DNA from: Candidatus Omnitrophota bacterium | Lineage (GTDB): Bacteria; Omnitrophota; Gorgyraeia; Pluralincolimonadales; Pluralincolimonadaceae | DNA length: 64,000 nucleotides | Direction: 5' to 3' | NCBI GenBank assembly: GCA_003141835.1 | Contig: PLNR01000005.1 | Coordinates: 126,289-190,288 of the forward strand | Shown: positions 1 to 64,000 of the stretch, in pieces | Layout of the letters: the number at the start of each line of letters is the position of its first letter | Position numbering within the stretch: the first letter of the stretch is position 1 | Notes under the pieces: model-generated | What the model saw: the letters and a program-made list of their open reading frames with translations, nothing else | The model's database searches: none | Told to the model about the DNA's origin: nothing | Position numbers and translations under genes: made by a program

Positions 1-1555
1 CTTCCTTGTCTTTTATGCCGTTCTCACTAACGGGACACCTTCGGTGGTGAGGGCGACGGTGATGTCCATAGCGCTGCTTCTCGGCCTGCTCCTCGAGAGG
101 GAGACATTGATGTGGAATTCCCTGGGGCTGGCCGCGCTCGCCATACTTTCCGTTGACCCGGCCGCGCTTTTTGATATAGGGTTCCAGCTTTCGTTCGCGT
201 CGGTGGCCTCGCTCCTTTATCTTGGGCCTAAGGTTGAGAAATTTTTCCGTTTTGACCGTAAAATAGCCTCACGATTCCTGTCAAAATGGAAAAAATACGC
301 GCTTGAAGGTTTTTTCGTATCTCTCGCCGCATGGATAGGCGTGACGCCGCTAATCCTGTATTATTTTAACATCGTTACGCCGGTATCGATCCTTGCCAAC
401 CTGGTAGCCGTGCCGCTCTCATTCCTGATAACCATGGCCAGTGTCCCGTTCCTCGCCTTCGGCCTCATCTTTCCGCCCGCCGCGAAAGTATTTGCGGCGT
501 CGGTTTGGCTCCTTTGCGGGATCCTTTTTAACACTAATAGTTTCTTCTCGAAGATACCGTTCGCATATATCTATCTTCCCAAGCCTCCGCTTCTCCTGGT
601 CGCTTTATATTATCTTTTCGTCATCGCGTTCGCCGAACGTGAGAAGTTTAAGCTGTCAGCCGCTAAGCTCTCCGCAGCGGCGCTTGTCGTCTTTAACGTC
701 ATAGTATGGTCCGGCGCTTTATGGCCGGACGACGGAAGGTTGAAAGCCACATTCCTGGACGTGGGCCACGGCGATTCGGTCTTTATCGAATTTCCCTACG
801 GCGGCAACATGCTGATAGACGGGGGCACCGGGACCGGGGAGGATAGCGATTCCGGCAGGAACACGGTATTGCCGTTCCTGCGGCAGAAGGGTATACAGGT
901 GCTCGATGCCGTAGTCCTTACCCATCCCGACATAGACCACGTCGGCGGCCTCGCCTCGGTCATGGACGGGCTGGAGGTAAGGCATGTATTTGGCAACGGG
1001 GCCGAGTCGGATACTTATGCTTACAAGCGTTTCAAGCGGGCAGAGAAGAGGATACCGGAATCAAGGCGTTTTACTTTAGCGCGTTACGATTCGATAGAAG
1101 GGATAAAAGGCGTCAGCATCATGTGTTTTAACCCGCCGTCCGGGTGGGCAAAGGAGGCCGGCACCGAGGCGAACGAGGCTTCGCTTGCCCTGAGGATGGG
1201 ATTCGGGGATTCGGTCATGCTTTTTTGCGGAGATATAGGGGAAAGGGCCATATCCGAAGCCATGCTGGACTCGCCGAAACTCCTGAAAGCGGACTTATTG
1301 ATGCTGCCTCACCACGGCCAAAGGATCAGCCCGGAAAGGGAGGCTTTCATCGACTGGGCCAACCCGTCTTACGTCGTGATATCCCAGGGAGGGGCAGTTG
1401 GAGAAAGAGCACGGTCCGAGGAGGCCGCCGCCCTCCTTTCCGCAAAAGGGATAAAGGTCTTCAGCACCAACAAGGGAGGGGCGGTTTTTGCCGTTACCGA
1501 CGGAAAAGGCCTTTCCGCTGGGAATTTCGAAAGCAAACGCGCAGTTTCACGTTGA
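1..1555 (+). CDS. comEC: DNA internalization competence protein ComEC/Rec2 (5' partial, reading frame open to window edge)
   Basis: Frame 2 has no stop from nt 2. There are multi-TM competence-domain segments followed by a metallo-beta-lactamase fold with HPDIDHVGG (HxHxDH) and a downstream LPHHG motif. Confidence 0.8.
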   Translation, partial: FLVFYAVLTNGTPSVVRATVMSIALLLGLLLERETLMWNSLGLAALAILSVDPAALFDIGFQLSFASVASLLYLGPKVEKFFRFDRKIASRFLSKWKKYALEGFFVSLAAWIGVTPLILYYFNIVTPVSILANLVAVPLSFLITMASVPFLAFGLIFPPAAKVFAASVWLLCGILFNTNSFFSKIPFAYIYLPKPPLLLVALYYLFVIAFAEREKFKLSAAKLSAAALVVFNVIVWSGALWPDDGRLKATFLDVGHGDSVFIEFPYGGNMLIDGGTGTGEDSDSGRNTVLPFLRQKGIQVLDAVVLTHPDIDHVGGLASVMDGLEVRHVFGNGAESDTYAYKRFKRAEKRIPESRRFTLARYDSIEGIKGVSIMCFNPPSGWAKEAGTEANEASLALRMGFGDSVMLFCGDIGERAISEAMLDSPKLLKADLLMLPHHGQRISPEREAFIDWANPSYVVISQGGAVGERARSEEAAALLSAKGIKVFSTNKGGAVFAVTDGKGLSAGNFESKRAVSR

Positions 1556-1601
1556 CAAATCCCGCTTTGGAGTATAAAATTGATTCTACAAAGGGGGAAT
1601 A

Positions 1602-1964
1602 ATGTATTGGAACGATGATTTCCCTGAGAGAAGGCAGCAGCAGAGAGTCAACATGACCATGTCTGTGCAATATAGGGGGATTAGGCAGGCGAATAACTCT
1701 GTTGTAAACGCTATATCGAGGGATATTTCCACCGGCGGCGCCCGCCTTTTGGTTAACGAATTCATCTCGGTCTTTACGCGCCTCGTGCTTGAGATATCCG
1801 TGCCTTCCGCGCCAAAGCCGGTCAGGGCCGTCTCGAAGATCACCTGGGTGCGCAAAAGGCCGTATGGCGAACAATATGAGGTCGGAGCCCAGTTCATGGA
1901 GATGTCGGAAGAGGACAGAAGGGGCGTAACCGACTTCATAGAGAAGTCGGCCCCCGGAACATAG
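1602..1964 (+). CDS. PilZ-domain c-di-GMP binding protein
   Basis: RRQQQR (RxxxR) and DISTGGARL (D/NxSxxG) motifs in a 120-aa protein. Confidence 0.6.
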   Translation: MYWNDDFPERRQQQRVNMTMSVQYRGIRQANNSVVNAISRDISTGGARLLVNEFISVFTRLVLEISVPSAPKPVRAVSKITWVRKRPYGEQYEVGAQFMEMSEEDRRGVTDFIEKSAPGT

Positions 1965-2003
1965 GCCCGTCTTGATACCGGAAATTAAAACACGAGATAA
2001 TTC

Positions 2004-2960
2004 ATGAAAAAATATATCGTTGCGGTCGCGTCGGCGTTTTTATTCCTTTTGGCGATGCCGTTGTCGCATGCCTACTGGATATGGACGCCGCAGACCGGGA
2101 CGTGGATAAACCCCAAATGGGCGGTAAAGGACACCCCCCAGCAGCAGTTTGATTGGGCGTTGAAGTTCTTTAAGGCGAAAGATTACAAAAAGTCCGCCGA
2201 GGAGTTCTTAAGGCTCGTCCGTTTTTATCCGCAAGCCGAACTCGCCGCCGAATCGCAGTATTTCGCGGGCAAATCTTACGAGGCGATGGAGGAGTACGAG
2301 CAGGCCTTCTACGCCTACCAGAAGGGGATCGAGACGTATCCGTTCTCGAAGCGCCTGGATGAGATGACCGAGCGCGAGTACGAGATAGCCGGCAAATTCT
2401 ATGCCGGGCAAAAGGTCAAGGTTTTGGGGATACCGACGTTCCCGTCCGTGTGGAAGGCTATCGAGATGTACCAGAAGGTGGTCGAGAACGCGCCGTACGG
2501 CAAGTACGCTGACCAGTCGCTCTTCAAGATAGGGGAATGTTACAAGAAGGCCGGCGATTTCCAGCAGGCGAGGCTCGCGTTCCAGAAACTTGTCGACGAG
2601 CACCCGGAGAGCAAGCTCGCCGAGGAGGCGAATTTCCAGGTCGGGCTCTGCGCTTCCCAGGCGTCGCTGAAACCCAGCTACGACCAGTCGGTGACCGACG
2701 AGGCGCTCAAGGAGATAGAGGATTTCGCCAAACGCCATCCGGAATCGAAGCTTACCGCCGACGCGGACAAGATGCATAAATCGCTGCGCGAGAAGAAAGC
2801 GCAGAGCGATTACACTATCGCGGAATTTTACTGGAAACAAAAATGGTATGACTCGGCGGGGGAATACTATAAGAACATAGTGGCTAATTTCCCGGACACG
2901 GAGACAGCCAAGAAGGCCGAGGAGAGGCTGAAGATAATAGGGAAGATGACGAAAAAATGA
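2004..2960 (+). CDS. TPR-repeat outer-membrane assembly lipoprotein, BamD/YfiO-like
   Basis: Signal peptide, repeated TPR-like A/Y-rich helices (YFAGKSYEAMEEYEQAFYAYQKG, ECYKKAGDFQQARLAFQKLV); position upstream of lptE-holA. Confidence 0.5.
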   Translation: MKKYIVAVASAFLFLLAMPLSHAYWIWTPQTGTWINPKWAVKDTPQQQFDWALKFFKAKDYKKSAEEFLRLVRFYPQAELAAESQYFAGKSYEAMEEYEQAFYAYQKGIETYPFSKRLDEMTEREYEIAGKFYAGQKVKVLGIPTFPSVWKAIEMYQKVVENAPYGKYADQSLFKIGECYKKAGDFQQARLAFQKLVDEHPESKLAEEANFQVGLCASQASLKPSYDQSVTDEALKEIEDFAKRHPESKLTADADKMHKSLREKKAQSDYTIAEFYWKQKWYDSAGEYYKNIVANFPDTETAKKAEERLKIIGKMTKK

Positions 2961-3511
2961 AAAAGCGGATCGCGTTACTTTTGGCTTTATCATTCGCTGC
3001 CTCGCTCGCCGGGTGCGGTTACGCCACTCATTCGACCAATTACAAGAAAGCCACGAAGATCTTCATAAAGCCCTTCGAGAACAAAGTTGACCTGAACATC
3101 GAAAGGGAATATTCGGACCGCAATCCTTACAGGCTGTACCGCGCCGGGATGGAAACGAATATAACTGACGCGGTAATAGACAGGTTCCAGGTCGACGGTT
3201 ACCTGAAGGTCGTCTCAAGGCAGGACGAGGCTGACCTGGTCTTAAGCGGCGCGCTTACCAATTATGACAAACAGCCGTTAAGGTTCGACCAGCGCAGCGA
3301 GAACGTCGATGAGTACAGGGCCAATATAATAGTCGATATGTCCCTCGAGGACGTGGTCCGGGGAAAAACGGTCTGGACCGAAAAAGGGTTTGTCGGTTTC
3401 TTTGAATACAACCAGAGCGGGCCGAACTCAGTACCGGAAGATGCCGCTATAACCAATGCGACCGCGGACCTGGCAAAAAGGATCGTCGAAAGGACCATAG
3501 AGGATTGGTAG
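2957..3511 (+). CDS. lptE: LPS-assembly lipoprotein LptE-like
   Basis: Lipobox LAGC after signal peptide, about 180 aa, immediately upstream of holA as in the conserved lptE-holA arrangement. Confidence 0.45.
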   Translation: MKKRIALLLALSFAASLAGCGYATHSTNYKKATKIFIKPFENKVDLNIEREYSDRNPYRLYRAGMETNITDAVIDRFQVDGYLKVVSRQDEADLVLSGALTNYDKQPLRFDQRSENVDEYRANIIVDMSLEDVVRGKTVWTEKGFVGFFEYNQSGPNSVPEDAAITNATADLAKRIVERTIEDW

Positions 3512-4392
3512 GTATCTTCCTCTTTTTAGGAACAGAGAACGCCCTTAAAGAAGAGACCCTCCGCGAACTGAAAGATAAGACCCTCTCCGGAGGCAATCCC
3601 GACCTCAATTACAACATATTCTACCCGGACCAGTTTGACCCCCACACTTTCCAGGATGCCGTCAACACAAACCCGTTCCTCAGCCCTGCCCGTTTTGTCG
3701 TGATAAGGGATATAGATAAACTGCCGCAGGAGGCCAGGGACCCGGTGATGAATTACGCCAGGAACCCGTCCGGCACCACCGTACTGGTCATGACTGCCGG
3801 CCTGTCGCCGAGGGAGGCGGACGGCGACCCTTTCCTTTCCGGATTATCAAAATTAGCCGAGGTCAGGGATTTCGAGAATTTAAGCGGGGAAAGTCTCAGG
3901 CGTTATATCCTGGGGAAGGCCGCCTTTTACAAGAAAGAAATGGGCCGCGACGCCGTTGAATTGATCATCTCGAAGATCGGCAACGACCTGCAGAAATTAC
4001 GCATGGCGGTGGAGAAACTCGCGAATTATACCGGGGACCGCAAGGGGATAGAGAAGAAGGATGTCGAGGTGCTCGTAGGAAGGTCGCTCGACGAGACCGT
4101 ATTTGACATGACCGGGGCGATGATGGACGGGCAGGCCTCGCGCTCCCTTTCGATATTATCCGGGCTTTTGAGGGAATCAGTGCGGCCGGAGAACGTAATA
4201 GGGGCGATGGCCGCCGCGGTGAAACGCGCCGCCAGATCGAAAGGCTCCCCTGACCGGGCCAAAAGATGGCTTAAGAAGGCCCTTTCTTACCTGGCCGAGG
4301 CGGACCGCGACTGCAAAAACAGGGACCTCGATAAAAGGGTTATCCTGGAATCTCTCGTGGTGAGGTTATCTGAGCTTGGCGAGCTTGCTTAA
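3505..4392 (+). CDS. holA: DNA polymerase III delta subunit
   Basis: Size, position after lptE and delta-subunit-like N-terminal region; TTG start is uncertain. Confidence 0.65.
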   Translation: MVGIFLFLGTENALKEETLRELKDKTLSGGNPDLNYNIFYPDQFDPHTFQDAVNTNPFLSPARFVVIRDIDKLPQEARDPVMNYARNPSGTTVLVMTAGLSPREADGDPFLSGLSKLAEVRDFENLSGESLRRYILGKAAFYKKEMGRDAVELIISKIGNDLQKLRMAVEKLANYTGDRKGIEKKDVEVLVGRSLDETVFDMTGAMMDGQASRSLSILSGLLRESVRPENVIGAMAAAVKRAARSKGSPDRAKRWLKKALSYLAEADRDCKNRDLDKRVILESLVVRLSELGELA

Positions 4393-4629
4393 GATGCGGG
4401 CTCTCTTGCGCGATACCGTATTCCTGTGCAGCATGCCCTTGGAGCGCGCCTTGTCAAGTTTGGAGACGAGGGAAGCGCCGAATTTCCTGGCTTCGTCGGC
4501 CTTTTTCGCGGTCAGAGCCATCACGAACTTCTTGGCTAAGGACTTGATCTCGGTAGCGACCTTCTGGTTCCTCGCGCGTCTCTTCTTGTCCTGGCGTATA
4601 GCTTTAGATGCGGATCTTATATTAGGCAA
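4366..4629 (-). CDS. rpsT: 30S ribosomal protein S20
   Basis: PNIRSASKAIRQDKKRRARN aligns with the S20 N-terminus (ANIKSAKKRAIQSEK). The TTG start at 4629 is preceded by AGGAG 7 nt upstream; 87 aa. The 3' end overlaps the holA 3' end convergently. Confidence 0.85.
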   Translation of the reverse strand: MPNIRSASKAIRQDKKRRARNQKVATEIKSLAKKFVMALTAKKADEARKFGASLVSKLDKARSKGMLHRNTVSRKRARILSKLAKLR

Positions 4630-4683
4630 TCCTGTTTCTCCTTTCGAATTACGATTGTGTAAAAATACCATATAAGGCGGAAA

Positions 4684-6234
4684 ATGTCAACACATAAATC
4701 TCTGGCGAAATCGGCGGGAGTGATAGGCCTGGGCATATCCGCGAGCCGCATTTTGGGTTTTATAAGAGAGATAATAGTTGCCCACATGTTCGGGACCAAC
4801 TCTATAGCTATCCAGGCGTTTACCGTAGCCTTCAGGATACCGAACCTGCTGCGCGACCTGGTCGGCGAAGGCGCCGCTAACGCGGCGTTTGTGCCGGTCC
4901 TGACCGGTTATATTGCGACGAAGTCGAAAGAAGAGTTCTGGAAACTGGCGCGGGTGCTCCTCAATACCATGACGGTCGTCCTGGCGGCTTTGACCGTGAT
5001 TGGGGTAATGTTCGCGCCGGCCATAGTGGCGGTCATATCTCCGGGTTTCATCAAAAATGCCGAGTTATTCCAGATGACCGTTACCCTTACCCGGATGATG
5101 TTCCCGTATATATTCCTGATCGGCCTCACCGCCTATGCCACCGGCGTGCTTAATTCGATGAAGCTTTTCGGCGCGGCCTCGTTCAGCCAGCCGATTTATA
5201 ACCTCGTATTCATATTGGCAGCCGTATTTTTATGCCCGGTAATGAAAGTCCCCGTCATGGGGCTTGTTATCGGCGTCCTGGCGGGTGGTATCTTGCAATT
5301 GCTCGTTCAGATACCACAGCTGATGGGGCGGGGGCTGGGTTTGCCGCGTTTTAACAGATTCAGGCATCCGGCCTCTACCGAGATAGGGAAACTGATGCTG
5401 CCGAGAGCGCTAGCTTCGAGCGTCTACCAGCTGAACGTGATGTTCGATACTGCGGTAGCGTCGCTGTCAGGTATTGTAGGTGACGGCGCGATCATGGCCA
5501 TATATTATTCGAATAGGCTGTGGCAGCTGCCTCTGGCGATATTCAGCACCGCGATCTCACAGGCCATGCTGCCGACTTTATCCGAACATGCCGCGCAGAA
5601 GGATATGGAGAAGTTCAAGGATACGCTTTCATTCTCGCTCCGTTCGGTATTTTTCATAACGATACCCGCGGCGGTAGGCCTTATAGTCCTCTCGGAGCCG
5701 ATAGTGCGTGTGGTATTTCAGGGAGGGGCTTTCGACGAATATTCCACAAAGATAACCTCGTCCGCGCTCCTGTATTTTTCGATAGGGCTTTGTTCATATG
5801 CGGGCGTCAAAGTCCTAGCCGCGGCGTTCTATTCGCTCAAGGACACGAGAACGCCCCTCAAGAACTTTTTTATGGCATTTTTACTGAATGCGGCGCTGAA
5901 CCTTATTCTGATGTTCCCCATGAAGGTCGGAGGGCTTGCCCTTGCCACGTCTATCGCGAGCATGTTCAATTTCTTCTCGCTCTTTTACCTTTTAAGGAAA
6001 AAAATTGGCCCGCTCGGCGGCCGCGCGATAGTCGTTTCATTTACACGCGCCATGATACCAGGCATTATAATGGCGGTGGTCCTCATTTGGCTTAATGCCG
6101 CTTTGCACTTCAGGCCTATCCTCCAGGTGATAGTCGTCATCCTCGCCGGCATGGCCTCGTTCTTTACCGCCTGCCTGATATTTGACGTAAAAGAATTCAA
6201 AGGATTCATGAAATGGATATTAAGGAGAAGCTGA
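4684..6234 (+). CDS. murJ: lipid II flippase MurJ (MviN)
   Basis: 516-aa polytopic membrane protein with a MurJ-type N-terminus (GLGISASRILGFIREIIVAHMFG). Confidence 0.85.
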   Translation: MSTHKSLAKSAGVIGLGISASRILGFIREIIVAHMFGTNSIAIQAFTVAFRIPNLLRDLVGEGAANAAFVPVLTGYIATKSKEEFWKLARVLLNTMTVVLAALTVIGVMFAPAIVAVISPGFIKNAELFQMTVTLTRMMFPYIFLIGLTAYATGVLNSMKLFGAASFSQPIYNLVFILAAVFLCPVMKVPVMGLVIGVLAGGILQLLVQIPQLMGRGLGLPRFNRFRHPASTEIGKLMLPRALASSVYQLNVMFDTAVASLSGIVGDGAIMAIYYSNRLWQLPLAIFSTAISQAMLPTLSEHAAQKDMEKFKDTLSFSLRSVFFITIPAAVGLIVLSEPIVRVVFQGGAFDEYSTKITSSALLYFSIGLCSYAGVKVLAAAFYSLKDTRTPLKNFFMAFLLNAALNLILMFPMKVGGLALATSIASMFNFFSLFYLLRKKIGPLGGRAIVVSFTRAMIPGIIMAVVLIWLNAALHFRPILQVIVVILAGMASFFTACLIFDVKEFKGFMKWILRRS

Positions 6235-7487
6235 GGGATATACCTGACCAGCCCGGCGTATACATCTTCAAGGACGCGGACGGGAAGGTGCTCTATGTCG
6301 GCAAGGCCTCATCGCTGCGCAGCAGGGTCCGCTCGTATTTCCAGAGGTCTAAAGACCACGGCCCGAGGATAGGCGCCCTCGTTAATAATGTCCGTGATAT
6401 TGGCTGGATCCCGACGGCGACGGAGGCCGAGGCGCTCCTCTACGAATCGAACCTCATCAAAGAACACCTGCCCAAATATAACGTAAGCCTGCGTGACAGC
6501 AAGACATACCCGCTTATCAAGATAACTATGTCCGAAGAATTCCCCCGGGTCATGGTCGCGCGCGGCAGGAAGAGCGACGGCTCGCTCTATTTCGGGCCGT
6601 ACACCGACGCGGCGCTTTTGCGCGCGGCGGTAAAAGCGGTCCGGCAGATATTTATGTTCCGCACCTGCGCGTCCCTGCCCAAGAAGGCGTGCGTATATGA
6701 CGACCTTGGGCTTTGCTCGGCGCCATGCGAGGGCAAAGTCTCGAAAGAAGAATACGGCGAGAGGATCAAAGAGGTCATCCTCTTTATCGAGGGGAAGAAG
6801 GCGGAACTGATCAAAAGACTGGCGGAGAAGATGAAGAAACTCTCCGGCGAAGAAAAATTCGAGGAAGCGGCCGAAGCCCGCAACCAGATAGAGGCGCTCA
6901 GCACGGCAGTGCATAAGAGGTCGGGCATAGGGCCGGCCGGGCCGGGCGAATTGGCAGTGGTCTTGGGCTTGAGGAGAACGCCGGCGCTCATCGAGGCGTT
7001 CGACATATCCAATATCAAGGGAGAGGAGGCCTGCGGCTCGATGGTCACGTTCAAGGACGGCAGGCCCGACAAATCGAAATACAGGATGTTCAAGATACGC
7101 GAGGTCGAAGGCCAGGACGATTACGCAATGATGCGCGAGGTAGTAAGGCGCCGGTATACAGGATCATTGAAAGACAAGCTACCCAAGCCCGACCTGATAG
7201 TGATCGACGGGGGAAGGGGGCATCTCTCGGCAGCGGCGCATGAGATAAGGGCCGCCGGCCTCAAGGACGCCGCAATTATCGGTATTGCAAAAGTCTTCGA
7301 GCACATATATACTTTACATAAGGATCTGCCGGTCGCGCTTCCGCCGTCATCGAAGGCGCTGCAATTGATACAGCGGATACGCGACGAGTCGCACAGGTTC
7401 GCTATAAGATACCACCACATATTAAGACGAAAGGCGCTGGTCGGTGAAAAAAGAGCGAAAAAGATCCAGAAGCAAACGCCCCATTAG
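6213..7487 (+). CDS. uvrC: excinuclease ABC subunit C homolog lacking the C-terminal (HhH)2 domain
   Basis: GIY-YIG N-terminus (GVYIFKDADGKVLYVGKA), UVR motif (EEKFEEAAEARNQIEAL) and an RNase-H-like nuclease region (LIVIDGGRGHL, DESHRFAIRY). The protein ends about 15 aa after HRFA. Confidence 0.75.
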   Translation: MDIKEKLRDIPDQPGVYIFKDADGKVLYVGKASSLRSRVRSYFQRSKDHGPRIGALVNNVRDIGWIPTATEAEALLYESNLIKEHLPKYNVSLRDSKTYPLIKITMSEEFPRVMVARGRKSDGSLYFGPYTDAALLRAAVKAVRQIFMFRTCASLPKKACVYDDLGLCSAPCEGKVSKEEYGERIKEVILFIEGKKAELIKRLAEKMKKLSGEEKFEEAAEARNQIEALSTAVHKRSGIGPAGPGELAVVLGLRRTPALIEAFDISNIKGEEACGSMVTFKDGRPDKSKYRMFKIREVEGQDDYAMMREVVRRRYTGSLKDKLPKPDLIVIDGGRGHLSAAAHEIRAAGLKDAAIIGIAKVFEHIYTLHKDLPVALPPSSKALQLIQRIRDESHRFAIRYHHILRRKALVGEKRAKKIQKQTPH

Positions 7488-7830
7488 AAAACGATTTTCT
7501 AACGGGACACGGAGAAATCAGCTGTTTGACGGATGCACAGAATTTGAGATCTGCGTCTATAAGTGCATCATGAAGATCCCGGCCGGCGAGACGCGCACCT
7601 ACGCGTGGGTCGCGGAAAAGATCGGTAAGCCCAAAGCCACCCGAGCTGTTGCCCAAGCCCTCCATCGCAACCCCTGGCCATTGATCATTCCCTGCCACCG
7701 TGTCGTTGCATCAAACGGCTCCATCGGCGGATACGCCTACGGCGTCGAGCTTAAGCGGCTTTTCCTGGAAATGGAAAAGAAGGGCGCAACTTTCTACGTC
7801 GGCTCCGACCTGCTGCCTAAACCTAAATGA
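7444..7830 (+). CDS. ogt: methylated-DNA-protein-cysteine methyltransferase C-terminal domain protein
   Basis: IPCHRVV active-site motif and IPAGETRTYAWVAEKIG helix. The start is ambiguous (possibly ATG at 7570); the ORF overlaps the uvrC 3' end. Confidence 0.6.
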   Translation: MKKERKRSRSKRPIRKRFSNGTRRNQLFDGCTEFEICVYKCIMKIPAGETRTYAWVAEKIGKPKATRAVAQALHRNPWPLIIPCHRVVASNGSIGGYAYGVELKRLFLEMEKKGATFYVGSDLLPKPK

Positions 7831-8654
7831 CCATCGATATAAAGACAATAAAACACCTGCTGGTAGGAGAATTTACTTTAAAGAGACTCCTCATCTCGAT
7901 CATTGAAATATATCTCTTAGTGCTTGTGTACGCTTTCTTCTTTTCCGACAACCTGACCTTCTATCCCCACCCCTCGTCTTATAATGACGGACCCGGAATT
8001 ATTAAACTGAAAGTTACGGATAGTATACGGATCTCCGCGGCCTATCTGCCTGCCAAAGACGCCAGGTTTGTTATCCTATACAGCCACGGTAACGCCGAGG
8101 ACATCGGAGACCTTATGCTGCTGATGGAATTATTCAGGGACCACGGTTTTTCGACCTTAACCTACGACTATGAAGGTTACGGGACGAGCGCGGGCAAGCC
8201 CTCAGAAAAGGGCGTTTACAGGGATGCCGAAGCGGCTTACCGCTACTTAGTCAACGATCTAAAGATCGACCCAAGCCGAATAATAATCCAGGGGCGTTCT
8301 ATCGGGAGCGGCGCGGCCGTCGAACTTGCCTCAAAGGAGAAAGCGGCCGGGTTGATCATTGAAAGCGGGTGCGTCTCGGCGTTCAGGGTGAGGACGGTTA
8401 TCCCTCTTGCGCTGTTCGACAGGTTTAATAATATAGCGAAGATCGGGAATATCCATTATCCCGTCTTAGTTATGCACGGCAGGAAAGATACGATAATGCC
8501 TTTCTGGCACGGTCAGGCTTTATTCAAAAAGGCAAATCAACCGAAGATGTGTTTATGGGTGGACAGCGCCGGCCATAACGACTTCTTCTGGGTAGCCGGT
8601 GATAATTACTGGAAAGCGATCAAGGATTTTGCCGCGCTGATAGAAAATAATTAA
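7827..8654 (+). CDS. alpha/beta hydrolase
   Basis: GRSIGSG (GxSxG) nucleophile elbow, downstream HGRKDTIMPF and GHND. Confidence 0.6.
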   Translation: MTIDIKTIKHLLVGEFTLKRLLISIIEIYLLVLVYAFFFSDNLTFYPHPSSYNDGPGIIKLKVTDSIRISAAYLPAKDARFVILYSHGNAEDIGDLMLLMELFRDHGFSTLTYDYEGYGTSAGKPSEKGVYRDAEAAYRYLVNDLKIDPSRIIIQGRSIGSGAAVELASKEKAAGLIIESGCVSAFRVRTVIPLALFDRFNNIAKIGNIHYPVLVMHGRKDTIMPFWHGQALFKKANQPKMCLWVDSAGHNDFFWVAGDNYWKAIKDFAALIENN

Positions 8655-8678
8655 GCCGGAATTCCCGCCTATTTGCCC

Positions 8679-8707
8679 TTGTTTTATCCCCCCTAAACTG
8701 GTATAAT
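8679..8707 (+). promoter_or_regulatory. candidate sigma70 promoter for prfB (TTGTTT-17-TATAAT)
   Basis: TTGTTT at 8679-8684, a 17-bp spacer and TATAAT at 8702-8707; a GGAGGAG RBS sits before ATG 8741. Confidence 0.35.
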
Positions 8708-8740
8708 TTTAATCCTGTAAATGCCTTACGGAGGAGAACT

Positions 8741-9842
8741 ATGCTTGAGGAGCTTAAGAAGAAGATAAAGCAGGCGCAAGAGACGTTAGCCAACCTGCGG
8801 AGGTATCTTTGACCTCGATAACGCGGGAAAGAATATAGCGGAATTTGAAGGGAAGATGGCCGCCCCGGGCTTCTGGGATGACCAGCAGAAGGCCAACAAG
8901 ATAATCGCCGAAATGAAGTCGCTCAAGGCCCGCCTGGATCCGTGGCAGGCGTGCGGCAAAGAGCTCGAGGAGCTTTCAGGGCTCGCCGAGATAACAGAAC
9001 CCTCCGACGAGGCCTCGATATCCCAGCTTTCAAAAGACCTGGATTCATTAGCGAATAAGATAAGCCGCATCGAATTTACCGCGCTATTTTCCGGAGAGCA
9101 CGACAAGTCCGGCGCCATACTTTCCATAAACGCAGGCGCAGGCGGCACCGAGTCGTGCGATTGGGCAGCGATGCTTTTCAGGATGTATGTCCGCTACGCC
9201 CAGAACAAGGGCTATAAAGTGGAAGTCCTCGACTACCTGGCCGGCGAAGAAGCCGGCGTCAAGAACGTGACCATCCTGATAAAAGGCGACTACGCCTTCG
9301 GTTACCTGAAGTCCGAGCGCGGCGTCCACCGTCTTGTAAGGATATCACCATTCGATTCGAATAAGAGGCGCCACACTTCATTCGCCTCGGTCGACGTCAT
9401 CCCCGAGGTCGAGGAGGACGCGGATATCCAGATCGACGAGAAGGAGATCCGCATCGACGTGTACCGGGCATCCGGGCCCGGCGGGCAGGGAGTCAACACG
9501 ACCGACTCGGCGGTCAGGATAACGCATATACCGACTGGCCTGGTCGTACAATGCCAGAACGAGCGCTCGCAGCTGAAGAACAAGCACTCGGCGATGAAAG
9601 TCCTTAAGGCGCGGATCTTTGAGAAGAGGCAGCAGGAACAGGAAGAGAAATTAAAGACGATGTATTCGGAGAAACAGAAGATAGAATGGGGCAGCCAGAT
9701 ACGTTCTTACGTGCTGCACCCGTACATGATGGTAAAGGACCACAGGACTGAGTACGAGACCGGAAAAGCGAACCAGGTTCTCGACGGCGAACTTGACGAA
9801 TTGATAGAGGCGTACGTTAAATTTTCGGCAGTAAAAAAATAA
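8741..9842 (+). CDS. prfB: peptide chain release factor 2 with programmed +1 ribosomal frameshift; join(8741..8809,8811..9842)
   Basis: ORF0 reads MLEELKKKIKQAQETLANLRRYL then TGA at 8810. The downstream frame carries SPF and GGQ motifs (SGPGGQGVNTTDSAVRITHIPTG). The RRYL-D junction matches canonical RF2 (RGYLD). Confidence 0.9.
8799..8813 (+). promoter_or_regulatory. RF2 autoregulatory frameshift site (internal SD GGAGG, UAU CUU UGA C)
   Basis: GGAGG at 8799-8803, then TAT CTT TGA C. The SD spacing and slippery CUU-UGA-C are identical in arrangement to the E. coli prfB site. Confidence 0.8.
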
Positions 9843-9882
9843 TGGAGTGTCCCCCAATGGGACGTCCCCTAGGAGTTTTTAA

Positions 9883-12693
9883 ATGATAGGAAAGATATTT
9901 TCAGCGGTAATAGGAACGCATAACGACAGGGAGCTCAAACGGATCAAGCCCAAGGCGGAGTTCATAACCTCCTTTGAGGAGAAGATCTCAAAGCTCTCAG
10001 ATGCCGAACTGCGCGCGAAGACAGGCGAGTTCAAGGCGAAGATCAAGGAGAAACTCAAGGATATTGACCTTAAGAATCTCGAGAAGTCCGAGCGCCGCAA
10101 GATAGAGACCGAGGCCCTCGAGGAGGTATTGCCTGAGGCGTTCGCGGTCGTGCGCGAGGCGGGCAAGAGGGTGACAGGGATGCGCCATTTTGACGTCCAG
10201 CTCATCGGCGGCATCGTTCTGCACGAGGGAAAGATATCCGAGATGGCTACCGGCGAAGGAAAGACGCTCGTCGCCACACTGCCTGCGTATTTGAACGCGC
10301 TGACCGGACTCGGCGTCCACATCGTCACCGTGAACGATTACCTGGCGAAACGCGACAGGTACTGGATGGGGCCGATATTCGAGTTCCTCGGGCTGACCGT
10401 CGGGATGATCCAGCACGACATGCACGACAGGGACCGCCAGGCCGCGTACAACAGCGATATAACCTACGGCACGAATAACGAATTCGGTTTCGATTACCTG
10501 CGCGACAATATGAAGTACCGGCTCGAGGACATGGTCCAGCGGCCGCTTCATTACGGCATCGTCGACGAGGTCGACTCTATACTCGTCGATGAGGCGAGGA
10601 CGCCGCTCATCATATCGGGCCCGGCCGAGGAATCGACGGATAAATATTATAAAGCCGCGACCATCGTCAGGGGCCTGGAGAAGGGCGAGAAAGACCCTGA
10701 TACGAAAGAAGAGTCCGGAGATTACGTGGTAGACGAGAAAGGCCACAGCGTCTGGCTGACCGAGCTGGGCGAGGCGAAGGTCGTCAAGGCCTGGGGGCTC
10801 AAGGATATGCATTCGATGGAATCGGTCGAGGAGAGGCATTGCGTCGAGAAGGCTCTCCTTGCCAAAGAGCTATATAAGCGCGACGTGCAGTACCTCATCA
10901 AGGACGGCGAGGTGATAATCGTCGACGAGTTCACAGGCCGCATGATGCCGGGCAGGAGATGGTCGGACGGGCTGCACCAGGCCGTCGAGGCGAAAGAGGG
11001 TGTTAAGATCGAGAGGGAGAACCAGACCCTCGCTACGATAACGTTCCAGAATTATTTCAGGATGTTCGACAAGCTCGCAGGCATGACCGGCACGGCCGCG
11101 ACAGAGGCCAACGAGTTCAGCCAGATATATAAGCTCGACGTGGTCGTGATACCGACGAACCGCCCGCTCATAAGGACGAACCATCCGGACAGCATCTATA
11201 AGTCCGAGAAAGAGAAATTCAACGCGGCCGCGGATGAGATCGCGCAGTTATACGAAAAGGGCCAGCCTGTCCTGGTCGGCACCATCTCGATCGATAAATC
11301 CGAGCGCCTGAGCAGCATGCTGCAGCGCCGCGGGATACCGCACCAGGTATTGAACGCGAAGTACCACGAGTCGGAGGCGCTTATAGTCGCGCAGGCCGGG
11401 CGGTATAAGGCGATCACTATCGCGACGAACATGGCCGGCCGAGGCACCGATATTTTGCTTGGCGGCAACGCGGAATACATGGTCTATGAGTATTTCAAGC
11501 AGAAGGGGATCGAGCCCGAGGCGATCGACCCGAAAGAAAAAGCCGAGATGATGGCGAAGTTCAAGTTGAAGGTCGAGGACGAGCATAACAAGGTCATAGC
11601 GGTAGGCGGCCTGCACGTCCTCGGCACGGAGCGGCACGAGGCGCGGCGCATCGATAACCAGCTGCGCGGAAGGTGCGGCCGGCAGGGAGACCCCGGCTCA
11701 TCGAGGTTCTATCTTTCGCTTGAGGACGACCTGATGAGGATATTCGGCTCGGACAGGATAAAGTACATAATGGAAAAATTGGGGATGGAAGAGGGCCAGC
11801 CGATTGAGCATCCCATCGTCTCGAAATCGATAGAGACCGCCCAGAAACGCGTCGAAGCGCACAATTTCGAGATAAGGAAACAGCTGCTCGAATACGATAA
11901 CGTAATGAACAAGCAGAGGGAGGTAATCTACTCGGAGAGGCGCGCGATACTCGAGGGAAAGGACATCGAGGAATACATTGCCGCGATGATAGAGAACGGC
12001 CTCGACTCGGCGATGGATACCTACCTCAACGAGAAGGCGCATGCCGAGGAGTGGGATACTAAAGGTTTCTCGGAATGGTTCCGCGGGAAATTCGGTTTCG
12101 ACCTTCCCGTCAACCGGGAGGAATTGTTCGCGGCGCAGCGCCACGACATAAGGGCGCGGCTCCTTGATATAGTAAACAAATTTTACGAAAAGAGGGAGTT
12201 TGTCCTCGGCGCGGACGTGGCCAGGCATATCGAGAAGACGATACTGCTCGACATGATCGACTCTAAATGGAAGGATCATCTCTACACGATGGACCTGCTC
12301 AAGGAAGGTATAGGCCTGCGCGCGTACGGACAGGTCGACCCGCTCGTAGAATACAAGAACGAGGGCTTCGCGATGTTCGAGGAGATGATGAACAGGATAC
12401 AGGATGACGCCCTCGAATTCATATTTAAAGTACAGGTAGCTACCCAGGAGAAGCCGAGAGGCGTCTTCGAATCCGTCCCCCAGCAGATGATACACAGGGA
12501 GATGGGCTCGCTCGCATCAAGGATATCCCAGCTGCCAGCAGAAAATGGAGACGCTGGGACTTCGCCTCAGGCCGCTGCGAGGCCGCCGGACGCGAAACAG
12601 GCGCCCGTCGAAAGGGAAGCACCCAAAGTGGGCAGGAATGACCCGTGCCCGTGCGGGAGCGGAAAGAAATATAAAAAATGCTGCGGCGTCTAG
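9883..12693 (+). CDS. secA: preprotein translocase ATPase SecA
   Basis: 936 aa with DEAD motor motifs and a C-terminal zinc-binding tail [14 protein letters not shown]. Confidence 0.95.
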
Positions 12694-14231
12694 TCTTTTT
12701 ACCGTTATTGTCGGCTTTATTGCTGACGCTGTCGTATCCGGCGTTCAATTTCTCGTACCTCGCGTGGTTCGCGCTGATACCGGTGCTTATCGCGATCCGC
12801 GGAGAGAAACCGTGGCAGGCTTTTTTCACAGGTTACATAACAGGGTTATTATTCTTCGGCGCCACGCTCTACTGGGTCGGATATGTGGCGATAATAGGCG
12901 TAGTCGTCCTGGCGGCCTACCTTGCTTTCTTCTTCGGGATATTCGCGGTCGGCGTCGACATACTGGCCATGCAGTTCGAAAAGCCGCGCATAAGGTTCGC
13001 GGTGCTGGTGAGCTGCCTCTGGGTGGCGGTGGAATTCCTGAGGAGCCACCTCTTCACCGGCTTCGGATGGGCGCTGCTCGGCCACACTCAGTGGGACACC
13101 CTGCCGATAATACAGATAGCCGATGCGGCCGGCGCATACGGCGTTTCGTTTTTGATCGTCTTTACCAACGTCCTTATCTCCTCGAAGATAAAGAAGAAGA
13201 TAAAGGGCCATATGCCGGAGCCGAGATACCTGGCGCTCCTCGTGATAGTGCTGATAGTGGTAGCGATATACGGATATTACAAGGCCGACCAGAAGCTCGA
13301 AGGGGACCCGGTCAGGATATCGGTGATACAGGGGAACATCCCCCAGTCGGAGAAGTGGGATGAGAAATATGCCGACGCGATATTGAATAAATACATAGAC
13401 CTTACGAGAGAGGCGGCAAAGGATAAGCCGGACCTGATAATCTGGCCCGAGACGTCGGTCCCCGGGTTCCTCGAGACCGACCAGATCCTGCGGGAGAAGG
13501 TCACCGCCCTGGCGAAAGAGGTCAATGCATACCTGTTGGTAGGGACGCAGACCGAGAGGGTGCCGCAGAAGGTGCGTTATTTTAATAGCGCCGCCCTGAT
13601 ATCTAACAAGGGCGAGGTAGTCCAGCGCTACGACAAGATACACCTCGTTCCGTTCGGGGAATATGTCCCGATGGGAAACAGCTACTTATCTTTCATCAAG
13701 AAGCGCTACGACATGGGCGAGGATTATACTGCGGGGAAGGGTTACACGATATTCGAGATACCGACGCAGAAGGGCAAGCGGGTGAAATTCGGAGTCCTGA
13801 TATGTTTTGAGGACGTCTTCCCTGAGATATCGAGGGACTTCGTCCGGGCCGGTGCGGACTTCCTGGTCGTGATAACTAACGATGCGTGGTACATGAAGAC
13901 AGCGGCGCCGTTCCAGCACGCGCAGCCTTCTATTTTCCGCGCGGTCGAGAACAGGGTCAACGTGGTAAGGTGCGCGAATACCGGCTACTCGTGTTTTATA
14001 AACCAGGCCGGCAAGATAACGCAGGAGGTAAAGGATTTCAAAGGGGAGAAGATATTCGTTACGGGTTTCGCTACGGCGAATATAACCTCCGGGAAGGCGA
14101 AAACCCTGTATTTAAGGTACGGGGACGCCTTTGCCTGGCTATGTACCGGGTTTTTTTTGTTTGACTTAACCCTTTATTTTATTTATAATTATGTCAAGTC
14201 TGCACGTGAAAGGCAAGTCAAAAGGACCTAA
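12678..14231 (+). CDS. lnt: apolipoprotein N-acyltransferase
   Basis: N-terminal multi-TM domain plus a CN-hydrolase domain ([13 protein letters not shown]). Confidence 0.85.
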
Positions 14232-14233
14232 AA

Positions 14234-15685
14234 TTGGAAGAAATAAACGACCTCATAAAACAAAGAATAATAAAACTCGGGAACCTGCGGGCGAGGGGCA
14301 TAGATCCTTACGGCGGGAAATTCGTTAAGTCGGTCAATATCAACGAGTTACTGGCGGATTTTGAGGATGCGGCCGCCCAATCCAGGGAAGTTACGGTCGC
14401 AGGCCGGGTGATGGCCGTGCGTTCGCACGGGAAATCCTGCTTTATCGACGTCAAGGATTCGACCGCGAAGATACAGAATTATATAAAAGCCGCCGAGCTT
14501 TCCGAGCTCGGCAGGACAGCCTTCGAGAACCTCGATATCGGCGACATCGTAGGGATAAAGGGCAAGGCATTCAAGACGAGGACCGGCGAACCGACGATAC
14601 ACGCCTCGGAATTCACGATGCTGTCGAAGTCGATCAGGCCGCTGCCCGAGAAATGGCACGGGCTCAAGGATATCGAGACGCGCTACCGCCAGAGATACGT
14701 CGACCTGATAGTCAACGAGGAGGTCAAGAAGGTCTTTGAGCTGCGCATCAAGATGATCGCGCGGATAAGGGCTTTCCTCGACGGCAAGGGATTCCTCGAG
14801 GTCGAGACGCCGATGATGCAGCCGATGCCGGGCGGCGCCACCGCGAAACCTTTCAAGACGCACCACGAGGCGCTCGGAATAGACCTCTACATGAGGATCG
14901 CCCCCGAACTTTATTTAAAAAGACTGTTGGTCGGCGGCTTCGAGAGGGTCTACGAGATAAACAGGAATTTCAGGAACGAGGGGATATCGCCGCGGCATAA
15001 TCCCGAGTTCACGATGATAGAGGTATACCAGGCATACGGCAATTGCGCCGACATGATAGACCTGACCGAGGAGCTTATCCTCGACGCGGCTCAGCACCTC
15101 TTCGGGAAATACAAGATCGCGCACGGCGAAGGCGAGATAGACCTGTCGCCGCCGTGGGAGAGGATACCTTTCCGCGAGGCGATATTGAAATATTCCGGGA
15201 TAGATTACAAGAAAGAGAAGGACCTGCGCAAAGTCGCGAAAGATATGGGGCTCGACGTAAGGGACGCCAAGCTCGACGAGGAAGTCGCCAACAAGATATT
15301 CGAAAAGACGGTCGAGCCGAAACTCCTGAAGCCGACGTTCATAATAGATTACCCGGCGATACTGTGCCCGCTCTCGAAGAAGAAGCCCGGCGAGCCGGAC
15401 CTGACCGAAAGGTTCGAACTCTTCATTTCAGGACAGGAGCTTGCCAACGCCTATTCCGAGCTTAACGACCCGATAGAGCAGAAGTCGAGGTTCGAGGAAC
15501 AGGCGGCGCATCCCGGCGAAGGCTTGAAGACCATAGACGAGGATTTTGTCCGCGCGCTCGAGTACGGCATGCCCCCGGCAGGCGGGCTCGGCATCGGGAT
15601 AGACAGGCTGGCGATGCTCTTCGCCAATTGCGATTCGATAAAGGACGTGATTTTCTTCCCGCAGCTTAAGCCGGAACAGCAGTAA
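14234..15685 (+). CDS. lysS: lysyl-tRNA synthetase (class II)
   Basis: OB-fold N-terminus followed by a class II catalytic core (FRNEG, GGLGIGIDRL). The start codon is TTG. Confidence 0.9.
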   Translation: MEEINDLIKQRIIKLGNLRARGIDPYGGKFVKSVNINELLADFEDAAAQSREVTVAGRVMAVRSHGKSCFIDVKDSTAKIQNYIKAAELSELGRTAFENLDIGDIVGIKGKAFKTRTGEPTIHASEFTMLSKSIRPLPEKWHGLKDIETRYRQRYVDLIVNEEVKKVFELRIKMIARIRAFLDGKGFLEVETPMMQPMPGGATAKPFKTHHEALGIDLYMRIAPELYLKRLLVGGFERVYEINRNFRNEGISPRHNPEFTMIEVYQAYGNCADMIDLTEELILDAAQHLFGKYKIAHGEGEIDLSPPWERIPFREAILKYSGIDYKKEKDLRKVAKDMGLDVRDAKLDEEVANKIFEKTVEPKLLKPTFIIDYPAILCPLSKKKPGEPDLTERFELFISGQELANAYSELNDPIEQKSRFEEQAAHPGEGLKTIDEDFVRALEYGMPPAGGLGIGIDRLAMLFANCDSIKDVIFFPQLKPEQQ

Positions 15686-15703
15686 CCAAATAAATTTCTG
15701 GAT

Positions 15704-16888
15704 ATGCGTTACGAATTGTTAGTGGCTTCAAGATATCTCCTTGCCAAACGCAGGGAGAAATTCATATCGATAATCAGCCTGATCTCGGTGCTGGGTGTCG
15801 CGGTCGGGGTCTGCGCGCTCATAGTCGTCATCGGGGTGATGACCGGTTTCGACAACGAGCTGCGCGATAAGATAATCGGCGCGAATTCGCATATCATCGT
15901 CGAGCAGGAAGGCGGCATCGGGGATCCCGCCGCGCTTATCAAAAAGATTAGGACCGAGCCCCACGTTGTTTCCGCTTCACCTTTCCTCGACGGCCAGGCG
16001 TTCATCAGGGCGAAGGATACGATGCAGGGCATCTCGATAAGGGGTATCGTCGCCGAAGAAGAAGCCAAAGTATCGAAGCTCAGTTCCTATATCAAGTCCG
16101 GCTCTATGGCTGAGCTCAAGAACGACGGCATGCTGATAGGCACGGAGATGGCGCAGAGGTTCGCGCTTAAGCTCGGCGACACAGTTTCTGTCCTTTCTCC
16201 GGTGGACGGCTCATCGAAAGAATTCAAGGTCGCCGGGACATTCAATTCGGGTTATTACGAATACGATTCCGCGCTCGCTTTTGTGGACCTCAAGGACGCG
16301 CAGGAGCTCTTCGGCTACGAGGGAAAGGCCGGCGGGATCGGGGTAAAGTTAGACGACGAATATCTCGCGCCAGAGCTAAGGGTGAAATTACAGAAGGAGC
16401 TCGGTTTTCCTTTTTACGTAAAGACGTGGATAGACCTGAACAGGAGCCTCTTCTCGGCGTTGAAGCTCGAGAAGCTGGCGATGTTCTGGATATTGGCGCT
16501 GATCGTCACGGTCGCGTGCTTTAATATCGCGGCGACGATGATCATGGTCGTAATGGAGAAGACCAAAGATATCGGCATCCTCAAGGCTATAGGCGCGGCC
16601 AATAGTTCCATAAGGCTGATATTCACGCTCCAGGGATTCATAGTCGGGGCGGTCGGGACCGCGCTCGGAACGGCCGGCGGGCTGGGCCTCGGGTACCTGC
16701 TCGAGAAGTACCAGTTCATCAAGCTCCCGAGGGATATCTATTACATAGACAGGTTTCCCGTGGATATACAATACACGGACGTGGCCGTGATAGTGGCCGC
16801 GGCGCTGGCGATAAGTTTGCTGGCTTGCCTCTATCCGGCATGGCAGGCCTCGCGCCTGAACCCGGTAGATGCGCTTCGGTACGAATAG
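15704..16888 (+). CDS. lolE: lipoprotein-releasing system permease LolC/E (FtsX family)
   Basis: N-terminal TM, large periplasmic loop, three C-terminal TM helices; adjacent to lolD. Confidence 0.75.
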   Translation: MRYELLVASRYLLAKRREKFISIISLISVLGVAVGVCALIVVIGVMTGFDNELRDKIIGANSHIIVEQEGGIGDPAALIKKIRTEPHVVSASPFLDGQAFIRAKDTMQGISIRGIVAEEEAKVSKLSSYIKSGSMAELKNDGMLIGTEMAQRFALKLGDTVSVLSPVDGSSKEFKVAGTFNSGYYEYDSALAFVDLKDAQELFGYEGKAGGIGVKLDDEYLAPELRVKLQKELGFPFYVKTWIDLNRSLFSALKLEKLAMFWILALIVTVACFNIAATMIMVVMEKTKDIGILKAIGAANSSIRLIFTLQGFIVGAVGTALGTAGGLGLGYLLEKYQFIKLPRDIYYIDRFPVDIQYTDVAVIVAAALAISLLACLYPAWQASRLNPVDALRYE

Positions 16889-17555
16889 GATGATACAGGC
16901 GAAGGGTCTTAGAAAAATATACAGGAACGGCGCGAAGGAACTCGAGGTGCTGAAGGGCATAGACCTCAAGGTCGCCAAAAGCGAGGTCCTCGCGGTGCTC
17001 GGGCCGTCAGGCGCCGGCAAGTCGACCCTGCTCCATCTTTTGGGCGGGCTCGATACGCCGACCGCCGGTGAGGTCATGATAGACGGCACGGATATCTACG
17101 CGCTCGGCGACACGGAGCGCGCGAAGGTAAGGAACAGGAAGATAGGTTTCGTGTTCCAGTTCTATCACTTGCTCCCGGAATTCGACGCGCTAGAGAACGT
17201 TATGTTCCCGTTGTTGATAAAAGGCGGGGACGGGAAGAACTTGCGTGGGAAGGGAGCCGTATTGTTGAAAGCGGTGGGGCTCGAGGACAGGATGAACCAC
17301 AGGCCTGGAGAGCTATCCGGAGGGGAACAACAGCGCGTGGCGATAGCCAGGGCGCTTATAAACGAGCCGGAACTCCTCCTATGCGACGAGCCGACCGGCA
17401 ACCTCGATTCCGAGTCGGGGGAGAAGATAATTGAGTTGTTGTGGGAACTCAATAAAAGTCGTAAAATGACATTAATGATAGTGACCCATGACGCGCAGAT
17501 AGCCAAGGCAGCGCAGCGGGTCCTGCACATAAGGGACGGAAAAATAATCCAATGA
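16869..17555 (+). CDS. lolD: lipoprotein-releasing system ATP-binding protein LolD
   Basis: Walker [13 protein letters not shown] signature [15 protein letters not shown], Walker [13 protein letters not shown]. Confidence 0.8.
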
Positions 17556-17568
17556 CAAGGAGAGGATA

Positions 17569-18441
17569 ATGGGACTGAAAATCTATATCGACGGTAAATT
17601 CCACGAGAGCGAGGACGCGAAGATCTCGGTCTTCGACCACGGCCTGCTTTACGGGGACGGCGTCTTCGAGGGCATCCGCACCTACGACGGGCTGATCTTC
17701 AAGATGAAGGAGCATATCGACAGGCTCTACCAGTCCGCGCACGCGATCATGCTCGAGATCCCCATGACTAAAGAGGAGATGACCGAGGCGGTCAAGAAGA
17801 CCCTGCGCGAGAACCAGATGAAGGATTCCTATATCAGGCTTATCGTCACGCGCGGCATCGGCGACCTCGGGCTCGACCCGAGGAAATGCCCGAAACCGAC
17901 CGTCATCATCATTACCGACAAGATCAAGCTCTACCACCAGGAATTATACGAGAAGGGCCTTGAGATCGTGACCATCTCGACGCAGAGGAATATCCACGAG
18001 TCTGTCAACCCGCAGATCAAGTCGCTCAATTACCTTAACAACATCCTCGCAAAGGTCGAGGCGATCAACGCGGGCGTCGAGGAGGCGGTTATGCTCAATT
18101 CCGAGGGTTATGTCGCGGAATGCACTGGCGATAATATCTTCATCGTCAAGAACGGCGCGATCTTCACTCCACCCGTCCACAGCGGTGTCCTGCGCGGCAT
18201 CACGCGCGGCGCGGTCATCGATATCGCGCACTTAAAGGAGATCCCTATCCACGAGGAGGTCATGACAAGGTACGACCTCTTTAACGCGGATGAGATGTTC
18301 CTTACCGGGACCGCGGCCGAGATCATCCCTGTCGTCAAGATGGACAGGCGCAAGATCGGCGACGGCAAGCCCGGGAAGATGACGGCGAAGCTCATAACGG
18401 AATTCCATAAGCTTACAAAGGTCGACGGCGTGAGGTTCTGA
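17569..18441 (+). CDS. ilvE: branched-chain amino acid aminotransferase (class IV PLP enzyme)
   Basis: [18 protein letters not shown]-terminal motif and class IV fold length. Confidence 0.8.
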
Positions 18442-18947
18442 TGATCTGCCAGGTCTGCGGCAAGAGCGAGGCCACGGTCGAGTTCACCGAGATAATAGAT
18501 GACGAAGTGAAACAGCTCCACCTTTGCGACGGGTGCGCGAAGGAGAAGGGCATCGAGATGGAGCAGAACTTCAGCATCTCCGACCTCCTTGCCGGGATAA
18601 GCGGCCTCGAGGAAAAACCGTCCGGCGAAGAGCTCTCCGTAAAATGCCCCAAATGCGGAATGACATTCGAGAACTTCCGGAAGATAGGCCGGCTCGGCTG
18701 CGGCGAATGTTACAGCGCGTTCAGGAAGAACCTGCTGCCGCTTTTAAAGCGCATCCACGGCTCGACCAGGCACATCGGGAAATCTCCCAAGGAGATCGAC
18801 GAGACCGACGGGAAGAAGAAGATATCCGAGGCGCAGGAATTGCGGCAAAAGCTCCAGCGCGCCATAGATATGGAAGAGTTCGAGGAGGCTGCAAGGCTCC
18901 GCGACATGATAAGGTCGCTCGAAAAGAAGGCTAAAGACAAGCCATGA
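18441..18947 (+). CDS. mcsA: protein-arginine kinase activator McsA (zinc-finger plus UVR domain)
   Basis: Four CxxC pairs and a C-terminal UVR motif (EEFEEAARLRDMIRSLE); directly upstream of mcsB. Confidence 0.75.
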   Translation: MICQVCGKSEATVEFTEIIDDEVKQLHLCDGCAKEKGIEMEQNFSISDLLAGISGLEEKPSGEELSVKCPKCGMTFENFRKIGRLGCGECYSAFRKNLLPLLKRIHGSTRHIGKSPKEIDETDGKKKISEAQELRQKLQRAIDMEEFEEAARLRDMIRSLEKKAKDKP

Positions 18948-19993
18948 CCTTAGGCGAGCTTTGGGACCAGACAGGCGAATGGCTTAAGGGTGCCGGCCCG
19001 GACCCTGATATAGTCATGTCCTCGCGAGTTAGGCTGGCCAGGAACCTGGCCAAGTACCCTTTCCCGCACTGGGCGCCGGCCGAGCAGCTCGAGGGCGTCA
19101 TTTCGGATTTTGAGGGCGCCTATAAAAAGGCGGATTACTTTAAAGGGGCCTTATTCTTAAGGATCGACGCGCTCGACAGCATAGAGAAACAGATGCTGAT
19201 CGAGAGGCATCTCATAAGCAGGGAGCACATAGCCAATCCCGAGCATAAAGCGGTCCTCATAAGCGAACGCGAGATAATAAGCATCATGGTCAACGAGGAG
19301 GACCACCTGCGCATACAGGTCCTCCAGTCGGGCCTGAACCTGCACGACACATGGAAGCTCGCCGACAAAATAGACGAGGAGCTGGAACAGAACCTCGAAT
19401 TTGCGGTCTCATCGGATCTGGGTTACCTGACATGCTGCCCGACTAACGTCGGGACCGGGTTGAGGGCTTCGTGCATGGCCCATCTGCCTGCGCTGGTCAT
19501 GACGAAGCAGGCCGGCAGGATCATACAGGCGATAAGCAAACTTGGCATGACCGCCCGCGGCTTATTCGGCGAGGGGACCGAGGCATACGGGAATTTTTTC
19601 CAGATATCGAACCAGGTCACTCTCGGGCATTCGGAAGAGGAGATAGTCGATAACCTCGAGCGGATAATGAAACAGATAATAGAGCAGGAGAACGCAGCCA
19701 GGAACTCGGTATTCGCGAACCAGAGGCTGCTTTTGGAAGACAGGATTTCCCGGTCGCTGGCCGAACTGAAGAGCGCGAAACTCATAAGCAGCGAGGAAGC
19801 GCTGAACCTGCTTTCCGTGATAAGGCTTGGCGCGGACCTTGGGGTGATAAAGGGCCTGGACCGCAGGATGTTAAACGATCTTTTCATACAGATACAACCC
19901 GCCCATCTCCAGAAGAAAGAAGGCAAGCGCCTGTCTGCCGAGGAGAGGGATGTGGTGCGCGCGGAGTTCATATCAAAAAAATTCAATATATAG
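18944..19993 (+). CDS. mcsB: protein arginine kinase McsB (ATP:guanido phosphotransferase)
   Basis: CPTNVGTGLRAS guanidino-kinase active-site motif. Confidence 0.85.
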   Translation: MTLGELWDQTGEWLKGAGPDPDIVMSSRVRLARNLAKYPFPHWAPAEQLEGVISDFEGAYKKADYFKGALFLRIDALDSIEKQMLIERHLISREHIANPEHKAVLISEREIISIMVNEEDHLRIQVLQSGLNLHDTWKLADKIDEELEQNLEFAVSSDLGYLTCCPTNVGTGLRASCMAHLPALVMTKQAGRIIQAISKLGMTARGLFGEGTEAYGNFFQISNQVTLGHSEEEIVDNLERIMKQIIEQENAARNSVFANQRLLLEDRISRSLAELKSAKLISSEEALNLLSVIRLGADLGVIKGLDRRMLNDLFIQIQPAHLQKKEGKRLSAEERDVVRAEFISKKFNI

Positions 19994-20018
19994 GCCTTAT
20001 TCTTGAGGAGGACAACTC

Positions 20019-22463
20019 ATGAACATGTTTTCAAGGTTTACCGAAAGGGCGAGGAAGGTCATAATCCTCGCGAAGGAAGAAGCCAAGAGGTTTAACCACG
20101 ATTACATAGGGACAGAGCATATACTGCTGGGGCTGATAAAAGAAGGCGAAGGCGTGGCCGCCGCCGTGTTGCAGAATCTCGGCCTGAGCCTCGAGGCGAT
20201 ACGCCTCGAAGTGGAAAAGATCGTCCAGCCCGGCCCGCCTACGGTCGTCTCCGGGGATATCCCGTTCACCCCGAAAGCGAAGAAGGTCATCGAGCTCGCG
20301 ACAGACGAAGCCAGGAACCTCGGGCATAATTATATCGGCACCGAACACCTGCTCCTCGGCCTAATACGCGAGGGCGAGGGTGTGGCCAGCCAGGTCCTGA
20401 CCAACTTAGGGCTGGACTTGAACAGGGTCAGGCAGGAGGTCATGTCGCTTTTAGGTTCTGCCGCCCCGGGTTTCACGCAGCAGCAGGCGCAGGCGAAGAC
20501 CAAGACCCCCTCGCTGGACGCATTCGGCAGGGACCTGACGACGCTTGCCCGCGACGGGAAGCTCGACCCGGTCATCGGGCGCAAGGACGAGATAGAGCGC
20601 GTCATCCAGATACTCTCCCGCAGGACGAAAAATAACCCGGTGCTCCTCGGCGAAGCAGGCGTCGGCAAGACCGCGATAGTCGAAGGCCTGGCGCAGAAGA
20701 TCATAAAAGGCGATATCCCCGAGATACTGCGCGATAAGAGGGTGATAATCCTCGATCTCGCGATGATGGTGGCTGGCACGAAATACAGGGGGCAGTTCGA
20801 GGAGCGCATAAAGGCGGTAATGGACGAGATAAAACGTTCCGAGAATATAATCATATTTATCGACGAACTGCACACGCTGGTCGGGGCAGGCGGCGCCGAA
20901 GGGGCGATAGACGCATCCAACATCCTGAAACCGGCGTTATCGCGCGGGGAGATACAATGCATCGGCGCGACGACCCTCGATGAATTCAGGAAACACATAG
21001 AGAAAGACGCTGCGCTGGAGCGCAGGTTCCAGACGATCATGGTCGAGCCGCCGAGCGTCGACGAGACGATAGAGATATTGAAGGGCTTGAGGGATAAATA
21101 CGAGGCTCACCACAAGGTGAAATTCACCGACGAGGCGTTAGTGGCCGCGGCGAAGCTTTCCGACCAGTATATATCCGGCCGTTACCTGCCTGATAAGGCG
21201 ATAGATCTCATAGACGAAGCGGGCTCCCGCGCGCGCCTGAGCGTGATGACCACTCCTCCTGACATCAAGGAAGTCGAGAAGGAGATGGACCAGGTACGCA
21301 AGGAGAAAGAGGCCGCGGTAAAAGGCCAGGATTTCGAGAAAGCGGCGGGCCTGCGCGATACGGAACGCGAGTTGAAAGGCCGGCTCGAGAAGGGCCGGAA
21401 GGAATGGTCGAAATCAAAGGCCGAGGCGTACCCGCAGGTGGGTGAGGAGGAGATCGCCGAGATAACCGCGAAATGGACGGGCATCCCGATCGTAAAGCTC
21501 GAGGAAAAAGAAAGCGTAAAACTCCTCAAGATGGAAGAAGAGCTCCATTCGCGCGTCATCGGGCAGGACGAGGCGATAAATGCGATAGCCAACGCAGTCA
21601 GGCGTTCGCGCGCCGGCTTGAAGGACCCGAAGAGGCCGATAGGCTCGTTCGTATTCCTCGGGCCGACCGGCGTCGGCAAGACCCTCCTTGCAAAGGCGCT
21701 CGCCGGGTTCATGTTCGGAGACGAGGACGCGATAATACAGGTCGACATGTCCGAATATATGGAAAAATTCAATGTCTCGAGGCTCGTCGGAGCTCCCCCC
21801 GGTTACGTTGGCTATGAAGAGGGTGGCCAGCTTACCGAGAAGGTCAGGCGCCGCCCGTATTCGGTCGTCCTGCTCGACGAGATCGAGAAGGCGCATCCGG
21901 ACGTATTCAATATACTTTTACAGGTCCTCGAGGAGGGCCGGCTTACCGATTCTTTCGGGAGGCGCGTCGATTTCAAGAACACGATACTCATCATGACCTC
22001 AAACCTCGGCGCCGAGATGTTCAAGAAACAGGGCTCACTAGGGTTCAAGTCCGAGAAGGAAGAGGTGACCTACCAGACGATGAAGACGAAACTCCTCGAC
22101 GAGGTCAAGAGGACATTCAAACCCGAATTTCTCAACAGGGTAGACGATATAATAGTCTTCAAGCCGCTTACCAAGGACGACCTTTATAAGATCGTGGAAC
22201 TGGAGATCGCCGAGGTGAAGAAAAGGCTCAAAGACCAACACGGCATAACCTCAGAGCTCAATAAAGCGGCTATAGATTTCCTGATAGAAAAAGGGTTCGA
22301 TCCCGTATACGGCGCGAGGCCGATAAAGAGGACGATACAGAGGTTCGTCGAGGATCCCCTGGCCGAGGAGATAATCTCCGGCAGGCTGCATAAGGGAAAG
22401 TCCGTCAAGGTAGGCGCGAAAGTAGACCATCTGATTTTTGAGCAAGTCCCGTTAGGGACCTAA
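20019..22463 (+). CDS. clpC: ATP-dependent Clp protease ATP-binding subunit ClpC
   Basis: Duplicated Clp-N repeats, two AAA+ modules ([23 protein letters not shown]) and a UVR-like middle region. Confidence 0.9.
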
Positions 22464-22489
22464 CTTGAAAAACCGGAGGCGGGGCTGAT

Positions 22490-24277
22490 TTGAGACACAG
22501 ACCGAGGCCGGCGCTGGTCATCCTTGGGTTGACGGCGCTGGTCGTGCTCATATTCATAGACCTGCAAGGCAATTATTTTTTAAAGGAATTCAAGACGAAG
22601 TCCCTCGCCGTAATGAGGGAGAAGATAGGCGTCGACGGCGAGATAGGCAGCGTCGAGGGCGGGGTGTTCAGGGGCATCATCCTCAAGGACGTCAAGCTTT
22701 ACGGCGCGCTTCCCTCGCAGGCCAAAAAGGTCTTCTTCTCTTCGGCGGCCATCGACCTTAATTACCGGTTGTGGGACCTGGCCTTCGGAAAGTACGGCAA
22801 GCTCGACAAGATAACTTTTGTATCGCCCAAGGTATACTTTTTCGAGGCGGGTCACAACCCGCCGAAAATCCCGAAGGTCTTCGAGCCGGCGTGGAAAGAG
22901 ATAACCGTATCGATAAGGGACGGTTCTTTTTATAACTCCCAGGGCGCGCCGGTCATCACGGAAGTGAACGGTAATTTCAAGGTGGGCGAACACGGCATAG
23001 AATCGCAGAACGTGAACGCCTATATCCTGGGGCAGAGGTTTGCGGGAAGGGGCAGCGTCGGTTTCCCGGTAGACCGGTCGGCGGTAAAGATGGAAGGCTC
23101 GATAAAGGGCCAGGGCTATACGCTGAGGGTACAGCTTGAAGGCGTTCTCGACAAAATATCCGTGCGCGGCTCTTTTGACATATTCGATAAGCTGAACCTG
23201 AATTTTGCGGGCAATATCGCCAAGTCCGAAGGGACGCTTTCTTTCAATGATTTTAAGTTCGGCCCGAAAGCGATAGTGAACGCGGTCCTCCAGACGGCTG
23301 ACAAGGGTTTCTGCATAAACCTGTATCCGGAAGACGTGAGCGGGAACGCTACCGCGCTGGGAGAGGTGAGCAGGTTCTGCATCACAGGGGATTTCGCGAA
23401 GCTCCCATATTTCACCCTGACGATAAACGCCAACCACCTCAAGGCGATGGGATTCGACCTGCTCTCGAATTATTACATGAGCGGAAAGCTTAATTATGAC
23501 GCGAATAACAGGCTTGAGTCGGTGACCGGCGACTTCAGCACTTCGGGCTCGGTGATAAATTACGACCCGGTGAGGGAGATAAAGGGCGCGTACGAGTTCA
23601 AGGACGGCGTGATAAAGCTGACCGGCGTCAATTATGGCGATGTCGTTTACGCAAACGGCACTATCGGCATCGCGGGCAAGAACGATCTCGACCTCCATTT
23701 TAAATTTAAAGGCGCCCAGCTCGGCGGCCTCACCGACCTCGCTATGGAGAAGGGGGCGGTGTCCGGGCTCGTCTTCGGAGACATGGACATCCACGGCGGA
23801 GTCGGCAAGGAAGCCAGCATAGCCGGCCAGCTCGAATTCCAGAACGGCAACATAAGCACGGTGCGCTACAATTCCGCGAAGATAACATTGAAGGGCAAGA
23901 GTTCTGCCCTTGAATTTATCGATTCAAAAGTCTATACTGGTGATCAGGTGCTTATGCTTGAGGGCAAGCTGGATCTGCGGGATATCGGCACTCCGCGGAT
24001 CTTCCGCAACCTCCTGATAAAGGCCGACCAGAACACGGTCGTGTGGGCGGGCGAGAGTACGATGAAGGCGCCGGCCGGAGGGGATTACGCGGCCGGGGCG
24101 GGCGCGAACGAACAATTCAAGGTCAACCTGAAGACTTACGAGTCCCAGCAGGGAAACCAGGTGCCGCGGCAGGATACGATGGATGCGGAATCCAAGCTTG
24201 CGAACCAGGCGGGCACGAAATTGAAGATGAAAGAGAACGAGGATTTCTTCGGGGTCGAGCACAAGGTGAGGTTCTAA
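22490..24277 (+). CDS. membrane-anchored beta-rich protein, possible AsmA/TamB-like lipid-transport family
   Basis: Single N-terminal TM (ALVILGLTALVVLIFI) then about 550 aa of repetitive beta-strand-like sequence. TTG start; located immediately upstream of mlaEFD. Confidence 0.45.
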   Translation: MRHRPRPALVILGLTALVVLIFIDLQGNYFLKEFKTKSLAVMREKIGVDGEIGSVEGGVFRGIILKDVKLYGALPSQAKKVFFSSAAIDLNYRLWDLAFGKYGKLDKITFVSPKVYFFEAGHNPPKIPKVFEPAWKEITVSIRDGSFYNSQGAPVITEVNGNFKVGEHGIESQNVNAYILGQRFAGRGSVGFPVDRSAVKMEGSIKGQGYTLRVQLEGVLDKISVRGSFDIFDKLNLNFAGNIAKSEGTLSFNDFKFGPKAIVNAVLQTADKGFCINLYPEDVSGNATALGEVSRFCITGDFAKLPYFTLTINANHLKAMGFDLLSNYYMSGKLNYDANNRLESVTGDFSTSGSVINYDPVREIKGAYEFKDGVIKLTGVNYGDVVYANGTIGIAGKNDLDLHFKFKGAQLGGLTDLAMEKGAVSGLVFGDMDIHGGVGKEASIAGQLEFQNGNISTVRYNSAKITLKGKSSALEFIDSKVYTGDQVLMLEGKLDLRDIGTPRIFRNLLIKADQNTVVWAGESTMKAPAGGDYAAGAGANEQFKVNLKTYESQQGNQVPRQDTMDAESKLANQAGTKLKMKENEDFFGVEHKVRF

Positions 24278-24281
24278 CGAT

Positions 24282-25067
24282 ATGAACGGTTGGATAACGA
24301 CGCTGGGCGAGAGGTTCCTTAATTTTATCCGTTACGCCGGAGGGGTATCCGTCCTCTTCGTGCGGACCATATTCTGGGTATTTGTTCCGCCGCTTAAACG
24401 CAGGCAGATCCTCGACCAGATGGTCAAGATCGGCGTCGACAGCCTGCCCATAGTTTTCCTTACCAGCCTCTTTACCGGCATGGTCCTCGCCCTGCAGAGC
24501 GCTTACCAGATGCAGAAGATGGAGGCGAAGCTCTATATCGCGAGCCTCGTCGCGCTCTCGATAACCAGGGAGCTCGGGCCTGTATTGACCGCGCTTGTGG
24601 TTGCGGGCCGGATCGGCGCCTCGATAGCCGCCGAACTCGGAACGATGAAGGTGACCGAGCAGATAGACGCGCTTGAAACCCTGGCGACGAACCCGATAAA
24701 ATATCTCGTAGTGCCCAGGTTTATCGCGCTCTTTTTCATGCTGCCGCTGCTGACTATATACGCCGACATCGTCGGCATATTCGGCGGGTACATGATCGGC
24801 GTCTGGAGGCTGAATATACTCAGTAACCTTTATTGGGACATGACTTGGAACCCGCTTCACATCAAAGATATCGTCACCGGCATCATCAAGGCCTTCGCTT
24901 TCGGCGTCATAATATGCATAGTGGCCTGTTACGAGGGGATGAGGGTCGAAGGGGGCGCCGAGGGAGTCGGAGCGGCGACGACTAAGGCGGTCGTCATCGC
25001 GTTCATACTCATAATCGCGGCTGACTGCCTCTTTACCGCGTTGTTCTATTTTGGGTTTGCATTCTAA
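24282..25067 (+). CDS. mlaE: phospholipid ABC transporter permease MlaE
   Basis: YrbE/MlaE-type permease topology and size; followed by mlaF and mlaD. Confidence 0.8.
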   Translation: MNGWITTLGERFLNFIRYAGGVSVLFVRTIFWVFVPPLKRRQILDQMVKIGVDSLPIVFLTSLFTGMVLALQSAYQMQKMEAKLYIASLVALSITRELGPVLTALVVAGRIGASIAAELGTMKVTEQIDALETLATNPIKYLVVPRFIALFFMLPLLTIYADIVGIFGGYMIGVWRLNILSNLYWDMTWNPLHIKDIVTGIIKAFAFGVIICIVACYEGMRVEGGAEGVGAATTKAVVIAFILIIAADCLFTALFYFGFAF

Positions 25068-25069
25068 AT

Positions 25070-25819
25070 ATGATAGAATTGATCAATGTAAGCAAATCGT
25101 TCGAGGACCACATGGTCCTCGACAACATGAACCTCACGATCCGCGATGGGGAAACTATCGTGATCATAGGCCGTTCCGGCATCGGTAAGAGCGTCACGCT
25201 CAAGCATATAATCGGCCTGATGAAACCCGATTCCGGACAGGTCATAGTCGACGGATTGGATATAACCAGGCTCGACGCGAAGGGCCTTAACGAACTCAGG
25301 CTGAAATTCGGCATGCTATTCCAGGGAGCGGCGCTATTCGATTCGCTCAACGTGCGCGATAACGTGGCGTTCAATCTTATTGAACATACCAAGATGGACG
25401 ATAAGGCGATAGACAAGAGGGTGGCCGAATGCCTGGAGCTCGTCGGCCTGCGGGGCATAGAATACCTGAGCCCGGCGGAGCTTTCCGGAGGCATGAGGAA
25501 ACGCGTCGGCCTGGCCAGGGCCATATGCATGAACCCGAAGATAATACTTTACGATGAGCCGACGACCGGCGTAGACCCGATAATGGCCGACGCGGTCAAC
25601 GACCTCATCAAGGATTTGCAGTCGAAGCTTAAGACCACCGCAGTGGCGGTCACACATGACATGACCTCGGCCTATAAGATAGCGGACAGGATCGCGATGC
25701 TCTATAAGGGAAAGATCGTCGAGATCGGGACCCCTGACGAGATAAAGAACACCAAGAACCCTGTCGTAAAACAGTTCATAACCGGCGCGGCCACAGGGCC
25801 GATAACGGAGGACTCATGA
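25070..25819 (+). CDS. mlaF: phospholipid ABC transporter ATP-binding protein MlaF
   Basis: Walker A GRSGIGKS, signature LSGGMRKRVGLARA, Walker B ILYDEPTTG. Confidence 0.8.
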   Translation: MIELINVSKSFEDHMVLDNMNLTIRDGETIVIIGRSGIGKSVTLKHIIGLMKPDSGQVIVDGLDITRLDAKGLNELRLKFGMLFQGAALFDSLNVRDNVAFNLIEHTKMDDKAIDKRVAECLELVGLRGIEYLSPAELSGGMRKRVGLARAICMNPKIILYDEPTTGVDPIMADAVNDLIKDLQSKLKTTAVAVTHDMTSAYKIADRIAMLYKGKIVEIGTPDEIKNTKNPVVKQFITGAATGPITEDS

Positions 25820-25844
25820 TGATACTTTTTCCGAGGAGGCTCAA

Positions 25845-26555
25845 ATGAGAAGGATGGATCTGGAGTTCAAGGTCGGGATTTTCGTGGCGATAGGCATTGC
25901 TATCCTGATGTCCATGGTCTTTTCGCTGAAGGAGCTTAAGCACGCCCAGCAGAACTATTCGATAAGGGTGCGCTTTAATTTCGCCAACGGCATCGAGGTC
26001 GCCGCGCCGGTAAGGGTGGCCGGCGTCCAGGTCGGAGAGGTGAAGAATATCGCGATCGTGGAGAACAAGGAAGCCAACAAGATGGCCGTCGACCTGTTTG
26101 TCGGGCTCGACAAGAAGGTAAAGGTCGAGAAAGACGCCGAAGCGTTCATAAATACGCTTGGGCTTATCGGGGAAAAATACGTGGAGATCCTCCCCGGCAC
26201 CCCGGGAGGCGAGGTATTGAAACCCGGCGAAACGCTGGTCGGCAGGGAGTCGGTGCCGATAGAGAAACTGACCGAGAAGGGCTACGAGATAGCGAGCGGG
26301 CTCGGCGACACTATAAAACATTTTAATAAACTGGTAGGGGACCCGGAGACGCAGGCCGCGTTCAAGGCGACGATGCTCGACATCAGGAAATTCATGGCGT
26401 CGGCGAACACGGTCATGGACAATGTCAAATCCGGACAAGGGACGATCGGCAAACTTTTTATGGACGAGGGCCTGTATAACGAGCTGGACGCCTTCGTAAA
26501 GGACCTTAAGGCTCACCCGTGGAAACTGCTTTCGAAGCCCAGGGGAGAAAAGTAA
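25845..26555 (+). CDS. mlaD: MCE-domain protein MlaD
   Basis: N-terminal TM anchor followed by an MCE domain. Confidence 0.75.
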   Translation: MRRMDLEFKVGIFVAIGIAILMSMVFSLKELKHAQQNYSIRVRFNFANGIEVAAPVRVAGVQVGEVKNIAIVENKEANKMAVDLFVGLDKKVKVEKDAEAFINTLGLIGEKYVEILPGTPGGEVLKPGETLVGRESVPIEKLTEKGYEIASGLGDTIKHFNKLVGDPETQAAFKATMLDIRKFMASANTVMDNVKSGQGTIGKLFMDEGLYNELDAFVKDLKAHPWKLLSKPRGEK

Positions 26556-26587
26556 CAGAATGATAAAGGAAAGGAGGTGAGATAAAA

Positions 26588-27580
26588 ATGCCATTTACGA
26601 TCGTGCGCGCTTTTTTTGTGCTTCTTTGCGGCCTGATGGGTTTCGGGATGGGGGACCTCTTCAAGTCCCTGTTCGGGGATTTCGCCCCGGTAATCGGGAT
26701 AGGGCTGGGCGTATTGCTCGGCCTCCTTATAATAGTGCTGGAATTGACGTCGAAGAGAGTTTCGGTGAAAGGCCTTTCGGCCGCGGTATTCGGTATAGTA
26801 TTCGGTATATTGTTCGCACGGCTTATGATCGAAGTCTTCAAGCTGATGCATATGCCGGAGGAAGTGAACGGTGTCCTAATAGTCATTTTTGCATACCTGG
26901 GCATGGTCATGGCGTTAAGGGGCAAGGACGAGTTCAACATAATAATCCCTTACGTCAAGTTGAGGAGGGAAGACCAGCGCGAGGAGATAATCGTCCTCGA
27001 TACATCCGTAATCATAGACGGCAGGATCGCCGACATATGCCACACGAAGTTCATAGAAGGGAAATTGGTCATTCCGAGGTTCGTGCTTAAGGAACTACAG
27101 CAGATAGCCGATTCGGCGGACCCGATCAAGAGGAACCGCGGCAGGCGCGGCCTTGATATGCTCAACAAGATCCGCAAGTCCGGGCATATGGAAGTCAAGA
27201 TCCACGAGGAGGACCTTCCGGAGATCCACGATGTCGACGCGAAACTCATAAAACTCGCGAAGATGCTCAACGCCAAGGTATTCACCAACGACTATAACCT
27301 CAACAAGATAGCGGAGCTCCAGGGCGTGTCGGTGCTCAACATTAACGAGCTCGCCAACGCGCTCAAGCCCGTGGTCATACCGGGCGAGTTGATGGAGGCG
27401 AAGATAGTGAAGGAAGGCAAGGAGTATAACCAGGCGGTCGCGTATCTCGATGACGGGACGATGGTTGTCATCGACAACGCCAGGCAGCTGATAGGGCAGA
27501 CGGTGAAGGTCATAGTCACGTCGGTCCTCCAGACTGCGGCGGGAAGGATGATATTCGCGAAGTTGGAATCACAGCGATAG
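26588..27580 (+). CDS. membrane-anchored PIN/TRAM domain protein (YacL-like)
   Basis: N-terminal TM helices, a PIN domain ([13 protein letters not shown]) and a C-terminal TRAM-like region. Sits upstream of ispD-ispF as in the Bacillus yacL locus. Confidence 0.7.
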
Positions 27581-27590
27581 GAGGCCTGAT

Positions 27591-28283
27591 ATGAAAGTAG
27601 CTGCGATAGTCGCGGCGGCGGGAAAAGGCGAACGGCTCAAATCAAAGGTCCATAAGCCTTTTGTGGCGCTCGGGAAGGACCCGATATTGCTTCACGCTTT
27701 AAAGGTCCTCGATAATTCCAACCTGGTCGGCGAGATAATCGTTGTCGCGCACCAGGCCGACCTCCCGAAGGCGCGGCTGCTCCTCAAAAAGGCCAAGCTG
27801 AAGAAATTCAAGGAACTCGTCGCGGGCGGGAAGCGCCGTATGGATTCGGTCAAGAACGGGCTTTCCGCCGTCAGCGAGGACGCCGATTATGTCATCATAC
27901 ATGACGGCTGCAGGCCGTTCATAGACAACAAGATGATATCTTCGGTGCTCGGCGCGGCCGAGACGTTCGGCGCGGCGATCACCGGCGTCCCGGTGAAACC
28001 GACCATCAAGGAGATAGAGAAGGGAAATTTCGTCGCAGCGACCCTGAAGAGGGAAACGCTGGTCGACGTCCAGACGCCGCAAGCATTCAGGAAGGACGTC
28101 CTCTTGAGGGCTTACGATAAGGCCCTATCCGAAGGCGCCGAAGCCGCGGAAGCGACCGACGATTCGGCGCTGGTCGAGAGGACCGGCATAAAAGTGAAGG
28201 TCGTGGACGGCTCATACAGGAACATAAAGATAACCACGCAGGAAGACCTGAGGTACGCCAAGATGCTCATGGGTGAAAAATGA
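27591..28283 (+). CDS. ispD: 2-C-methyl-D-erythritol 4-phosphate cytidylyltransferase
   Basis: AIVAAAGKGERL N-terminal nucleotide-binding motif. Confidence 0.85.
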   Translation: MKVAAIVAAAGKGERLKSKVHKPFVALGKDPILLHALKVLDNSNLVGEIIVVAHQADLPKARLLLKKAKLKKFKELVAGGKRRMDSVKNGLSAVSEDADYVIIHDGCRPFIDNKMISSVLGAAETFGAAITGVPVKPTIKEIEKGNFVAATLKRETLVDVQTPQAFRKDVLLRAYDKALSEGAEAAEATDDSALVERTGIKVKVVDGSYRNIKITTQEDLRYAKMLMGEK

Positions 28284-28756
28284 GAGTAGGGCTCGGTTAC
28301 GATATACACAGGCTTATCGAAGGGCGCAAGCTCTTCCTCGGAGGCGTTGAGATCCCCTACATAAAGGGCCTCGAAGGCTACTCCGACGCAGACGTCCTTT
28401 TGCACGCGATATGCGACGCGATATTGGGCGCCATAGGCAAGGAAGATATCGGGATACATTTCCCGAATAACGACCCTAAGTTCAAGGGCATCAGCAGCCT
28501 CGAATTGCTGCATAAGGTCGCGGTGCTGGCCGAGGCGTCCGGTTACAAGATAATAAATATCGATTCGACGCTCATACTGGAAGAGCCGAAGATCCTGCCT
28601 TTCAAGGCGAAGATGAAGAAGACGCTCGCCTCGGTATTGGGGATAGACGAGGACCGGCTGAACATAAAGGCCACCACGCAGGAAGGCGTGGGCGCGATCG
28701 GGCGCGGAGAGGCGATAGCCGCTTACGCAGTAGCTTCTGTTGAGGAGATAAAATAG
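28280..28756 (+). CDS. ispF: 2-C-methyl-D-erythritol 2,4-cyclodiphosphate synthase
   Basis: MRVGLGYDIHRL start and 158 aa. Confidence 0.9.
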   Translation: MRVGLGYDIHRLIEGRKLFLGGVEIPYIKGLEGYSDADVLLHAICDAILGAIGKEDIGIHFPNNDPKFKGISSLELLHKVAVLAEASGYKIINIDSTLILEEPKILPFKAKMKKTLASVLGIDEDRLNIKATTQEGVGAIGRGEAIAAYAVASVEEIK

Positions 28757-29467
28757 ATGGAAGTCTTGTTGATAATAATACTGGCGATCATCGCGGTTGC
28801 GGTGATAAAGCTTTGGCTTATTTCGATGATATTCAGGCAGGAGATAAAGGCGGTCTTCGAGCGCGACCCGGCCGCGAAGAGCGCGTTCGAGGTCATACTG
28901 CTTTATTCCGGCCTGCACGCCATCATATATTACAGGATCTCTCGCGCGTTTTATACCGCAGGCGTGCCTTTGCTCCCAAGGATGATATCGCAATACGGGA
29001 GGTTCATGACCGGGATAGAGATACATCCGGGCGCGACTATCGGGAAAGGCCTTTTTATAGACCACGGCATGGGGGTCGTCATCGGCGAGACGTCGATAAT
29101 CGGCGATAACGTCACCCTTTACCAGGGCGTGACACTCGGCGGCACCGGCAAGGAGAAAGGCAAGCGCCATCCGACGCTTGGCAATAATGTCGTAGTCGGC
29201 ACAGGCGCGAAGGTGCTGGGCAATATAAAGATAGGCAACGACGTCCTGATAGGCGCCAATGCCGTCGTCGTCAAAGATGTGCCGGACGATTCGACCGTCG
29301 TCGGCGTCCCCGGAAGGATCGTGAAACAGGAAGGCAAGATAGTCCACGGCATAAGGCTTGACCATACGAACATGCCCGACCCGCTGGTGAAGGCCTTGCA
29401 AGACCTGTGGGACGAGATAGACCAGATAAAAGGCAACGCAAAGAAACATCACCCGGACCTTGAATAG
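28757..29467 (+). CDS. cysE: serine O-acetyltransferase
   Basis: Left-handed beta-helix hexapeptide repeats ([44 protein letters not shown]). Confidence 0.8.
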
Positions 29468-29472
29468 ATTTC

Positions 29473-30906
29473 ATGCCCATCCTCATACATAACACCCTGA
29501 CGCGCAAGCTCGAAGAATTCAAGCCCATCAAAGCCAGCGAGGCCCGCATGTACGTCTGCGGCGTCACCGTCTATGACGAATGCCACCTCGGCCACGCCAG
29601 GAGCGGTTTTATATTTGATTTCATCAGGAATTACCTCGGGTACCGCGGATATAAAGTGACATTCGTAAAAAATATCACGGATGTCGACGATAAGATCATA
29701 AACAGGGCGCGCGCCGAGGTCGCCGACAAAAATTCGCGGCTTCACGGCATCGACTTGAATGAAGCCGTAAAAGAGATCGCCCGGCGCTATACGGAGAGTT
29801 TTTACGGGGATATGGCGTCCCTCGGCATCGCGAAGGCCGACAAGGAACCGAAGGCGACCGAGCACATAAAAGAGATAATTAAGATGATAGCCGCCCTTAT
29901 TGATAAAGGTTATGCTTATGCGGCCGGCGGGGATGTTTATTTCGACGTGAGGAAGTTCGGCGGTTACGGGAAACTCTCTAACCAGGACAAGGACCAGATG
30001 CTGGAAGGCACCAGGTCTGAGACATCTGAAAAGAAAAGAGACGCCCTCGATTTCGCTTTGTGGAAGTCGGCGAAGGAGAACGAGCCGGAATGGGATTCCC
30101 CGTGGGGCAAGGGCAGGCCGGGCTGGCACATCGAGTGCTCGGCGATGTCGACCAAATACCTCGGAGATAATTTCGATATACACGGCGGCGGGCGCGACCT
30201 CATATTCCCGCACCATGAGAACGAGATCGCGCAGTCCGAGTGCGCTACCGGCAAACCGTTCGCGAATTACTGGATACATAACGGGCTTTTGACGATAATC
30301 GGCGAGAAGATGTCGAAGTCGCTCGGCAACTACGTCTCTATAAAGGCCGTGCTTGCGCGTTACCCCTCCGACGTCCTTAAGATATTCTTCCTCGGCGCGC
30401 ATTATTCCCACCCGATAGATTTTACGTGGGAGAAGATGGAAGCGGCGAAGAGCGGCTACGAAAGGTTCCTCGTGTTGTTGGATAAGATAGACAGGCGCCT
30501 GGAGGGAAAGGGGCAGGTCAAGGCAAAGAATAACGCGGAGATAGGCGGTTTAAAGGCCGCGTTCGAGGCCGGCATGGACGATAATTTCAATACCCCGGCT
30601 GCGCTTGGGGCGCTATTCGACCTGGCCACCGCCGGCAACAAAATACTTGATAGAAATGAAGATGCTTCTGTGATAAAATACCTACAAAGCACCCTTTTGG
30701 AGCTGGCCGGGGTCCTCGGCCTTAGGTTTAAGAACGCGTCAAACGGCATGTCGGACAATGAGATACAAAAACTGGTCGACGCCCGCATCGACGCGAAAAA
30801 GAAGAGAGATTTCAAGGAGTCCGACAGGATAAGGGAAGAGCTGGGCAAGAACGGCATCATCCTGGAAGACGATAAAGGGAAGACTTACTGGAGGCGCAAG
30901 ATATAG
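29473..30906 (+). CDS. cysS: cysteinyl-tRNA synthetase
   Basis: Class I HLGH and KMSKSLGN motifs; Cys-binding C...C pattern. Confidence 0.9.
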
Positions 30907-31842
30907 ATGGCACTTAAGGCACGCGCAAAAGAGACGCTCGCGGCGTATTTATTCCTCTCGCCGAACCTAATCGGGTTCATGGTATTTACTTTCCTGCCTG
31001 TCTTCGCGTCACTGCTGTTGAGCTTTTACAAATGGGATATAATAACATGGCCGCCCAAGTTCGTCGGCATGCATAATTTCGTGGACCTTCTCGGTGTCCA
31101 TTCCGAGGCCGGCAAACTCGTCGTCAACGACCCCAAATTCTGGCAGTACCTCTGGAACACCGTATTCCTGATGTTCTCGATCCCGATATGCATGATGGCG
31201 TCCCTGTTCCTTGCGACCGCGCTCAACCGCAAGATAAAAGGCGAGTCGCTCTTCAGGACTCTCTTTTTCCTGCCTTCAATATGCCCGGGAGTCGCGGTAG
31301 CGATCCTCTGGCTGTGGATATTCAACCCCGATTTCGGGATGCTCAATAACATAATCTACTGGATCGGGAAGCTCCTCGGCTTCAACATACCCGGGCCGTT
31401 ATGGCTCAATTCCCCGGGATGGGCGAAGCCGTCGTTGATGCTCATGAACTTCTGGATCGCCATCGGCGGAATGAACATGATCCTTTACCTCGCCGCCCTG
31501 CAGGGGATACCGAGGGATTTCTACGAAGCGGCCGAGATAGACGGCGCGAACGGCTGGCAGAAATTCTGGGCGATAACCTGGCCCCAGATAAGCCCGACGA
31601 CATTCTTCATTTTTTTGATGAGCATAATCGGCGGGTTCCAGGGCGGTTTCATGCAGGCGTATATAATGACAGGCGGCGGGCCGGGCGGTGCGACGACCAC
31701 GATCGAATATTACATCTTCAATAACCTTTACACCTGGCAGAACGTCGGTTACGCCGCGGCTATCGCGTGGTTCCTCTTCATCGTGATATTCGCCGTCTCC
31801 CTCATCAATTGGAGATTCGGCGGAAAACTTGTCCATTACTAA
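30907..31842 (+). CDS. carbohydrate ABC transporter permease (MalF/UgpA family)
   Basis: 6-TM permease with an EAA-like loop (EAAEIDGANGWQKFWAITWPQISP). Confidence 0.7.
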   Translation: MALKARAKETLAAYLFLSPNLIGFMVFTFLPVFASLLLSFYKWDIITWPPKFVGMHNFVDLLGVHSEAGKLVVNDPKFWQYLWNTVFLMFSIPICMMASLFLATALNRKIKGESLFRTLFFLPSICPGVAVAILWLWIFNPDFGMLNNIIYWIGKLLGFNIPGPLWLNSPGWAKPSLMLMNFWIAIGGMNMILYLAALQGIPRDFYEAAEIDGANGWQKFWAITWPQISPTTFFIFLMSIIGGFQGGFMQAYIMTGGGPGGATTTIEYYIFNNLYTWQNVGYAAAIAWFLFIVIFAVSLINWRFGGKLVHY

Positions 31843-31854
31843 GGAACGGATAAT

Positions 31855-32727
31855 ATGGCAGAAAAGAATATAAGGCATAAGAGCGCGGCGGGTTCCAAGG
31901 AAAAGGGGCTGCAGTTTTTCGCTTATTCAGTCCTTATCATAGGCGCCGTCTCGATGATATTGCCTTTCCTGTGGATGACGACGACCTCGCTGAAGACGCT
32001 CGACGCGATATTTATCCAGCCAAAGAACTGGATACAGATGTTCGTTCCCACGATGTTCAAATGGGAGAACTACGCCGAAGCTTTCAAGGTAGTGCCGTTC
32101 GCGAAGTTCTACATGAACTCCATACTGGTAGGCCTCGCCGTCACGGTCGGGCAGGTCTTCACAAGCTCGATGGCGGCTTACGCCTTCTCGCGCTTGACTT
32201 TCCCGGGCAGGGACAAGCTATTCTTCGCGTACCTTGCGACGATGATGATCCCGGGGTCGGTCACGATGATACCCGTCTACGTCTTAATGAGGCTCTTCGG
32301 TTGGGTCGATACTTATAAAGCGCTTATAATCCCTATGATATTCTCCGCTTACGGGACGTTCATGCTCAGGCAGTTCTTCATGACATTGCCGAAGGACCTT
32401 GAGGACGCGGCGAAGATAGACGGCTGCGGATTCTTCCGCATATTCTGGACGATAATATTGCCACTCTCGAAACCGGCCCTGGCGACGCTGACGGTCTTTA
32501 CGTTCATGGGTAACTGGGGGAATTTCATGTGGCCCCTCCTGGTCACCAACAGCGACAGCATGAGGACTCTGCCGATAGGGCTGGAATCGTTCAAGACGCA
32601 ATACTCGACCGACTGGCATCTCCTGATGGCCGGCTCGGTCATGGCTATGCTGCCCATCGTCATAATCTTCATCTTCACCCAGCGTTACTTCGTCGAGTCG
32701 ATCAAGCTCAGCGGCGTAAAAGGATAG
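31855..32727 (+). CDS. carbohydrate ABC transporter permease (MalG/UgpE family)
   Basis: EAA motif EDAAKIDGCGFFRIFWTIILPLSKPAL. Confidence 0.75.
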   Translation: MAEKNIRHKSAAGSKEKGLQFFAYSVLIIGAVSMILPFLWMTTTSLKTLDAIFIQPKNWIQMFVPTMFKWENYAEAFKVVPFAKFYMNSILVGLAVTVGQVFTSSMAAYAFSRLTFPGRDKLFFAYLATMMIPGSVTMIPVYVLMRLFGWVDTYKALIIPMIFSAYGTFMLRQFFMTLPKDLEDAAKIDGCGFFRIFWTIILPLSKPALATLTVFTFMGNWGNFMWPLLVTNSDSMRTLPIGLESFKTQYSTDWHLLMAGSVMAMLPIVIIFIFTQRYFVESIKLSGVKG

Positions 32728-32730
32728 CAT

Positions 32731-33348
32731 ATGTCGCGCGGAAGGTTCATCACTATCGAGGGCCCGGAAGGGTCGGGAAAATCCACCCATTCACGCCTGC
32801 TTTGCGAATTCCTCAGGGGAAGCGGCCATAAGGTGCTCCATACGCGCGAGCCCGGAGGCACAAGATTAGGCGAGGCGATAAGACAGGTCCTGCTCGACAA
32901 GAAAAATAAGAATATGTCCGATGGATGCGAACTTTTCCTTTTCCTCGCGGCGCGCGCCCAAGTAGTCTCCGAAGTGATAATGCCGGCTTTGAAGAAGGGA
33001 TATATAGTTGTCTGCGACAGGTTCCATGACGCGACTGTCGCGTACCAGGGTTACGGCGCAGGCCTCGACCTGAAATTGATAGATTCGGCGGGTAAGCTCG
33101 CGACGGGCGGGCTTAAACCCGACCTGACTATATTGCTCGACGTTGAGACGTCGGCCGGGCTGAAACGCGGCGGCATAAAGGACAGGATGGAAGTCAAGCC
33201 TGTCCGTTTCCACAAGAAGGTCAGGGACGGTTATTTTAAGATAGCGAAGAAAGAACCGCGCCGGATAAAGGTCATCAATACCGGCGGCGTGCCTATCGCC
33301 GCGGTACAGGATAAAATAAGAAGAGCCGTATCGCATGTCGTTCAATAA
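32731..33348 (+). CDS. tmk: thymidylate kinase
   Basis: P-loop FITIEGPEGSGKST and a DRF motif. Confidence 0.85.
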   Translation: MSRGRFITIEGPEGSGKSTHSRLLCEFLRGSGHKVLHTREPGGTRLGEAIRQVLLDKKNKNMSDGCELFLFLAARAQVVSEVIMPALKKGYIVVCDRFHDATVAYQGYGAGLDLKLIDSAGKLATGGLKPDLTILLDVETSAGLKRGGIKDRMEVKPVRFHKKVRDGYFKIAKKEPRRIKVINTGGVPIAAVQDKIRRAVSHVVQ

Positions 33349-34300
33349 AGTCATCGGGCAGGAACTCGCCGCAGGTCTCTTGAAAAAAGCGATAGAGGAG
33401 AAACGCCTGGCGCACGCGTATCTCTTTATCGGCCCGGAAGGTGTGGGCAAGTCGCTGCTGGCGAAGGTCTTCGCCAAGGCGCTCAATTGCGAAAAAGGCG
33501 GCGCGGAACCCTGCGGGGAATGCGTATCCTGCAGGAAGATAGAGGCAAATATCCATCCCGACGCGGTCGTCCTCTCCCCGGAAGGGAAATCGTCGCAGAT
33601 AGGCATAGACGCGATCCGCAAGATAGAAGGGGCGATGTCGCTGAAGCCTTACGAGGGGCGGACCAAGGTCTTCACTATCGACGGCGCGGATAAGATGACA
33701 GAGGAAGCCGCGAACTCGCTGCTGAAGACCCTCGAGGAGCCGCCGAAAGACACGGTACTGGTGCTACTGGCCTCTAACATGTTCAAACTGCAGCCGACGA
33801 TAGTATCGCGGTGCCAGAAGATCCTCTTCCATCCGCTGGGCGAGCGCGCGATAATGAAAGAGCTCATCGAAAGATTCGGGCTCGACGAGAAGAAGGCCGC
33901 CTGTATATCGAGATTTTCCGAAGGCCGTCTCGGCAGGGCGATAGAGGTCCTCGAAGGCGAGGCGCTTGCTAAGAGGAATAAAATAGTTGACGAATTTTTG
34001 ACGCCGAAGCAGTTCGGCTATGAGGATACGTGGTTATACGGCGAGCCGCGCGATAAGATAAACGAGACGCTCAACGCCTTGGCCGTCTATTTCAGGGACC
34101 TTTTGGTCTTCAGCCTCTCAAAGGACCAGGGCCTGCTCGTAAACCTCGACAGGGCTGCCGATATTGCCCGTGATGCGGCAAAATACCCGGCCGAAAGGCT
34201 CGAGAGGATAATCGAGATAATTGCCGACACGCAGGAGCAGATAAAGAGGAACGCCAACATAAAGATCGCGCTCTCCTGCATGCGGCTTAACATAACTTAG
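33335..34300 (+). CDS. holB: DNA polymerase III delta-prime subunit
   Basis: AAA+-like P-loop GPEGVGKS and zinc-module cysteines (CEKGGAEPCGECVSC). Confidence 0.8.
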   Translation: MSFNKVIGQELAAGLLKKAIEEKRLAHAYLFIGPEGVGKSLLAKVFAKALNCEKGGAEPCGECVSCRKIEANIHPDAVVLSPEGKSSQIGIDAIRKIEGAMSLKPYEGRTKVFTIDGADKMTEEAANSLLKTLEEPPKDTVLVLLASNMFKLQPTIVSRCQKILFHPLGERAIMKELIERFGLDEKKAACISRFSEGRLGRAIEVLEGEALAKRNKIVDEFLTPKQFGYEDTWLYGEPRDKINETLNALAVYFRDLLVFSLSKDQGLLVNLDRAADIARDAAKYPAERLERIIEIIADTQEQIKRNANIKIALSCMRLNIT

Positions 34301-34311
34301 GGGAAATAAAA

Positions 34312-35133
34312 ATGTTCGAAGTTGTGCAGATAAGGTTAAGGGAAGGCGGCAAGACGTCGTTTTTTGAGCCCGGCAACACGAAACCGAAGACGGGCGAAAC
34401 GGTCATAGTCGAGGCGGACAGGGGCGTCGACTACGGCGATGTCATATCCGATATAGAATCCGTTTCCGAGATAGCGGGCGACGAGCCGATCCGCAAGGTC
34501 TTAAGGATAGCCACTGCCGGCGACCTCGACCAGATAAAGAAGAACCGCGAGAAGACGAAAGAGGCTTTCACCGCCTGCCAGAAGAAGATAATCGAGCACG
34601 GGCTGAAGATGAAACTCATCGACGCCGAATACACCTTCGACAGGTCGAAGCTTTTGTTTTATTTCACGGCAGAAGGGCGCGTCGATTTCAGGGAACTCGT
34701 AAAAGACCTCGCGCGGATATTCAAGGCGCGCATAGAGCTCAAGCAAATAGGCGTCCGAGACGAAGCGCGGCTGTTGGGCGGGTTCGGCCCGTGCGGCAAG
34801 TGCCTCTGCTGCGCGACCTTCCTCAAGGATTTCGAGCCGGTCACGATAAAGATGGCCAAGGAGCAGAACCTCCCGCTCAACCCGGCGAAGATCTCAGGCG
34901 TATGCGGCAGGCTGATGTGCTGCCTAGGCTACGAGCATAAATTATACGTCGAACTGTTGAAGGGCCTGCCGAAGGAAGGCGAAAAGGTCAACCTTGAAGG
35001 ATGCGCCGGCAAGGTCGTCTCGGTGAACGCGCTCAAGCGCTCGATAACCGTCGATTGCGGCGAGGGAAAGTTCGTCGAGCTCGGCTGCAAATGCCCCAAG
35101 GGCTGCCAAATGCACCTCAACCAGAGAAAATGA
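34312..35133 (+). CDS. ricT: PSP1 C-terminal domain protein (RicT/YaaT-like)
   Basis: N-terminal PSP1-like region and C-terminal cysteine clusters; position after holB as in Bacillus. Confidence 0.7.
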   Translation: MFEVVQIRLREGGKTSFFEPGNTKPKTGETVIVEADRGVDYGDVISDIESVSEIAGDEPIRKVLRIATAGDLDQIKKNREKTKEAFTACQKKIIEHGLKMKLIDAEYTFDRSKLLFYFTAEGRVDFRELVKDLARIFKARIELKQIGVRDEARLLGGFGPCGKCLCCATFLKDFEPVTIKMAKEQNLPLNPAKISGVCGRLMCCLGYEHKLYVELLKGLPKEGEKVNLEGCAGKVVSVNALKRSITVDCGEGKFVELGCKCPKGCQMHLNQRK

Positions 35134-36692
35134 AAAAGTTTTACGTCACCACAGCCATATATTACGTAAACGCGAAACCGCATATCGGCCACTGTTCTGA
35201 AAGCGCCTCCGCAGACGCGTTGGCGCGCTACCACCGGCTCAAAGGAGAAGACGTATTTTTCCTGACCGGCACGGATGAGCACGGGCAGAAAGTCGCCAAG
35301 GCCGCGCTTGAGGCTGGCAAGACTCCGAAGGAGTTCGTCGATTCGGTCGTGAAGCCTTCCCTCGAATTGTGGAAACTCCTCTCCATATCCTATGATGATT
35401 TCATAAGGACTACCGACGAGCGCCACGCCGAGGTCGTCAAATTCCTCCTCGATGACCTGCATAAAAAAGGCGAACTTTACGAATCGGAATACAAGGGATG
35501 GTATTGCAGCTCATGCGAGGCGTTCTACCCGAAGAACCAGCTTGAGGGCAGCACCTGCCCGGAATGCAAGCGCCAGCTCGAGGAGATCTCGGAGACGAAC
35601 TGGTTCTTCAAACTGTCGAAATACCAGGATTGGCTTGTAAAATATATAAATGACCATCCCGATTTCATAAAACCCGCCTCGAGGAGGAACGAGATATTGA
35701 GCTTCCTCTCCCAGCCGCTCCAGGACCTCTGCATCTCGCGCCCGAGATCGCGGCTCGAATGGGGCATCCCCATGCCTTTTTCGAAGGACCATGTCACCTA
35801 CGTCTGGTTCGACGCCCTCGTTAATTACATATCCGGCATAGGCTACCTTAATGATAAGGAAAAATTCAACAAGTTCTGGCCCGCGGACGTCCATATAGTC
35901 GGCAAGGACATAATAAGGTTCCACACGGTCTACTGGCCGATAATGCTGCATGCGGCAGGCATCGAGCTGCCGAAGACGGTCTTCGCCCACGGTTTCTGGC
36001 TTATCGGCAAGGACGCCGAGAAGATGTCCAAATCGAAGGGAAACGTGGTCGACCCGTTCGAGCTCATAAACAAATACGGCCCTGACCCGCTAAGATATTT
36101 CCTTTTGAGGGAAGTGACGTACGGCCTCGACGGGGTATATTCCGAGGCCGCGCTCGTAAGCAGGCTCAATACCGACCTTGCCAATGACATCGGCAACCTC
36201 CTTAACAGGACGCTGACGATGATAGAGAAATATTATGGAGGCAGGGTCCCTGCTCCGGCAGGGACGTCGCTGCGCTCCGAAGATCCCGGCGATGATGAAT
36301 TGAAGGCGCTCGCGAAGGGCCTTCCGGGCAGGATAGACGCGGCCATGGCAGAGCTGGATTTCTCCGGTGCTTTGGCTTCGATATGGGAGCTGATCAACAA
36401 GGCGAATAAATATATAGAGGTGCAGGCGCCGTGGACGCTCGACAAGCAGGGCAAGAAAGACCGTCTCAGCGACGTGATATATAATCTGGCCGAGATACTG
36501 AGGATAGTCACTATAGCGGTCTCGCCGTTCATCCCCGCTTCAGCGGAGAAGATGTGGGAGCAAGCCGGCATTACAGAACCGCTTTCCAAAATGCGTTTTT
36601 CCGATATAGAAAAGTGGGGCCTCGTCAAGCCGGGGACGCAGATAAAGAAAGGCGCCCCGCTCTTCCCACGCATCGACACAAAGGCGAAATGA
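35130..36692 (+). CDS. metG: methionyl-tRNA synthetase
   Basis: HIGH (HIGHC), KMSKS, and zinc knuckles CSSCEAF/CPECK. The ATG at 35130 overlaps the ricT stop. Confidence 0.9.
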   Translation: MKKFYVTTAIYYVNAKPHIGHCSESASADALARYHRLKGEDVFFLTGTDEHGQKVAKAALEAGKTPKEFVDSVVKPSLELWKLLSISYDDFIRTTDERHAEVVKFLLDDLHKKGELYESEYKGWYCSSCEAFYPKNQLEGSTCPECKRQLEEISETNWFFKLSKYQDWLVKYINDHPDFIKPASRRNEILSFLSQPLQDLCISRPRSRLEWGIPMPFSKDHVTYVWFDALVNYISGIGYLNDKEKFNKFWPADVHIVGKDIIRFHTVYWPIMLHAAGIELPKTVFAHGFWLIGKDAEKMSKSKGNVVDPFELINKYGPDPLRYFLLREVTYGLDGVYSEAALVSRLNTDLANDIGNLLNRTLTMIEKYYGGRVPAPAGTSLRSEDPGDDELKALAKGLPGRIDAAMAELDFSGALASIWELINKANKYIEVQAPWTLDKQGKKDRLSDVIYNLAEILRIVTIAVSPFIPASAEKMWEQAGITEPLSKMRFSDIEKWGLVKPGTQIKKGAPLFPRIDTKAK

Positions 36693-38068
36693 TGAGGCTC
36701 GTCGATACCCATTGCCACCTCGATTTCCCTGAGTTCGATCCCGACAGGGAAGAAGTAATAAGCAGGGCAAAGGCAGTCGGCATAGAATACATCATAAACG
36801 TCGCGAGCAGCCTCGAGGGCTCAAAAAAGTCGGTCGCGCTCGCGAATAAATATGACTGCGTATACGCCTCTGTCGGCATCCACCCTCACGACGCGAAAGA
36901 ACTCAACGAATCCTCGTTTTCCGGGATAAGGGCCCTCGCGAAAGATAAAAAGGTGGTAGCCATAGGCGAAGTCGGCCTCGATTATTACAGGAACCTCTCG
37001 CCGGCCGGCCTGCAGCAGGCCGCATTCAAGAAATTCCTCCACCTCGCCCAAGATACGGGCCTTCCGCTCATAATCCACTGCCGAGAGGCGCGCGAAGACC
37101 TCCTGAAGATAATAAAAAAAGAGATCTCCGCCCCGGTAAAGGGTGTCATCCACTGTTTTCCCGCCGATGAGGAACTCCTCAATAACGTCCTCGACCTCGG
37201 GATGTACGTCTCGTTCACCTGCAACCTCACTTTCAAGAATGCCGCCAAAGCGCGCGAAATGGTAAAAGCCCTTGTCCCGATGGACAGGATACTGGTCGAG
37301 ACCGACGCGCCGTACCTGGCGCCGGAAGGGATGCGCGGCAAGAGGAACGAGCCGTCCTATATGGTAAAAGTTGTAGAACAGATAGCGGAACTGAAAGGGA
37401 TCACCCCGGAAGACGTGGCCAGGGCGACGACAGCCAACTGCGCGCGGCTCTTCGGAGTCGGCGGCGCCCCGGAATCGGCGATAACGTATAAAATAAGGGA
37501 CTCGCTGTACATAAACCTCACCAACAGGTGCACCAGCGACTGCGAATTCTGCGTCACCAAGACGACTGATTTCGTGATGGGGCATAACCTGCGCCTTAAA
37601 GGCGAACCGTCGGCAAAAGAGATAATAGAGGAGGTCGGCGACCCGAAGAGATACGATGAGATAGTGTTCTGCGGATACGGCGAACCCACTTTACGGCTCG
37701 ATTGCTTGGTCGAGGTCGCGAAGGCCCTGAAAAAGAAGGGCGCCAAGGTCCGACTTACGACGAACGGCCACGGCAACCTAATAAATAAAAGGCGCATTGT
37801 CGACGACCTCGCCGGGCTCATTGACCGGGTAAGCGTGAGCCTTAACGCCCCGGATAAAGAGGCCTATAATAAGGTCTGCAGGCCGGCGTTCGGCCCTGAG
37901 ACTTTCAGCGAAGTGAAGAAGTTCATCTCCGAGTGCAGGGAGAGACTGCCTGAGGTCGAAGTCACCTGCGTCGATTACGAAGGCGTGGACATGAAAGAAT
38001 GCGAGAGGGTCGCGACGGAAGAGTTAAAGGTCAAATTCAGGCCGAGGAGGCTCAACGTTGTTGGATAA
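36689..38068 (+). CDS. TatD-family metal-dependent hydrolase fused to a C-terminal radical SAM domain
   Basis: TatD N-terminus (MMRLVDTHCHLDFPEF, later HCF) continues without a stop into a CTSDCEFC (Cx3Cx2C) radical SAM domain. Confidence 0.75.
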   Translation: MMRLVDTHCHLDFPEFDPDREEVISRAKAVGIEYIINVASSLEGSKKSVALANKYDCVYASVGIHPHDAKELNESSFSGIRALAKDKKVVAIGEVGLDYYRNLSPAGLQQAAFKKFLHLAQDTGLPLIIHCREAREDLLKIIKKEISAPVKGVIHCFPADEELLNNVLDLGMYVSFTCNLTFKNAAKAREMVKALVPMDRILVETDAPYLAPEGMRGKRNEPSYMVKVVEQIAELKGITPEDVARATTANCARLFGVGGAPESAITYKIRDSLYINLTNRCTSDCEFCVTKTTDFVMGHNLRLKGEPSAKEIIEEVGDPKRYDEIVFCGYGEPTLRLDCLVEVAKALKKKGAKVRLTTNGHGNLINKRRIVDDLAGLIDRVSVSLNAPDKEAYNKVCRPAFGPETFSEVKKFISECRERLPEVEVTCVDYEGVDMKECERVATEELKVKFRPRRLNVVG

Positions 38069-39119
38069 GATCAGGAAATTTGCATTCGAGAACAGGGTCT
38101 ATCTCTTCTTGCTCTCCTTCATTATAGCGACCGAGATATTCCTGGTCTTGTCGCCCTCGCCGGAGAGGAAGGAGAAGCTCGCCGAGAAAAAATCGCACAA
38201 GATATTGACGGCCCAGGAGGTCCTCGCGCAGGAGGAGAGTATAAAAGAGCTGCTCGCGCGCGACAGCATGCTGGGTTTTGCGGTCACGGCCAGCACATTC
38301 TTAAGCGCCGTTGCGCTTTTGGCCGGCCTTATCATCGGGATAAGATGCATCGCCCGCAAACTTAACGGACGCGACATCATGGCCGCTTACGGCTCCCCGC
38401 CGGAAGTGCGATGGCAATTCATAGATATCTTAAGGGTGATAGTCACGTTCTATTTCTTCGCCTACCTGCTCCAGTGGATAGAGGCCGATATACTCGGCCT
38501 GATGAATATAAAGAACCCCAACGAGGTGCTCTTTGACGTGCTCAACGCGACGCTGATGGATGTCATCGGCCTCGTAATAGTCCTGTTTTTCGCGGTAAAT
38601 AAATTCAAGAGCGGCCTGGCCGGGCTGGGGCTTATCTTTAAGAACACGGCAAGGAACATGAGGCTCGCCATCGGCGGCTACTTTACGTTAATCCCCGTCC
38701 TGGCTATCATAATGATCCTGGTCTTCATCGGCATCAGGGTGTTCAGCTATGAACCTCCGGAGACGAAGGCGCTTGAGATGCTCTACGAGGCGAAGGGGAC
38801 GAAGCTCCTCTTTATCCTTACGGCGCTCGTCACGATCATCGGGCCGATAGCAGAGGAATTATTCTTCAGGGGTTTTGCGTACCCGGTATTCAGGAAGAAG
38901 ATAGGGGTGAGGAATGCGATACTGGTCGTCTCATTCATCTTCGCGATGCTGCATATGAATATCGTCTCGTTCTTCCCGATACTCGCGCTCGGCATCCTGC
39001 TGGCGTATCTTTACGAGAAGACCGGATCTATCATACCGTCGATAGCGGTGCATATAATCCATAATTCGGCCGTGATATTCTTTGTGTTCCTTTATAAACT
39101 GATCGCGATCCCCAAATAA
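38058..39119 (+). CDS. CPBP family intramembrane glutamic endopeptidase (CAAX protease/Abi)
   Basis: Polytopic protein with EELFFRGF, FAMLHMN and HIIHNS motifs. Confidence 0.7.
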   Translation: MLDKIRKFAFENRVYLFLLSFIIATEIFLVLSPSPERKEKLAEKKSHKILTAQEVLAQEESIKELLARDSMLGFAVTASTFLSAVALLAGLIIGIRCIARKLNGRDIMAAYGSPPEVRWQFIDILRVIVTFYFFAYLLQWIEADILGLMNIKNPNEVLFDVLNATLMDVIGLVIVLFFAVNKFKSGLAGLGLIFKNTARNMRLAIGGYFTLIPVLAIIMILVFIGIRVFSYEPPETKALEMLYEAKGTKLLFILTALVTIIGPIAEELFFRGFAYPVFRKKIGVRNAILVVSFIFAMLHMNIVSFFPILALGILLAYLYEKTGSIIPSIAVHIIHNSAVIFFVFLYKLIAIPK

Positions 39120-39122
39120 ACG

Positions 39123-40229
39123 ATGGGCCCAAAAGTCTCGATAGTAAAAGCGGATTCGTACGATCCCGGCAAGGTCTATGCCGCCGTCAAGAAAGCGGTG
39201 GACCTGCTCGGCGGCATCTCTTTGTTCGCCGGGCACGGCGAGACAATACTCCTGAAGCCCAACGTCCTTTCCGCGAAGCCGCCGGAATCCGGCGTCGACA
39301 CTCACCCTGAGATGATACGCGCGGTCGCGAGGCTCGTAAGGGAAGCCGGCGCAAAAGTGATCGTCGGGGATTCGCCGGGAGGGGTATACTTCAAGGACTC
39401 GGGCTCGACATATGAAACAGCAGGGATAAAGAAGGTCTGCGACGAGGAGAAGATAGAGCTCGTCGATTTCGACAGGGCAAGGAATGTCCGCGGGATGCCG
39501 ATAACCGAATGGGCTTTCGCCGCCGACGGGATAATATCCCTGCCTAAGATGAAGACGCACGGCCTGACGACGATAACCGGGGCGGTAAAGAATTCTTACG
39601 GGCTGGCGATCGGCCTTTACAAGGCGCAGTGCCATTTTAAGGCGCCGCGGCCTGAAGCGTTCAGTAAATACGTGGTCGATGTTTTTGAGGCGGCCAAACC
39701 GCGGCTCGCGATAATGGACGGCATAACGGCTATGGAAGGCGACGGGCCAGCCGCCGGAGACCTAAGGAATACGGGGCTTGTGATCGCAGGAAGCGACTGC
39801 GTGGCGATCGATTCGGTGTTTGCGAAACTTATAGGCATCGAGCCGCTTAAAGTCGGGATAACGGCCGAGGCATACAGGAGGGGGCTCGGAGAGGCGGATA
39901 TCTCGAAAATTGAGGTCGTCGGCGAAACCATCGATGCCGTAAAATTGAAGGATTTCAAGCTCCCCAAGACGTCTGTCGTAATGAAGTTGCCCGAACCGCT
40001 CCTAAAGCTTATAATAGGGGGGATAAAGTTCCTGCCGCGGATAGACGATAATCTGTGTAAGGGCTGCCTCATCTGCGAGAAGAGCTGCCCGGCCGCGGCG
40101 ATAGAGATAGGCAAAGGGCATTCGCGCATCGATTATTCGAAGTGCGTAAGGTGTTTTTGCTGCATGGAGCTTTGCCCGCACAAGGCGATACATATCAAAC
40201 GCAGCCTGCTTGCCAGGCTTATGGGATAA
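39123..40229 (+). CDS. DUF362 domain protein with C-terminal 2x[4Fe-4S] ferredoxin domain
   Basis: DUF362-like N-terminus (KPNVLSAKPPESGVDTHPE) and CKGCLICEKSCP / CVRCFCCMELCP cluster motifs. Confidence 0.65.
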   Translation: MGPKVSIVKADSYDPGKVYAAVKKAVDLLGGISLFAGHGETILLKPNVLSAKPPESGVDTHPEMIRAVARLVREAGAKVIVGDSPGGVYFKDSGSTYETAGIKKVCDEEKIELVDFDRARNVRGMPITEWAFAADGIISLPKMKTHGLTTITGAVKNSYGLAIGLYKAQCHFKAPRPEAFSKYVVDVFEAAKPRLAIMDGITAMEGDGPAAGDLRNTGLVIAGSDCVAIDSVFAKLIGIEPLKVGITAEAYRRGLGEADISKIEVVGETIDAVKLKDFKLPKTSVVMKLPEPLLKLIIGGIKFLPRIDDNLCKGCLICEKSCPAAAIEIGKGHSRIDYSKCVRCFCCMELCPHKAIHIKRSLLARLMG

Positions 40230-40233
40230 AACA

Positions 40234-41271
40234 ATGGCTATCCAGACGATAAGATGGGACGCCCAAAAGTCGGGCGGGGCAATAAAGATAATAGACCAGA
40301 CCCTGCTCCCGAACAAGCTTGTCTACTTGAAGTTCCGCGACGTGAAGGATTTCTGGCATGCGATAAAGAAACTGCAGGTGCGCGGGGCGCCGGCATTGGG
40401 CGTGGCCGCCGCATACGGGGCTTATTTGGGGGTACAAAAATCGCACGCCAAAAACTACAATGAATTTATCCGGGAACTGGACCGCGTCATAAAATTCATC
40501 GGCTCGGCCAGGCCGACCGCGGTGAATCTTTTTTGGGGCCTCGACAGGATCCGCGCCGCCGCCGTAAAAAATAAGAGAAAAACTATTCCGGAGATAAAAA
40601 AGGCCCTGCTCGCCGAGGCGCATAAAGTATACGAGGAGGACAGGGCGATATGCAGGAAGATGGCCGGATACGGAGCGCGGCTGATCAAAAACGGCGATGT
40701 CATATTGACGCACTGCAACGCCGGCGCGCTGGCGACTGCCGATTACGGCACCGCGCTTGGCGTAATTTATATGGCGAAGGAACAGGGCAAGCGCGTAAAG
40801 GTATATGCCGATGAGACGCGGCCGCTTTTGCAGGGCGCGCGCCTTACGGCGTGGGAACTGATGCGGGAAGGGATAGATGTGACGCTCATCTGCGATAACA
40901 TGGCCGCCCATGTCATGAGCCAGGGCAAGGTGACGAAGGTCATTGTCGGCGCCGACAGGATCACCAAAAACGGCGACGCGGCGAACAAGATCGGCACTTA
41001 CGGCGTGGCGGTCCTCGCGAAATACCACAAGATACCTTTTTATGTAGTCGCGCCGGTCTCGACGATAGATTTCAACCTTACATACGGAAAGGACATCCCG
41101 ATCGAAGAGAGGCACGGGGATGAGATCACGACTATCCGCGGGAATCTTCTCGCGCCGAAAGGGGTAAAGACATATTGTCCGGCATTCGACGTCACGCCGG
41201 CAGCGCTCATTACCGCGATTGTAACGGAAAAAGGGGTTTTTAAGCCGGATGAAATTAAAAAGATTAGGTGA
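40234..41271 (+). CDS. mtnA: S-methyl-5-thioribose-1-phosphate isomerase (eIF-2B alpha/beta/delta family)
   Basis: GAPALGVAAAYG and GADRITKNGDAANKIGTY motifs. Confidence 0.8.
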   Translation: MAIQTIRWDAQKSGGAIKIIDQTLLPNKLVYLKFRDVKDFWHAIKKLQVRGAPALGVAAAYGAYLGVQKSHAKNYNEFIRELDRVIKFIGSARPTAVNLFWGLDRIRAAAVKNKRKTIPEIKKALLAEAHKVYEEDRAICRKMAGYGARLIKNGDVILTHCNAGALATADYGTALGVIYMAKEQGKRVKVYADETRPLLQGARLTAWELMREGIDVTLICDNMAAHVMSQGKVTKVIVGADRITKNGDAANKIGTYGVAVLAKYHKIPFYVVAPVSTIDFNLTYGKDIPIEERHGDEITTIRGNLLAPKGVKTYCPAFDVTPAALITAIVTEKGVFKPDEIKKIR

Positions 41272-42163
41272 GACAGGGCTTATAGAGCGGCTCGCGAAGA
41301 ATTTTAAGGCGGGCAAGGATATCATCCGCGGCATCGGCGACGATTGCGCCGTGATACGCATATCAAATAAAAAATACCTGCTCATTACTATCGACATGCT
41401 CCTTGAGGACGTGGATTTTAAATTAAAGGACGCGGCGGCTTTCCAGATAGGATGGAAGTCGCTCGCTTGCGGCTTAAGCGATATCGCCTCGATGGGCGGT
41501 ACGGCGAAATACGCGGTCGTCTCTTTAGGCCTTCCGAAGAAGCTTAGCGTCGAATTCATAGACGAGATCTACCGAGGGATAAAAGCGCTTGCCAAAAGGT
41601 TCGATGTCGAGATAGTCGGCGGCGACACAAACTCTTCGCGCAAGTTGGTAATAGACGTCGCAGTCCTCGGGTTCACGGAACCGGATAAGATAGCGTTCAG
41701 GAGCGGCGCGAGGCCCGGCGATATAATATGCGTGACAGGCGCGCTCGGCGGCTCATATAAGAGCAAGAGGCACCTTGTTTTTACGCCGCGGCTTAAAGAA
41801 GCGCAGTACCTGGTAAATAATTTCAAAATAACATCGATGATAGATATCTCGGACGGGCTTTCGACCGACTTAAGCCATATCGCGAAGGCGAGCGGGGTAG
41901 GCGCCTGCATATATGAGGAACTGGTACCGGTCTCAAAGGGCGCCAGGGGCGTAAAAGCGGCCTTGAACGAAGGCGAGGATTTCGAGTTGTTGTTTACGAT
42001 GCCGCTGGCCGAGGCGCGCAGGCTTGCCCGGAAGAACATGGAATTGAACGGCGTGAGGATATCGCAGATCGGCGAGATACTCGATAAAAAGATCGGCGTG
42101 AAGATAATAGCCCCGGACGGGACGACGAAAGAACTCAAGCCAAAAGGATTTTCCCATTTTTAG
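41249..42163 (+). CDS. thiL: thiamine-monophosphate kinase
   Basis: AIR-synthase-related fold, GDDCAVI motif. Confidence 0.8.
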   Translation: MKLKRLGETGLIERLAKNFKAGKDIIRGIGDDCAVIRISNKKYLLITIDMLLEDVDFKLKDAAAFQIGWKSLACGLSDIASMGGTAKYAVVSLGLPKKLSVEFIDEIYRGIKALAKRFDVEIVGGDTNSSRKLVIDVAVLGFTEPDKIAFRSGARPGDIICVTGALGGSYKSKRHLVFTPRLKEAQYLVNNFKITSMIDISDGLSTDLSHIAKASGVGACIYEELVPVSKGARGVKAALNEGEDFELLFTMPLAEARRLARKNMELNGVRISQIGEILDKKIGVKIIAPDGTTKELKPKGFSHF

Positions 42164-42583
42164 ATGAATTTCACGACAGCGAACGCTGAAGAGACGATAA
42201 AATTAGGGGAGAAGATAGCCAAGCGGCTCAAGCCCGGAGACCTGGTCGCGCTCTCAGGCGAGCTGGGCGCGGGCAAGACGACCCTGGTCAAGGGGATAGC
42301 CAAGGGCCTCGGCGTAAAGAATTACAGGTACGTCAACAGCCCGTCGTTCGTCCTCGTCAAGGAATATAAAGGAAAGATCCCGCTTTTTCATTTCGATATC
42401 TACCGCCTGAATAATTTAAAGGATATCGAGGATATCGGTTACGAGGATTACCTCGCCCGCGACGGCGTCATCGTCATCGAATGGTCCTCCAAAATGGCCC
42501 GCATATTGCCAAAAAGGCATTTAGATGTCGCGTTGAAGATAAAAAGTCCCGGCAAACGGACGATCATCATAAAGGAAGCATGA
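42164..42583 (+). CDS. tsaE: tRNA threonylcarbamoyladenosine biosynthesis protein TsaE
   Basis: P-loop LSGELGAGKTT. Confidence 0.8.
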   Translation: MNFTTANAEETIKLGEKIAKRLKPGDLVALSGELGAGKTTLVKGIAKGLGVKNYRYVNSPSFVLVKEYKGKIPLFHFDIYRLNNLKDIEDIGYEDYLARDGVIVIEWSSKMARILPKRHLDVALKIKSPGKRTIIIKEA

Positions 42584-43296
42584 ATATCCTTGCGTTAGAC
42601 ACCACATCAAAATATTTATCCCTCGCGATCGCGAAAAATGATAATATCATCGCGGCTTTCCACCGGGTGATGGACCAGAGGCAGTGCGAACAGCTTTTGC
42701 CGCAGATAGACAAGCTTCTTAAAAAGGCGAAAGTGAAACTGAAGGATATCGACTGCATAGCGTTCTCGAAGGGGCCGGGTTCGCTGACCGCCCTGCGCAT
42801 CGGCGCGGCGACGGTGAAAGGGTTTGCGCTCGGCGCAAACCCCATCTTTTCGCGAAAAGATGGGGCAGGTATAAAGATCGCAGGGGTCCCGACTCTCGAC
42901 GCGCTAGCGCATAATATAAAAGAGGGAGGTAAGCTGATAGTCCCGATTATCGACGCGCGCCGCGGCAACGTTTACGCGTCGGCATATTCCTTCAAAAAAG
43001 GTAAACTGCGCCGGATCTTAAAATATTCGGTTGCCCCTGTCGCCGATCTGCTTAAGTCGATAAAGGGCGACGCGGTCTTTTTGGGCGACGGGCTGGCCGC
43101 TTACAGGAAAACGATAGAAGATAATTTTAAATATAACGCCGGATTCGCCCCGGAGAAACAGTGGTATCCCAGCGCGGTGACGATCGCACATCTCGGTTAT
43201 GAACTGGCAAAAAATAAAAAATTCGAAGAGACGGATAAATTCGTGCCGATGTATTTATATCCAAAGGACGTCCAGGTGAGGGACCTTAAAAAATGA
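42580..43296 (+). CDS. tsaB: tRNA threonylcarbamoyladenosine biosynthesis protein TsaB
   Basis: MNILALDTTS N-terminus of an inactive Kae1/YeaZ-like fold. The ATG overlaps the tsaE stop. Confidence 0.75.
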   Translation: MNILALDTTSKYLSLAIAKNDNIIAAFHRVMDQRQCEQLLPQIDKLLKKAKVKLKDIDCIAFSKGPGSLTALRIGAATVKGFALGANPIFSRKDGAGIKIAGVPTLDALAHNIKEGGKLIVPIIDARRGNVYASAYSFKKGKLRRILKYSVAPVADLLKSIKGDAVFLGDGLAAYRKTIEDNFKYNAGFAPEKQWYPSAVTIAHLGYELAKNKKFEETDKFVPMYLYPKDVQVRDLKK

Positions 43297-44435
43297 GCCC
43301 TGTAAACGCGCGCAAGATAGTGCCAAGCCGTCCGACATGGACCGAGATAGACCTCGACGCCATCGCCCATAATTATTACGCGATAAAGGCGCGCCTCTCG
43401 AAAGGGACGAACATCCTCGCCGTCGTGAAAGCGAACGCGTACGGCTACGGGATGACAGAGGTCGCGCGCCGGCTGCAGAAGGAGAAGGTCCCGTACTTGG
43501 GGGTAGCGTGCGTCGACGAGGGGATCACTCTCCGCCGCGCCGGTATAAGGACGCCGATACTTGTCCTTTCATCGGTCCTCCCGGAAGAAGCCGAGTCGGC
43601 GCTATATTACGACCTGACGCTTACCGTATGCGACAAGGTCCTTGCCGCGGCCATAGACAAGGCGGCGCGCAGCCTCAGGAAGCACGCGCTCATCCACGTA
43701 AAAGTCGATACCGGCATGGGCAGGCTGGGCGTGTGGTATGACGAGGCCGGACGCCTTATAAAAGACCTTATTAGTTTCAAGAATGTAGCCATTGAGGGGA
43801 TATTCACGCATTTCGCGAGCGCGGACGAAGAAGATGTCCGTTATACCGCCGCCCAGATAGAGAATTTCAGGCGCATCGCCACCGAGATGGAGATAAGCGG
43901 CATCGAGATCCAGTATGTGCACGCGGCGAACTCTGCCGGCGCGATGATGTACAAGGATTCCCATTTTAATATGGTGCGGCCCGGGCTGATGCTTTACGGT
44001 CTCTACCCGAACCAGAACCTGGCGAGGACCGTGAAATTAAAACCGGCTCTTTCGCTCAAAACGAGGATAATATACCTCAAGAAGACGCCGCCGGGCAGGT
44101 TTATCAGTTACGGCAGGACGCACATGACTGACAGGGAGACTATAATCGCCACGCTGCCGATAGGGTATGCCGACGGGCTTAACAGGCACCTCTCGAATAA
44201 AGGGGAAGTGCTCGTGCGCGGATGGCGCGCGCCGATAGTCGGCCGCATCTGCATGGACCACACGATGGTAGACGTCGGCGGGATAAAAGGCGCGAAGGTC
44301 GGGGATGAAGTCACGGTGATCGGTTCCCAGAAAGGCGAGACTATTACCGTCGAGGACATAGCTGAGCTTCTCGACACCATCCCGTACGAGGTCGTCTGCT
44401 GGATCTCCGCGCGCGTGCCCCGCATATATGTTTAA
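43293..44435 (+). CDS. alr: alanine racemase
   Basis: PLP-lysine motif AVVKANAYGYG. Confidence 0.9.
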   Translation: MSPVNARKIVPSRPTWTEIDLDAIAHNYYAIKARLSKGTNILAVVKANAYGYGMTEVARRLQKEKVPYLGVACVDEGITLRRAGIRTPILVLSSVLPEEAESALYYDLTLTVCDKVLAAAIDKAARSLRKHALIHVKVDTGMGRLGVWYDEAGRLIKDLISFKNVAIEGIFTHFASADEEDVRYTAAQIENFRRIATEMEISGIEIQYVHAANSAGAMMYKDSHFNMVRPGLMLYGLYPNQNLARTVKLKPALSLKTRIIYLKKTPPGRFISYGRTHMTDRETIIATLPIGYADGLNRHLSNKGEVLVRGWRAPIVGRICMDHTMVDVGGIKGAKVGDEVTVIGSQKGETITVEDIAELLDTIPYEVVCWISARVPRIYV

Positions 44436-45132
44436 TCCGAGTAAGGATAATCCCAGGAAATACGGCAAGGCGCCTTATACCGTCGCAGTCATCCACGGCG
44501 GGCCCGGAGGGGCCGGAGAAGTCGCGCCGGTCGCTCGCGAACTCTCATCGGAATACGGCATCCTCGAGCCGCTCCAGACGGCTGTTTCAGTCGACGGGCA
44601 GGTCGAAGAATTGAAGGCTGTCCTGGAGAAAGAAGCGGAACTTCCTGTCGTGTTAATAGGCCATTCGTGGGGAGCCTGGTTGAGCCTTATCCTTGCGGCA
44701 AAACATCCCTTGTTGGTAAAAAAGCTCATTCTTGTCGGAAGCGGGCCGTTCGAAGAGAAGTACGCCGCCGAGATATCAAGGGCCAGGCTTGACCGCATGG
44801 ATAAGGAAACAGTGCCTGACGCCTATGACCCGATCGAGGGTAAGCCTGAGCCGATCGATTATCAGGGGGATATATTCAATAGCGTATGGCCGGAAGCCGA
44901 GGAGTTAAGAAGCAGCGGAAGGCTGCTCGAGTTCGTGAAAGATATTAAATGTCCCGTTGTCGCCATTCATGGCGATTATGATCCGCATCCGGCCGAAGGC
45001 GTACAAAAGCCGCTATCGGCCATCCTTAAGGACTTCCGGTTTATCCTCCTTGATTATTGCGGCCATAAGCCGTGGATAGAAAAGGACGCGAGAGAGAAAT
45101 TTTTCGAGCTTCTCGAAAAAGAATTGAATTAA
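44428..45132 (+). CDS. alpha/beta hydrolase
   Basis: GHSWGAW nucleophile elbow; last core gene before the integron. Confidence 0.6.
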   Translation: MFNPSKDNPRKYGKAPYTVAVIHGGPGGAGEVAPVARELSSEYGILEPLQTAVSVDGQVEELKAVLEKEAELPVVLIGHSWGAWLSLILAAKHPLLVKKLILVGSGPFEEKYAAEISRARLDRMDKETVPDAYDPIEGKPEPIDYQGDIFNSVWPEAEELRSSGRLLEFVKDIKCPVVAIHGDYDPHPAEGVQKPLSAILKDFRFILLDYCGHKPWIEKDAREKFFELLEKELN

Positions 45133-45280
45133 TATTTTCGGAAAATGTCTTACCGGCGACCTCAAGGGGCTATTATCTTACCGCTCAGGAGACTACAGGA
45201 TAATTTACCGGATATTCCACAAAGAGATAACGGTAATAATACTGACCGTAGCCCACAGGAAAGAAGTTTATAGGTAGCTA

Positions 45281-46582
45281 TTATTGTTTATCGGCAGTAG
45301 CGTAAAGCTTATCAAGCGGGCTCTGCGGCGCGTTAGAGATATCACGTATAACGTGAGTGTATATCATCGTTGTCTCGACGTGGCTGTGGCCTAAAAGCTC
45401 CTGGACTTCCCTGATATTTACCCCATTTAGCAGTAAATGCGTAGCGAAACTATGCCTTAAAGTGTGAACGGTGGCATGTTTTGCTATTCCCGCCTTTTTT
45501 ACCGCTTCAGACATCGCATCCTGTATTGTTTTTGGGCTCATATAGAAACGTCTTATCTTTCCGGTGTCGCGCTCGGGGGAGAGTTTTGCCGACGGGAAGG
45601 CGAATTGCCATCCGAAATCTTTGACAGCTTTCGGGTACTTGCGTTCAAGCGCGTCCGGCAGCCAGGCTTCCCCGTATCCGGCGGCGAGGTCTTTCTCGTG
45701 TATCTTTTTGACCTCTTTAAGGTGCGCACGCAATTCCGCCTTCAGATATTCCGGTAGGACGGTACTTCTGTCCTTATCGCCCTTGCCGCTTCTTATGAAT
45801 ATCATTCCCGCTTCAAAATCGATATCTTTTACCCGCAAGCACGTCAGTTCGGAAATGCGCATGCCAGTGCCGTATAATAGCTGCAGGATAAGCTTGTCCT
45901 TTCCTGTTACACTGTCAAATATCTCGCGGACCTCACTCTCGGTAAGAACGACGGGAAGTTTCGGGCCGCGTTTCGCACGGACCGCGCCTGCAATATCATC
46001 AAGCCCGATCATGAGCACATCCCTGAATAAGAACAAGAGGGCATTAAAGGCCTGGTTTTGGGAAGAGGAGGAGACCTTCTTTTTAATTGCAAGAAAGCTC
46101 AGGTAATCACGCACATCCTCGCTTGAAAGACCCGATTTTTGGATATCCTTTTTACGGACACCGACTAGATACTCAAAAAAACCTTTTGCCCAGTTAACAT
46201 AAGTGCGCTCAGTCTTGTATGAATAATGTTTAACCCTGATGGCTTTGCCCATCGCGATTATAATAGAAGCAGGATCTGACCTGTCGTTTATCTGGGATAG
46301 GGTTGAATTCGGACCGAGTTTCGCGGCACTCTTGTCAAACTGCTCAAAATAGAGCTTTAAAGCGGTTTCCGCCTGGTTCATCTGCCAGTTCGCGATCCCC
46401 GGGGAATCGGAGAGCTGCTCAAGGAATTTTCGTCTTTTTTCCTGAAAATCCGCGCCCTCATCCTCATCAGAAAAGGCGACGAATTTGCTTACCCAGCGAG
46501 CGTAGAAGGGGGCATGTTTTTCATCGGCAAAGCCTCTTGAAACCAGGAATTTCTGGAAATCAGGCAGGATATCTACAAACAT
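45281..46582 (-). CDS. intI: integron integrase IntI (tyrosine recombinase) with an N-terminal extension
   Basis: Box II HTLRHSFATHLL and the catalytic Tyr region LLGHSHVETTMIYTHV. The IntI-specific insertion is KDLAAGYGEAWLPDALERKYPKAVKDFGWQFAFPS, closely matching IntI1 (LPDALERKYP...). The likely ATG at 46582 gives 433 aa; the ORF is open to 46648. Confidence 0.9.
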   Translation of the reverse strand: MFVDILPDFQKFLVSRGFADEKHAPFYARWVSKFVAFSDEDEGADFQEKRRKFLEQLSDSPGIANWQMNQAETALKLYFEQFDKSAAKLGPNSTLSQINDRSDPASIIIAMGKAIRVKHYSYKTERTYVNWAKGFFEYLVGVRKKDIQKSGLSSEDVRDYLSFLAIKKKVSSSSQNQAFNALLFLFRDVLMIGLDDIAGAVRAKRGPKLPVVLTESEVREIFDSVTGKDKLILQLLYGTGMRISELTCLRVKDIDFEAGMIFIRSGKGDKDRSTVLPEYLKAELRAHLKEVKKIHEKDLAAGYGEAWLPDALERKYPKAVKDFGWQFAFPSAKLSPERDTGKIRRFYMSPKTIQDAMSEAVKKAGIAKHATVHTLRHSFATHLLLNGVNIREVQELLGHSHVETTMIYTHVIRDISNAPQSPLDKLYATADKQ

Positions 46583-46602
46583 TTTTTCTCCCCAAAAGTA
46601 CA

Positions 46603-46628
46603 AAAACCCATAAATTACGAATTCGTAT
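46603..46628. repeat. direct repeat 1 containing perfect 12-bp palindrome TACGAATTCGTA
   Basis: AAAAACCCATAAATTACGAATTCGTAT; palindrome at 46616-46627, just downstream of the predicted Pint start site. Confidence 0.6.
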
Positions 46629-46636
46629 TTCCTGCT

Positions 46637-46664
46637 ATTATAGGCCAAAGGCGAAATCTGTCAA
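46637..46664 (-). promoter_or_regulatory. candidate Pint promoter (TTGACA-16-TATAAT on - strand)
   Basis: Reverse complement of 46659-46664 is TTGACA and of 46637-46642 is TATAAT; reads toward the intI start. Confidence 0.5.
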
Positions 46665-46675
46665 CAAAAATTGTG

Positions 46676-46703
46676 TTGTAAAGTCAGGCGAAAATGGTAT
46701 ACT
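46676..46703 (+). promoter_or_regulatory. candidate Pc cassette promoter (TTGTAA-16-TGgTATACT extended -10)
   Basis: TTGTAA at 46676-46681 and TGgTATACT at 46695-46703; reads toward attI and cassette 1. Confidence 0.45.
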
Positions 46704-46720
46704 CCCGTTTAGGGTAGAAC

Positions 46721-46748
46721 AAAGACCCATAAACGACGAATTCGTATA
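46721..46748. repeat. direct repeat 2 (near copy of DR1) adjacent to attI crossover
   Basis: AAAGACCCATAAACGACGAATTCGTATAT; 11/12 palindrome GACGAATTCGTA at 46735-46746; lies downstream of the Pc start site and 8 bp from GTTATGC. Confidence 0.6.
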
Positions 46749-46761
46749 TTATATGTTATGC
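46726..46761 (+). other. attI recombination site, crossover G|TT in GTTATGC at 46755-46761
   Basis: TTATGC at the start of cassette 1 is the exact complement of R'' GCATAAC in that cassette's attC (47514-47520), as expected for attI x attC insertion. An L-like box CCATAAAC lies upstream. Confidence 0.55.
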
Positions 46762-46778
46762 ATAAAAATAAATAAAAA

Positions 46779-47519
46779 ATGGATGGAATAAAATTGTTTA
46801 AAACTCCGTATAAGCGTCCAGAGAAGTTCTCAAATCCCTATGATCATATCTCAGATAAAGAGCTTAAAGGGGTATTGGATACAGCCGATCTGGATATGGA
46901 TTGGTCTGACTATTGTATAATTTTCCATCTAACTCCTATCAGTTCATACCAAGAATCCTGTTATTTCCTTCCTTTTGCCCTTCAATATATCAATAATAAT
47001 CCGGATAATTCGTTAGATTGCTCTACGGAGATAATCTGGTTTATCTCAGAACATATCGGTAGCTTAAAAAAAGACGGTTTATTTGAAAAATGCGAGGATT
47101 CACTGAAGGCATGTTTAAATACCTGGACAAAAAATTTCGCTGTGGAGCACTTCGACAAGGAAGCCTGCCGTAAAAAAGAATGGGTCATAGATCATGACGA
47201 CGGAGTAGAAAATAGCCAATTACTCATAGAAAGTTTGGATGATATGGTCTTCTATGAATCTTTGGCGAATATTGCTTTTGATTTTATAGCAGAGATCCGT
47301 TCAAGCGAAACAGGCATACAATGCGCCTGGTATTTGGAGCTATGTAATATAAATAAAGTATACAATTGTTGTATTCAATGCGAAAAATTGAAAGAATTTC
47401 TAGCAGATCAAAAATACATAGATCGCTGTTCTGATATAGTTAAAAAAACATCTTTCATGGATCAAGTAACATCTCCCACCTATTGGAACGATGTATGCGG
47501 GAGACTAAATATTGCATAA
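46779..47519 (+). CDS. cassette 1: Cys-rich hypothetical protein (246 aa), AT-rich
   Basis: First ORF after attI, no SD. The stop TAA is embedded in the attC R'' GCATAAC. No recognisable family motifs. Confidence 0.6.
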   Translation: MDGIKLFKTPYKRPEKFSNPYDHISDKELKGVLDTADLDMDWSDYCIIFHLTPISSYQESCYFLPFALQYINNNPDNSLDCSTEIIWFISEHIGSLKKDGLFEKCEDSLKACLNTWTKNFAVEHFDKEACRKKEWVIDHDDGVENSQLLIESLDDMVFYESLANIAFDFIAEIRSSETGIQCAWYLELCNINKVYNCCIQCEKLKEFLADQKYIDRCSDIVKKTSFMDQVTSPTYWNDVCGRLNIA

Positions 47520-47588
47520 CATTTCACTCCAGCGGACGGCGCTGGCATCCTGTTCTAATGTCGCCGCCGCTGAGTTCAAACGTTGGCC
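47514..47588 (+). repeat. attC site 1 (R'' GCATAAC ... R' GTTGGCC)
   Basis: GCATAAC-ATTTCAC-TCCAGCGGACGGCG...TCGCCGCCGCTGAG-TTCAAAC-GTTGGCC. The halves are reverse-complementary with unpaired bases on one arm, as in attC bottom-strand folds. Confidence 0.8.
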
Positions 47589-47599
47589 AAATAAATCAA

Positions 47600-48028
47600 A
47601 TGGATACAAAAACAGAAGAAAGATATGTAAGCATGAGATTAGCACATGGAGACATCACTAACGCAATCGACTTGCTCAATCGTGCCAGAAAGGAAAGTGA
47701 TAACTCCATCAAGTCTACTATAGTTCGGTATTGCATTATAGTATATGCAAAACCCTTTAAAATAAGCAGGGGAATCTTTCACGCCAAATTTATACCACTG
47801 AAGGAAGAAGCAGTTTTCCCTGGTGGAAATACGGATCATAAGGCACTGATTGTTGAGCGCGACGAGAGGATAGCCCACGGCGACATAAAATCGTTTTGCC
47901 CTAAGTTACACTACTGGTCTAGACCCGACATCTTCCCATCGTGCTTAAGTCCTCTCGTCTGTATGACAACATTGACAAACTCATCGACAAGATGTTGGTG
48001 CTATGCGATACCGTTCTGCAGTACTTGA
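47600..48028 (+). CDS. cassette 2: hypothetical protein (142 aa)
   Basis: ATG 12 nt after attC1; no recognisable motifs. Low confidence that this is the frame that is expressed. Confidence 0.4.
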   Translation: MDTKTEERYVSMRLAHGDITNAIDLLNRARKESDNSIKSTIVRYCIIVYAKPFKISRGIFHAKFIPLKEEAVFPGGNTDHKALIVERDERIAHGDIKSFCPKLHYWSRPDIFPSCLSPLVCMTTLTNSSTRCWCYAIPFCST

Positions 48029-48080
48029 CCGACGAGATGAAGACCCTGGAGACCCTGTTTCGCGAACAGATTAAAAACAC

Positions 48081-48143
48081 GCCTAACTAGTGGGTGTAGC
48101 CAATCGCTGATAAATACGGCTCTAGCTGACCATCGTGTTGGCC
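48081..48143 (+). repeat. attC site 2, heterologous type (R'' GCCTAAC ... R' GTTGGCC)
   Basis: Canonical inverse core GCCTAAC, internal imperfect inverted repeats (AACTAG..TAGCC / GGCTCTAG..GTT), 63 bp; differs from the local attC family. Confidence 0.6.
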
Positions 48144-48179
48144 GTAGATATTTAAATAACAATTTGATATAATAAAACA

Positions 48180-48911
48180 ATGAAAACGAATGATACTATG
48201 AAGCATTTACCGGAGCAAGCGTCGAAGGCCGTTGCCCATTATTGGCAAACACGTGCAACTCAACGCAAGAAGCAGGAAAAGAGTGGCAAGGCAGACCAGG
48301 GGTCGCGTAGTGCAGTGACTGGCGGCGCCCATATGGATGGGTTTGTTACCCTTTTTGCTAACCTCATCATGCAAGGAGGTATACCCGAGCGGTTCATTTT
48401 TCGCAAAAAAACCATAGAATTACCAGGCTTTTTCAGGCCGACAAAAGAATGGGACCTGGTGGTTGTCCGGGATCGGGTTTTGATTGCAGCAATTGAAGCC
48501 AAATCACAAGTCGGACCATCCTTTGGAAACAATTTTAACAACCGAACAGAGGAGGCGATGGGCAGTGCGCTTGATCTCTGGACAGCTTATCGTGAAAAAG
48601 CCTATCTTGACAGCCCACAGCCATTTCTCGGTTATTTTTTTATGCTCGAAGACTGCGAAGCGGCTAACCGTCCGGTTAGCGTGCAAGAACCCCATTTCAA
48701 GGTTTTCCCTGAGTTCGTTGGTGCATCGTACATGCGTCGTTACGAGCTTTTCTGCCGCAAACTCGTTTTAGAGCGACACTATACTTCATCAGCATATATT
48801 ACGTCATCAGCAACAGAGGGTGTTCGAGGCGTTTTCAACACACCAGCGCCCGACCTTTCGATAGAACGATTTGCAAAATCTCTTGTTGCGCATGCTACCG
48901 CCGCAAGGTAA
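48180..48911 (+). CDS. cassette 3: putative type II restriction endonuclease (PD-(D/E)xK)
   Basis: VVVRDRVLIAAIEAK fits a D...(E)xK nuclease motif; lies 5 bp upstream of a DNA methyltransferase in the same cassette. A TGaTATAAT extended -10 sits at 48165-48173. Confidence 0.6.
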   Translation: MKTNDTMKHLPEQASKAVAHYWQTRATQRKKQEKSGKADQGSRSAVTGGAHMDGFVTLFANLIMQGGIPERFIFRKKTIELPGFFRPTKEWDLVVVRDRVLIAAIEAKSQVGPSFGNNFNNRTEEAMGSALDLWTAYREKAYLDSPQPFLGYFFMLEDCEAANRPVSVQEPHFKVFPEFVGASYMRRYELFCRKLVLERHYTSSAYITSSATEGVRGVFNTPAPDLSIERFAKSLVAHATAAR

Positions 48912-48915
48912 TTCC

Positions 48916-49854
48916 ATGAAGGCTACCTCACATAGACTCGTAAATGGTGATTCCCGAGATTTATCTTTTTTAGATGACGAATCAGTGCATCTCGTAGTTA
49001 CATCCCCGCCATATTGGAGCTTAAAAAGATATAACGAAAATCCCAATCAGCTCGGTCACATTCAAGAATATGAAACATTTCTTTCTGAAACAGAGAAAGT
49101 ATGGCGTCATGCATTTCGTGTTCTAGTGCCAGGTGGTCGGCTTGTATGCGTCGTAGGAGATGTATGTGTATCACGCCGCAATTTTGGTCGCCACCTCGTT
49201 TTTCCGCTACACTCAGACATAAGCGTTATTTGTCGGAAAATTGGATTTGACAATTTGAATCCTATAATATGGCACAAGATCTCAAATGCGTCTTATGAAG
49301 TGGCAAATGGATCTAAGTTCCTCGGTAAGCCGTATGAACCAAATGCAATCATTAAAAATGATATAGAATTTATTTTGATGCAAAGGAAACCAGGGGGGTA
49401 TCGTAACCCAACTGATGCACAACGCATTGGGAGCAAGATTTCCAAAGTCGACTTTAATACTTGGTTTCAACAAATATGGAACATTCCCGGAGCGTCAACT
49501 AAACATCACCCAGCCCCATTTCCTTTAGAGTTGGCTAACCGTCTCGTGCGCATGTTCTCATTCGTAGGCGATACAGTACTCGATCCATTCTGCGGTTCGG
49601 GAACGACTATGGTTGCAGCCCTGAGAGCAGGCCGCAACAGTATAGGGGTTGAAATTGACCCCGAATATTCACGCATGGTTGCACGAAACTTAAAGGCTGA
49701 AATAGCCAATCTCTTTTCGAATGAATCTTTTATTTTTGAGAAGGCCGTAATAGAACATGATAACCTTATCAGAAAAGACGAAGAAATTTATCAAATTCGG
49801 CCAACAATTCACCGCAGCGGACGGCTTACGGCCGCCGCTGAGTTCAAACGTTAG
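48916..49854 (+). CDS. cassette 3: beta-class DNA amino-methyltransferase (N4-cytosine/N6-adenine), SPPY motif
   Basis: Motif IV VVTSPPYW precedes motif I LDPFCGSGTT (beta-class order). The C-terminus reads through attC3. Confidence 0.85.
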   Translation: MKATSHRLVNGDSRDLSFLDDESVHLVVTSPPYWSLKRYNENPNQLGHIQEYETFLSETEKVWRHAFRVLVPGGRLVCVVGDVCVSRRNFGRHLVFPLHSDISVICRKIGFDNLNPIIWHKISNASYEVANGSKFLGKPYEPNAIIKNDIEFILMQRKPGGYRNPTDAQRIGSKISKVDFNTWFQQIWNIPGASTKHHPAPFPLELANRLVRMFSFVGDTVLDPFCGSGTTMVAALRAGRNSIGVEIDPEYSRMVARNLKAEIANLFSNESFIFEKAVIEHDNLIRKDEEIYQIRPTIHRSGRLTAAAEFKR

Positions 49855-49856
49855 AA
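49799..49856 (+). repeat. attC site 3 (R'' GGCCAAC ... R' GTTAGAA)
   Basis: GGCCAAC-AATTCAC-CGCAGCGGACGGC-TTAC-GGCCGCCGCTGAG-TTCAAAC-GTTAGAA. R'' is the exact complement of the TTGGCC that begins the cassette at 48138. Confidence 0.8.
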
Positions 49857-49915
49857 ATAGAAATTGATATATTTCCCCACCATAAAATATCGATCAGAAT
49901 AAACATAAATAATAC

Positions 49916-49944
49916 TTGACAAACAGAATAATTATACGTATATT
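49916..49944 (+). promoter_or_regulatory. cassette-internal promoter for brnTA (TTGACA-17-TATATT)
   Basis: TTGACA at 49916-49921 and TATATT at 49939-49944; a 17-bp spacer. Confidence 0.45.
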
Positions 49945-49950
49945 GTATGT

Positions 49951-50238
49951 ATGAATCTGATTAGATTCGAGTGGGATGATAGCAAGAGTAAGCAAAATAA
50001 AAAGAAGCATGGCATATCATTTGAGGAAGCGCAGAGCGTATTTTACGATGAGCGCGCTATTCAATATTACGACCCGGATCATTCCAAAGATGAAGACAGA
50101 TTTATAATGCTTGGAATGAGTATCAAAACAAGAGTTCTGGTTGTCTGCCATTGCTATAGGAAGAATGGCGCGAGGGTAAGGATAATATCAGCGAGAAAAG
50201 CCGAAAAAAATGAGGAAAACGAATATTGGAGGAGATAA
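49951..50238 (+). CDS. brnT: BrnT-family toxin (DUF497 ribonuclease)
   Basis: FEWDDSKSKQNKKKHGISFEEAQSVFYD matches the BrnT consensus (FEWDxxKxxxNxxKHGVxFxEA). Confidence 0.85.
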   Translation: MNLIRFEWDDSKSKQNKKKHGISFEEAQSVFYDERAIQYYDPDHSKDEDRFIMLGMSIKTRVLVVCHCYRKNGARVRIISARKAEKNEENEYWRR

Positions 50239-50239
50239 A

Positions 50240-50455
50240 ATGAGAGCACATTATGAATTTTCGAAGATGCGTGGCCGTCGCAACCCGTATATTAAGTATT
50301 TGAAACAGCCTGTCACTATCCGGCTGGACAAGAATACTGTGGCGTATTTCAAGGCGCTTTCTGATAAGGTCGGGATGCCGTATCAGAACCTGATAAACCT
50401 TTATCTAAGGGACTGTGCTTTTTCGCATAAAAAGCTTCATTTGAAGTGGTTGTAG
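50240..50455 (+). CDS. brnA: BrnA-family antitoxin
   Basis: RNPYIKYLKQPVTIRLDKNTVAYFKALSDKVGMPYQNLINLYLRDC matches the BrnA consensus (VTIRLD..YFK...G.PYQTLIN.YLR). A GGAGGAG RBS is present. Confidence 0.85.
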   Translation: MRAHYEFSKMRGRRNPYIKYLKQPVTIRLDKNTVAYFKALSDKVGMPYQNLINLYLRDCAFSHKKLHLKWL

Positions 50456-50463
50456 GGAAAAGT

Positions 50464-50559
50464 ATGAGAAAGATCAAATTAACCGAAGAGGAAAGAGAAA
50501 TCGAAGAAGCTTTGTTGAAAGATGAATGTGTTGATATTGGCAGAAATGAATTTAAATAA
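50464..50559 (+). pseudogene. 31-aa remnant resembling the N-terminus of a BrnA/RHH-type antitoxin
   Basis: MRKIKLTEEEREIEEALLKDECVDIGRNEFK is a typical antitoxin N-terminal motif (LTEEExE..L..GE) without the DNA-binding remainder. Confidence 0.3.
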
Positions 50560-50560
50560 A

Positions 50561-50608
50561 TAGCTGATGCTATTGCTTCACGGAAAAGCGCAATCAAATT
50601 CAAACTTT
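50561..50608 (+). repeat. decayed attC-like relic (TTCAAAC followed by TTT instead of GTT)
   Basis: GCTGATGCTATTGC..GCGCAATCAAATTCAAACTTT retains the TTCAAAC spacer and a partial stem of the local attC family but has lost the crossover G. Confidence 0.3.
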
Positions 50609-50621
50609 GCAGGAAATCATC

Positions 50622-50882
50622 ATGAAGGACTGGGATTACAGAGTTATAAAAAAGTATGATGCCAAATTAGGAGATGAGTCCCATCAGATTCACGAGGTTT
50701 ATTACCGAGAGGATGGAACCATAGATGCTTGGACGGAGTCGCCAGTGCAGCCTTATGGGGATACGCCAGAAGAGTTGCGGGAGGATATTAGGTTTTTTCT
50801 TCAGGCATTCCATCATCCAGTTTTAAAGTTACAATCAGTCGATGGTAGACAAAATCTCATTGAAGATGCCGATGTGCTATAA
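50622..50882 (+). CDS. small HicB-like (UPF0150 fold) protein
   Basis: VYYREDGTIDAWTESPVQPYGDTPEELREDIRFFLQAF resembles the HicB N-terminal core (EDGGY..P..PG..GDT.EEA). No HicA partner was found. Confidence 0.35.
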   Translation: MKDWDYRVIKKYDAKLGDESHQIHEVYYREDGTIDAWTESPVQPYGDTPEELREDIRFFLQAFHHPVLKLQSVDGRQNLIEDADVL

Positions 50883-50905
50883 TAATATCTTCTTTAAACT
50901 AAGAA

Positions 50906-51379
50906 ATGAACAAAGAATCAAAAGGTAATGCCGGAATGTCGCTGCTTAAGATAGTCCAAGTAATTTGGACTATACAATTGATCCTCGTTTCCTCCATAGT
51001 AATATTACATCCGCTTTTTTCCATAGTTAAGATCATAGTCCCTTTGTTCGCTTTATCGTTCGTATATTCGACCCTAGGCATAATCTCAAATCGCAAGCGT
51101 GCCTGGATAGCATCAATATTTTTACTGACCCTGTATTGGTTAATAATGGGTTGGCAGGCAATAGTAAGTTTCTTCTTAAATAATTATCTTTTCTTCACTA
51201 ATCATCCGCTTTATATAGATTCACCGGCTACGATCCTGGTTGTATACGCGGGCGCAATATTTGGCATACTGCCGGCGGGGATATTGACATTACTTTATAT
51301 CTTCAATTACAGGCAGATCAGGACTAATTGGGGTCAGCCGTTGAGTTCAAATGTTTTATTCGAGAAGGGGGTCTCATGA
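50906..51379 (+). CDS. 4-TM integral membrane protein of unknown function
   Basis: Four hydrophobic helices; lies 23 bp downstream of the HicB-like ORF with no attC between them. The C-terminal 8 aa are a translation of an attC relic. Confidence 0.55.
   Translation: MNKESKGNAGMSLLKIVQVIWTIQLILVSSIVILHPLFSIVKIIVPLFALSFVYSTLGIISNRKRAWIASIFLLTLYWLIMGWQAIVSFFLNNYLFFTNHPLYIDSPATILVVYAGAIFGILPAGILTLLYIFNYRQIRTNWGQPLSSNVLFEKGVS
51335..51359 (+). repeat. attC half-site relic (conserved R'/L' arm only)
   Basis: CAGCCGTTGAGTTCAAATGTTTTAT differs at 2 positions from the family arm GCCGCTGAGTTCAAACGTT; no complementary left arm was found. Confidence 0.4.
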
Positions 51380-51978
51380 AATTCAAACATATCGTTACGA
51401 TTCTTGTTCTTGTCATGGTATCCAGCATCGCCTTGGCGGATCAAGAGGGTCCTAATGAACTGTATGTCACGGGAAACGGCCCATTTTATTTAAAGTGTAT
51501 TCCCGCCGAGGCACTTAGAGATCGGGAGAAGGGTAAGACGATGGTATATCTTGCGGGAAAAGAAAGCGATACCCTCATCCATACCTTCGACTGGTATTCA
51601 CCGAGAGCATTCATTACCGGATGGGGAGGCGGCACGTCGGTTATTCGATTGGGACCCTGGCCCCGCGGATCCAAAGCGTCGGCAAGTGATCTCGGAATCG
51701 CCTTTTATCGAGATGAAAAGTTGGTGGCAAGATACTCGACATTGGATCTTGCGGGTAACGAGGGGAATGTCTCCGTATCCGTTTCCCACTACGGGGTGAT
51801 CAAGGATGTTATCGGGATTGTGAGAGTGTACGAGAAGAAGGGTGAAGATATTCTATCTGCCGATCCAGAATATGCATTCGAGATCGTACTGCATGATGGC
51901 AGAAGGCTTCTCTTTGATATCCATACAGGCAAGAGAGTGAAGCTAACAGACAACATGTTCACGATATTGGATAAATAA
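51376..51978 (+). CDS. secreted hypothetical protein (200 aa)
   Basis: Signal peptide MKFKHIVTILVLVMVSSIALA|DQ; no family motifs. Confidence 0.6.
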   Translation: MKFKHIVTILVLVMVSSIALADQEGPNELYVTGNGPFYLKCIPAEALRDREKGKTMVYLAGKESDTLIHTFDWYSPRAFITGWGGGTSVIRLGPWPRGSKASASDLGIAFYRDEKLVARYSTLDLAGNEGNVSVSVSHYGVIKDVIGIVRVYEKKGEDILSADPEYAFEIVLHDGRRLLFDIHTGKRVKLTDNMFTILDK

Positions 51979-52103
51979 ATTGGGGATAATTAAGGTGACA
52001 GCATACTTAATTCGGTTAAGGGCAGAGTGGGGTGGCACTAAGTGACGCGTCCCCATAAGATACGTTCTTTTTGGTGTCATAGTGGCAAAATAATAAATAA
52101 AAT

Positions 52104-52179
52104 ACCTAACATTTCACTCCAGCGGACTGCGCCAGCCATCCGTTATCAAGGGCTCGGCCGCTGAGTTCAAACGTTCGAT
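52104..52179 (+). repeat. attC site 5 (R'' ACCTAAC ... R' GTTCGAT)
   Basis: ACCTAAC-ATTTCAC-TCCAGCGGACTGCGCC...GCTCGGCCGCTGAG-TTCAAAC-GTTCGAT; same family as attC1 and attC3. Confidence 0.8.
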
Positions 52180-52181
52180 GT

Positions 52182-52688
52182 ATGAGGTATGAGATGGAAG
52201 AACTCGACGACAATGCGCAGCAACGACGCGAGACGTTTGCCCGCTACGGGCTCGCCATGTACCATGCGCAGTGCGTTGAAAAGAGCCTCGCAATCCTGGT
52301 TTCCAGTGTTTTTAATAAGGAGTTCCTACCGAGCAACCCCAATCGGCGCGAAGAGATTCAAGATGAGGTGTTTAGCAAGACCATTGGCAGATTGCTGACC
52401 CGAATGAGGAAGCAGATCGCTGTCCCGACGAAACTAGACAGGACGCTGGATGATGCCTGGCAGAAGCGGAACTGGCTCGCACACGAGTATTTCTGGGCTA
52501 GGGCGGGAGAGATTATGACCACGCGCGGCCGAGACAAGATGATTCGGGAGCTTACCGAGCTTTCGGACCTCTTCTCCAAAGTGGACGCCCATCTTGTGTC
52601 CATCTATGAGAAGTGGAACAAGAGGGCCGGGGTCCCGCAGACGGTGATTGAGCAGAATCTGAGGAAGCTGATCCAAGACAACGAGTGA
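52182..52688 (+). CDS. HEPN-domain protein (Rx4HxY motif), solo
   Basis: KRNWLAHEYF = R-x4-H-x-Y, the HepT/HEPN RNase signature. GC-rich codon usage unlike the neighbouring cassettes. The start may be the ATG at 52194. Confidence 0.55.
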   Translation: MRYEMEELDDNAQQRRETFARYGLAMYHAQCVEKSLAILVSSVFNKEFLPSNPNRREEIQDEVFSKTIGRLLTRMRKQIAVPTKLDRTLDDAWQKRNWLAHEYFWARAGEIMTTRGRDKMIRELTELSDLFSKVDAHLVSIYEKWNKRAGVPQTVIEQNLRKLIQDNE

Positions 52689-52691
52689 GGC

Positions 52692-52723
52692 GTCGAACCA
52701 GCGCCTGAACGGTACGGCGCTAG
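52692..52723 (+). repeat. stem-loop / truncated attC-like element
   Basis: GTCGAAC-CCAGCGCC-TGAACGGTAC-GGCGCTAG. GTCGAAC is 6/7 complementary to the TTCGAT that begins this cassette (at 52174), but no GTT core follows. Confidence 0.3.
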
Positions 52724-52724
52724 A

Positions 52725-53606
52725 ATGATTAATATGAAAGCAAGGAAGATTGGACTGGTATTTCTAATTTTGATGGCGGGTATCTCGGGTTTTACCTTTG
52801 CAAATGAACAACCTATAATTGGTAAACTTGGCAAGCCTGTCGGCACAGAACTGACAATCGAAGGGACATTTCAAGGCGGCAAGAACAGTTGGATTCTCGT
52901 AACCAAAGTAAATGAAAAGGAACTCTCTTCTCCCGTATTAATTGCTACATCTCTTGACACTTTTGAAGCTATTAAGACGGACGCTGGCTGTCGATTCAAG
53001 GGCATGGAAGTTACCTATGTCGTCAAGCCGGTCATAGACCCCACAACTGGTAAGCAAGGTCAACAAGCTGCACCCGGCAGGCATCTTGCTTTTAAGGTGA
53101 CCAAAGTCCTCGTCCCTAAAGGCGTCAAAATTAGAAAAGAAGAAGAAAGCAACAATCTGATTTCCTGGGGAGAGGGTAAAAACGGAATCTCCTGCGGGAT
53201 TTCCCTTAGTAAGCCCAGCTATGTATTAGGAGAGGACGTCGAGGTGTCTATATTCCTCAGGAATAACTGTAACCGGGAACTAAAATGCAATGTTCGGGGT
53301 ATCGGGTCATGGCGCAATATAGAGAATGGCGCTATGTGCATGGATCTTGTATTTAATGAGGTTGGCGACCGGCGGTACAATGGGACAGAATACACTGTTC
53401 CTAATGGAAAAGTTTGCATGATACTTGTCCAAAAGTTCCATACGCGCCCTTTAAATAATCCCATGAGCGACCTGCATTTCACTCCAGGCGAGAAAAGTAT
53501 CATTGTTCAATGTGATCCGCGGTTTGAAGGGAACGAGTTGTCTGGCATTTATTCGGGGATAGCTACTGTAGAAGTTGTCGAATTAGAAGCTGGGAATAGC
53601 CGCTGA
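52725..53606 (+). CDS. secreted hypothetical protein (293 aa)
   Basis: Signal peptide MKARKIGLVFLILMAGISGFTFA|NE; several Cys residues. The stop TGA lies inside the conserved attC arm. Confidence 0.6.
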   Translation: MINMKARKIGLVFLILMAGISGFTFANEQPIIGKLGKPVGTELTIEGTFQGGKNSWILVTKVNEKELSSPVLIATSLDTFEAIKTDAGCRFKGMEVTYVVKPVIDPTTGKQGQQAAPGRHLAFKVTKVLVPKGVKIRKEEESNNLISWGEGKNGISCGISLSKPSYVLGEDVEVSIFLRNNCNRELKCNVRGIGSWRNIENGAMCMDLVFNEVGDRRYNGTEYTVPNGKVCMILVQKFHTRPLNNPMSDLHFTPGEKSIIVQCDPRFEGNELSGIYSGIATVEVVELEAGNSR

Positions 53607-53621
53607 GTTTAAACGTTCAAT
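53598..53621 (+). repeat. attC half-site relic (AGCCGCTGAGTTTAAACGTTCAAT)
   Basis: Matches the family R'/L' arm with one substitution; the left arm was not identified. Confidence 0.45.
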
Positions 53622-53636
53622 ATAAAGGGAGTTAAT

Positions 53637-54260
53637 TTGAGGTCCGTCGTACTGATACTTGTGTTTGTTACCATTGTATCTTTCTTGGTATATCGGGCTT
53701 TGTGCCCACAGCCGTGTTCGGGAACGTGGTTTTGGGAGCGAATTCTAACCCCTTACTCATTCATCGTTGATGAGAACAAGACGCAGATCACTTTCGTCTG
53801 GGTTGGGACCGATACACGTGAGTTTTTTCGAGTGTCCCGCGCTGCCGTGACCGTCTCCGGCCCAGAGTCGATCAAGAACCACATCGAACGTCTAATCGGG
53901 TACATGGAAGGCGAGACCCAGCAATGGGGACGAGTTGTTGGCAAGTCGTATGAACGCGACCTGCAAATATTGACTTTGGTTGATATGGGAGCGAATCCTG
54001 TCGCATGGCGAGCATGGTGGACCCAGAACAGAAGATTGTTTGTTGGTTCTCCCAGTGCCTACGAGGAACTGCGGAAAGATCGCATTGCCAGGGATGTCGA
54101 ACAATACGGTATATCAGAAAGGGCCAAATCCGAGTTGCTTTGGGGCAAAGAATATCGCAGGGTGAGGATTCTGTGCTGGTCGAGCTTGGTAACGGCATTG
54201 ACCTGCTTCATCCTGGCGCTCCTCATAAGTGTGAAGCAGTTCATAAAGAGAAGGCGATAA
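53637..54260 (+). CDS. hypothetical protein with N- and C-terminal TM segments
   Basis: TTG start 8 nt after AAAGGGAG; hydrophobic N-terminus VVLILVFVTIVSFLV and C-terminus LVTALTCFILALLISV. Confidence 0.45.
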   Translation: MRSVVLILVFVTIVSFLVYRALCPQPCSGTWFWERILTPYSFIVDENKTQITFVWVGTDTREFFRVSRAAVTVSGPESIKNHIERLIGYMEGETQQWGRVVGKSYERDLQILTLVDMGANPVAWRAWWTQNRRLFVGSPSAYEELRKDRIARDVEQYGISERAKSELLWGKEYRRVRILCWSSLVTALTCFILALLISVKQFIKRRR

Positions 54261-54261
54261 T

Positions 54262-54786
54262 ATTAAGACAAAGATACTGTTTCTTATCGCTATAATTTGT
54301 TTTCTTCCTGCAGCCCACGTTCATGCAATTAATGAAGATGTTAAGCGTTTAATTGCTGAAGATGTTCTTTCCCGAATAGAACCCGATTTTTATTTTTTCA
54401 AAGAAAAAGCACAAAATGTTGAAAAGCTCTTTAAGGATTGTGATTTTCAAGAAGTTGATTTAAACGATGACGGAAAACCAGAAATTATTGTAAAAGAAAA
54501 TTGGCTCTCGGAAGGCAATGATGGATTTCCAAAAGGGCGTAGTTTTGTTCGCAGCTCTCAAGATCAAGGCTACTATTTCATATATTCAGTTTTGAATGCT
54601 AAGCCCAAATATATAGGTTGTATTGAAGGGGGCTCTTGGGAAGCTCTATCAGTAACAAGCAACGGTTTTAAAGATATTAAGACATATCATCGTATGGGTT
54701 ATGATGAGTGGATAGTCAGTGTGTACAAATATAATGGAGATAAATACAAGCTGGCGTCTCAAGTTACTGAAAAAGGAGAGGAATAA
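54262..54786 (+). CDS. AT-rich secreted small protein ORF lacking a canonical start codon (possible ATT start or pseudogene)
   Basis: Own translation of frame 1 from 54262 gives IKTKILFLIAIICFLPAAHVHA|INEDVKRLIAEDV...KYKLASQVTEKGEE with no stop; a signal-peptide-like N-terminus and an upstream AAGG. The ORF track only shows the TTG-initiated tail 54592..54786. Confidence 0.35.
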   Translation: MKTKILFLIAIICFLPAAHVHAINEDVKRLIAEDVLSRIEPDFYFFKEKAQNVEKLFKDCDFQEVDLNDDGKPEIIVKENWLSEGNDGFPKGRSFVRSSQDQGYYFIYSVLNAKPKYIGCIEGGSWEALSVTSNGFKDIKTYHRMGYDEWIVSVYKYNGDKYKLASQVTEKGEE

Positions 54787-54804
54787 TTACATTAAAGGAG
54801 CCGT

Positions 54805-55266
54805 ATGAAATACCTTAAATATCTCGCTATCGGCGCAGCAATAGTCTTGGCATGCGCCGCGGTATGCCATTTTACCGGGGCGAATAACGCCAGCATGCCG
54901 GCTGCCAGGCTCGTGCCGGGTGACATAACATGGAAGGCCGACCCCAAACTGCACGGGCTGGAGACCGCGGTCCTGGCAGGGGACCCAAGCATTGCGGCGC
55001 CATACACCCAGCGCATCAGGATACCCGCCAATACCATCCTGAAACCCCATTCGCACCCGAATAAGGGAAGGATGGTTACCGTACTGTCCGGGACTTTCTA
55101 TTTTGGCTACGGCGATAAGTTCGACGAGACGAAGCTCAAGAGGCTCCCTCCCGGGAGCTTCTTTACCGAGCCGAGCGGGATGCCGCACTATGCGGTGGCC
55201 AAAGAGGGGGATGTAGTCCTCCAGCTTAACGCTATCGGTCCTGACGGCATGGTATACGTAAAATAA
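54805..55266 (+). CDS. secreted cupin-fold protein
   Basis: Signal peptide plus two-His cupin-like motifs (HSHPNKG ... PSGMPHYAV); GC-rich. Confidence 0.55.
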   Translation: MKYLKYLAIGAAIVLACAAVCHFTGANNASMPAARLVPGDITWKADPKLHGLETAVLAGDPSIAAPYTQRIRIPANTILKPHSHPNKGRMVTVLSGTFYFGYGDKFDETKLKRLPPGSFFTEPSGMPHYAVAKEGDVVLQLNAIGPDGMVYVK

Positions 55267-55317
55267 TTGAAAGAAAATCCCGCCATTTTGCGTCTATAAC
55301 TATGTCCTATAATATTA

Positions 55318-55345
55318 TTGACATATCGGGATGATATGCTATAAT
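55318..55345 (+). promoter_or_regulatory. candidate sigma70 promoter of the ilv-leu operon (TTGACA-16-TATAAT)
   Basis: TTGACA at 55318-55323 and TATAAT at 55340-55345; about 45 nt upstream of the ilvD ATG, which has a GGAG RBS. Confidence 0.45.
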
Positions 55346-55388
55346 CTGTAATTCACGTATAACCCTAGGTAATCCAAGGAGATATATC

Positions 55389-57047
55389 ATGTTAAGAAGC
55401 GATAGGGTCAAGAAAGGCCTCGAGAAGGTCGGAAGTCGTTCGCTCATGTACGCCACAGGCATGACGAAGTCCGAGATGGAGCGGCCGTTCATCGGCATCG
55501 CGTCCAGTTTCACGGACCTTGTGCCGGGCCATATCCATTTGCGCGAGCTTGAGCGCTCGATCGAGCACGGGATCTACGCGGCCGGCGGCACCGCCTTTGT
55601 CTTCGGCATACCGGCCATCTGCGACGGCATAGCCATGGGCCATTTGGGCATGCATTGCTCGCTTCCTTTGAGGGAGCTCATCGCCGATTCGGTCGAGATG
55701 GTTACGACAGCCCACGCTTTGGACGGGCTCATATTGCTTACGAATTGCGACAAGATCACCCCTGGAATGATGATGGCGGCGTGCAGGATGAATATCCCGG
55801 CTATCGTCGTCACCGGCGGGCCGATGCTTTCGGGCCGTTCGGGGATGAAACGCCTCTCGCTCGTCAAGGATACGTTCGAGGCGGTCGGAAGGCACAGGGC
55901 AGGAGAGATCACCAGGGAAGAGCTTGAAGAGCTCGAGTGCAGCGCTTGCCCGGGCGCGGGCGCCTGCCAGGGCCTTTATACGGCGAATACGATGAGCTGC
56001 CTCTCCGAGGCGCTCGGTATCGCAATGCCGGGCGGGGCTACGGCCCTCGCGGCATCGGCTAAAAGAGAGAGAATAGCATATTTAAGCGGCGAGCGTATCG
56101 TCGAGCTCGTCAAGAAGGATATAACACCTAAAAAGATCCTGACCCCGAAAGCGATCGAGAACGCGCTGCGCGTCGATATGGCGCTCGGAGGGTCGACGAA
56201 TACCGTTTTGCACGTCACGGCAATCGCGCATGAGCTTGGCATAAAAATGCCGCTCGATATCTTCGATAAGATAAGCCGGGAGACGCCGCATATCTCGGAC
56301 ATACTGCCTTCGGGCAAATATTTCATGGAAGACCTCGAGTTCGCCGGCGGCATTCCTGCGGTCTTGAAGAGGCTTAAACCGGAATTGAGCAACCTCCCGA
56401 CGGTCAGCGGCAGGACGATCTACCAGATCGCCGACGCCGCGCGCATAGACGACGAGGAGGTCATCAGGCCGTTGAACAGGCCGTATCATAAAGAAGGAGG
56501 TATAGCCGTCCTGAAGGGCAACATTGCCCCGGACGGTGCCGTAGTCAAACAGAGCGCTGTCCAGGAGAAGATAAGGCATTTCATCGGAAAAGCGAAATGC
56601 TTTAATTCCGAGGAAGACGCGATGAAGGCTATCATGGCGAAGAAGATAACCGCAGGCGACTGCGTCGTCATCCGCTATGAAGGTCCCAAGGGCGGGCCGG
56701 GTATGAGGGAGATGTTATCCCCGACCGCGGCCATCGTCGGTATGGGATTAGCCGATAAAGTCGCTTTGATCACAGATGGAAGGTTCTCCGGCGGAACACA
56801 GGGGCCGTGCATCGGGCATATAGCGCCTGAGGCGGCCGAAGGCGGGCCTCTCGCCGCGATTAAAGACGGCGATACGATCGAGATCGACATCAACAAGAGA
56901 AAGCTCGAGTTGAAGGTCTCGAAGGCCGAATTGACTAAACGGATGAGATCAATCAAGGCGCATAAGCCGAAGATAACGACGGGCTACCTCGCGCGTTACG
57001 CGAAACTCGTCACATCTGCGAGCACCGGCGCCGTTATGAAAGGTTAA
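55389..57047 (+). CDS. ilvD: dihydroxy-acid dehydratase
   Basis: [16 protein letters not shown] and Fe-S ligand region CPGAGACQG. Confidence 0.9.
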
Positions 57048-57054
57048 TAATTAA

Positions 57055-58728
57055 ATGACGACTAAAATGAACGGGGCGAAGATATTGATCGAATCGCTCA
57101 AAAAAGAAGGGGTCGGGGCTGTCTTCGGATATCCCGGCGGGCAGGCATTGCCGCTCTTCGACGCCTTATACCATTCTGACTTGAAGTTTTACCTTGTCAG
57201 GCACGAGCAGGGCGCGGCGCACGCGGCCGACGGTTACGCGCGCGCGACCGGCAAACCCGGCGTCTGCATAGCGACGTCAGGCCCGGGCGCCACGAACCTC
57301 GTCACAGGAATAGCGACCGCGTACATGGACTCGATACCGATGGTCGCCATCACCGGGCAGGTCAAGACATTCATGATCGGCAATGATGCGTTCCAGGAGG
57401 CCGACATGATCGGCATCACGCGCCCGATAACCAAGCATAATTACCTCGTCAAGGACGTCAAAGACCTCGCGCGGACGGTCAGGGAAGCGTTCCATATCGC
57501 CTCGACCGGAAGGCCGGGGCCGGTCCTCATAGACCTGCCGTCCGATGTCCAGTTGGCCGAGACTGAGTTCCATTACCCAGAGAAGGTCAATATCCGCGGC
57601 TACAAGCCGACGTATTGCGGCCATCCCGGGCAGATTAAGAGGGCGGTCAAGATGATCGCGGATTCGAAGCGGCCCGTCATATACGCGGGCGGCGGGGTCA
57701 TCCTCTCAGGCGCTGCGAAGGAATTGAAGGAGTTCGCCGAGAAGATAAATTCCCCGGTCACGATGACCTTGCTCGGCCTGGGCTCGTTCCCGGGCAACCA
57801 TGAATTATCACTCGGCATGCTCGGCATGCACGGGACAGGATACGCGAACCACGCCGTCCAGAACTGCGACCTGCTTATAGCGATAGGCGCGCGGTTCGAC
57901 GACCGCGTCACAGGCAAGATAGACGAGTTCGCGCCGCACGCGAAGATAATCCATATCGACATCGACCCTTCGGCGATATCGAAGAGCGTTCCTGTCGATG
58001 TGCCGATAGTCGGCGACGTCAAGTGCGTCCTCGACGGATTTTTGAAGATAGTCCACAGGCCGCACGACAAGGAGTGGACCGAGAAGATCGTCGAATGGAA
58101 GCAGAAACATCCGCTCCATTACAAGATAGACGAGAAGCTCCGCCCGCAATATGTCATACAGCAGATCTGCGAGGCGACGAAGGGGGAGGCGATAATCGCT
58201 ACCGACGTCGGCCAGCACCAGATGTGGACGGCGCAGTGGTATAATTTCATGCGCCCCCGCGAGTTTCTGTCAAGCGGCGGGCTCGGGACGATGGGCTACG
58301 GTCTCCCTGCGGGAATAGGCGCGAAAGTCGGCAAGCCCGGCTCAGAGGTCTTCGTCATAAGCGGCGACGGCTCGATACAGATGAACATACAGGAACTCGC
58401 GACCGCCGTGGTCAACAAGATAGACGTCAAGATAGCGATACTCAACAACTCATGCCTCGGCATGGTCCGCCAGTGGCAGGAGCTTTTCTACGGGAAGAGG
58501 TATTCCCATACCAAGCTCGAGAACCCGGACTTTGTCAAGATAGCCGAGGCTTACGGCGCGGTCGGGATACGGATCATGAAGAAGGAAGATGTCCGTCCGG
58601 CGATTGAAAAGGCTATGCGCACGAAGAACACCGTCGTCATGGACTTTATGGTCGAGCCGGAGGAGAACGTCTACCCGATGGTCCCGGCAGGCAAGCGCCT
58701 CGATGACATGATAGGGAGCGTGGCATGA
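57055..58728 (+). CDS. ilvB: acetolactate synthase large subunit
   Basis: ThDP-binding motif [14 protein letters not shown] and N-terminal Pyr domain. Confidence 0.9.
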
Positions 58729-59240
58729 AAAAAACTATATCGGTGCTTGTCGAGAACCACCCGGGAGTCCTCGCGCGAATATCCGGGCTCTTTTCGGCGC
58801 GCGGGTTCAACATAGATTCGCTCGCTGTCGGGGAGACCGAGGACCCGACAGTCTCGAGGATGACGATAGTCGCCGACGGCGACGAACGCACGCTCGAGCA
58901 GATAAAGAAGCAGCTTAACAAGTTGATAGACGTCATAACGGTCACCGACCTGACGGAGACGAAATTCATCGACCGCGAACTGACATTGATCAAGGTCGGA
59001 GTCACTTCGTCCAAGGACCGCGCGCAGATAATCGAGATCGCCGAGACTATGAGGGCGAATGTCGCGGACCTTGGCCTGCATACGATAACCTTGGAGGCGG
59101 TCGGCGAGACGTCGCGCATCGATAATTTGATCGAGCTTTTGAGGCAATTCGGCATCAAGGAGATAGTACGGACGGGAAAGATAGCGATGGAAATTGAAAC
59201 CAAAGAGAAACCAAAAACAATAAAGGAGGAAGAAGAGTAA
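58725..59240 (+). CDS. ilvN: acetolactate synthase small (regulatory) subunit
   Basis: ACT domain start [26 protein letters not shown]. Confidence 0.85.
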
Positions 59241-60230
59241 ATGTTGAAGATATATTATGAGAAAGACGCGGACCTGAATTTCTTGAAGGGTAAGAAAGTG
59301 GCGATAATCGGATACGGCAACCAGGGCCGCGCCCAGGCTATGAATTTAAGGGACAGCGGCGTAGAGGTCATAGTCTCCGAACTCGAGGGGACGCCGAATT
59401 ACGAGCAGGCGGTCAAGGACGGCTTCAAGCCGATGTCGGCCGAGACGGCCTCGAAACAGGCGCACGTGATCCAGATACTTACGCAGGACCATCTCCAGGC
59501 GAAGATATACAAGGCGTTCGTCGAGAAACACCTGACCGAGGGGAAGGCGCTCAATTTTTCGCACGGCTTCAACATCCATTTCAGGGGGATAGTCCCGCCG
59601 AAGAATGTCGATGTCTTCATGATAGCGCCGAAAGGGCCGGGTGCCTTGGTAAGGACCCAGTTTGAGGAAGGTAAAGGCGTCCCGTGCCTGGTCGCGGTCT
59701 ACCAGGACCACAGCGGCAACGCGCTGAAGACGGCGCTCGCTTACGCCAAGGGCATAGGCGGCACCAGGGCCGGCGTCATCGAGACGACGTTCAAAGAAGA
59801 GGTCGAGACCGACCTGTTCGGCGAGCAGGTTGTCCTGTGCGGCGGCGTTACCGAGCTCATCATGGCCGGTTTCGATACATTGGTCGACGCGGGATACCAG
59901 CCCGAGATCGCTTATTTCGAGTGCCTGCACGAGTTGAAGCTCATCACCGACCTGATCTATTCGCAGGGCATACAGGGGATGAGGCAGCGCGTCTCGGATA
60001 CCGCCAAGTACGGCGACCTTACGCGCGGCAAGAGGATAGTGACCGACGCGGCGCGCGCCGAGATGAAGATGATACTCAAGGACATACAATCCGGGGCGTT
60101 CGCGAAGGAATGGCTGGAAGAGAACGAAACGGGAAGGAAGAACTTCGACATGTTAATGAAAAGGGACGAAAACCATCTTATAGAGGTAGTCGGAAAGAAA
60201 CTTCGCAAAATGATGCCATGGATAAAATAA
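59241..60230 (+). CDS. ilvC: ketol-acid reductoisomerase
   Basis: Rossmann motif [19 protein letters not shown]. Confidence 0.9.
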
Positions 60231-61750
60231 TAATATTCGACACGACGTTGCGCGACGGCGAGCAATGCCCCGGCGCGTCCCTCGAGGCTCATGAGAAGCT
60301 CGAGGTAGCCAGGCAACTCGTGCGCCTTAACGTGGACGTGATAGAGGCGGGCTTCCCGATATCCTCGCCCGGCGACTTCGCGGCGGTGAAGTCCATCGCC
60401 CATAAGATAAAAGGCCCCGTTATATGCGGCCTCGCCAGGTGCATGAAGAAGGACATCGAGGCGGCCGGTGAAGCCATCAAGCCCGCGAAGAAGAAACGCA
60501 TACACATATTCCTGGCGACATCGAAGATACACATGAAGTATAAGTTGCGCAAGGCCGAGGACGAGATAGTGAAACTCGCCGTGGAAGGCGTGAAGTACGC
60601 CCGCAATTATACGGATGATGTCGAATTCTCGCCGGAAGACGCCTCGAGGAGCGAGAAGGAGTTCCTCTACCGCGTGATCGAGCAGGTGATAATCGCCGGC
60701 GCGACCACGATAAACGTCCCCGACACTGTCGGCTACGCTATACCCGAGGAGTTCGGCGGCTTGATACGCGACATAAAGAACCATGTGCCGAACATAGGCA
60801 GGGCGGTGATAAGCGTCCATTGCCATAACGACCTCGGCCTCGGAACGGCGAATTCCATTGCCGCTATAAAGAGCGGCGCCAGGCAGATAGAGTGCACGAT
60901 AAACGGAATAGGCGAACGCGCCGGCAACGCCTCCCTTGAAGAGGTCGTCATGGCCGTAAAGACCAGGAGCGATTTCTTCAGTAATTTCTCCACCGGCATA
61001 GTTACCGAGGAGATCTACAAGGCGAGCAGGCTCGTCTCGAAATTGACCGGCATCATGGTCCAGCCGAACAAGGCGATAGTCGGCCAGAATGCGTTCGCGC
61101 ATGAGTCGGGCATACACCAGGACGGCATATTAAAGAAACGCACGACATACGAGATAATGAGCCCGCAGGAGATAGGTTTGAGCGCTTCCAGCCTTGTCTT
61201 GGGCAAGCATTCGGGCCGCCACGCTTTTGCCGAGAAGATGAAGAAGCTTGGCTACACGATGGGCGACGCCGAGATAGAGAAGGCGTTCGAGCGTTTCAAG
61301 GCGTTGTCAGACAAGAAAAAGTTCATCTACGACGAGGACCTTGAAACGTTAATGGAGGACGGTACCGGAGGGTTTAGCGAGACGTGGAAGATGGTCTCGT
61401 TCCGCACGACCGCGGGAACGGATATCGCCCCGGTCGCCGAGGTAAAGCTCCGCTCGAAGGCCGGCGTAAAGACAGCCGAAGCCGGGGGCGACGGCCCTGT
61501 CGACGCGTGCTGCAAGGCGATCGACAAGATAACCAAGACCAAGGGCGAGATGATGGACTATTCCATAAAGGCGGTCACAAAGGGCAAGGACGCGTTGGGC
61601 GAGGTCACGGTGCGCGTGCGCTCGAAAGATAAGGAGGCGATAGGGAAATCGGCTTCCACGGACGTGATCGAGGCGAGCGCGAAGGCGTACCTCAACGCGG
61701 TGAACAAATTGTTACACAAGGAAAATAAGAGATTGAAAATTGAGATCTAA
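60218..61750 (+). CDS. leuA: 2-isopropylmalate synthase
   Basis: [11 protein letters not shown] and [13 protein letters not shown] motifs. The ATG at 60218 overlaps the ilvC stop; the longer ORF from 59684 is rejected. Confidence 0.9.
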
Positions 61751-62609
61751 AAAAAGCGGAAGGACCGAAGTATTCGGGATAATCGGGTTCCCGGTCAAGC
61801 ACACATTATCGCCGCATTTTCAAAATGCGGCATTCGCTTCTCTGGGGATGGATGCCGTATACATACCGTTCGAGGTCCCGCCGGAAAAACTGAAGCCGGC
61901 GTTCGCCAGCATAAAGGCGCTGGGATTATCCGGGATCAATGTGACGATCCCGCATAAACAGGCGGTCTTGCCGCTGGTAGATGCGCTTTCGCCGGAGGTA
62001 AAAGGTATCGGCGCCGCGAACACTATTGTCTTCAGGGGCGGAAGATCCAAGGCCTACAACACCGACGGCGAGGGGTTCATCCGTTCGCTCAAAAGCGACC
62101 TGAAGGTAAACCCTAAAGGCAGGTCGGTTTTGTTGTTCGGCTGCGGCGGGGCTGCGAAGGCGATCGCGTTCGTCCTGGCCAGGGAGGGCGCAAAAAATAT
62201 CACTTTTGTCGACCAGGTTGAGAAGAGGGCGAAGGAGCTGGCCGCCAAGACGAAAAAAGATTTCCCGCGCTGCGGGACTACATATATCCCGTTCTCGGGT
62301 CCGCGGATAAAAGAAGAGGTCCTGGATTCGGACCTGCTCGTAAACGCGAGCCCGGTCGGGATGCATAAAGGCGACCCGTGTATCGTGGATCCGACAGCGC
62401 TGCATAAAGGCCTGGCGGTTTACGATATTGTATATAATCCTCCGGCGACGCCCCTGCTGAAAGAGGCGAAGAAAAGGGGGATCAAGGCGGCGAACGGATT
62501 GGGCATGCTTTTGTACCAGGGAGCGCTCTCGTTCGAATTTTTCACCGGGAAGAAGGCGCCCGTACCGGTGATGCGCGCGGCGCTCAAGAAAGCCGTAAAA
62601 AAATGCTGA
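61740..62609 (+). CDS. aroE: shikimate dehydrogenase
   Basis: GIIGFPVKHTLSP N-terminal motif and NAD(P) Rossmann motif GCGGAAKAIAF. Confidence 0.8.
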   Translation: MRSKKSGRTEVFGIIGFPVKHTLSPHFQNAAFASLGMDAVYIPFEVPPEKLKPAFASIKALGLSGINVTIPHKQAVLPLVDALSPEVKGIGAANTIVFRGGRSKAYNTDGEGFIRSLKSDLKVNPKGRSVLLFGCGGAAKAIAFVLAREGAKNITFVDQVEKRAKELAAKTKKDFPRCGTTYIPFSGPRIKEEVLDSDLLVNASPVGMHKGDPCIVDPTALHKGLAVYDIVYNPPATPLLKEAKKRGIKAANGLGMLLYQGALSFEFFTGKKAPVPVMRAALKKAVKKC

Positions 62610-63382
62610 ACGCCATAATATACGTTTTTGTTTTTTTCTTCGGCGCGGTCGTAGGCAGTTTTTTGAATGTCTGCATATACAGGCTGCCGCGGGGGGAATC
62701 GATAGTATTCCCCGGGTCGCACTGCCCGGGATGCCGGAGGCCGATACCGTGGTATTTGAATATCCCGTTCGCGAGCTATCTTGCGCTCCGCGGCAGGTGC
62801 GCCTATTGCAAGGCGAAGATCTCTTTCAGGTATTTCGCGGTAGAAGGGTTGACCGCGCTGATGTTTATCGCCGTCTACTGGCGGTTCAAGACGACCCCGG
62901 ATTTCGTGATATATACGGCGCTTTTTTCGGCGCTGATAGTAGTATCGTTCATAGATATCGAGCATTGGATAATACCGGATGAGGTGACGATCCCGGGGGC
63001 GGTGATAGGGCTGCTGGTCAGCGCGGCATACCCCAGGTTCCAGGGCGAGGCCTTAAGGCTTTGGGCCCTGGGCGATTCGCTATTCGGGATGGTCTTCGGT
63101 TTCGTTTCGCTCTACCTTATAGGCGTGCTCGGGAAGATAGCTTACAAGAAAGAGGCGATGGGTGGAGGCGACCTGATGCTGTTCATGTTCATCGGCGCTT
63201 TCCTGGGATGGAAGCTAACGGTTGCGGCTTTCTTCCTTGCGCCTGTGTTCGGCTCGCTCGTAGGCGTACCGAAATTATTGATGAAAAAACAGGACACGAT
63301 ACAATACGGCCCGTTCCTTGTCCTTGCGGCTTTTGTGTGCGTCATGTTCAAGGAAGACATACTTTTATATTTCCCCATATAG
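62603..63382 (+). CDS. pilD: prepilin leader peptidase / N-methyltransferase (A24 family)
   Basis: Zinc tetrad CPGC...CAYC in the N-terminal cytoplasmic loop; polytopic; conserved Asp-containing TM motifs. Confidence 0.8.
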   Translation: MLNAIIYVFVFFFGAVVGSFLNVCIYRLPRGESIVFPGSHCPGCRRPIPWYLNIPFASYLALRGRCAYCKAKISFRYFAVEGLTALMFIAVYWRFKTTPDFVIYTALFSALIVVSFIDIEHWIIPDEVTIPGAVIGLLVSAAYPRFQGEALRLWALGDSLFGMVFGFVSLYLIGVLGKIAYKKEAMGGGDLMLFMFIGAFLGWKLTVAAFFLAPVFGSLVGVPKLLMKKQDTIQYGPFLVLAAFVCVMFKEDILLYFPI

Positions 63383-63393
63383 GAGGGTAGGAG

Positions 63394-64000
63394 ATGCTAA
63401 GATATTTGACCGCGGGTGAATCTCACGGAAAAGTTTTATTGGGCATCCTCGAGGGCATGCCGGCCGGCCTCAAGGTCGAGAAGGGCCAGATAAACATCGA
63501 GCTTAAACGCAGGCAGTCCGGTTTCGGGCGCGGGGCCAGGATGGCCATAGAGACGGATACCGTCCAGATACTCGGCGGGCTGCGCAAAGGCGTGACCATA
63601 GGCAGCCCTATCGCTTTACTGGTAGAGAACAAGGATGCCTCGATAGATTCCCTTCCGCCTATCACAAGGCCGCGGCCCGGGCATGCCGACCTGGCAGGAG
63701 CGATAAAGTATGACAGGCAGGATATCCGCGACATATTAGAGAGGGCGAGCGCGCGCGAGACCGCGATGCGCGTCGCCGTAGGCTCTGTTTGCAAGATGCT
63801 TTTGGAAGAGTTCGGCATAAGGATAGCCAGCCATGTCATCGAGATAGGCGGCGCCGCAAACCAGAAGGAGATGCTGAAGAAAGTCGAGGAGTGCACGAAG
63901 ACCGGCGATACCATCGGCGGGGTCTGCGAGATAACGGCCGCAGGCGTGCCTATCGGCCTGGGCAGCCATGTACAGTCTGACAGGCGGCTCGACGCGAAGA
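63394..64000 (+). CDS. aroC: chorismate synthase (3' partial, runs off window)
   Basis: Own translation from ATG 63394 gives [26 protein letters not shown]...RPGHAD, the chorismate synthase N-terminal signature. It is absent from the ORF track because no stop occurs before the window end. Confidence 0.85.

Follow-up and report, generated by a model that had tools for sequence, protein, structure and literature searches.

The 64-kb stretch of DNA analysed here (the window) is probably a housekeeping stretch of an Omnitrophota genome, in which the Bacillus-like part represents an old gene neighbourhood, inherited vertically within each phylum and carrying no signal of kinship with Firmicutes. 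For Omnitrophota the locus is ordinary and phylum-typical; its novelty is modest and lies in a CtsR-less McsAB-ClpC module found across PVC diderms and in the long-range synteny with Bacillota. Judging from its homologues, the organism is a member of Candidatus Omnitrophota, a two-membrane bacterium of the PVC group (to which Omnitrophota belong in the NCBI taxonomy), and not a Firmicute or a Negativicute. Its McsB falls in a cluster of at least 90% identity in which the members that carry a name are 'Candidatus Omnitrophota bacterium'.

Gene content and integrity of the window

Gene identities were assigned with NCBIfam and Pfam profiles (Table 1). Positions 18441-38068 hold a co-directional series on the plus strand: mcsA-mcsB-clpC, a 595-residue protein (X595), mlaE-mlaF-mlaD, yacL (PIN/TRAM)-ispD-ispF-cysE-cysS, two sugar-ABC permeases and tmk-holB-ricT-metG-tatD. 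All the genes named in an earlier note on this DNA are present where it had placed them and on that strand, and its BamD-like, LptE-like, Lnt, LolCE, LolD, MlaE and MlaD assignments are borne out by profile matches.

Table 1. Features of the window, with coordinates and supporting matches
Feature	Coordinates	Strand	Evidence or remark
BamD-like TPR lipoprotein and LptE-like protein (outer-membrane biogenesis)	2004..3511	+	TIGR03302 125.9 vs cut-off 81.4; PF04390 (LptE) 49 vs 23
lnt, apolipoprotein N-acyltransferase	12678..14231	+	TIGR00546 360.5 vs cut-off 132.9
Promoter-like site TTGACT-17-TATAAT	14161..14189	+	consensus match only; 45 nt 5' of lysS
lysS, first gene of the Omnitrophota-conserved array	14234..15685	+	NCBIfam NF001756 657.9 bits vs cut-off 468
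lolCE permease and lolD ATPase (lipoprotein release)	15704..17555	+	TIGR02212 364.3 vs cut-off 362.45; TIGR02211 298.1, just under 307.75
ilvE, branched-chain aminotransferase	17569..18441	+	NF006185 476 bits
mcsA, activator of protein-arginine kinase	18441..18947	+	NF053706 E=1.7e-48 over full length; 164.8 bits, below cut-off 210
mcsB, predicted protein-arginine kinase	18944..19993	+	NF002194 445.6 vs cut-off 385
clpC, AAA+ unfoldase	20019..22463	+	best PDB match full-length B. subtilis ClpC, 1110 bits; ClpB ~798 bits
X595, membrane-anchored beta-rich 595-aa protein	22490..24277	+	47 homologues, all Omnitrophota
mlaE permease, mlaF-like ABC ATPase, mlaD (MCE domain)	24282..26555	+	TIGR00056 261 vs cut-off 212; PF02470 (MlaD) 69 bits
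yacL-type PIN/TRAM membrane protein	26588..27580	+	Pfam PIN and TRAM
ispD, ispF, cysE, cysS	27591..30906	+	TIGR00453, TIGR00151, TIGR01172, TIGR00435 all over cut-offs
Two carbohydrate-type ABC permeases, ugpA/ugpE-like	30907..32727	+	between cysS and tmk
tmk (32731-33348), holB, ricT/yaaT (PSP1), metG, tatD	32731..38068	+	TIGR00041, TIGR00678, NF041131, NF008900 pass

In all, 34 co-directional genes extend over 36.4 kb with a largest gap of 40 bp, a spacing that suggests co-transcription. A hairpin followed by a T run (14133-14159) is found just 5' of the promoter-like site upstream of lysS; the promoter count across the region is not above chance. Searches with tblastn, using Pfam-verified Bacillota proteins as queries, found none of ctsR, radA, disA and gltX in the whole 64-kb window, as the earlier note had stated, and no CtsR box was found in it either (one match at three mismatches against 1.3 expected by chance). 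With CtsR absent, and with the start codon of mcsA overlapped by the ilvE stop codon so that an operator would not fit, mcsA-mcsB-clpC probably share the transcripts of the adjacent housekeeping genes instead of forming a heat-shock operon under CtsR control.

The mixture of 'Gram-positive' and 'Gram-negative' hallmark genes, together with a low-GC island at 46-54 kb, might point to an assembly chimera of Firmicute-derived and Gram-negative-derived fragments. However, independent assemblies of different sources (a 443-kb contig in ENA, an independent contig in Logan and contigs at NCBI) have the same gene order, and dozens of genomes and contigs of relatives, obtained from other samples, repeat it. 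GC content is uniform (0.52-0.58) and GC skew steady over 1-46 kb, while the island lies outside the array and is, from the integrase and restriction-modification system that it carries, a mobile element. A chimera, which had been put forward as a possible objection, is therefore excluded for practical purposes.

The McsA-McsB-ClpC module

McsB matches the B. subtilis and Geobacillus McsB proteins in the PDB with E=8e-95. Its catalytic cysteine (Cys165) is retained, as are the NEEDH motif at residues 117-121 and, in the pArg receptor site, S283, R335, D336 and R339 (residue roles from PMC8370763 and PMC11046695). McsA keeps its Zn fingers, with four CxxC pairs (C3/C6, C29/C32, C69/C72 and C87/C90), and at its C-terminus the UVR coiled coil. 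ClpC contains a UVR motif besides two Clp_N repeats, its LGF tripeptide aligns with the VGF ClpP-docking loop of B. subtilis ClpC, and E33 and E109 align with the pArg-site residues E32 and E106 (PMC12583610). As judged from these alignments, the residues for phospho-arginine tagging and recognition are retained in McsB, McsA and ClpC. McsB, activated by McsA, would thus tag damaged proteins by phosphorylating their arginines, and ClpC would recognise the phospho-arginine through its N-domain and feed the tagged proteins to ClpP. The 64-kb window lacks genes for ClpP and for a YwlE-type phosphatase.

The McsAB system had been described as rare outside Firmicutes, a view that the survey contradicts: McsB is common in PVC phyla. 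Matches were obtained in at least 595 species genomes of all groups, and many of the best 80 belong to Verrucomicrobiota, Planctomycetota, Kiritimatiellota and Binatia; ctsR is found alongside mcsA in Bacillota only. Chlamydia trachomatis, likewise a diderm of the PVC group, has orthologues of ClpC, McsA and McsB and is without CtsR; its ClpCP degrades arginine-phosphorylated casein, and McsAB from B. subtilis (BSU_00840/00850) gave no stimulation of chlamydial ClpC (PMC10128030). The chlamydial mcsAB operon is tRNA-flanked and apart from clpC, and the authors of that study suggest horizontal acquisition (PMC10128030). In contrast, mcsA-mcsB-clpC is contiguous and tracks the phylum phylogeny in Omnitrophota, Verrucomicrobiota and Planctomycetota (Kuenenia).

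Resemblance to the Bacillus gene order

The Bacillota reference order, ctsR-mcsA-mcsB-clpC-radA-(disA)-yacL-ispD-ispF-gltX-cysE-cysS, was confirmed in several loci (L073, L076, L094 and others). The window shares with it mcsA, mcsB, clpC, yacL, ispD, ispF, cysE and cysS in the same order and orientation (as in L073, L094, L132 and others), a collinearity with a chance of about 1e-21 for eight genes. Selection for co-expression could be imagined to have gathered the same genes independently in both phyla, given that long co-directional arrays are favoured in very tightly packed genomes; but their functions are unrelated (proteolysis, isoprenoid synthesis, cysteine metabolism and tRNA charging) and an identical order and orientation of 8-9 genes is extremely improbable, so that we consider such convergence very unlikely.

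The window differs from Bacillota in being devoid of ctsR, the CtsR box, disA and gltX, with radA lacking in its sub-clade, in having lolCE-lolD-ilvE 5' of mcsA and X595-mlaEFD between clpC and yacL, and in the position of the tmk block, which comes after cysS. The tmk...yabD block of B. subtilis (BSU00280-00390) is upstream of ctsR...cysS. The proposal that three B. subtilis blocks are reproduced in order thus holds within the blocks but not between them. Nor is the tmk block specific to Bacillus, because its core is also present in Escherichia coli, where tmk, holB and a TatD-family hydrolase (ycfH) are co-directional and in the same order; the window differs from E. coli in having ricT (PSP1) and metG between holB and tatD, as Bacillus does, and in the fusion of TatD to a TatD-associated radical-SAM domain (TIGR00010 and TIGR04038 match one ORF).

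The gene inserted after clpC is present as the earlier note described, although its AsmA-like label derives only from sub-threshold matches to YhdP and TamB. Weak YhdP matches occur in 13 of 28 members of the X595 family and weak TamB matches in 3 of 28, all under the gathering score, and X595 is possibly AsmA/YhdP/TamB-like. Its AF2 model (pLDDT 69.9) shows a transmembrane helix (7-46), roughly 30 strands and, at 523-595, a disordered tail; neither by fold nor by sequence was a significant PDB match found. Compared with TamB and YhdP (>1200 aa), X595 has only about 600 residues, reaches no Pfam threshold and has an unmatched fold. The adjoining trio resembles a minimal MlaEFD system: it consists of MlaE, an ABC ATPase and MlaD with its MCE domain, MlaA, MlaB and MlaC are all missing nearby, and its neighbour is a membrane-anchored beta-rich protein weakly similar to YhdP/TamB; the ATPase in the mlaF position is generic, being under the MlaF equivalog cut-off. 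Grasekamp and colleagues reportedly described in 2023 an example of minimal MlaEFD beside AsmA/TamB-like lipid transporters in Veillonella parvula. The trio follows clpC in 14/15 Omnitrophota loci.

Conservation and descent of the locus

The array lysS-lolCE-lolD-ilvE-mcsA-mcsB-clpC-(X595)-mlaEFD-(radA)-yacL-ispD-ispF-cysE-cysS(-tmk-holB-ricT) is found in 20 Omnitrophota-clade genome loci, among which McsB identity to the window is as low as 48%, and in at least 15 metagenome contigs; in the window it runs on through metG to tatD. On the 5' side, lysS lies before mcsB in 14/16 of the Omnitrophota loci that could be assessed, lolCE and lolD are kept 5' of mcsA in Omnitrophota, some Verrucomicrobiota and the Binatia group, and ilvE directly precedes mcsA in 18/19 loci of Omnitrophota and 30/34 of Verrucomicrobiota, as opposed to 0/11 in Bacillota. 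A diderm Firmicute (Negativicutes or Halanaerobiales) with ctsR elsewhere in its genome would account for a Bacillus-like order combined with outer-membrane genes. Against it, the close homologues are all Omnitrophota, and two Halanaerobiales loci (L065 and L085), in which ctsR is 5' of mcsA, fall among the Bacillota and away from the window. The window also encodes LolCE/LolD and Lnt, and the Lol system is said to be absent from diderm Firmicutes, as Antunes and colleagues reported in 2016. The ilvE-mcsA adjacency of PVC loci points the same way, and an ordinary Negativicutes genome, suggested earlier, is excluded, leaving this explanation a negligible probability.

Downstream of clpC, yacL is present in 10/11 Omnitrophota and 7/10 Bacillota loci, ispD in 9/10 and 8/10, and ispF in 9/10 and 7/10, but in Verrucomicrobiota these genes occur in only 0-1/17 loci; yacL of the window is 45-57% identical to the same-position gene in Bacillota loci. 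The radA...cysS half is not beside clpC in the sampled Verrucomicrobiota and most Planctomycetota, and an ancestral linkage therefore needs repeated loss in these two phyla. This distribution, a long array common to Bacillota and Omnitrophota, favours an ancient horizontal transfer of a block of about 10 kb (mcsA-mcsB-clpC-radA-yacL-ispD-ispF-cysE-cysS) between an early Bacillota lineage and an ancestor either of Omnitrophota alone or of the whole PVC group, the lol and mla genes being added later. It also agrees with the acquisition suggested for chlamydial mcsAB (PMC10128030), and with the window McsB being about equally identical to Bacillota (46-51%) and Verrucomicrobiota (45-51%) homologues.

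Concatenated McsB+ClpC trees (distance-based, unrooted neighbour-joining trees of the best 80 loci from the at least 595 species genomes matched, with 200 bootstraps) nevertheless recover Omnitrophota, with the window inside, Verrucomicrobiota, Planctomycetota and Bacillota each in 200/200 replicates. Omnitrophota group with Planctomycetota and Verrucomicrobiota in 188/200 and with Bacillota in 0/200, which argues against a recent transfer from Bacillota. The earlier reading of a deep-branching lineage is thus right as regards a candidate phylum, whereas the Firmicutes-like ancestry it invoked is not upheld. A transfer would moreover require the replacement of essential housekeeping genes (for instance cysS and ispDF), and partial arrays exist in Kuenenia (mcsA-mcsB-clpC-radA) and the Binatia group (lysS-lolCE-lolD-mcsA-mcsB-clpC). 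Taken as a whole, we regard the ancient transfer as rather unlikely, although a very ancient one, before PVC diversified, may be compatible with vertical descent within phyla.

According to the vertical model that we prefer, mcsA-mcsB-clpC-[radA]-yacL-ispD-ispF-cysE-cysS would be an ancient neighbourhood passed down vertically, separately in Bacillota and in Omnitrophota, the diderm version having lipoprotein (lol) and lipid-transport (mla) genes interleaved. The window's sub-clade would have lost radA from the site and gained X595 and the two permeases. In 10 of the 20 Omnitrophota-clade genome loci radA follows mlaD or clpC and precedes yacL, and its absence here is interpreted as a sub-clade loss because most array-bearing Omnitrophota keep it. 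The permease genes, which the earlier gene list had omitted, are found in one relative (L087) and not in two others (L086 and L010), where tmk directly follows cysS; on this comparison, the pair is an insertion specific to the sub-clade. In L086, cysS-tmk-holB-PSP1 are adjacent.

Gene order and gene content

The genes of the mcsA to tatD region all lie where the earlier note had placed them (see the table), and the gene order obtained from NCBIfam and Pfam scans shows that nearly all genes of the window are on the forward strand, with a GC content of 0.52-0.58 except between about 46 and 54 kb, where a low-GC island lies. From prfB to the second hydrolase gene, 34 genes run over 36.4 kb with every intergenic gap at most 40 bp. 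Eight of the named genes are collinear and share one orientation over a span of 12 gene slots, an arrangement with a probability of about 1e-21 under random gene order, and chance is excluded as its cause. The claim that this order is the same as in B. subtilis is valid within blocks only, because tmk-holB-ricT-metG-tatD follows cysS here, parted from it by two permease genes, and lies upstream of ctsR in B. subtilis, by locus-tag order. The tmk-holB-TatD-family core order is also present in E. coli K-12. The mcsA and mcsB genes of B. subtilis are BSU_00840 and BSU_00850 (PMC10128030). Searches by tblastn with Pfam-verified CtsR, DisA, GltX and RadA proteins of Bacillota detected none of the four in the 64 kb, as had been noticed, and the outer-membrane hallmarks (BamD-like, LptE-like, Lnt, LolCE/LolD and MlaE/MlaD proteins) are real.

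Features of the window in order of position
Feature	Position	Strand	Remark
comEC (partial), PilZ protein, BamD-like TPR lipoprotein, LptE-like, holA, murJ, short uvrC, ogt, hydrolase			start of window, in this order
BamD-like lipoprotein gene	2004-2960		
short uvrC and ogt	6213-7830		overlapping ORFs
extended -10-like element TGGTATAAT	~8700		upstream of prfB
prfB	8742-9842		
programmed +1 frameshift site	~8806		in prfB
prfB, secA, lnt, lysS, lolCE, lolD, ilvE			next in order, then mcsA
hairpin, T8 run and promoter-like site	14133-14189		inside 3' end of lnt
promoter-like site TTGACT-17-TATAAT	14161-14189		45 nt upstream of lysS
mcsA	18441-18947	+	
mcsB	18944-19993	+	
clpC	20019-22463	+	
X595 (595-aa product)	22490-24277	+	then mlaE, ABC ATPase, mlaD
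PIN/TRAM yacL-type gene, ispD, ispF, cysE, cysS			after mlaD, in order
two ugpA/ugpE-like permeases			between cysS and tmk
tmk, holB, ricT/yaaT, metG, tatD-radical-SAM fusion	end 38068		after permeases
tatD fusion ORF	36692-38068		
CPBP protease, Fe-S protein, mtnA, thiL, tsaE, tsaB, alr, hydrolase			after tatD fusion
low-GC island	45281-54300		integrase-bearing
tyrosine integrase	45281-46648	-	start of island
XhoI-type restriction endonuclease	48180-48911		in island
N6/N4 DNA methylase	48871-49854		in island
ilvD-ilvB-ilvN-ilvC-leuA-aroE	55389-62609		last part of window, after island

The McsA, McsB and ClpC proteins

McsB scores 445.6 bits with the NCBIfam equivalog NF002194 (cut-off 385) and aligns end to end with the McsB structures of B. 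subtilis and Geobacillus (E about 1e-94). The protein has the ATP:guanido phosphotransferase domain (PF00217) with the catalytic Cys165, as well as the McsB-specific C-terminal dimerisation domain (PF27454, McsB_C). In the alignment used for residue checks, the NEEDH motif at 117-121 and Cys165 (C167 in B. subtilis) are invariant, the phospho-arginine (pArg) receptor site S283, R335, D336 and R339 is kept (S285, R337, D338 and R341 in B. subtilis) and R192 (B. subtilis R194) is conserved, the roles of these residues being those described previously (PMC8370763, PMC11046695). The protein is predicted to phosphorylate arginine in proteins; our literature search found no biochemical assay of any McsB from the PVC superphylum.

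McsA has the two zinc domains, of two CxxC pairs each, and the coiled-coil/UVR region by which the protein is defined (PMC11046695), with pairs at C3/C6, C29/C32, C69/C72 and C87/C90 and a UVR motif at 131-163. Its gene lies directly upstream of mcsB and overlaps it by 4 nt. The full-length match to NCBIfam NF053706 (E=1.7e-48) stays below the cut-off (164.8 bits vs 210), and McsA is a divergent orthologue. The third protein shows the features that distinguish ClpC from ClpB and ClpA, namely a double Clp_N domain, the glutamates of the pArg sites and, in a short M-domain, a UVR motif at 420-453, and it scores 1110 bits with full-length B. subtilis ClpC vs about 798 with ClpB. By alignment, E33 and E109 correspond to E32 and E106, the pArg sites of B. 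subtilis ClpC (PMC12583610), and an LGF tripeptide aligns to the VGF ClpP-docking loop of that protein. The locus has the defining protein features of the Bacillus McsAB-ClpC system and is expected to work like it, but it is no heat-shock operon of the CtsR type.

Distribution and synteny across phyla

Contrary to the earlier note, McsAB is not rare outside Firmicutes, because McsB matches occur in many PVC genomes and also in Binatia. With each species represented by a single genome, a McsB alignment found matches in at least 595 of these genomes; the taxa of the best 80 include Omnitrophota (48-85% identity), many Verrucomicrobiota (Chthoniobacterales, Udaeobacter, Prosthecobacter, Opitutales), Planctomycetota (Isosphaeraceae, Singulisphaera, Kuenenia), Pontiella of the Kiritimatiellota, Binatia and also Bacillota, the last all at 45-51% identity. 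McsB has been described as a Gram-positive protein (PMC8370763, PMC11046695), with only "some gram-negative... Proteobacteria" mentioned besides (PMC11046695), and horizontal acquisition has been suggested for Chlamydia, which has ClpC and a separate mcsAB operon (PMC10128030). Our literature searches brought up no study of the McsB of Omnitrophota, Planctomycetes or Verrucomicrobia, and none specific to the cross-phylum gene order.

The window proteins were compared by tblastn with all fetched homologous loci of other genomes (L numbers). The Omnitrophota consensus is (secA-lnt)-lysS-lolCE-lolD-ilvE-mcsA-mcsB-clpC-(X595)-mlaE-mlaF-mlaD-radA-yacL-ispD-ispF-cysE-cysS, running on into tmk-holB-PSP1 in L010 and L086; 10 genome loci carry radA (L005, L008, L010-L015, L022, L026), and the sub-clade to which the window belongs (L003/L006, L004, L007, L009) lacks it at this site. 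The ugpAE pair occurs in one sub-clade only (L087 vs L086). Verrucomicrobiota keep (lolD)-ilvE-mcsA-mcsB-clpC, sometimes with mlaEFD, and the downstream half is absent; Kuenenia has mcsA-mcsB-clpC-radA. In Bacillota the order is ctsR-mcsA-mcsB-clpC-radA-(disA)-yacL-ispD-ispF-gltX-cysE-cysS (L073, L076, L094, L132 and others). In the actinobacterium M. tuberculosis the order is probably lysS-lsr2-clpC1 ... radA-disA ... carD-ispD-ispF-cysS. A Binatia group has lysS-lolCE-lolD-mcsA-mcsB-clpC, an array without ilvE that is seen in L023, L038, L069 and L161 (Binatia and unclassified). As these arrays lie outside PVC, the lysS-lol-mcsAB-clpC linkage may predate that superphylum.

Two modestly new findings come from this comparison: a complete McsAB-ClpC module that has every key residue and lacks CtsR is conserved in the diderm phyla of the PVC group (Omnitrophota, Verrucomicrobiota, Planctomycetota, Kiritimatiellota), and Omnitrophota keep a long neighbourhood shared with Bacillota in which lol and mla genes are interleaved. 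The neighbourhood, of about ten genes common to very distant phyla, is usable as a synteny marker, and for genome annotation a Bacillus-like order is no evidence of Firmicute ancestry.

The organism and the descent of the locus

Proteins identical to the window's McsB are encoded on the 443-kb contig k141_397642 (ENA ERZ27254250) and on an independent Logan contig. A chimeric contig can be excluded, since separate assemblies and many relatives show the same order. Members of the McsB cluster at 90% identity or more are named by NCBI as Candidatus Omnitrophota/Omnitrophica bacterium, the hits that carry a name are Omnitrophota as far down as 56% identity, and so is every named source of the 47 homologues of X595; some close metagenome-assembled genomes bear their submitters' label "Planctomycetia". 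NCBI taxonomy places Omnitrophota within the PVC group. With Omnitrophota as the closest relatives of several of its proteins and the phylum-typical array shared, the window carries a typical Omnitrophota locus and does not come from a Firmicute.

Neighbor-joining trees of McsB and of ClpC gave phylum-level clades. In the concatenated McsB+ClpC analysis (53 taxa, 1145 columns, 200 bootstraps), Omnitrophota, with the window among them, Verrucomicrobiota, Planctomycetota and Bacillota were each recovered in all 200 replicates and the PVC bipartition in 188, and Omnitrophota+Bacillota in 0. This rejects membership in Bacillota, including Halanaerobiales and the Negativicutes, for which the locus had been thought possibly ordinary. 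Because the phyla and the PVC split are recovered and Omnitrophota+Bacillota is not, the module tracks organismal taxonomy. These trees exclude recent transfer from Bacillota; the block as a whole may have been transferred in the very distant past. Vertical inheritance would be an alternative to the horizontal acquisition that was suggested for the chlamydial McsAB/ClpC (PMC10128030).

A further reading takes the Omnitrophota array as the ancestral diderm form of the Firmicute clpC-radA-yacL-ispDF-cysES order, the Bacillus order being the remainder after loss of outer-membrane genes. If this were true, lolCE-lolD and mlaEFD would have been interleaved originally and removed together with the outer membrane, which would leave a synteny footprint in favour of the "diderm-first" view, and McsAB-ClpC phospho-arginine tagging would be an ancient bacterial degradation signal, not a Gram-positive speciality. 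We consider this reading improbable, and the sampled Bacillota gave no support for it. Some Bacillota have ORFs between clpC and radA; considered as candidates for Mla remnants, they encode unrelated proteins (enoyl reductase, glycosyltransferase, ferritin, SLH protein), so these gaps hold no trace of former mla genes. An independent metagenome sample had only the Omnitrophota and Bacillota archetypes and no hybrid, and a metagenome scan for a diderm-Firmicute intermediate (ctsR with mla/lol in one array), seeded with a Halanaerobiales McsB, found no close Halanaerobiales.

Regulation and proposed mechanism

The locus is not a CtsR-type (class III) heat-shock operon: mcsA has no ctsR upstream and there are no CtsR repeats, the CtsR-box search of the window giving 1 hit at 3 mismatches vs 1.3 expected by chance. 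By tblastn with two Pfam-verified CtsR proteins, ctsR was absent from the window and from every PVC locus; in the genome set it was seen only in Bacillota-clade loci (15 of 16). In L005, a more distant Omnitrophota locus, a 198-aa ORF (8878-9474) sits between ilvE and mcsA, the position of ctsR in Bacillota; it was dropped as a candidate CtsR substitute because its product, a predicted membrane/coiled-coil protein, has no Pfam match on record and is not CtsR-like.

The stop codon of ilvE overlaps the start codon of mcsA. Promoter-like sites are not enriched between 14 and 34 kb (16 found vs 13.2 +/- 4.1 expected), and the only strong one there is that ahead of lysS. Since it is the sole strong site, we somewhat favour, as the likeliest arrangement, expression of mcsA-mcsB-clpC within a long housekeeping transcript. 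This near-consensus sigma-70 candidate promoter follows a hairpin and a T8 run, and it stands where the Omnitrophota-conserved array begins.

Beyond the observed gene content, the order and its conservation, and the conserved residues, we infer a mechanism in which McsA-activated McsB would tag proteins with phospho-arginine and the N-domain of ClpC would recognise the tag, the substrates being passed to ClpP. This pathway would run without CtsR, because the likely translational coupling of mcsA to ilvE leaves no room for an operator. The proteins of this uncultured phylum are offered for testing pArg-dependent proteolysis without CtsR.

Mla, Lol and X595

A Mla transporter is encoded, with MlaE (TIGR00056, 261 vs a cut-off of 212) and a MlaD Pfam domain (69 bits); its ATPase scores under the cut-off of the E. 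coli MlaF equivalog, and MlaA, MlaB and MlaC were not found in the window. The Lol release system has one permease gene in place of a lolC/lolE pair (TIGR02212, 364.3 vs a cut-off of 362.45), and a LolD marginally below its cut-off (298.1 vs 307.75).

The description of X595 as AsmA-like (AsmA/TamB/YhdP) was weakly founded and is plausible but unproven. The AF2 model (mean pLDDT 69.9) shows a TM helix at the N terminus together with about 30 beta strands; of 28 family members, 13 hit YhdP and 3 hit TamB, all below threshold, and neither Foldseek against the PDB nor a profile search against PDB sequences found anything. The family, of about 600 aa, membrane-anchored and beta-rich, is restricted to Omnitrophota and always lies between clpC and mlaE (L003, L004, L009, L026, L086, L087); other Omnitrophota have clpC and mlaE side by side, or divergent ORFs (500-566 aa) in this place (L007, L019).

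Other features of the window

No Rfam family was matched in the whole window, and no tRNA genes were found in it. The low-GC island (GC 0.40-0.44 vs about 0.54 elsewhere) is probably an integrated mobile element; besides the integrase, endonuclease and methylase genes it holds several ORFs with no Pfam hit, and no tRNA gene is nearby. The branched-chain amino-acid cluster is followed by aroE, and ilvE lies apart from it, upstream of mcsA. The TatD fusion joins a TatD nuclease (aa 49-301) to a TatD-associated radical SAM domain (TIGR04038, aa 310-500). The frameshift site of prfB is canonical (GGAGG...CTT TGA C), and the -10-like element lies in the sole sizeable intergenic gap ahead of the 36-kb gene train. 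The uvrC product is short (424 aa vs about 600) and matched in two stretches; the ogt that follows encodes a methylated-DNA-protein-cysteine methyltransferase. The BamD-like lipoprotein also has an N-terminal YbgF/CpoB-type TPR segment (TIGR02795, aa 45-118), and its gene is directly followed by the LptE-like gene and holA, an lptE-holA order also found in E. coli (leuS-lptE-holA).

Follow-up and report, generated by a model that had tools for sequence, protein, structure and literature searches.

An in-frame fusion of TatD hydrolase and radical SAM domains encoded next to metG in a Candidatus Omnitrophota genome

The window analyzed here, a 64,000-nucleotide stretch of Candidatus Omnitrophota DNA, encodes a protein in which a TatD-family hydrolase is joined in-frame to a TatD-associated radical SAM domain. 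The identities of the two domains, the intact motifs in both halves, the recurrence of the fusion across phyla, the rigid short linker, and the housekeeping position of the gene are each directly supported. This architecture is already known and is catalogued as TIGR04038/IPR023821, so the sequence feature alone changes little; its worth is as a pointer to a widespread and strictly conserved pairing of a housekeeping nuclease of uncertain physiological role with a radical enzyme. We propose, tentatively, that this is a conserved bifunctional protein in which a single nucleic-acid 3' end is the target of the two active sites, at best inference one in damaged DNA or in tRNA.

The fusion gene and its two domains

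The features at the locus are as follows, in coordinates of the window.

35127..36692, + strand: metG (methionyl-tRNA synthetase; PF09334, E 2e-113), upstream of and translationally coupled to the fusion gene
36689..38068, + strand: complete tatD-radical SAM fusion gene (ORF list, sequence, and two-domain matches in Pfam and NCBIfam)
36701..37456, + strand: TatD/YcfH-type (Group II, HxH) metal-dependent hydrolase/nuclease domain, residues 5-256 (PF01026, TIGR00010, Foldseek)
36710..36718, + strand: HxH metal-binding motif of the TatD active site, H8-C9-H10 (alignment, conservation, Group II definition)
37457..37480, + strand: inter-domain linker, residues 257-264, GVGGAPES (F255-Y267 spacing, pLDDT)
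37481..38053, + strand: TIGR04038 TatD-associated radical SAM domain, residues 265-455 (TIGR04038, PF04055, AlphaFold2, Foldseek)
37529..37552, + strand: C281-x3-C285-x2-C288 motif, predicted ligands of the radical SAM [4Fe-4S] cluster (sequence, conservation)
37670..37687, + strand: C328-G-Y-G-E-P, a variant of the 'GGE' SAM-binding motif following a family-specific cysteine (conservation)

The fusion gene is a single uninterrupted ORF of 459 amino acids plus a stop, running from the ATG at 36689 to the stop codon at 38066-38068, and its ATG overlaps the metG stop codon TGA (36690-36692) as ATGA. The ORF list and the sequence bear out the original prediction of an in-frame fusion, with neither a stop nor a frame change between the domains, and the peptides that it quoted are located in the protein: HCHLDFPEF at residues 8-16, HCF at residues 155-157, and the radical SAM peptide NLTNRCTSDCEFCVTKT at residues 276-292. 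The possibility that a missed stop codon or frameshift had merged two genes has nothing behind it beyond having been raised in that prediction, and it is excluded because the same in-frame junction recurs in the genomes of 68 independent species and in each of the 120 best homologues; we regard such an artefact as next to impossible. Scans for regulatory RNAs, tRNAs, promoters, and terminators gave nothing above background.

By profile, fold, and metal ligands the N-terminal half is a member of the YchF/TatD family (TIGR00010/PF01026). TatD_DNase (PF01026) matches residues 5-256 over profile positions 1-253 of 253 (Pfam, E 8.8e-89), and TIGR00010 scores 286.5 bits against a cutoff of 206 (NCBIfam). 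Foldseek aligns this half with 1j6o, 6l25, 2gzx, and 1yix at 39-43% identity and target TM-scores of 0.89-0.96 (0.93-0.96 for the first three). The predicted metal ligands, H8, H10, E94, H130, H155, and D206, are invariant in our alignment (A1) and 98-99% conserved across 145 fused proteins; the HxH motif to which the first two belong is the definition of Group II TatD (PMC10085689). YcfH is the closest E. coli paralogue of this half, but the fusion protein cannot be called a YcfH equivalog because it scores 224.4 bits with that model (NF008075) against a cutoff of 438.

The C-terminal half has the CxxxCxxC motif, the GGE-type motif, and the predicted partial TIM-barrel core of the radical SAM superfamily (PF04055), and the Pfam and NCBIfam profiles both match the two domain assignments originally made. 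Radical_SAM (PF04055) covers residues 275-441 (Pfam, E 2.9e-20). The anticipated link to a TatD-associated family is likewise sustained: TIGR04038 (tatD_link_rSAM, "TatD family nuclease-associated radical SAM protein") matches residues 265-455 over profile positions 2-191 of 192 at 255 bits, so that the region passes the curated cutoff of 129.7 over the full model while being joined to a TatD hydrolase, and it is a member of that family. The sister family TIGR04100 (rSAM_pair_X) scores 191.5 bits in NCBIfam, below its cutoff of 262, and is followed by tungsten-cofactor maturase, MoaA, and prokaryotic viperin (E 1e-10 to 1e-17). This half is predicted to be a minimal core fold of about 190 amino acids (pLDDT 94.4 in a domain-only AlphaFold2 model). 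Its Foldseek matches are to the generic core only (query TM-score 0.6-0.72), with the predicted core resembling PFL-AE, viperin, and NifB, and the best PDB profile match is MoaA (E 2e-7); these generic-core matches (E 1e-7 to 1e-5) give no indication of substrate.

The cysteines C281, C285, and C288 show 100% conservation, both among 136 radical SAM domains and among the 145 fused proteins, as do G329, G331, and E332 of the second motif, and C328 is 96-97% conserved in the same two sets. An auxiliary Fe-S cluster was considered and rejected: beyond the CxxxCxxC triad only C328 is conserved, and no such cluster is predicted because the remaining cysteines of this half are not (C397 77%, C438 62%, C416 and C427 below 50%).

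The linker between the domains is of closely constrained length, the distance from the conserved F255 to Y267 being 11-12 residues in 57 of the 68 fused species. A full-length AlphaFold2 model contains two domains (pLDDT 92.4, pTM 0.84) connected without low confidence (mean pLDDT 85-88 over the linker stretch), and the spacing together with this confident model fits a fixed domain-domain arrangement.

Distribution and genomic neighbourhood of the fusion

Each of the 120 best homologues in the database, most of them from Omnitrophota and 54-91% identical, has both domains, and public databases already contain near-identical fused proteins (up to 88-91% identity). The names given by NCBI to fused homologues are only TatD family hydrolase or exonuclease, by which the radical SAM half is hidden.

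Eighty species-level loci from about ten phyla were compared (Omnitrophota, Nitrospinota, Nitrospirota, Planctomycetota, Ignavibacteriota/Bacteroidota, Zixibacteria, Acidobacteriota, Aquificota, and some Proteobacteria among them). The genes are fused in 68 and split but adjacent in one, and at ten the radical SAM gene is alone with no TatD within 4 kb, so physical coupling to TatD is not obligatory. Among the best 150 representatives of clusters at 50% identity, the fusion is found in 97, and 52 have the radical SAM domain alone. The original prediction had implied that a single polypeptide is unusual relative to neighbouring genes, but among the sampled relatives the opposite holds, with fusions at 68/80 loci and in 97/150 representatives. 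The type that NCBI assigns to the TIGR04038 model, 'subfamily_domain', denotes a domain inside larger proteins. Clustered at 50% identity and taken at E<=1e-30, the pairing accounts for at least 252 clusters, and longer homologues (490-664 amino acids) contain no extra domains that we could find beyond TatD and Radical_SAM.

Although 145 fused proteins share only 36-75% identity with the protein in the window, they conserve both sets of catalytic residues at 97-100%, so both halves are under purifying selection. Fused forms and those with radical SAM only intermingle in a tree of the radical SAM domain, with at least 23 changes of state, and in the split form (L042) the stop and start codons overlap as ATGA. 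This intermingling and the L042 overlap amount to a Rosetta-stone-type signal of a functional link.

The fusion gene occupies the usual housekeeping position of yabD/ycfH, in the order tmk-holB-PSP1-metG-tatD. At 25-29 of the 80 related loci, from several phyla, metG is directly upstream of the fusion, often accompanied by other translation genes including a ksgA-like gene, and clustering of the neighbours over all 80 shows wide recurrence only for metG and PSP1. The only recurrent partner of the TatD-associated radical SAM domain is TatD. Standalone radical SAM genes have as neighbours gatB, queF, FAD oxidoreductases, a ferric reductase-like gene, HDOD, a C92 amidase, and another radical SAM gene, and guilt-by-association at these radical-SAM-only loci revealed no common theme; among standalone homologues there is one case each of translational coupling to gatB (L039) and of a position beside queF (L048).

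Proposed function and its alternatives

No paper mentioning TIGR04038 was found in the literature; IPR023821 or 'TatD-associated' yielded one preprint, in which the 'TatD-associated rSAM family' is mentioned in passing (bioRxiv 10.1101/2024.11.19.624229), and no paper naming both TatD and radical SAM was found to treat the pair together functionally. In keeping with the original statement on the substrate, no functional study of the fusion family was found. A role in nucleic-acid repair or modification, as was first suggested, is plausible. The shared 3'-end proposal is favoured by the 3'-exonuclease and AP-endonuclease activities of TatD, YcfH, and YjjV, which also protect against H2O2 (PMC10085689), and by the fact that the nearest characterized radical SAM relatives (MoaA, RlmN, viperin, and TYW1) act on nucleotides or RNA.

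The N-terminal half is, in this reading, the cell's housekeeping YcfH/YabD-type TatD, a TIM-barrel, divalent-metal-dependent phosphoesterase whose characterized relatives act as AP endonucleases and, on single-stranded DNA or RNA, as 3'->5' exonucleases. We infer that the radical SAM half binds one [4Fe-4S] cluster via C281, C285, and C288 and reductively cleaves S-adenosylmethionine, giving a 5'-deoxyadenosyl radical that would take a hydrogen atom from a substrate shared with TatD, probably a nucleic acid. Where a nucleotide or lesion resists hydrolysis alone, this chemistry could convert it or unblock it, and TatD would then excise or trim it, although the reverse order is also possible; damaged ends would in this way be processed by a route that needs no oxygen. 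What YcfH/YabD-type TatD enzymes act on in the cell is disputed, with DNA, RNA, and D-aminoacyl-tRNA all put forward, and this counts against the shared 3'-end proposal, as do the merely generic-core matches of the radical SAM half and the ten loci with no TatD within 4 kb.

A bolder form of the proposal, which we consider unlikely, is that the TatD-associated radical SAM proteins are a new class of nucleic-acid repair or editing enzymes that act on a 3'-end lesion or a tRNA 3' end and pass the product to TatD. The 5'-deoxyadenosyl radical would here undo or open up, at the 3' end or close to it, a lesion that withstands hydrolysis, such as a 5',8-cyclopurine (an oxygen-independent radical lesion) or a blocked 3' terminus. 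If true, this would be the second such radical SAM class after spore photoproduct lyase, and it would reveal the long-disputed physiological substrate of the YcfH/YabD enzymes. Knowledge of the radical SAM function could in any case settle whether the cellular target of this TatD type is DNA ends, RNA, or aminoacyl-tRNA, and might uncover a second radical-SAM route of nucleic-acid repair.

Four other functional readings can be weighed against the shared 3'-end proposal. One, possible though on balance doubtful, is that the protein is a tRNA enzyme of translation quality control, with the TatD half hydrolyzing D-aminoacyl- or mis-acylated tRNA or trimming the 3' end and the radical SAM half modifying or repairing the same tRNA. 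Hydrolysis of D-aminoacyl-tRNAs is reported for Synechocystis DTD3 and E. coli YcfH in the discussion of PMC10711561 (citing its ref. 92), and would suit such a role. The best matches in structure and profile include TYW1 and RlmN, but these two match in the generic core and do so no better than PFL-AE, NifB, and viperin. The position immediately downstream of metG, here and at the 25-29 loci noted above, also points toward tRNA; however, this synteny says nothing specific about the radical SAM domain, because metG and tatD presumably also lie together where TatD is unfused and this radical SAM is absent, as in metS-yabD of B. subtilis. The gatB coupling and queF adjacency of standalone homologues are suggestive of translation as well, but they are single cases. 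A free nucleotide as substrate is less probable still: the radical SAM half would act on it much as MoaA does on GTP or viperin on CTP, with TatD as a phosphoesterase on the small-molecule product rather than on a polymer. The NCBIfam ranking of tungsten-cofactor maturase, MoaA, and prokaryotic viperin and the MoaA profile match in the PDB favour this, and three conserved arginines (R336, R355, and R453) are candidates for phosphate binding. The scores, however, are far below the family cutoffs in NCBIfam (MoaA models 42-48 bits against 231-325, viperin_w_prok 40 against 180), the protein has neither the GTP-binding C-terminal extension nor the second cluster of MoaA, with only three conserved cluster cysteines, and no small-molecule substrate is documented for the characterized TatD enzymes compared.

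The domains might instead have independent functions, the fusion serving co-expression only and arising from the easy joining of adjacent coupled genes. Loss of one base in an ATGA overlap such as that of L042 suffices to fuse the genes, the two states interconvert often on the tree, and at ten loci the radical SAM gene is far from any TatD. We nevertheless judge independence improbable, given that TatD is the one partner that recurs with the radical SAM family, that linker length is tightly conserved and the inter-domain arrangement confidently predicted (as judged by the pTM of the model), and that the fusion is kept across about ten phyla down to 36% identity. An anti-phage defence module, pairing a QatD-like TatD nuclease with a viperin-like radical SAM enzyme, is strongly disfavoured. 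PADLOC gives weak matches to QatD (98 bits) and pVip (44 bits), and NCBIfam to QatD (107 bits) and viperin_w_prok (40 bits), but the two NCBIfam scores fall well short of the cutoffs (230 and 180), and across phyla the gene is in a conserved housekeeping operon (tmk-holB-PSP1-metG-...) and not a variable defence island.

Comparison with known systems

Within TIGR04038/IPR023821 the fusion protein is an ordinary member with the family's commonest, fused architecture and no distinguishing feature. Its N-terminal half is like YcfH (E. coli), YabD (B. subtilis), TM0667 (T. maritima), and SAV0491 (S. aureus), all of which are Group II HxH proteins of TIGR00010, in keeping the HxH, E, H, H, and D ligands, in its 39-43% identity to solved structures, and, for the YcfH/YabD-type genes, in its genomic position after holB and metG. 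These relatives are single-domain proteins of about 255-265 amino acids, whereas the fusion protein adds a 195-amino-acid radical SAM domain. That domain shares with the minimal-core radical SAM enzymes compared (PFL-activating enzyme, QueE, viperin, the MoaA N-domain, TYW1, and the NifB core) a partial (beta/alpha)6 core, a cluster loop, and a GGE-type motif, and it has MoaA-like 'TTNG' and 'VSLN' SAM-binding strands. Identity to them is only 15-25%, however, and it differs in having no auxiliary cluster, C-terminal substrate domain, or glycyl-radical partner, and in the family-specific residues Y267, Y274, N276, C328, R336, R355, D379, Y393, F412, and R453. Spore photoproduct lyase is a DNA repair enzyme of the radical SAM superfamily and acts by reversing a lesion. 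Its likeness to the role proposed here is one of functional analogy only, with no specific similarity detected in sequence or structure, and it is absent from the NCBIfam, Foldseek, and PDB profile matches.

The fusion gene and its gene array

The original prediction held that a TatD hydrolase domain is fused in-frame to a radical SAM domain, and reading of the ORF confirms this, with its coordinates, peptides and description all accurate: a single open frame of 459 codons ends at a stop at 38066-38068, and the product carries the peptides HCHLDFPEF (residues 8-16), HCF (155-157) and NLTNRCTSDCEFCVTKT (276-292). The gene belongs to an array of nine co-directional, tightly packed genes (32731-42163, + strand), as follows.

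32731-33348, +, tmk
33335-34300, +, holB
34312-35133, +, PSP1/RicT-like
35127-36692, +, metG, methionyl-tRNA synthetase
36689-38068, +, TatD-radical SAM fusion
38058-39119, +, CPBP/Rce1-like membrane protease
39123-40229, +, DUF362 and ferredoxin-domain protein (PF04015, E 3e-52, plus Fer4 families)
40210-41271, +, mtnA-like IF-2B family isomerase
41249-42163, +, thiL-like AIR-synthase family protein

Starts and stops often overlap (33335/33348, 35127/35133, 38058/38068, 40210/40229 and 41249/41271), and the ATG of the fusion gene (36689) overlaps the metG stop codon TGA (36690-36692) as ATGA. Called mechanically, the metG ORF opens within the PSP1 gene, at 35001; the true start is likely the ATG at 35127 (MKKFYVTTAIYYVN...), giving a 7-nt overlap with the PSP1 stop. 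No promoter or terminator signals rise above background between the array genes, and the 64-kb window (1-64000) contains neither tRNA or tmRNA genes detectable by ARAGORN nor any Rfam family at gathering threshold. The array order is kept in seven close Omnitrophota relatives (L001-L004, L011, L015 and L021).

The TIGRFAM and Pfam scan proposed with the prediction matched TatD_DNase, Radical_SAM and the TatD-associated family TIGR04038.

Residues 5-256, TatD_DNase, Pfam E 8.8e-89, profile positions 1-253 of 253
Residues 275-441, Radical_SAM, Pfam E 2.9e-20
N-terminal half, TIGR00010 (YchF/TatD family), NCBIfam 286.5 bits against a cutoff of 206
C-terminal half, TIGR04038, NCBIfam 255 bits against a cutoff of 129.7, profile positions 2-191 of 192

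By every sequence-level membership test the protein belongs to TIGR04038, the radical SAM superfamily and the YchF/TatD family, while the NCBIfam models for the YcfH equivalog, TIGR04100, MoaA, viperin and QatD score below cutoff. Because these assignments hold, neither of the two results named as counting against the fusion, an interruption between the domains or a C-terminal half below the radical SAM threshold, is found.

In an alignment of 145 fused proteins that share 36-75% identity with the window protein, conservation is 98-99% at the TatD metal ligands H8, H10, E94, H130, H155 and D206 and 100% at the cluster cysteines C281, C285 and C288, as well as at G329, G331 and E332. Family-specific residues at 95% or above are Y267, Y274, N276, T278, C328, R336, R355, T358, G360, D379, S384, Y393, F412 and R453. 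No auxiliary Fe-S cluster is expected, because cysteines other than C328 (96-97%) are poorly conserved (C397 77%, C438 62%, C416 and C427 below 50%). The junction is constrained: in 57 of the 68 species the spacing is 11-12 residues between F255, which closes the last TatD helix, and Y267, where the conserved radical SAM residues begin. The protein has two intact catalytic domains, each under purifying selection and connected by a short linker of fixed length, and its gene lies in a housekeeping locus.

Distribution of fused and separate forms

The best 120 matches listed from a homologue search across 5.8 billion proteins are 454-489 aa long and 91% down to 54% identical to the window protein; all contain both PF01026 and PF04055, and those that are named are nearly all Candidatus Omnitrophota MAGs, which points to the origin of the window. 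NCBI labels such fused homologues "TatD family hydrolase" or "YchF/TatD family DNA exonuclease" (P0003, P0004, P0014, P0016, P0018 and others), names that cover only the N-terminal half and omit the radical SAM domain.

Scanning the radical SAM domain alone against one genome per GTDB species gave more than 587 relatives. The prediction implied that the fusion is unusual, but the fused form predominates, with both domains in one open frame at 68 of the 80 best loci, distributed among Omnitrophota, Nitrospinota, Nitrospirota, Planctomycetota/Brocadiales, Ignavibacteriota/Bacteroidota, Zixibacteria, Acidobacteriota, Aquificota, Coatesbacteria and some Proteobacteria. At ten of the 80, several labelled Gammaproteobacteria, no TatD lies within 4 kb of the radical SAM gene. 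One locus ends at a contig edge, and one, in an Endomicrobiales MAG (L042), has separate but adjacent genes downstream of holB-PSP1-metG: the frame of tatD (3234-4001) differs from that of the radical SAM gene (3998-4606), and the two overlap as ATGA, an arrangement in which split and fused forms are interconvertible by a one-base change.

An exhaustive HMMER search over 1.84 billion cluster representatives returned 1835 matches at E<=1e-3 and 252 at E<=1e-30. The best 150 comprise 78 full fusions, 19 N-terminally truncated fusions, 52 with radical SAM only, and one, initially unclassified, that is also an N-terminally truncated fusion; no third domain was found in the longer homologues. On a neighbor-joining tree built from 136 radical SAM domains, fused and unfused states are intermixed and change at least 23 times; fusion and fission have therefore occurred repeatedly, although the tree is crude and metagenomic "unfused" proteins may still adjoin tatD. 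On these comparisons the fusion is neither rare nor an artefact, a sequencing or assembly error being exceedingly improbable.

The architecture is already known, since the TatD association is stated in the NCBIfam name of TIGR04038 ("TatD family nuclease-associated radical SAM protein"), and public databases hold fused proteins that share up to 88-91% identity with the window protein, which is an ordinary member. The model type, 'subfamily_domain', denotes a domain inside larger proteins, and InterPro IPR023821 has been cited as "TatD-associated rSAM family" (bioRxiv 10.1101/2024.11.19.624229). Our literature search found no experimental treatment of TIGR04038 or of a TatD-radical SAM protein; the family is an attractive uncharacterised target, to which the window copy adds nothing new.

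Candidate functions

Metal-dependent 3'-5' exonuclease activity on single strands and AP endonuclease activity on duplexes of DNA are established for TatD, YcfH and YjjV of E. coli and for human TATDN1 and TATDN3; the E. coli triple mutant is sensitive to H2O2 (PMC10085689; PMC4176340). The discussion of another report mentions D-aminoacyl-tRNA hydrolysis by Synechocystis DTD3 and YcfH (PMC10711561). The radical SAM domain would bind a [4Fe-4S] cluster and generate a 5'-deoxyadenosyl radical, which would take a hydrogen from a substrate common to both domains. We favor a nucleic-acid 3' end, at which radical chemistry would handle what hydrolysis cannot and TatD would trim. Processing of DNA damage at such ends is our tentative choice, held at somewhat less than even confidence; that it represents a second class of radical-SAM enzyme for the repair or editing of nucleic acids is unlikely, and if true would also reveal the true substrate of the housekeeping TatD.

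Across the 80 loci, only metG (directly upstream, 25-29 loci) and PSP1 (18-23 loci) recur widely; a ksgA-like gene, identified by N-terminal sequence only, follows in four. The neighbors of radical-SAM-only genes are heterogeneous, as in three standalone or extended homologues.

L039, 2559-4648, standalone homologue in translational coupling with gatB (overlap of 4 nt), preceded by gatC and gatA
L048, 445-1493, standalone homologue divergently adjacent to a QueF-like gene
L077, 3755-5441, homologue with a ~90-aa N-terminal extension, then directly a second, different radical SAM gene (PF04055 + Fer4_12)

The last may be an instance of the pairing that characterises the sister family, TIGR04100 (rSAM_pair_X). 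The DUF362 protein, two genes downstream of the fusion gene, has a C-terminal 2x[4Fe-4S] ferredoxin domain, and its gene occupies the same place in several Omnitrophota loci (5 of 80); that it reduces the radical SAM cluster is speculation.

The linkage to metG, with weak additional support from the single gatB and queF contexts, would suit a tRNA or aminoacyl-tRNA as the 3'-end substrate, but metG synteny is also seen with unfused TatD, leaving this a doubtful possibility. Independent activities joined through an easy fusion at an ATGA overlap are unlikely: the linker is conserved, the inter-domain model is confident and no other partner recurs. More doubtful still is MoaA- or viperin-like chemistry on small-molecule nucleotides, all scores being far under the family cutoffs and a second cluster lacking. 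Similarity to QatD and pVip hints at a defence module, but it is only weak and the genomic context is housekeeping, making this highly improbable.

Comparison with known systems

AlphaFold2 confidently models the full protein (50-sequence alignment) with pLDDT 92.4 and pTM 0.84 (linker pLDDT ~85-88), and the radical SAM domain alone with pLDDT 94.4. In Foldseek comparisons the TatD half fits the structures of T. maritima TM0667, S. aureus TatD and E. coli YcfH with a target TM-score of 0.89-0.96, at 39-43% identity. The radical SAM half shares only a generic core with TYW1, PFL-activating enzyme, BlsE, NifB, viperin, QueE and MoaA, at E 1e-7 to 1e-5 and a query TM-score of 0.6-0.72; the family profile matches solved structures of MoaA (2e-7), RlmN (5e-6) and PFL-AE (2e-5). 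The radical SAM half is thus a minimal core of ~190 aa without an appended substrate-binding module. The fusion gene occupies the position that the unfused genes ycfH and yabD have in E. coli (tmk-holB-ycfH) and B. subtilis (metS-yabD...ksgA) respectively, and from this common locus position the TatD half is the housekeeping Group II (HxH) TatD rather than a specialised paralogue.

Follow-up and report, generated by a model that had tools for sequence, protein, structure and literature searches.

[quoted passage not shown] Compact, streamlined defence cassettes in integrons, some with their own promoters, have been described (bioRxiv 10.1101/2024.07.02.601686), in arrays centred on Vibrio and other gammaproteobacteria. 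The type IIP systems PaeR7I and XhoI, which recognise CTCGAG, have endonucleases of Pfam family PF04555. PaeR7I-like enzymes are found on ~110 Pseudomonas, Aeromonas, and Klebsiella plasmids, where the methyltransferase gene (M) precedes the endonuclease gene (R) and encodes a 554-aa Eco57I-like (gamma-type) protein. Leaderless C/R transcripts are a theme of PMC2175313, PMC2275141, and PMC2691842 for R-M systems controlled by a C protein (PvuII, AhdI, and Esp1396I). Among methyltransferases, TTHA0409 of Thermus thermophilus HB8, a putative DNA methylase (PDB 2zie/2zif/2zig), is cited as a dimeric beta-class enzyme in PMC7544214 and PMC10406627, neither of which gives a specificity for it.

We analysed a stretch of 64,000 nt, referred to as the window, and our main reading, which we hold at a probability of roughly 80%, is that it carries a 1.7-kb integron cassette with a complete type IIP R-M system, a built-in promoter, a leaderless endonuclease gene, and a translationally coupled methyltransferase gene. 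[quoted passage not shown] Its endonuclease is 49% identical to the PaeR7I-like plasmid enzymes, whereas its gene order is R then M and its methyltransferase is a 312-aa beta-class SPPY protein. As in the PvuII, AhdI, and Esp1396I type of system, the promoter is placed for a leaderless first gene of an R-containing operon. Those systems have a C gene, however, whereas in the window the leaderless gene would be that of the endonuclease itself, with the methyltransferase downstream on the same transcript. The layout is not that of a C-protein-controlled system, in which a small HTH controller gene and a C-box lie upstream of R: the cassette has no C gene and no third ORF, and the 42 nt before R and the 4 nt separating R from M are too short to hold one. 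Our literature search returned no description of this particular cassette.

Distribution of the R-M Pair

Close relatives of the endonuclease were present in at least 522 species genomes, and the best 80 of these loci, from a dozen or so bacterial phyla, made up the comparative set used throughout. A homologous methyltransferase gene followed the endonuclease gene in 79 of the 80, and the two proteins were 61–84% identical to those of the window. Many of these loci kept cassette scars, with core-site scars above chance: at the cassette-start position, 22 of 78 loci had GTTGGCC with at most one mismatch, where chance would give 7%. A search of the 6 kb around each of the 80 loci revealed no integron integrase, but this distance is too short for long arrays, as the related Planctomycetia array L025 illustrates.

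Cassette Boundaries and the Integron Array

The R-M cassette occupies 1713 bp of the forward strand (48138..49850), beginning with the TT that belongs to the upstream core site and ending with the G of its own R'. The upstream core site, GTTGGCC (48137..48143, + strand; crossover between G48137 and T48138), is the R' of the preceding site and the exact reverse complement of the cassette's R'' GGCCAAC (49799-49805). The first-pass annotation had reported perfect complementarity between the TTGGCC cassette start and this R'', and both elements were confirmed, the former beginning at 48138; such complementarity is expected of a cassette, whose first six bases come from the R' of its circular form. 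The attC itself is 58 bp long (49799..49856, + strand) and ends in the R' GTTAGAA (49850-49856). Against the attC pattern R''(RYYYAAC)...R'(GTTRRRY), the last base of this R' is A rather than a pyrimidine and comes from the next cassette; the strict 3' recombination point is G49850/T49851. Folded as bottom-strand DNA, the site reached −12.7 kcal/mol (z = −2.9), and 4 of 200 shuffled sequences did as well. It aligned with 17 further attCs from its family, and a covariance model built from all 18 family attCs scored it at 62.8 bits, the site itself being part of the training set.

Comparison with two other loci delimited the cassette. L085 carries a 98%-identical endonuclease copy in a different context, and its homology to the window extends only from G/TTGGCC to the G/TT of R'. 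In L025 the R-M pair lies between the same core sites as in the window, and in eight of nine consecutive attC pairs of that array, R' and the R'' that follows it were reverse complements. The R-M attC was near-identical in both loci. On these sequence comparisons, the R-M pair is an integron cassette, and its boundaries are proven by the homology breakpoints.

The cassette lies 1.5 kb downstream of a divergently oriented integron integrase gene (45281..46648, − strand, with a likely ATG at 46582), whose product matched TIGR02249 at 397 bits (cutoff 265) as well as PF00589 and PF13495. The array starts at the attI core GTTATGC (46755..46761, + strand), the reverse complement of the first attC R'' (GCATAAC, 47514-47520). 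The array would be a short, sedentary integron in the chromosome of a Planctomycetia-like bacterium, with the R-M cassette as its third. The ilvD gene at the array end was 89.5% identical between the window and L025, in which it occupies the same position, and this relates the host to L025. When the rest of the array was compared with the 80 loci by blastn and tblastx, only attC repeats and ilvD were shared, both with L025. Pfam scans of the other cassette ORFs returned BrnT/BrnA and a cupin and nothing else.

The preceding cassette (cassette A; 47583..48137, + strand) contains a 163-aa ORF that had no Pfam match and is frameshifted near 47932-47947; the ORF is intact in locus L081, and the tblastn match of that copy to the window falls in two frames. 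Its attC, running from R'' GCCTAAC to R' GTTGGCC (48081..48143, + strand; 63 bp), is degenerate. We rejected this segment as a normal attC: it formed no hairpin (z = +0.2) and gave no match to the 18-attC covariance model at E values up to 10, so by fold and model alike no functional recombination site was recognised upstream of the R-M cassette in the array.

It is consequently possible, though we consider it the less probable arrangement, that the mobile unit in the window is a fused double cassette (47583-49850) comprising the frameshifted 163-aa ORF and the R-M pair, the attC between them having decayed. Beyond the failed fold and model match, the upstream block also opens with TTGGCC (47583-47588), which pairs perfectly with the R'' GGCCAAC, in contrast to the imperfect pairing of GCCTAAC at the weak site. 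Outside the window, the two blocks adjoin in several metagenome contigs; they are neighbours in L081–L084, which share the cassette A sequence. The R-M cassette is, on the other hand, found alone behind different attCs in L085 and L025, the same scars occur in many phyla, and the intermediate site of L081 folds weakly but somewhat better than that of the window (z = −1.25). The mismatch within the weak site is also small, as GCCTAAC against GTTGGCC amounts to one true mismatch and one G-T pair. The earlier description of the pair as a single integron cassette accordingly stands as regards the integrase, attI, attC, and the breakpoints against L085 and L025, but the upstream attC is degenerate and the unit that moves may include the preceding cassette.

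Restriction Endonuclease

The first gene of the cassette (48180..48911, + strand) encodes a type II restriction endonuclease of 243 aa belonging to the XhoI/PaeR7I family. The protein matched the Pfam XhoI profile PF04555 at 311 bits (cutoff 25; E = 3e-93) over profile positions 1–190 of 191, PADLOC assigned the ORF to REase_II, and NCBI labels its near homologues as 'PaeR7I family'. The ORF contains VVVRDRVLIAAIEAK. In an alignment of 29 sequences (34–52% identity), the putative catalytic residues D92 and K108 were invariant and E106 was conserved in at least 90% of sequences; all family-invariant residues were present in the window copy. The AF2 model (pLDDT 92.9) showed a beta-beta-beta-alpha core, with D92 placed just before the strand 93–97 and E106 and K108 within the strand 100–110. 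Foldseek matches to this model were weak (best E = 0.03) and were mostly PD-(D/E)xK nucleases, and a PDB sequence search with the endonuclease gave no match.

Profile, alignment, and predicted structure support the assignment of the first gene product to the XhoI/PaeR7I family of PD-(D/E)xK endonucleases. The nuclease candidate proposed in the first-pass annotation was in this sense well chosen, on the strength of the PF04555 score, the REase_II assignment, and the conservation of D92, E106, and K108; its choice of catalytic aspartate (D98, in 'RDR') was wrong, the alignment placing the conserved acidic residue at D92, in WDL. By family precedent, the enzyme would cut an unmethylated palindrome, with CTCGAG the likeliest. 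The window showed no depletion of this hexamer (42 copies where 51 were expected, ratio 0.82), and with a count so near expectation the sequence offers no hint of endonuclease specificity.

Methyltransferase

The second gene (48916..49854, + strand, with an ATG start at 48916) encodes a beta-class amino-DNA methyltransferase of 312 aa, as had been proposed from the succession of SPPY and FxGxG. It matched PF01555 at 143 bits (cutoff 26.7; E = 2e-41), and motif IV (SPPY, residues 30–33) lies N-terminal to motif I (FCGSG, residues 229–233). Against PDB 2zie (TTHA0409), the match had an E value of 5e-117 with ~68% identity, judged by eye, over ~260 aa (residues 6–264), and the alignment includes SPPY and F/AGxG. 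PMC10406627 discusses N4-cytosine enzymes, of which SPPY is the motif. Its presence suggests that the product is N4-methylcytosine, which would protect host DNA; methylation of CTCGAG has been reported as m6A, m5C, or m4C, depending on the organism.

The window protein and TTHA0409 differ at the C-terminus, which in the former is attC-encoded. Relative to L085, a 25-nt deletion between ATTCGGCC repeats altered this end of the protein, shifting the frame into the attC. The usual final codons (AKKxLE-stop) are lost in the window copy, the attC supplies the codons for the final 16 residues, and the stop codon (TAG, 49852-49854) falls inside R'. In most relatives, it is R'' of the attC that overlaps the methyltransferase stop codon. 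Because of the lost AKKxLE-stop and the 16-residue attC-encoded tail, activity of the methyltransferase in this host is not assured.

This raises the alternative that the R-M system is present in the host but is decaying or inactive, through a crippled methyltransferase tail or a silenced endonuclease, and that the cassette is in storage. The deletion of the conserved C-terminus speaks for such decay, as do the frameshift in neighbouring cassette A and the clear truncation of some homologous loci (L036 and L074). We nevertheless regard it as quite improbable, as both ORFs are full length and keep every family-invariant residue, and the methyltransferase is intact across residues 6–264, the region that matches the solved structure. 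An active endonuclease beside a dead methyltransferase would be lethal, so the joint intactness of the two genes argues for function.

Promoter and Expression Signals

A sigma-70-type promoter would start 7 nt after the recombination point and provide cassette-borne expression. It consists of a −35-like hexamer, TAGATA (48145..48150, + strand), a 17-nt spacer, and an extended −10 element, TGaTATAAT (48165..48173, + strand; TATAAT at 48168-48173), that ends 6 nt before the endonuclease ATG at 48180. The hexamers match at 10 of 12 positions, plus the TG. Transcription would begin at or beside the A of the endonuclease ATG and yield a leaderless mRNA. Promoter-like matches in this AT-rich region were at chance level, with 15 found and 14.8 expected.

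Comparison across loci was more informative than the window match. Of 67 loci, 40 had TGnTA in the expected register (30 at 6 nt, 2 at 7 nt, and 8 at 9 nt before the ATG), the background being 0.002 per position; the other 27 lacked it in register. The family −35 consensus, T(T/G)GAAA (TTGAAA-like), is spaced from the −10 element just as TAGATA is in the window, and pairwise identity in the −35 block (0.57) exceeded that at third codon positions (0.43) and also that of the spacer. The endonuclease start codon was ATG in 61 of 67 loci, and no Shine-Dalgarno sequence preceded it in the window or in homologous loci from several phyla. The possible leaderless promoter proposed in the first-pass annotation thus gains from the TGaTATAAT element 6 nt before the ATG, from a geometry kept in 40 of 67 loci, and from the missing Shine-Dalgarno sequence, but the window match alone is no better than chance. 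A leaderless endonuclease mRNA is a proposal strengthened by the comparison of homologous sequences. On leaderless cassette genes, we found no literature beyond a general remark in PMC2945992.

The endonuclease could instead be translated from longer transcripts, originating at Pc or from read-through, by SD-independent initiation on an A/U-rich region, with the TTGAAA...TGnTA block having another role or being merely inherited. There is a promoter-like site upstream in attI (TTGTAA-16-TGnTATACT, 46676-46703), no terminator-like site was seen on the + strand between it and 48138, and the window is very AT-rich over the 40 nt that lead up to the ATG. This account seems unlikely to us in view of the fixed 17-nt spacer and the equally constant 6 nt (or 9 nt) that separate the −10 element from the ATG, which recur in several phyla and at many loci that are not AT-rich. 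The −35 block is, moreover, better conserved than the spacer and third codon positions, and many copies have neither an attC array nor a promoter context upstream.

Under the preferred reading, in which the cassette carries its own promoter, the methyltransferase would depend on the endonuclease transcript. The genes are separated by a 4-nt spacer (ttcc, 48912..48915, + strand) between the endonuclease TAA and the methyltransferase ATG, rather than by 5 bp as first described, and the spacer contains no Shine-Dalgarno sequence. The gap was 4 nt in 59 of 79 loci, and 68 of 79 had no SD-like motif before the methyltransferase gene. As for a separate, SalI-style methyltransferase promoter inside the endonuclease gene, no TAnnnT element kept its register in over 28% of loci, and 9-of-12 promoters were almost absent. 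With no ribosome-binding site, no promoter of its own, and a start 4 nt after the endonuclease gene, the methyltransferase is most likely translated by termination-reinitiation coupling.

Implications

The locus represents a clean two-gene defence cassette, with breakpoint-proven boundaries, in a Planctomycetia-type chromosomal integron. With relatives in at least 522 species genomes and 61–84% identity across a dozen or so phyla among the best 80 loci, the R-M pair is well suited to tracing how cassettes have passed between distant lineages.

More tentatively, the cassette may be a 'plug-and-play' R-M unit built for host-independent expression, with an extended-−10 promoter that abuts the recombination point, an endonuclease mRNA that is leaderless and independent of anti-SD pairing, an SD-less coupled methyltransferase, and a stop codon that overlaps the attC. 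We consider this design doubtful. An R-first operon with neither a controller nor a separate M promoter poses the question of how a naive host escapes killing, which counts against our main reading. If true, the design would explain the spread of the pair through these genomes and phyla, often as single units with scars outside obvious arrays. The conserved signals offer a testable case of how mobile defence genes might be expressed whatever the host and the position in the array.

Integron platform and cassette array

A type II restriction-modification (R-M) pair had been proposed, in the first-pass annotation of this window, to be carried as a single integron cassette with a possible leaderless promoter; the observation was confirmed and the interpretation is supported by the comparisons reported here. 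The integron setting itself was borne out. An integron integrase gene (45281–46648, − strand; TIGR02249, 397 bits against a cutoff of 265) is oriented away from a series of small + strand cassette ORFs with a G+C content of 36–48%, compared to 52–60% in the flanks. Scanning the window for pairs of attC core sites (R''...R') that fold identified three strong attC sites, at 47514–47588, 49799–49856 and 52104–52179, with the common pattern AACATTTCAC.CCAGCGGAC...GCCGCTGAGTTCAAACGTT. The attI core GTTATGC (46755–46761) is the reverse complement of the first attC's R'', GCATAAC, and the array stops before ilvD at 55389. The integrase ORF also contains ~110 residues N-terminal of where the integron-integrase model matches (133–448 of 455), and a perfect 12-of-12 promoter (TTGACA-16-TATAAT, − strand, 46664–46637) lies just 5' of its likely ATG at 46582.

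Boundaries of the R-M cassette

The 58-bp attC that closes this cassette (49799–49856; GGCCAAC...GTTAGAA) has a bottom-strand folding energy of −12.7 kcal/mol (DNA parameters; z = −2.9) and aligns column for column with 17 other family attCs from the window, L025 (an array-bearing contig from an uncultured Planctomycetia bacterium) and the contigs L081, L083 and L085. A covariance model built from the family attCs found only the three window sites, all of them training members, so this search shows only that the window holds no further attCs of that type.

Sequence comparison, which is the best evidence for the boundaries, places the R-M cassette at 48138–49850. L085, a 1.9-kb contig, carries the endonuclease that comes nearest to the window's in the protein collection (98% identity). 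Identity between the window and L085 starts exactly at G|TTGGCC (the bar marking the recombination point), upstream of which L085 carries the end of a different attC, and stops at the G|TT of R', beyond which the sequences diverge. In L025, whose array is of the same attC family and has ilvD at the same end, the R-M pair likewise lies between G|TTGGCC and GGCCAAC...G|TT. The ilvD genes of L025 and the window are 89.5% identical, above the 73% and 80% of endonuclease and methylase, which indicates that these two related hosts carry different cassette variants. Throughout the L025 array, R' is the reverse complement of the next attC's R'' in eight of nine consecutive pairs, the ninth being accounted for by an additional attC found by the covariance model. 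The complementarity of the TTGGCC start and the GGCCAAC R'', on which the single-cassette claim was built, thus rests on a rule valid in this attC family.

The preceding cassette (47583–48137) also starts with TTGGCC. Its 163-aa ORF, without a match in a Pfam search, is intact in L081 and frameshifted in the window near 47932–47947, and its expected attC (48081–48143) is degenerate and does not fold. The same two cassettes adjoin in L081–L084; in the window, both may by now act together as a single fused cassette.

The next cassette (49916–50455) encodes a BrnT/BrnA toxin-antitoxin pair (PF04365, E 2e-30; PF14384). The near-consensus brnT promoter (TTGACA-17-TATATT) has a −10 ending 6 nt before the ATG at 49951, the same leaderless geometry as in the endonuclease gene. 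The pairing rule fails 3' of the R-M cassette (49851–55300): R' is GTTAGAA, and the R'' of the next family-type attC (52104) is ACCTAAC. Since, in addition, the stretches from BrnTA to 52104 and from 52179 to ilvD yielded no attC, several boundaries in this region are missing or of another type.

Endonuclease and methylase

The endonuclease ORF (48180–48911, + strand, 243 aa) matches the whole Pfam XhoI profile (PF04555, E 3e-93) and is called REase_II by PADLOC. Aligning it with 28 representatives (34–52% identity) gave 15 invariant positions, including D92 and K108, with E106 in at least 90% of sequences, consistent with the proposed PD-(D/E)xK nuclease. D98, the Asp of an 'RDR' previously taken as catalytic, is not conserved. 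A confident AlphaFold model (pLDDT 92.9) predicts a strand (93–97) directly after D92 and E106-x-K108 within a second strand (100–110), then a long helix; as modeled, this order is the PD-(D/E)xK layout. A PDB sequence search with the endonuclease found no relative, and Foldseek against the PDB returned weak matches (best E 0.03), mostly PD-(D/E)xK nucleases: R2 endonuclease domain, Can2, BstEII, Nt.BspD6I, FokI, SgrAI, Bse634I, RecE and MGME1.

The methylase ORF (48916–49854, + strand, 312 aa; N6_N4_Mtase PF01555, E 2e-41) begins 4 nt (ttcc) after the endonuclease TAA, not 5 bp as first given. SPPY (residues 30–33) precedes FCGSG (229–233), the motif order of the beta-class amino-methyltransferases to which it had been assigned. 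It matches TTHA0409 of Thermus thermophilus (2zie), a solved 'putative modification methylase' (E 5e-117; ~68% identity by eye from the alignment, residues 6–264). SPPY suggests m4C as the putative target base. The candidate recognition site, by family precedent, is CTCGAG, which is reported to be modified as m6A, m5C or m4C, depending on the organism. The count of CTCGAG in the window (42 vs. 51 expected) is uninformative on specificity. Most relatives of the methylase end in ...RPAKKxLE-TAG. In the L085 lineage TCG replaces this TAG, and the ORF continues into attC; the window gene has an additional 25-nt deletion between two ATTCGGCC repeats, which shifts the frame, so that attC encodes the final 16 residues (TIHRSGRLTAAAEFKR) and R' contains the stop TAG. 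The region matching the solved structure is intact despite the altered tail.

Expression signals

In the window, TAGATA-17-TGaTATAAT (48145–48173) ends 6 nt before the endonuclease ATG, but this match alone is not significant (15 promoter-like sites in the region vs. 14.8 in shuffles). Its register is what the homologous loci retain: in 40 of 67 evaluable loci TGnTA (background frequency 0.002 per position) is placed such that the distance from the end of the −10 hexamer to the ATG is 6 nt (in 30 loci), 7 nt (in two) or 9 nt (in eight). The −10-aligned consensus reads GTTgGCC, 2 nt, T(T/G)GAAA, 17 nt (ending GAAtC-TGa), TAnAnT, and pairwise identity is 0.57 in the −35 block, 0.35 in the spacer and 0.43 at the gene's third codon positions. 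The GAATC block directly 5' of the TGn is itself conserved among L001–L080, the best 80 loci (pairwise identity 0.59; third codon positions, 0.43), beyond what a sigma-70 promoter would be expected to need. The start codon is ATG in 61/67 loci, with no Shine–Dalgarno sequence before it in the homologous loci. A canonical −10 spans −12 to −7, and the 6-nt spacing would therefore put +1 on the A of the ATG; a leaderless endonuclease mRNA is the most likely arrangement.

A Shine–Dalgarno-like motif is absent before the methylase in 68 of 79 loci, and no conserved promoter was found inside the endonuclease gene of the homologous loci. Translational coupling would be the simplest reading for the methylase. 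A controller gene would not fit into the cassette; leaderless C/R transcripts are familiar from controller-dependent R-M systems.

Distribution and comparison with known systems

A genome scan found endonuclease relatives in at least 522 species genomes. The best 80 loci by title cover a dozen or so phyla, among others Nitrospirota, Thermodesulfobacteriota, Planctomycetota, Verrucomicrobiota/Lentisphaerota, Acidobacteriota/Aminicenantes, Methylomirabilota, Acetothermia, Chloroflexota, Hydrogenedentota and Krumholzibacteriota. A homologous methylase lies 3' of the endonuclease in 79 of these 80 (61–84% amino-acid identity to the window methylase, 71–79% for the endonuclease), with a gap of 4 nt in 59/79. 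Cassette ends are also retained: GTTGGCC (≤1 mismatch) occurs ~42 nt before the endonuclease ATG in 22/78 loci (7% expected), and the methylase stop and GGCCAAC overlap (TAG|GCCAAC) in 27/73 (3% expected). A complete attC follows the pair in ~10 loci; elsewhere the cassette scar directly precedes other genes or a terminator. At L049, L057 and L072, and likewise L065 and L074, what comes directly after the vestigial TAG|GCCAAC is either another gene, starting at its ATG (MTILDRIV...), or a terminator hairpin and rRNA-like sequence. Scars are present in these five loci with no attC or array visible, a pattern suggestive of insertion or fixation away from integrons. Many close homologues lie on ~1.8–1.9 kb contigs (including L082, L083 and L085), roughly cassette length, consistent with assembly breaks at the repeated attC sites that flank the cassette.

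PaeR7I-like endonucleases, 49% identical to the window enzyme and in the same family, occur on ~110 plasmids such as L086 (NZ_CP137509.1, 19806–22211), which are small, mobilizable and found in Aeromonas, Klebsiella, Enterobacter and Pseudomonas. There, gene order and methylase class differ: a 554-aa Eco57I-like methylase lies 5' of the endonuclease, and an abortive-infection gene adjoins. Chromosomal integron cassettes that encode type II restriction systems, and cassettes carrying their own promoters, have already been described (bioRxiv 10.1101/2024.07.02.601686); a literature search found no description of this R-M cassette. Points of note are how very widely the pair is distributed and how conserved and minimal its expression design is, and an endonuclease-first operon without a controller raises the question of how such an operon establishes itself.
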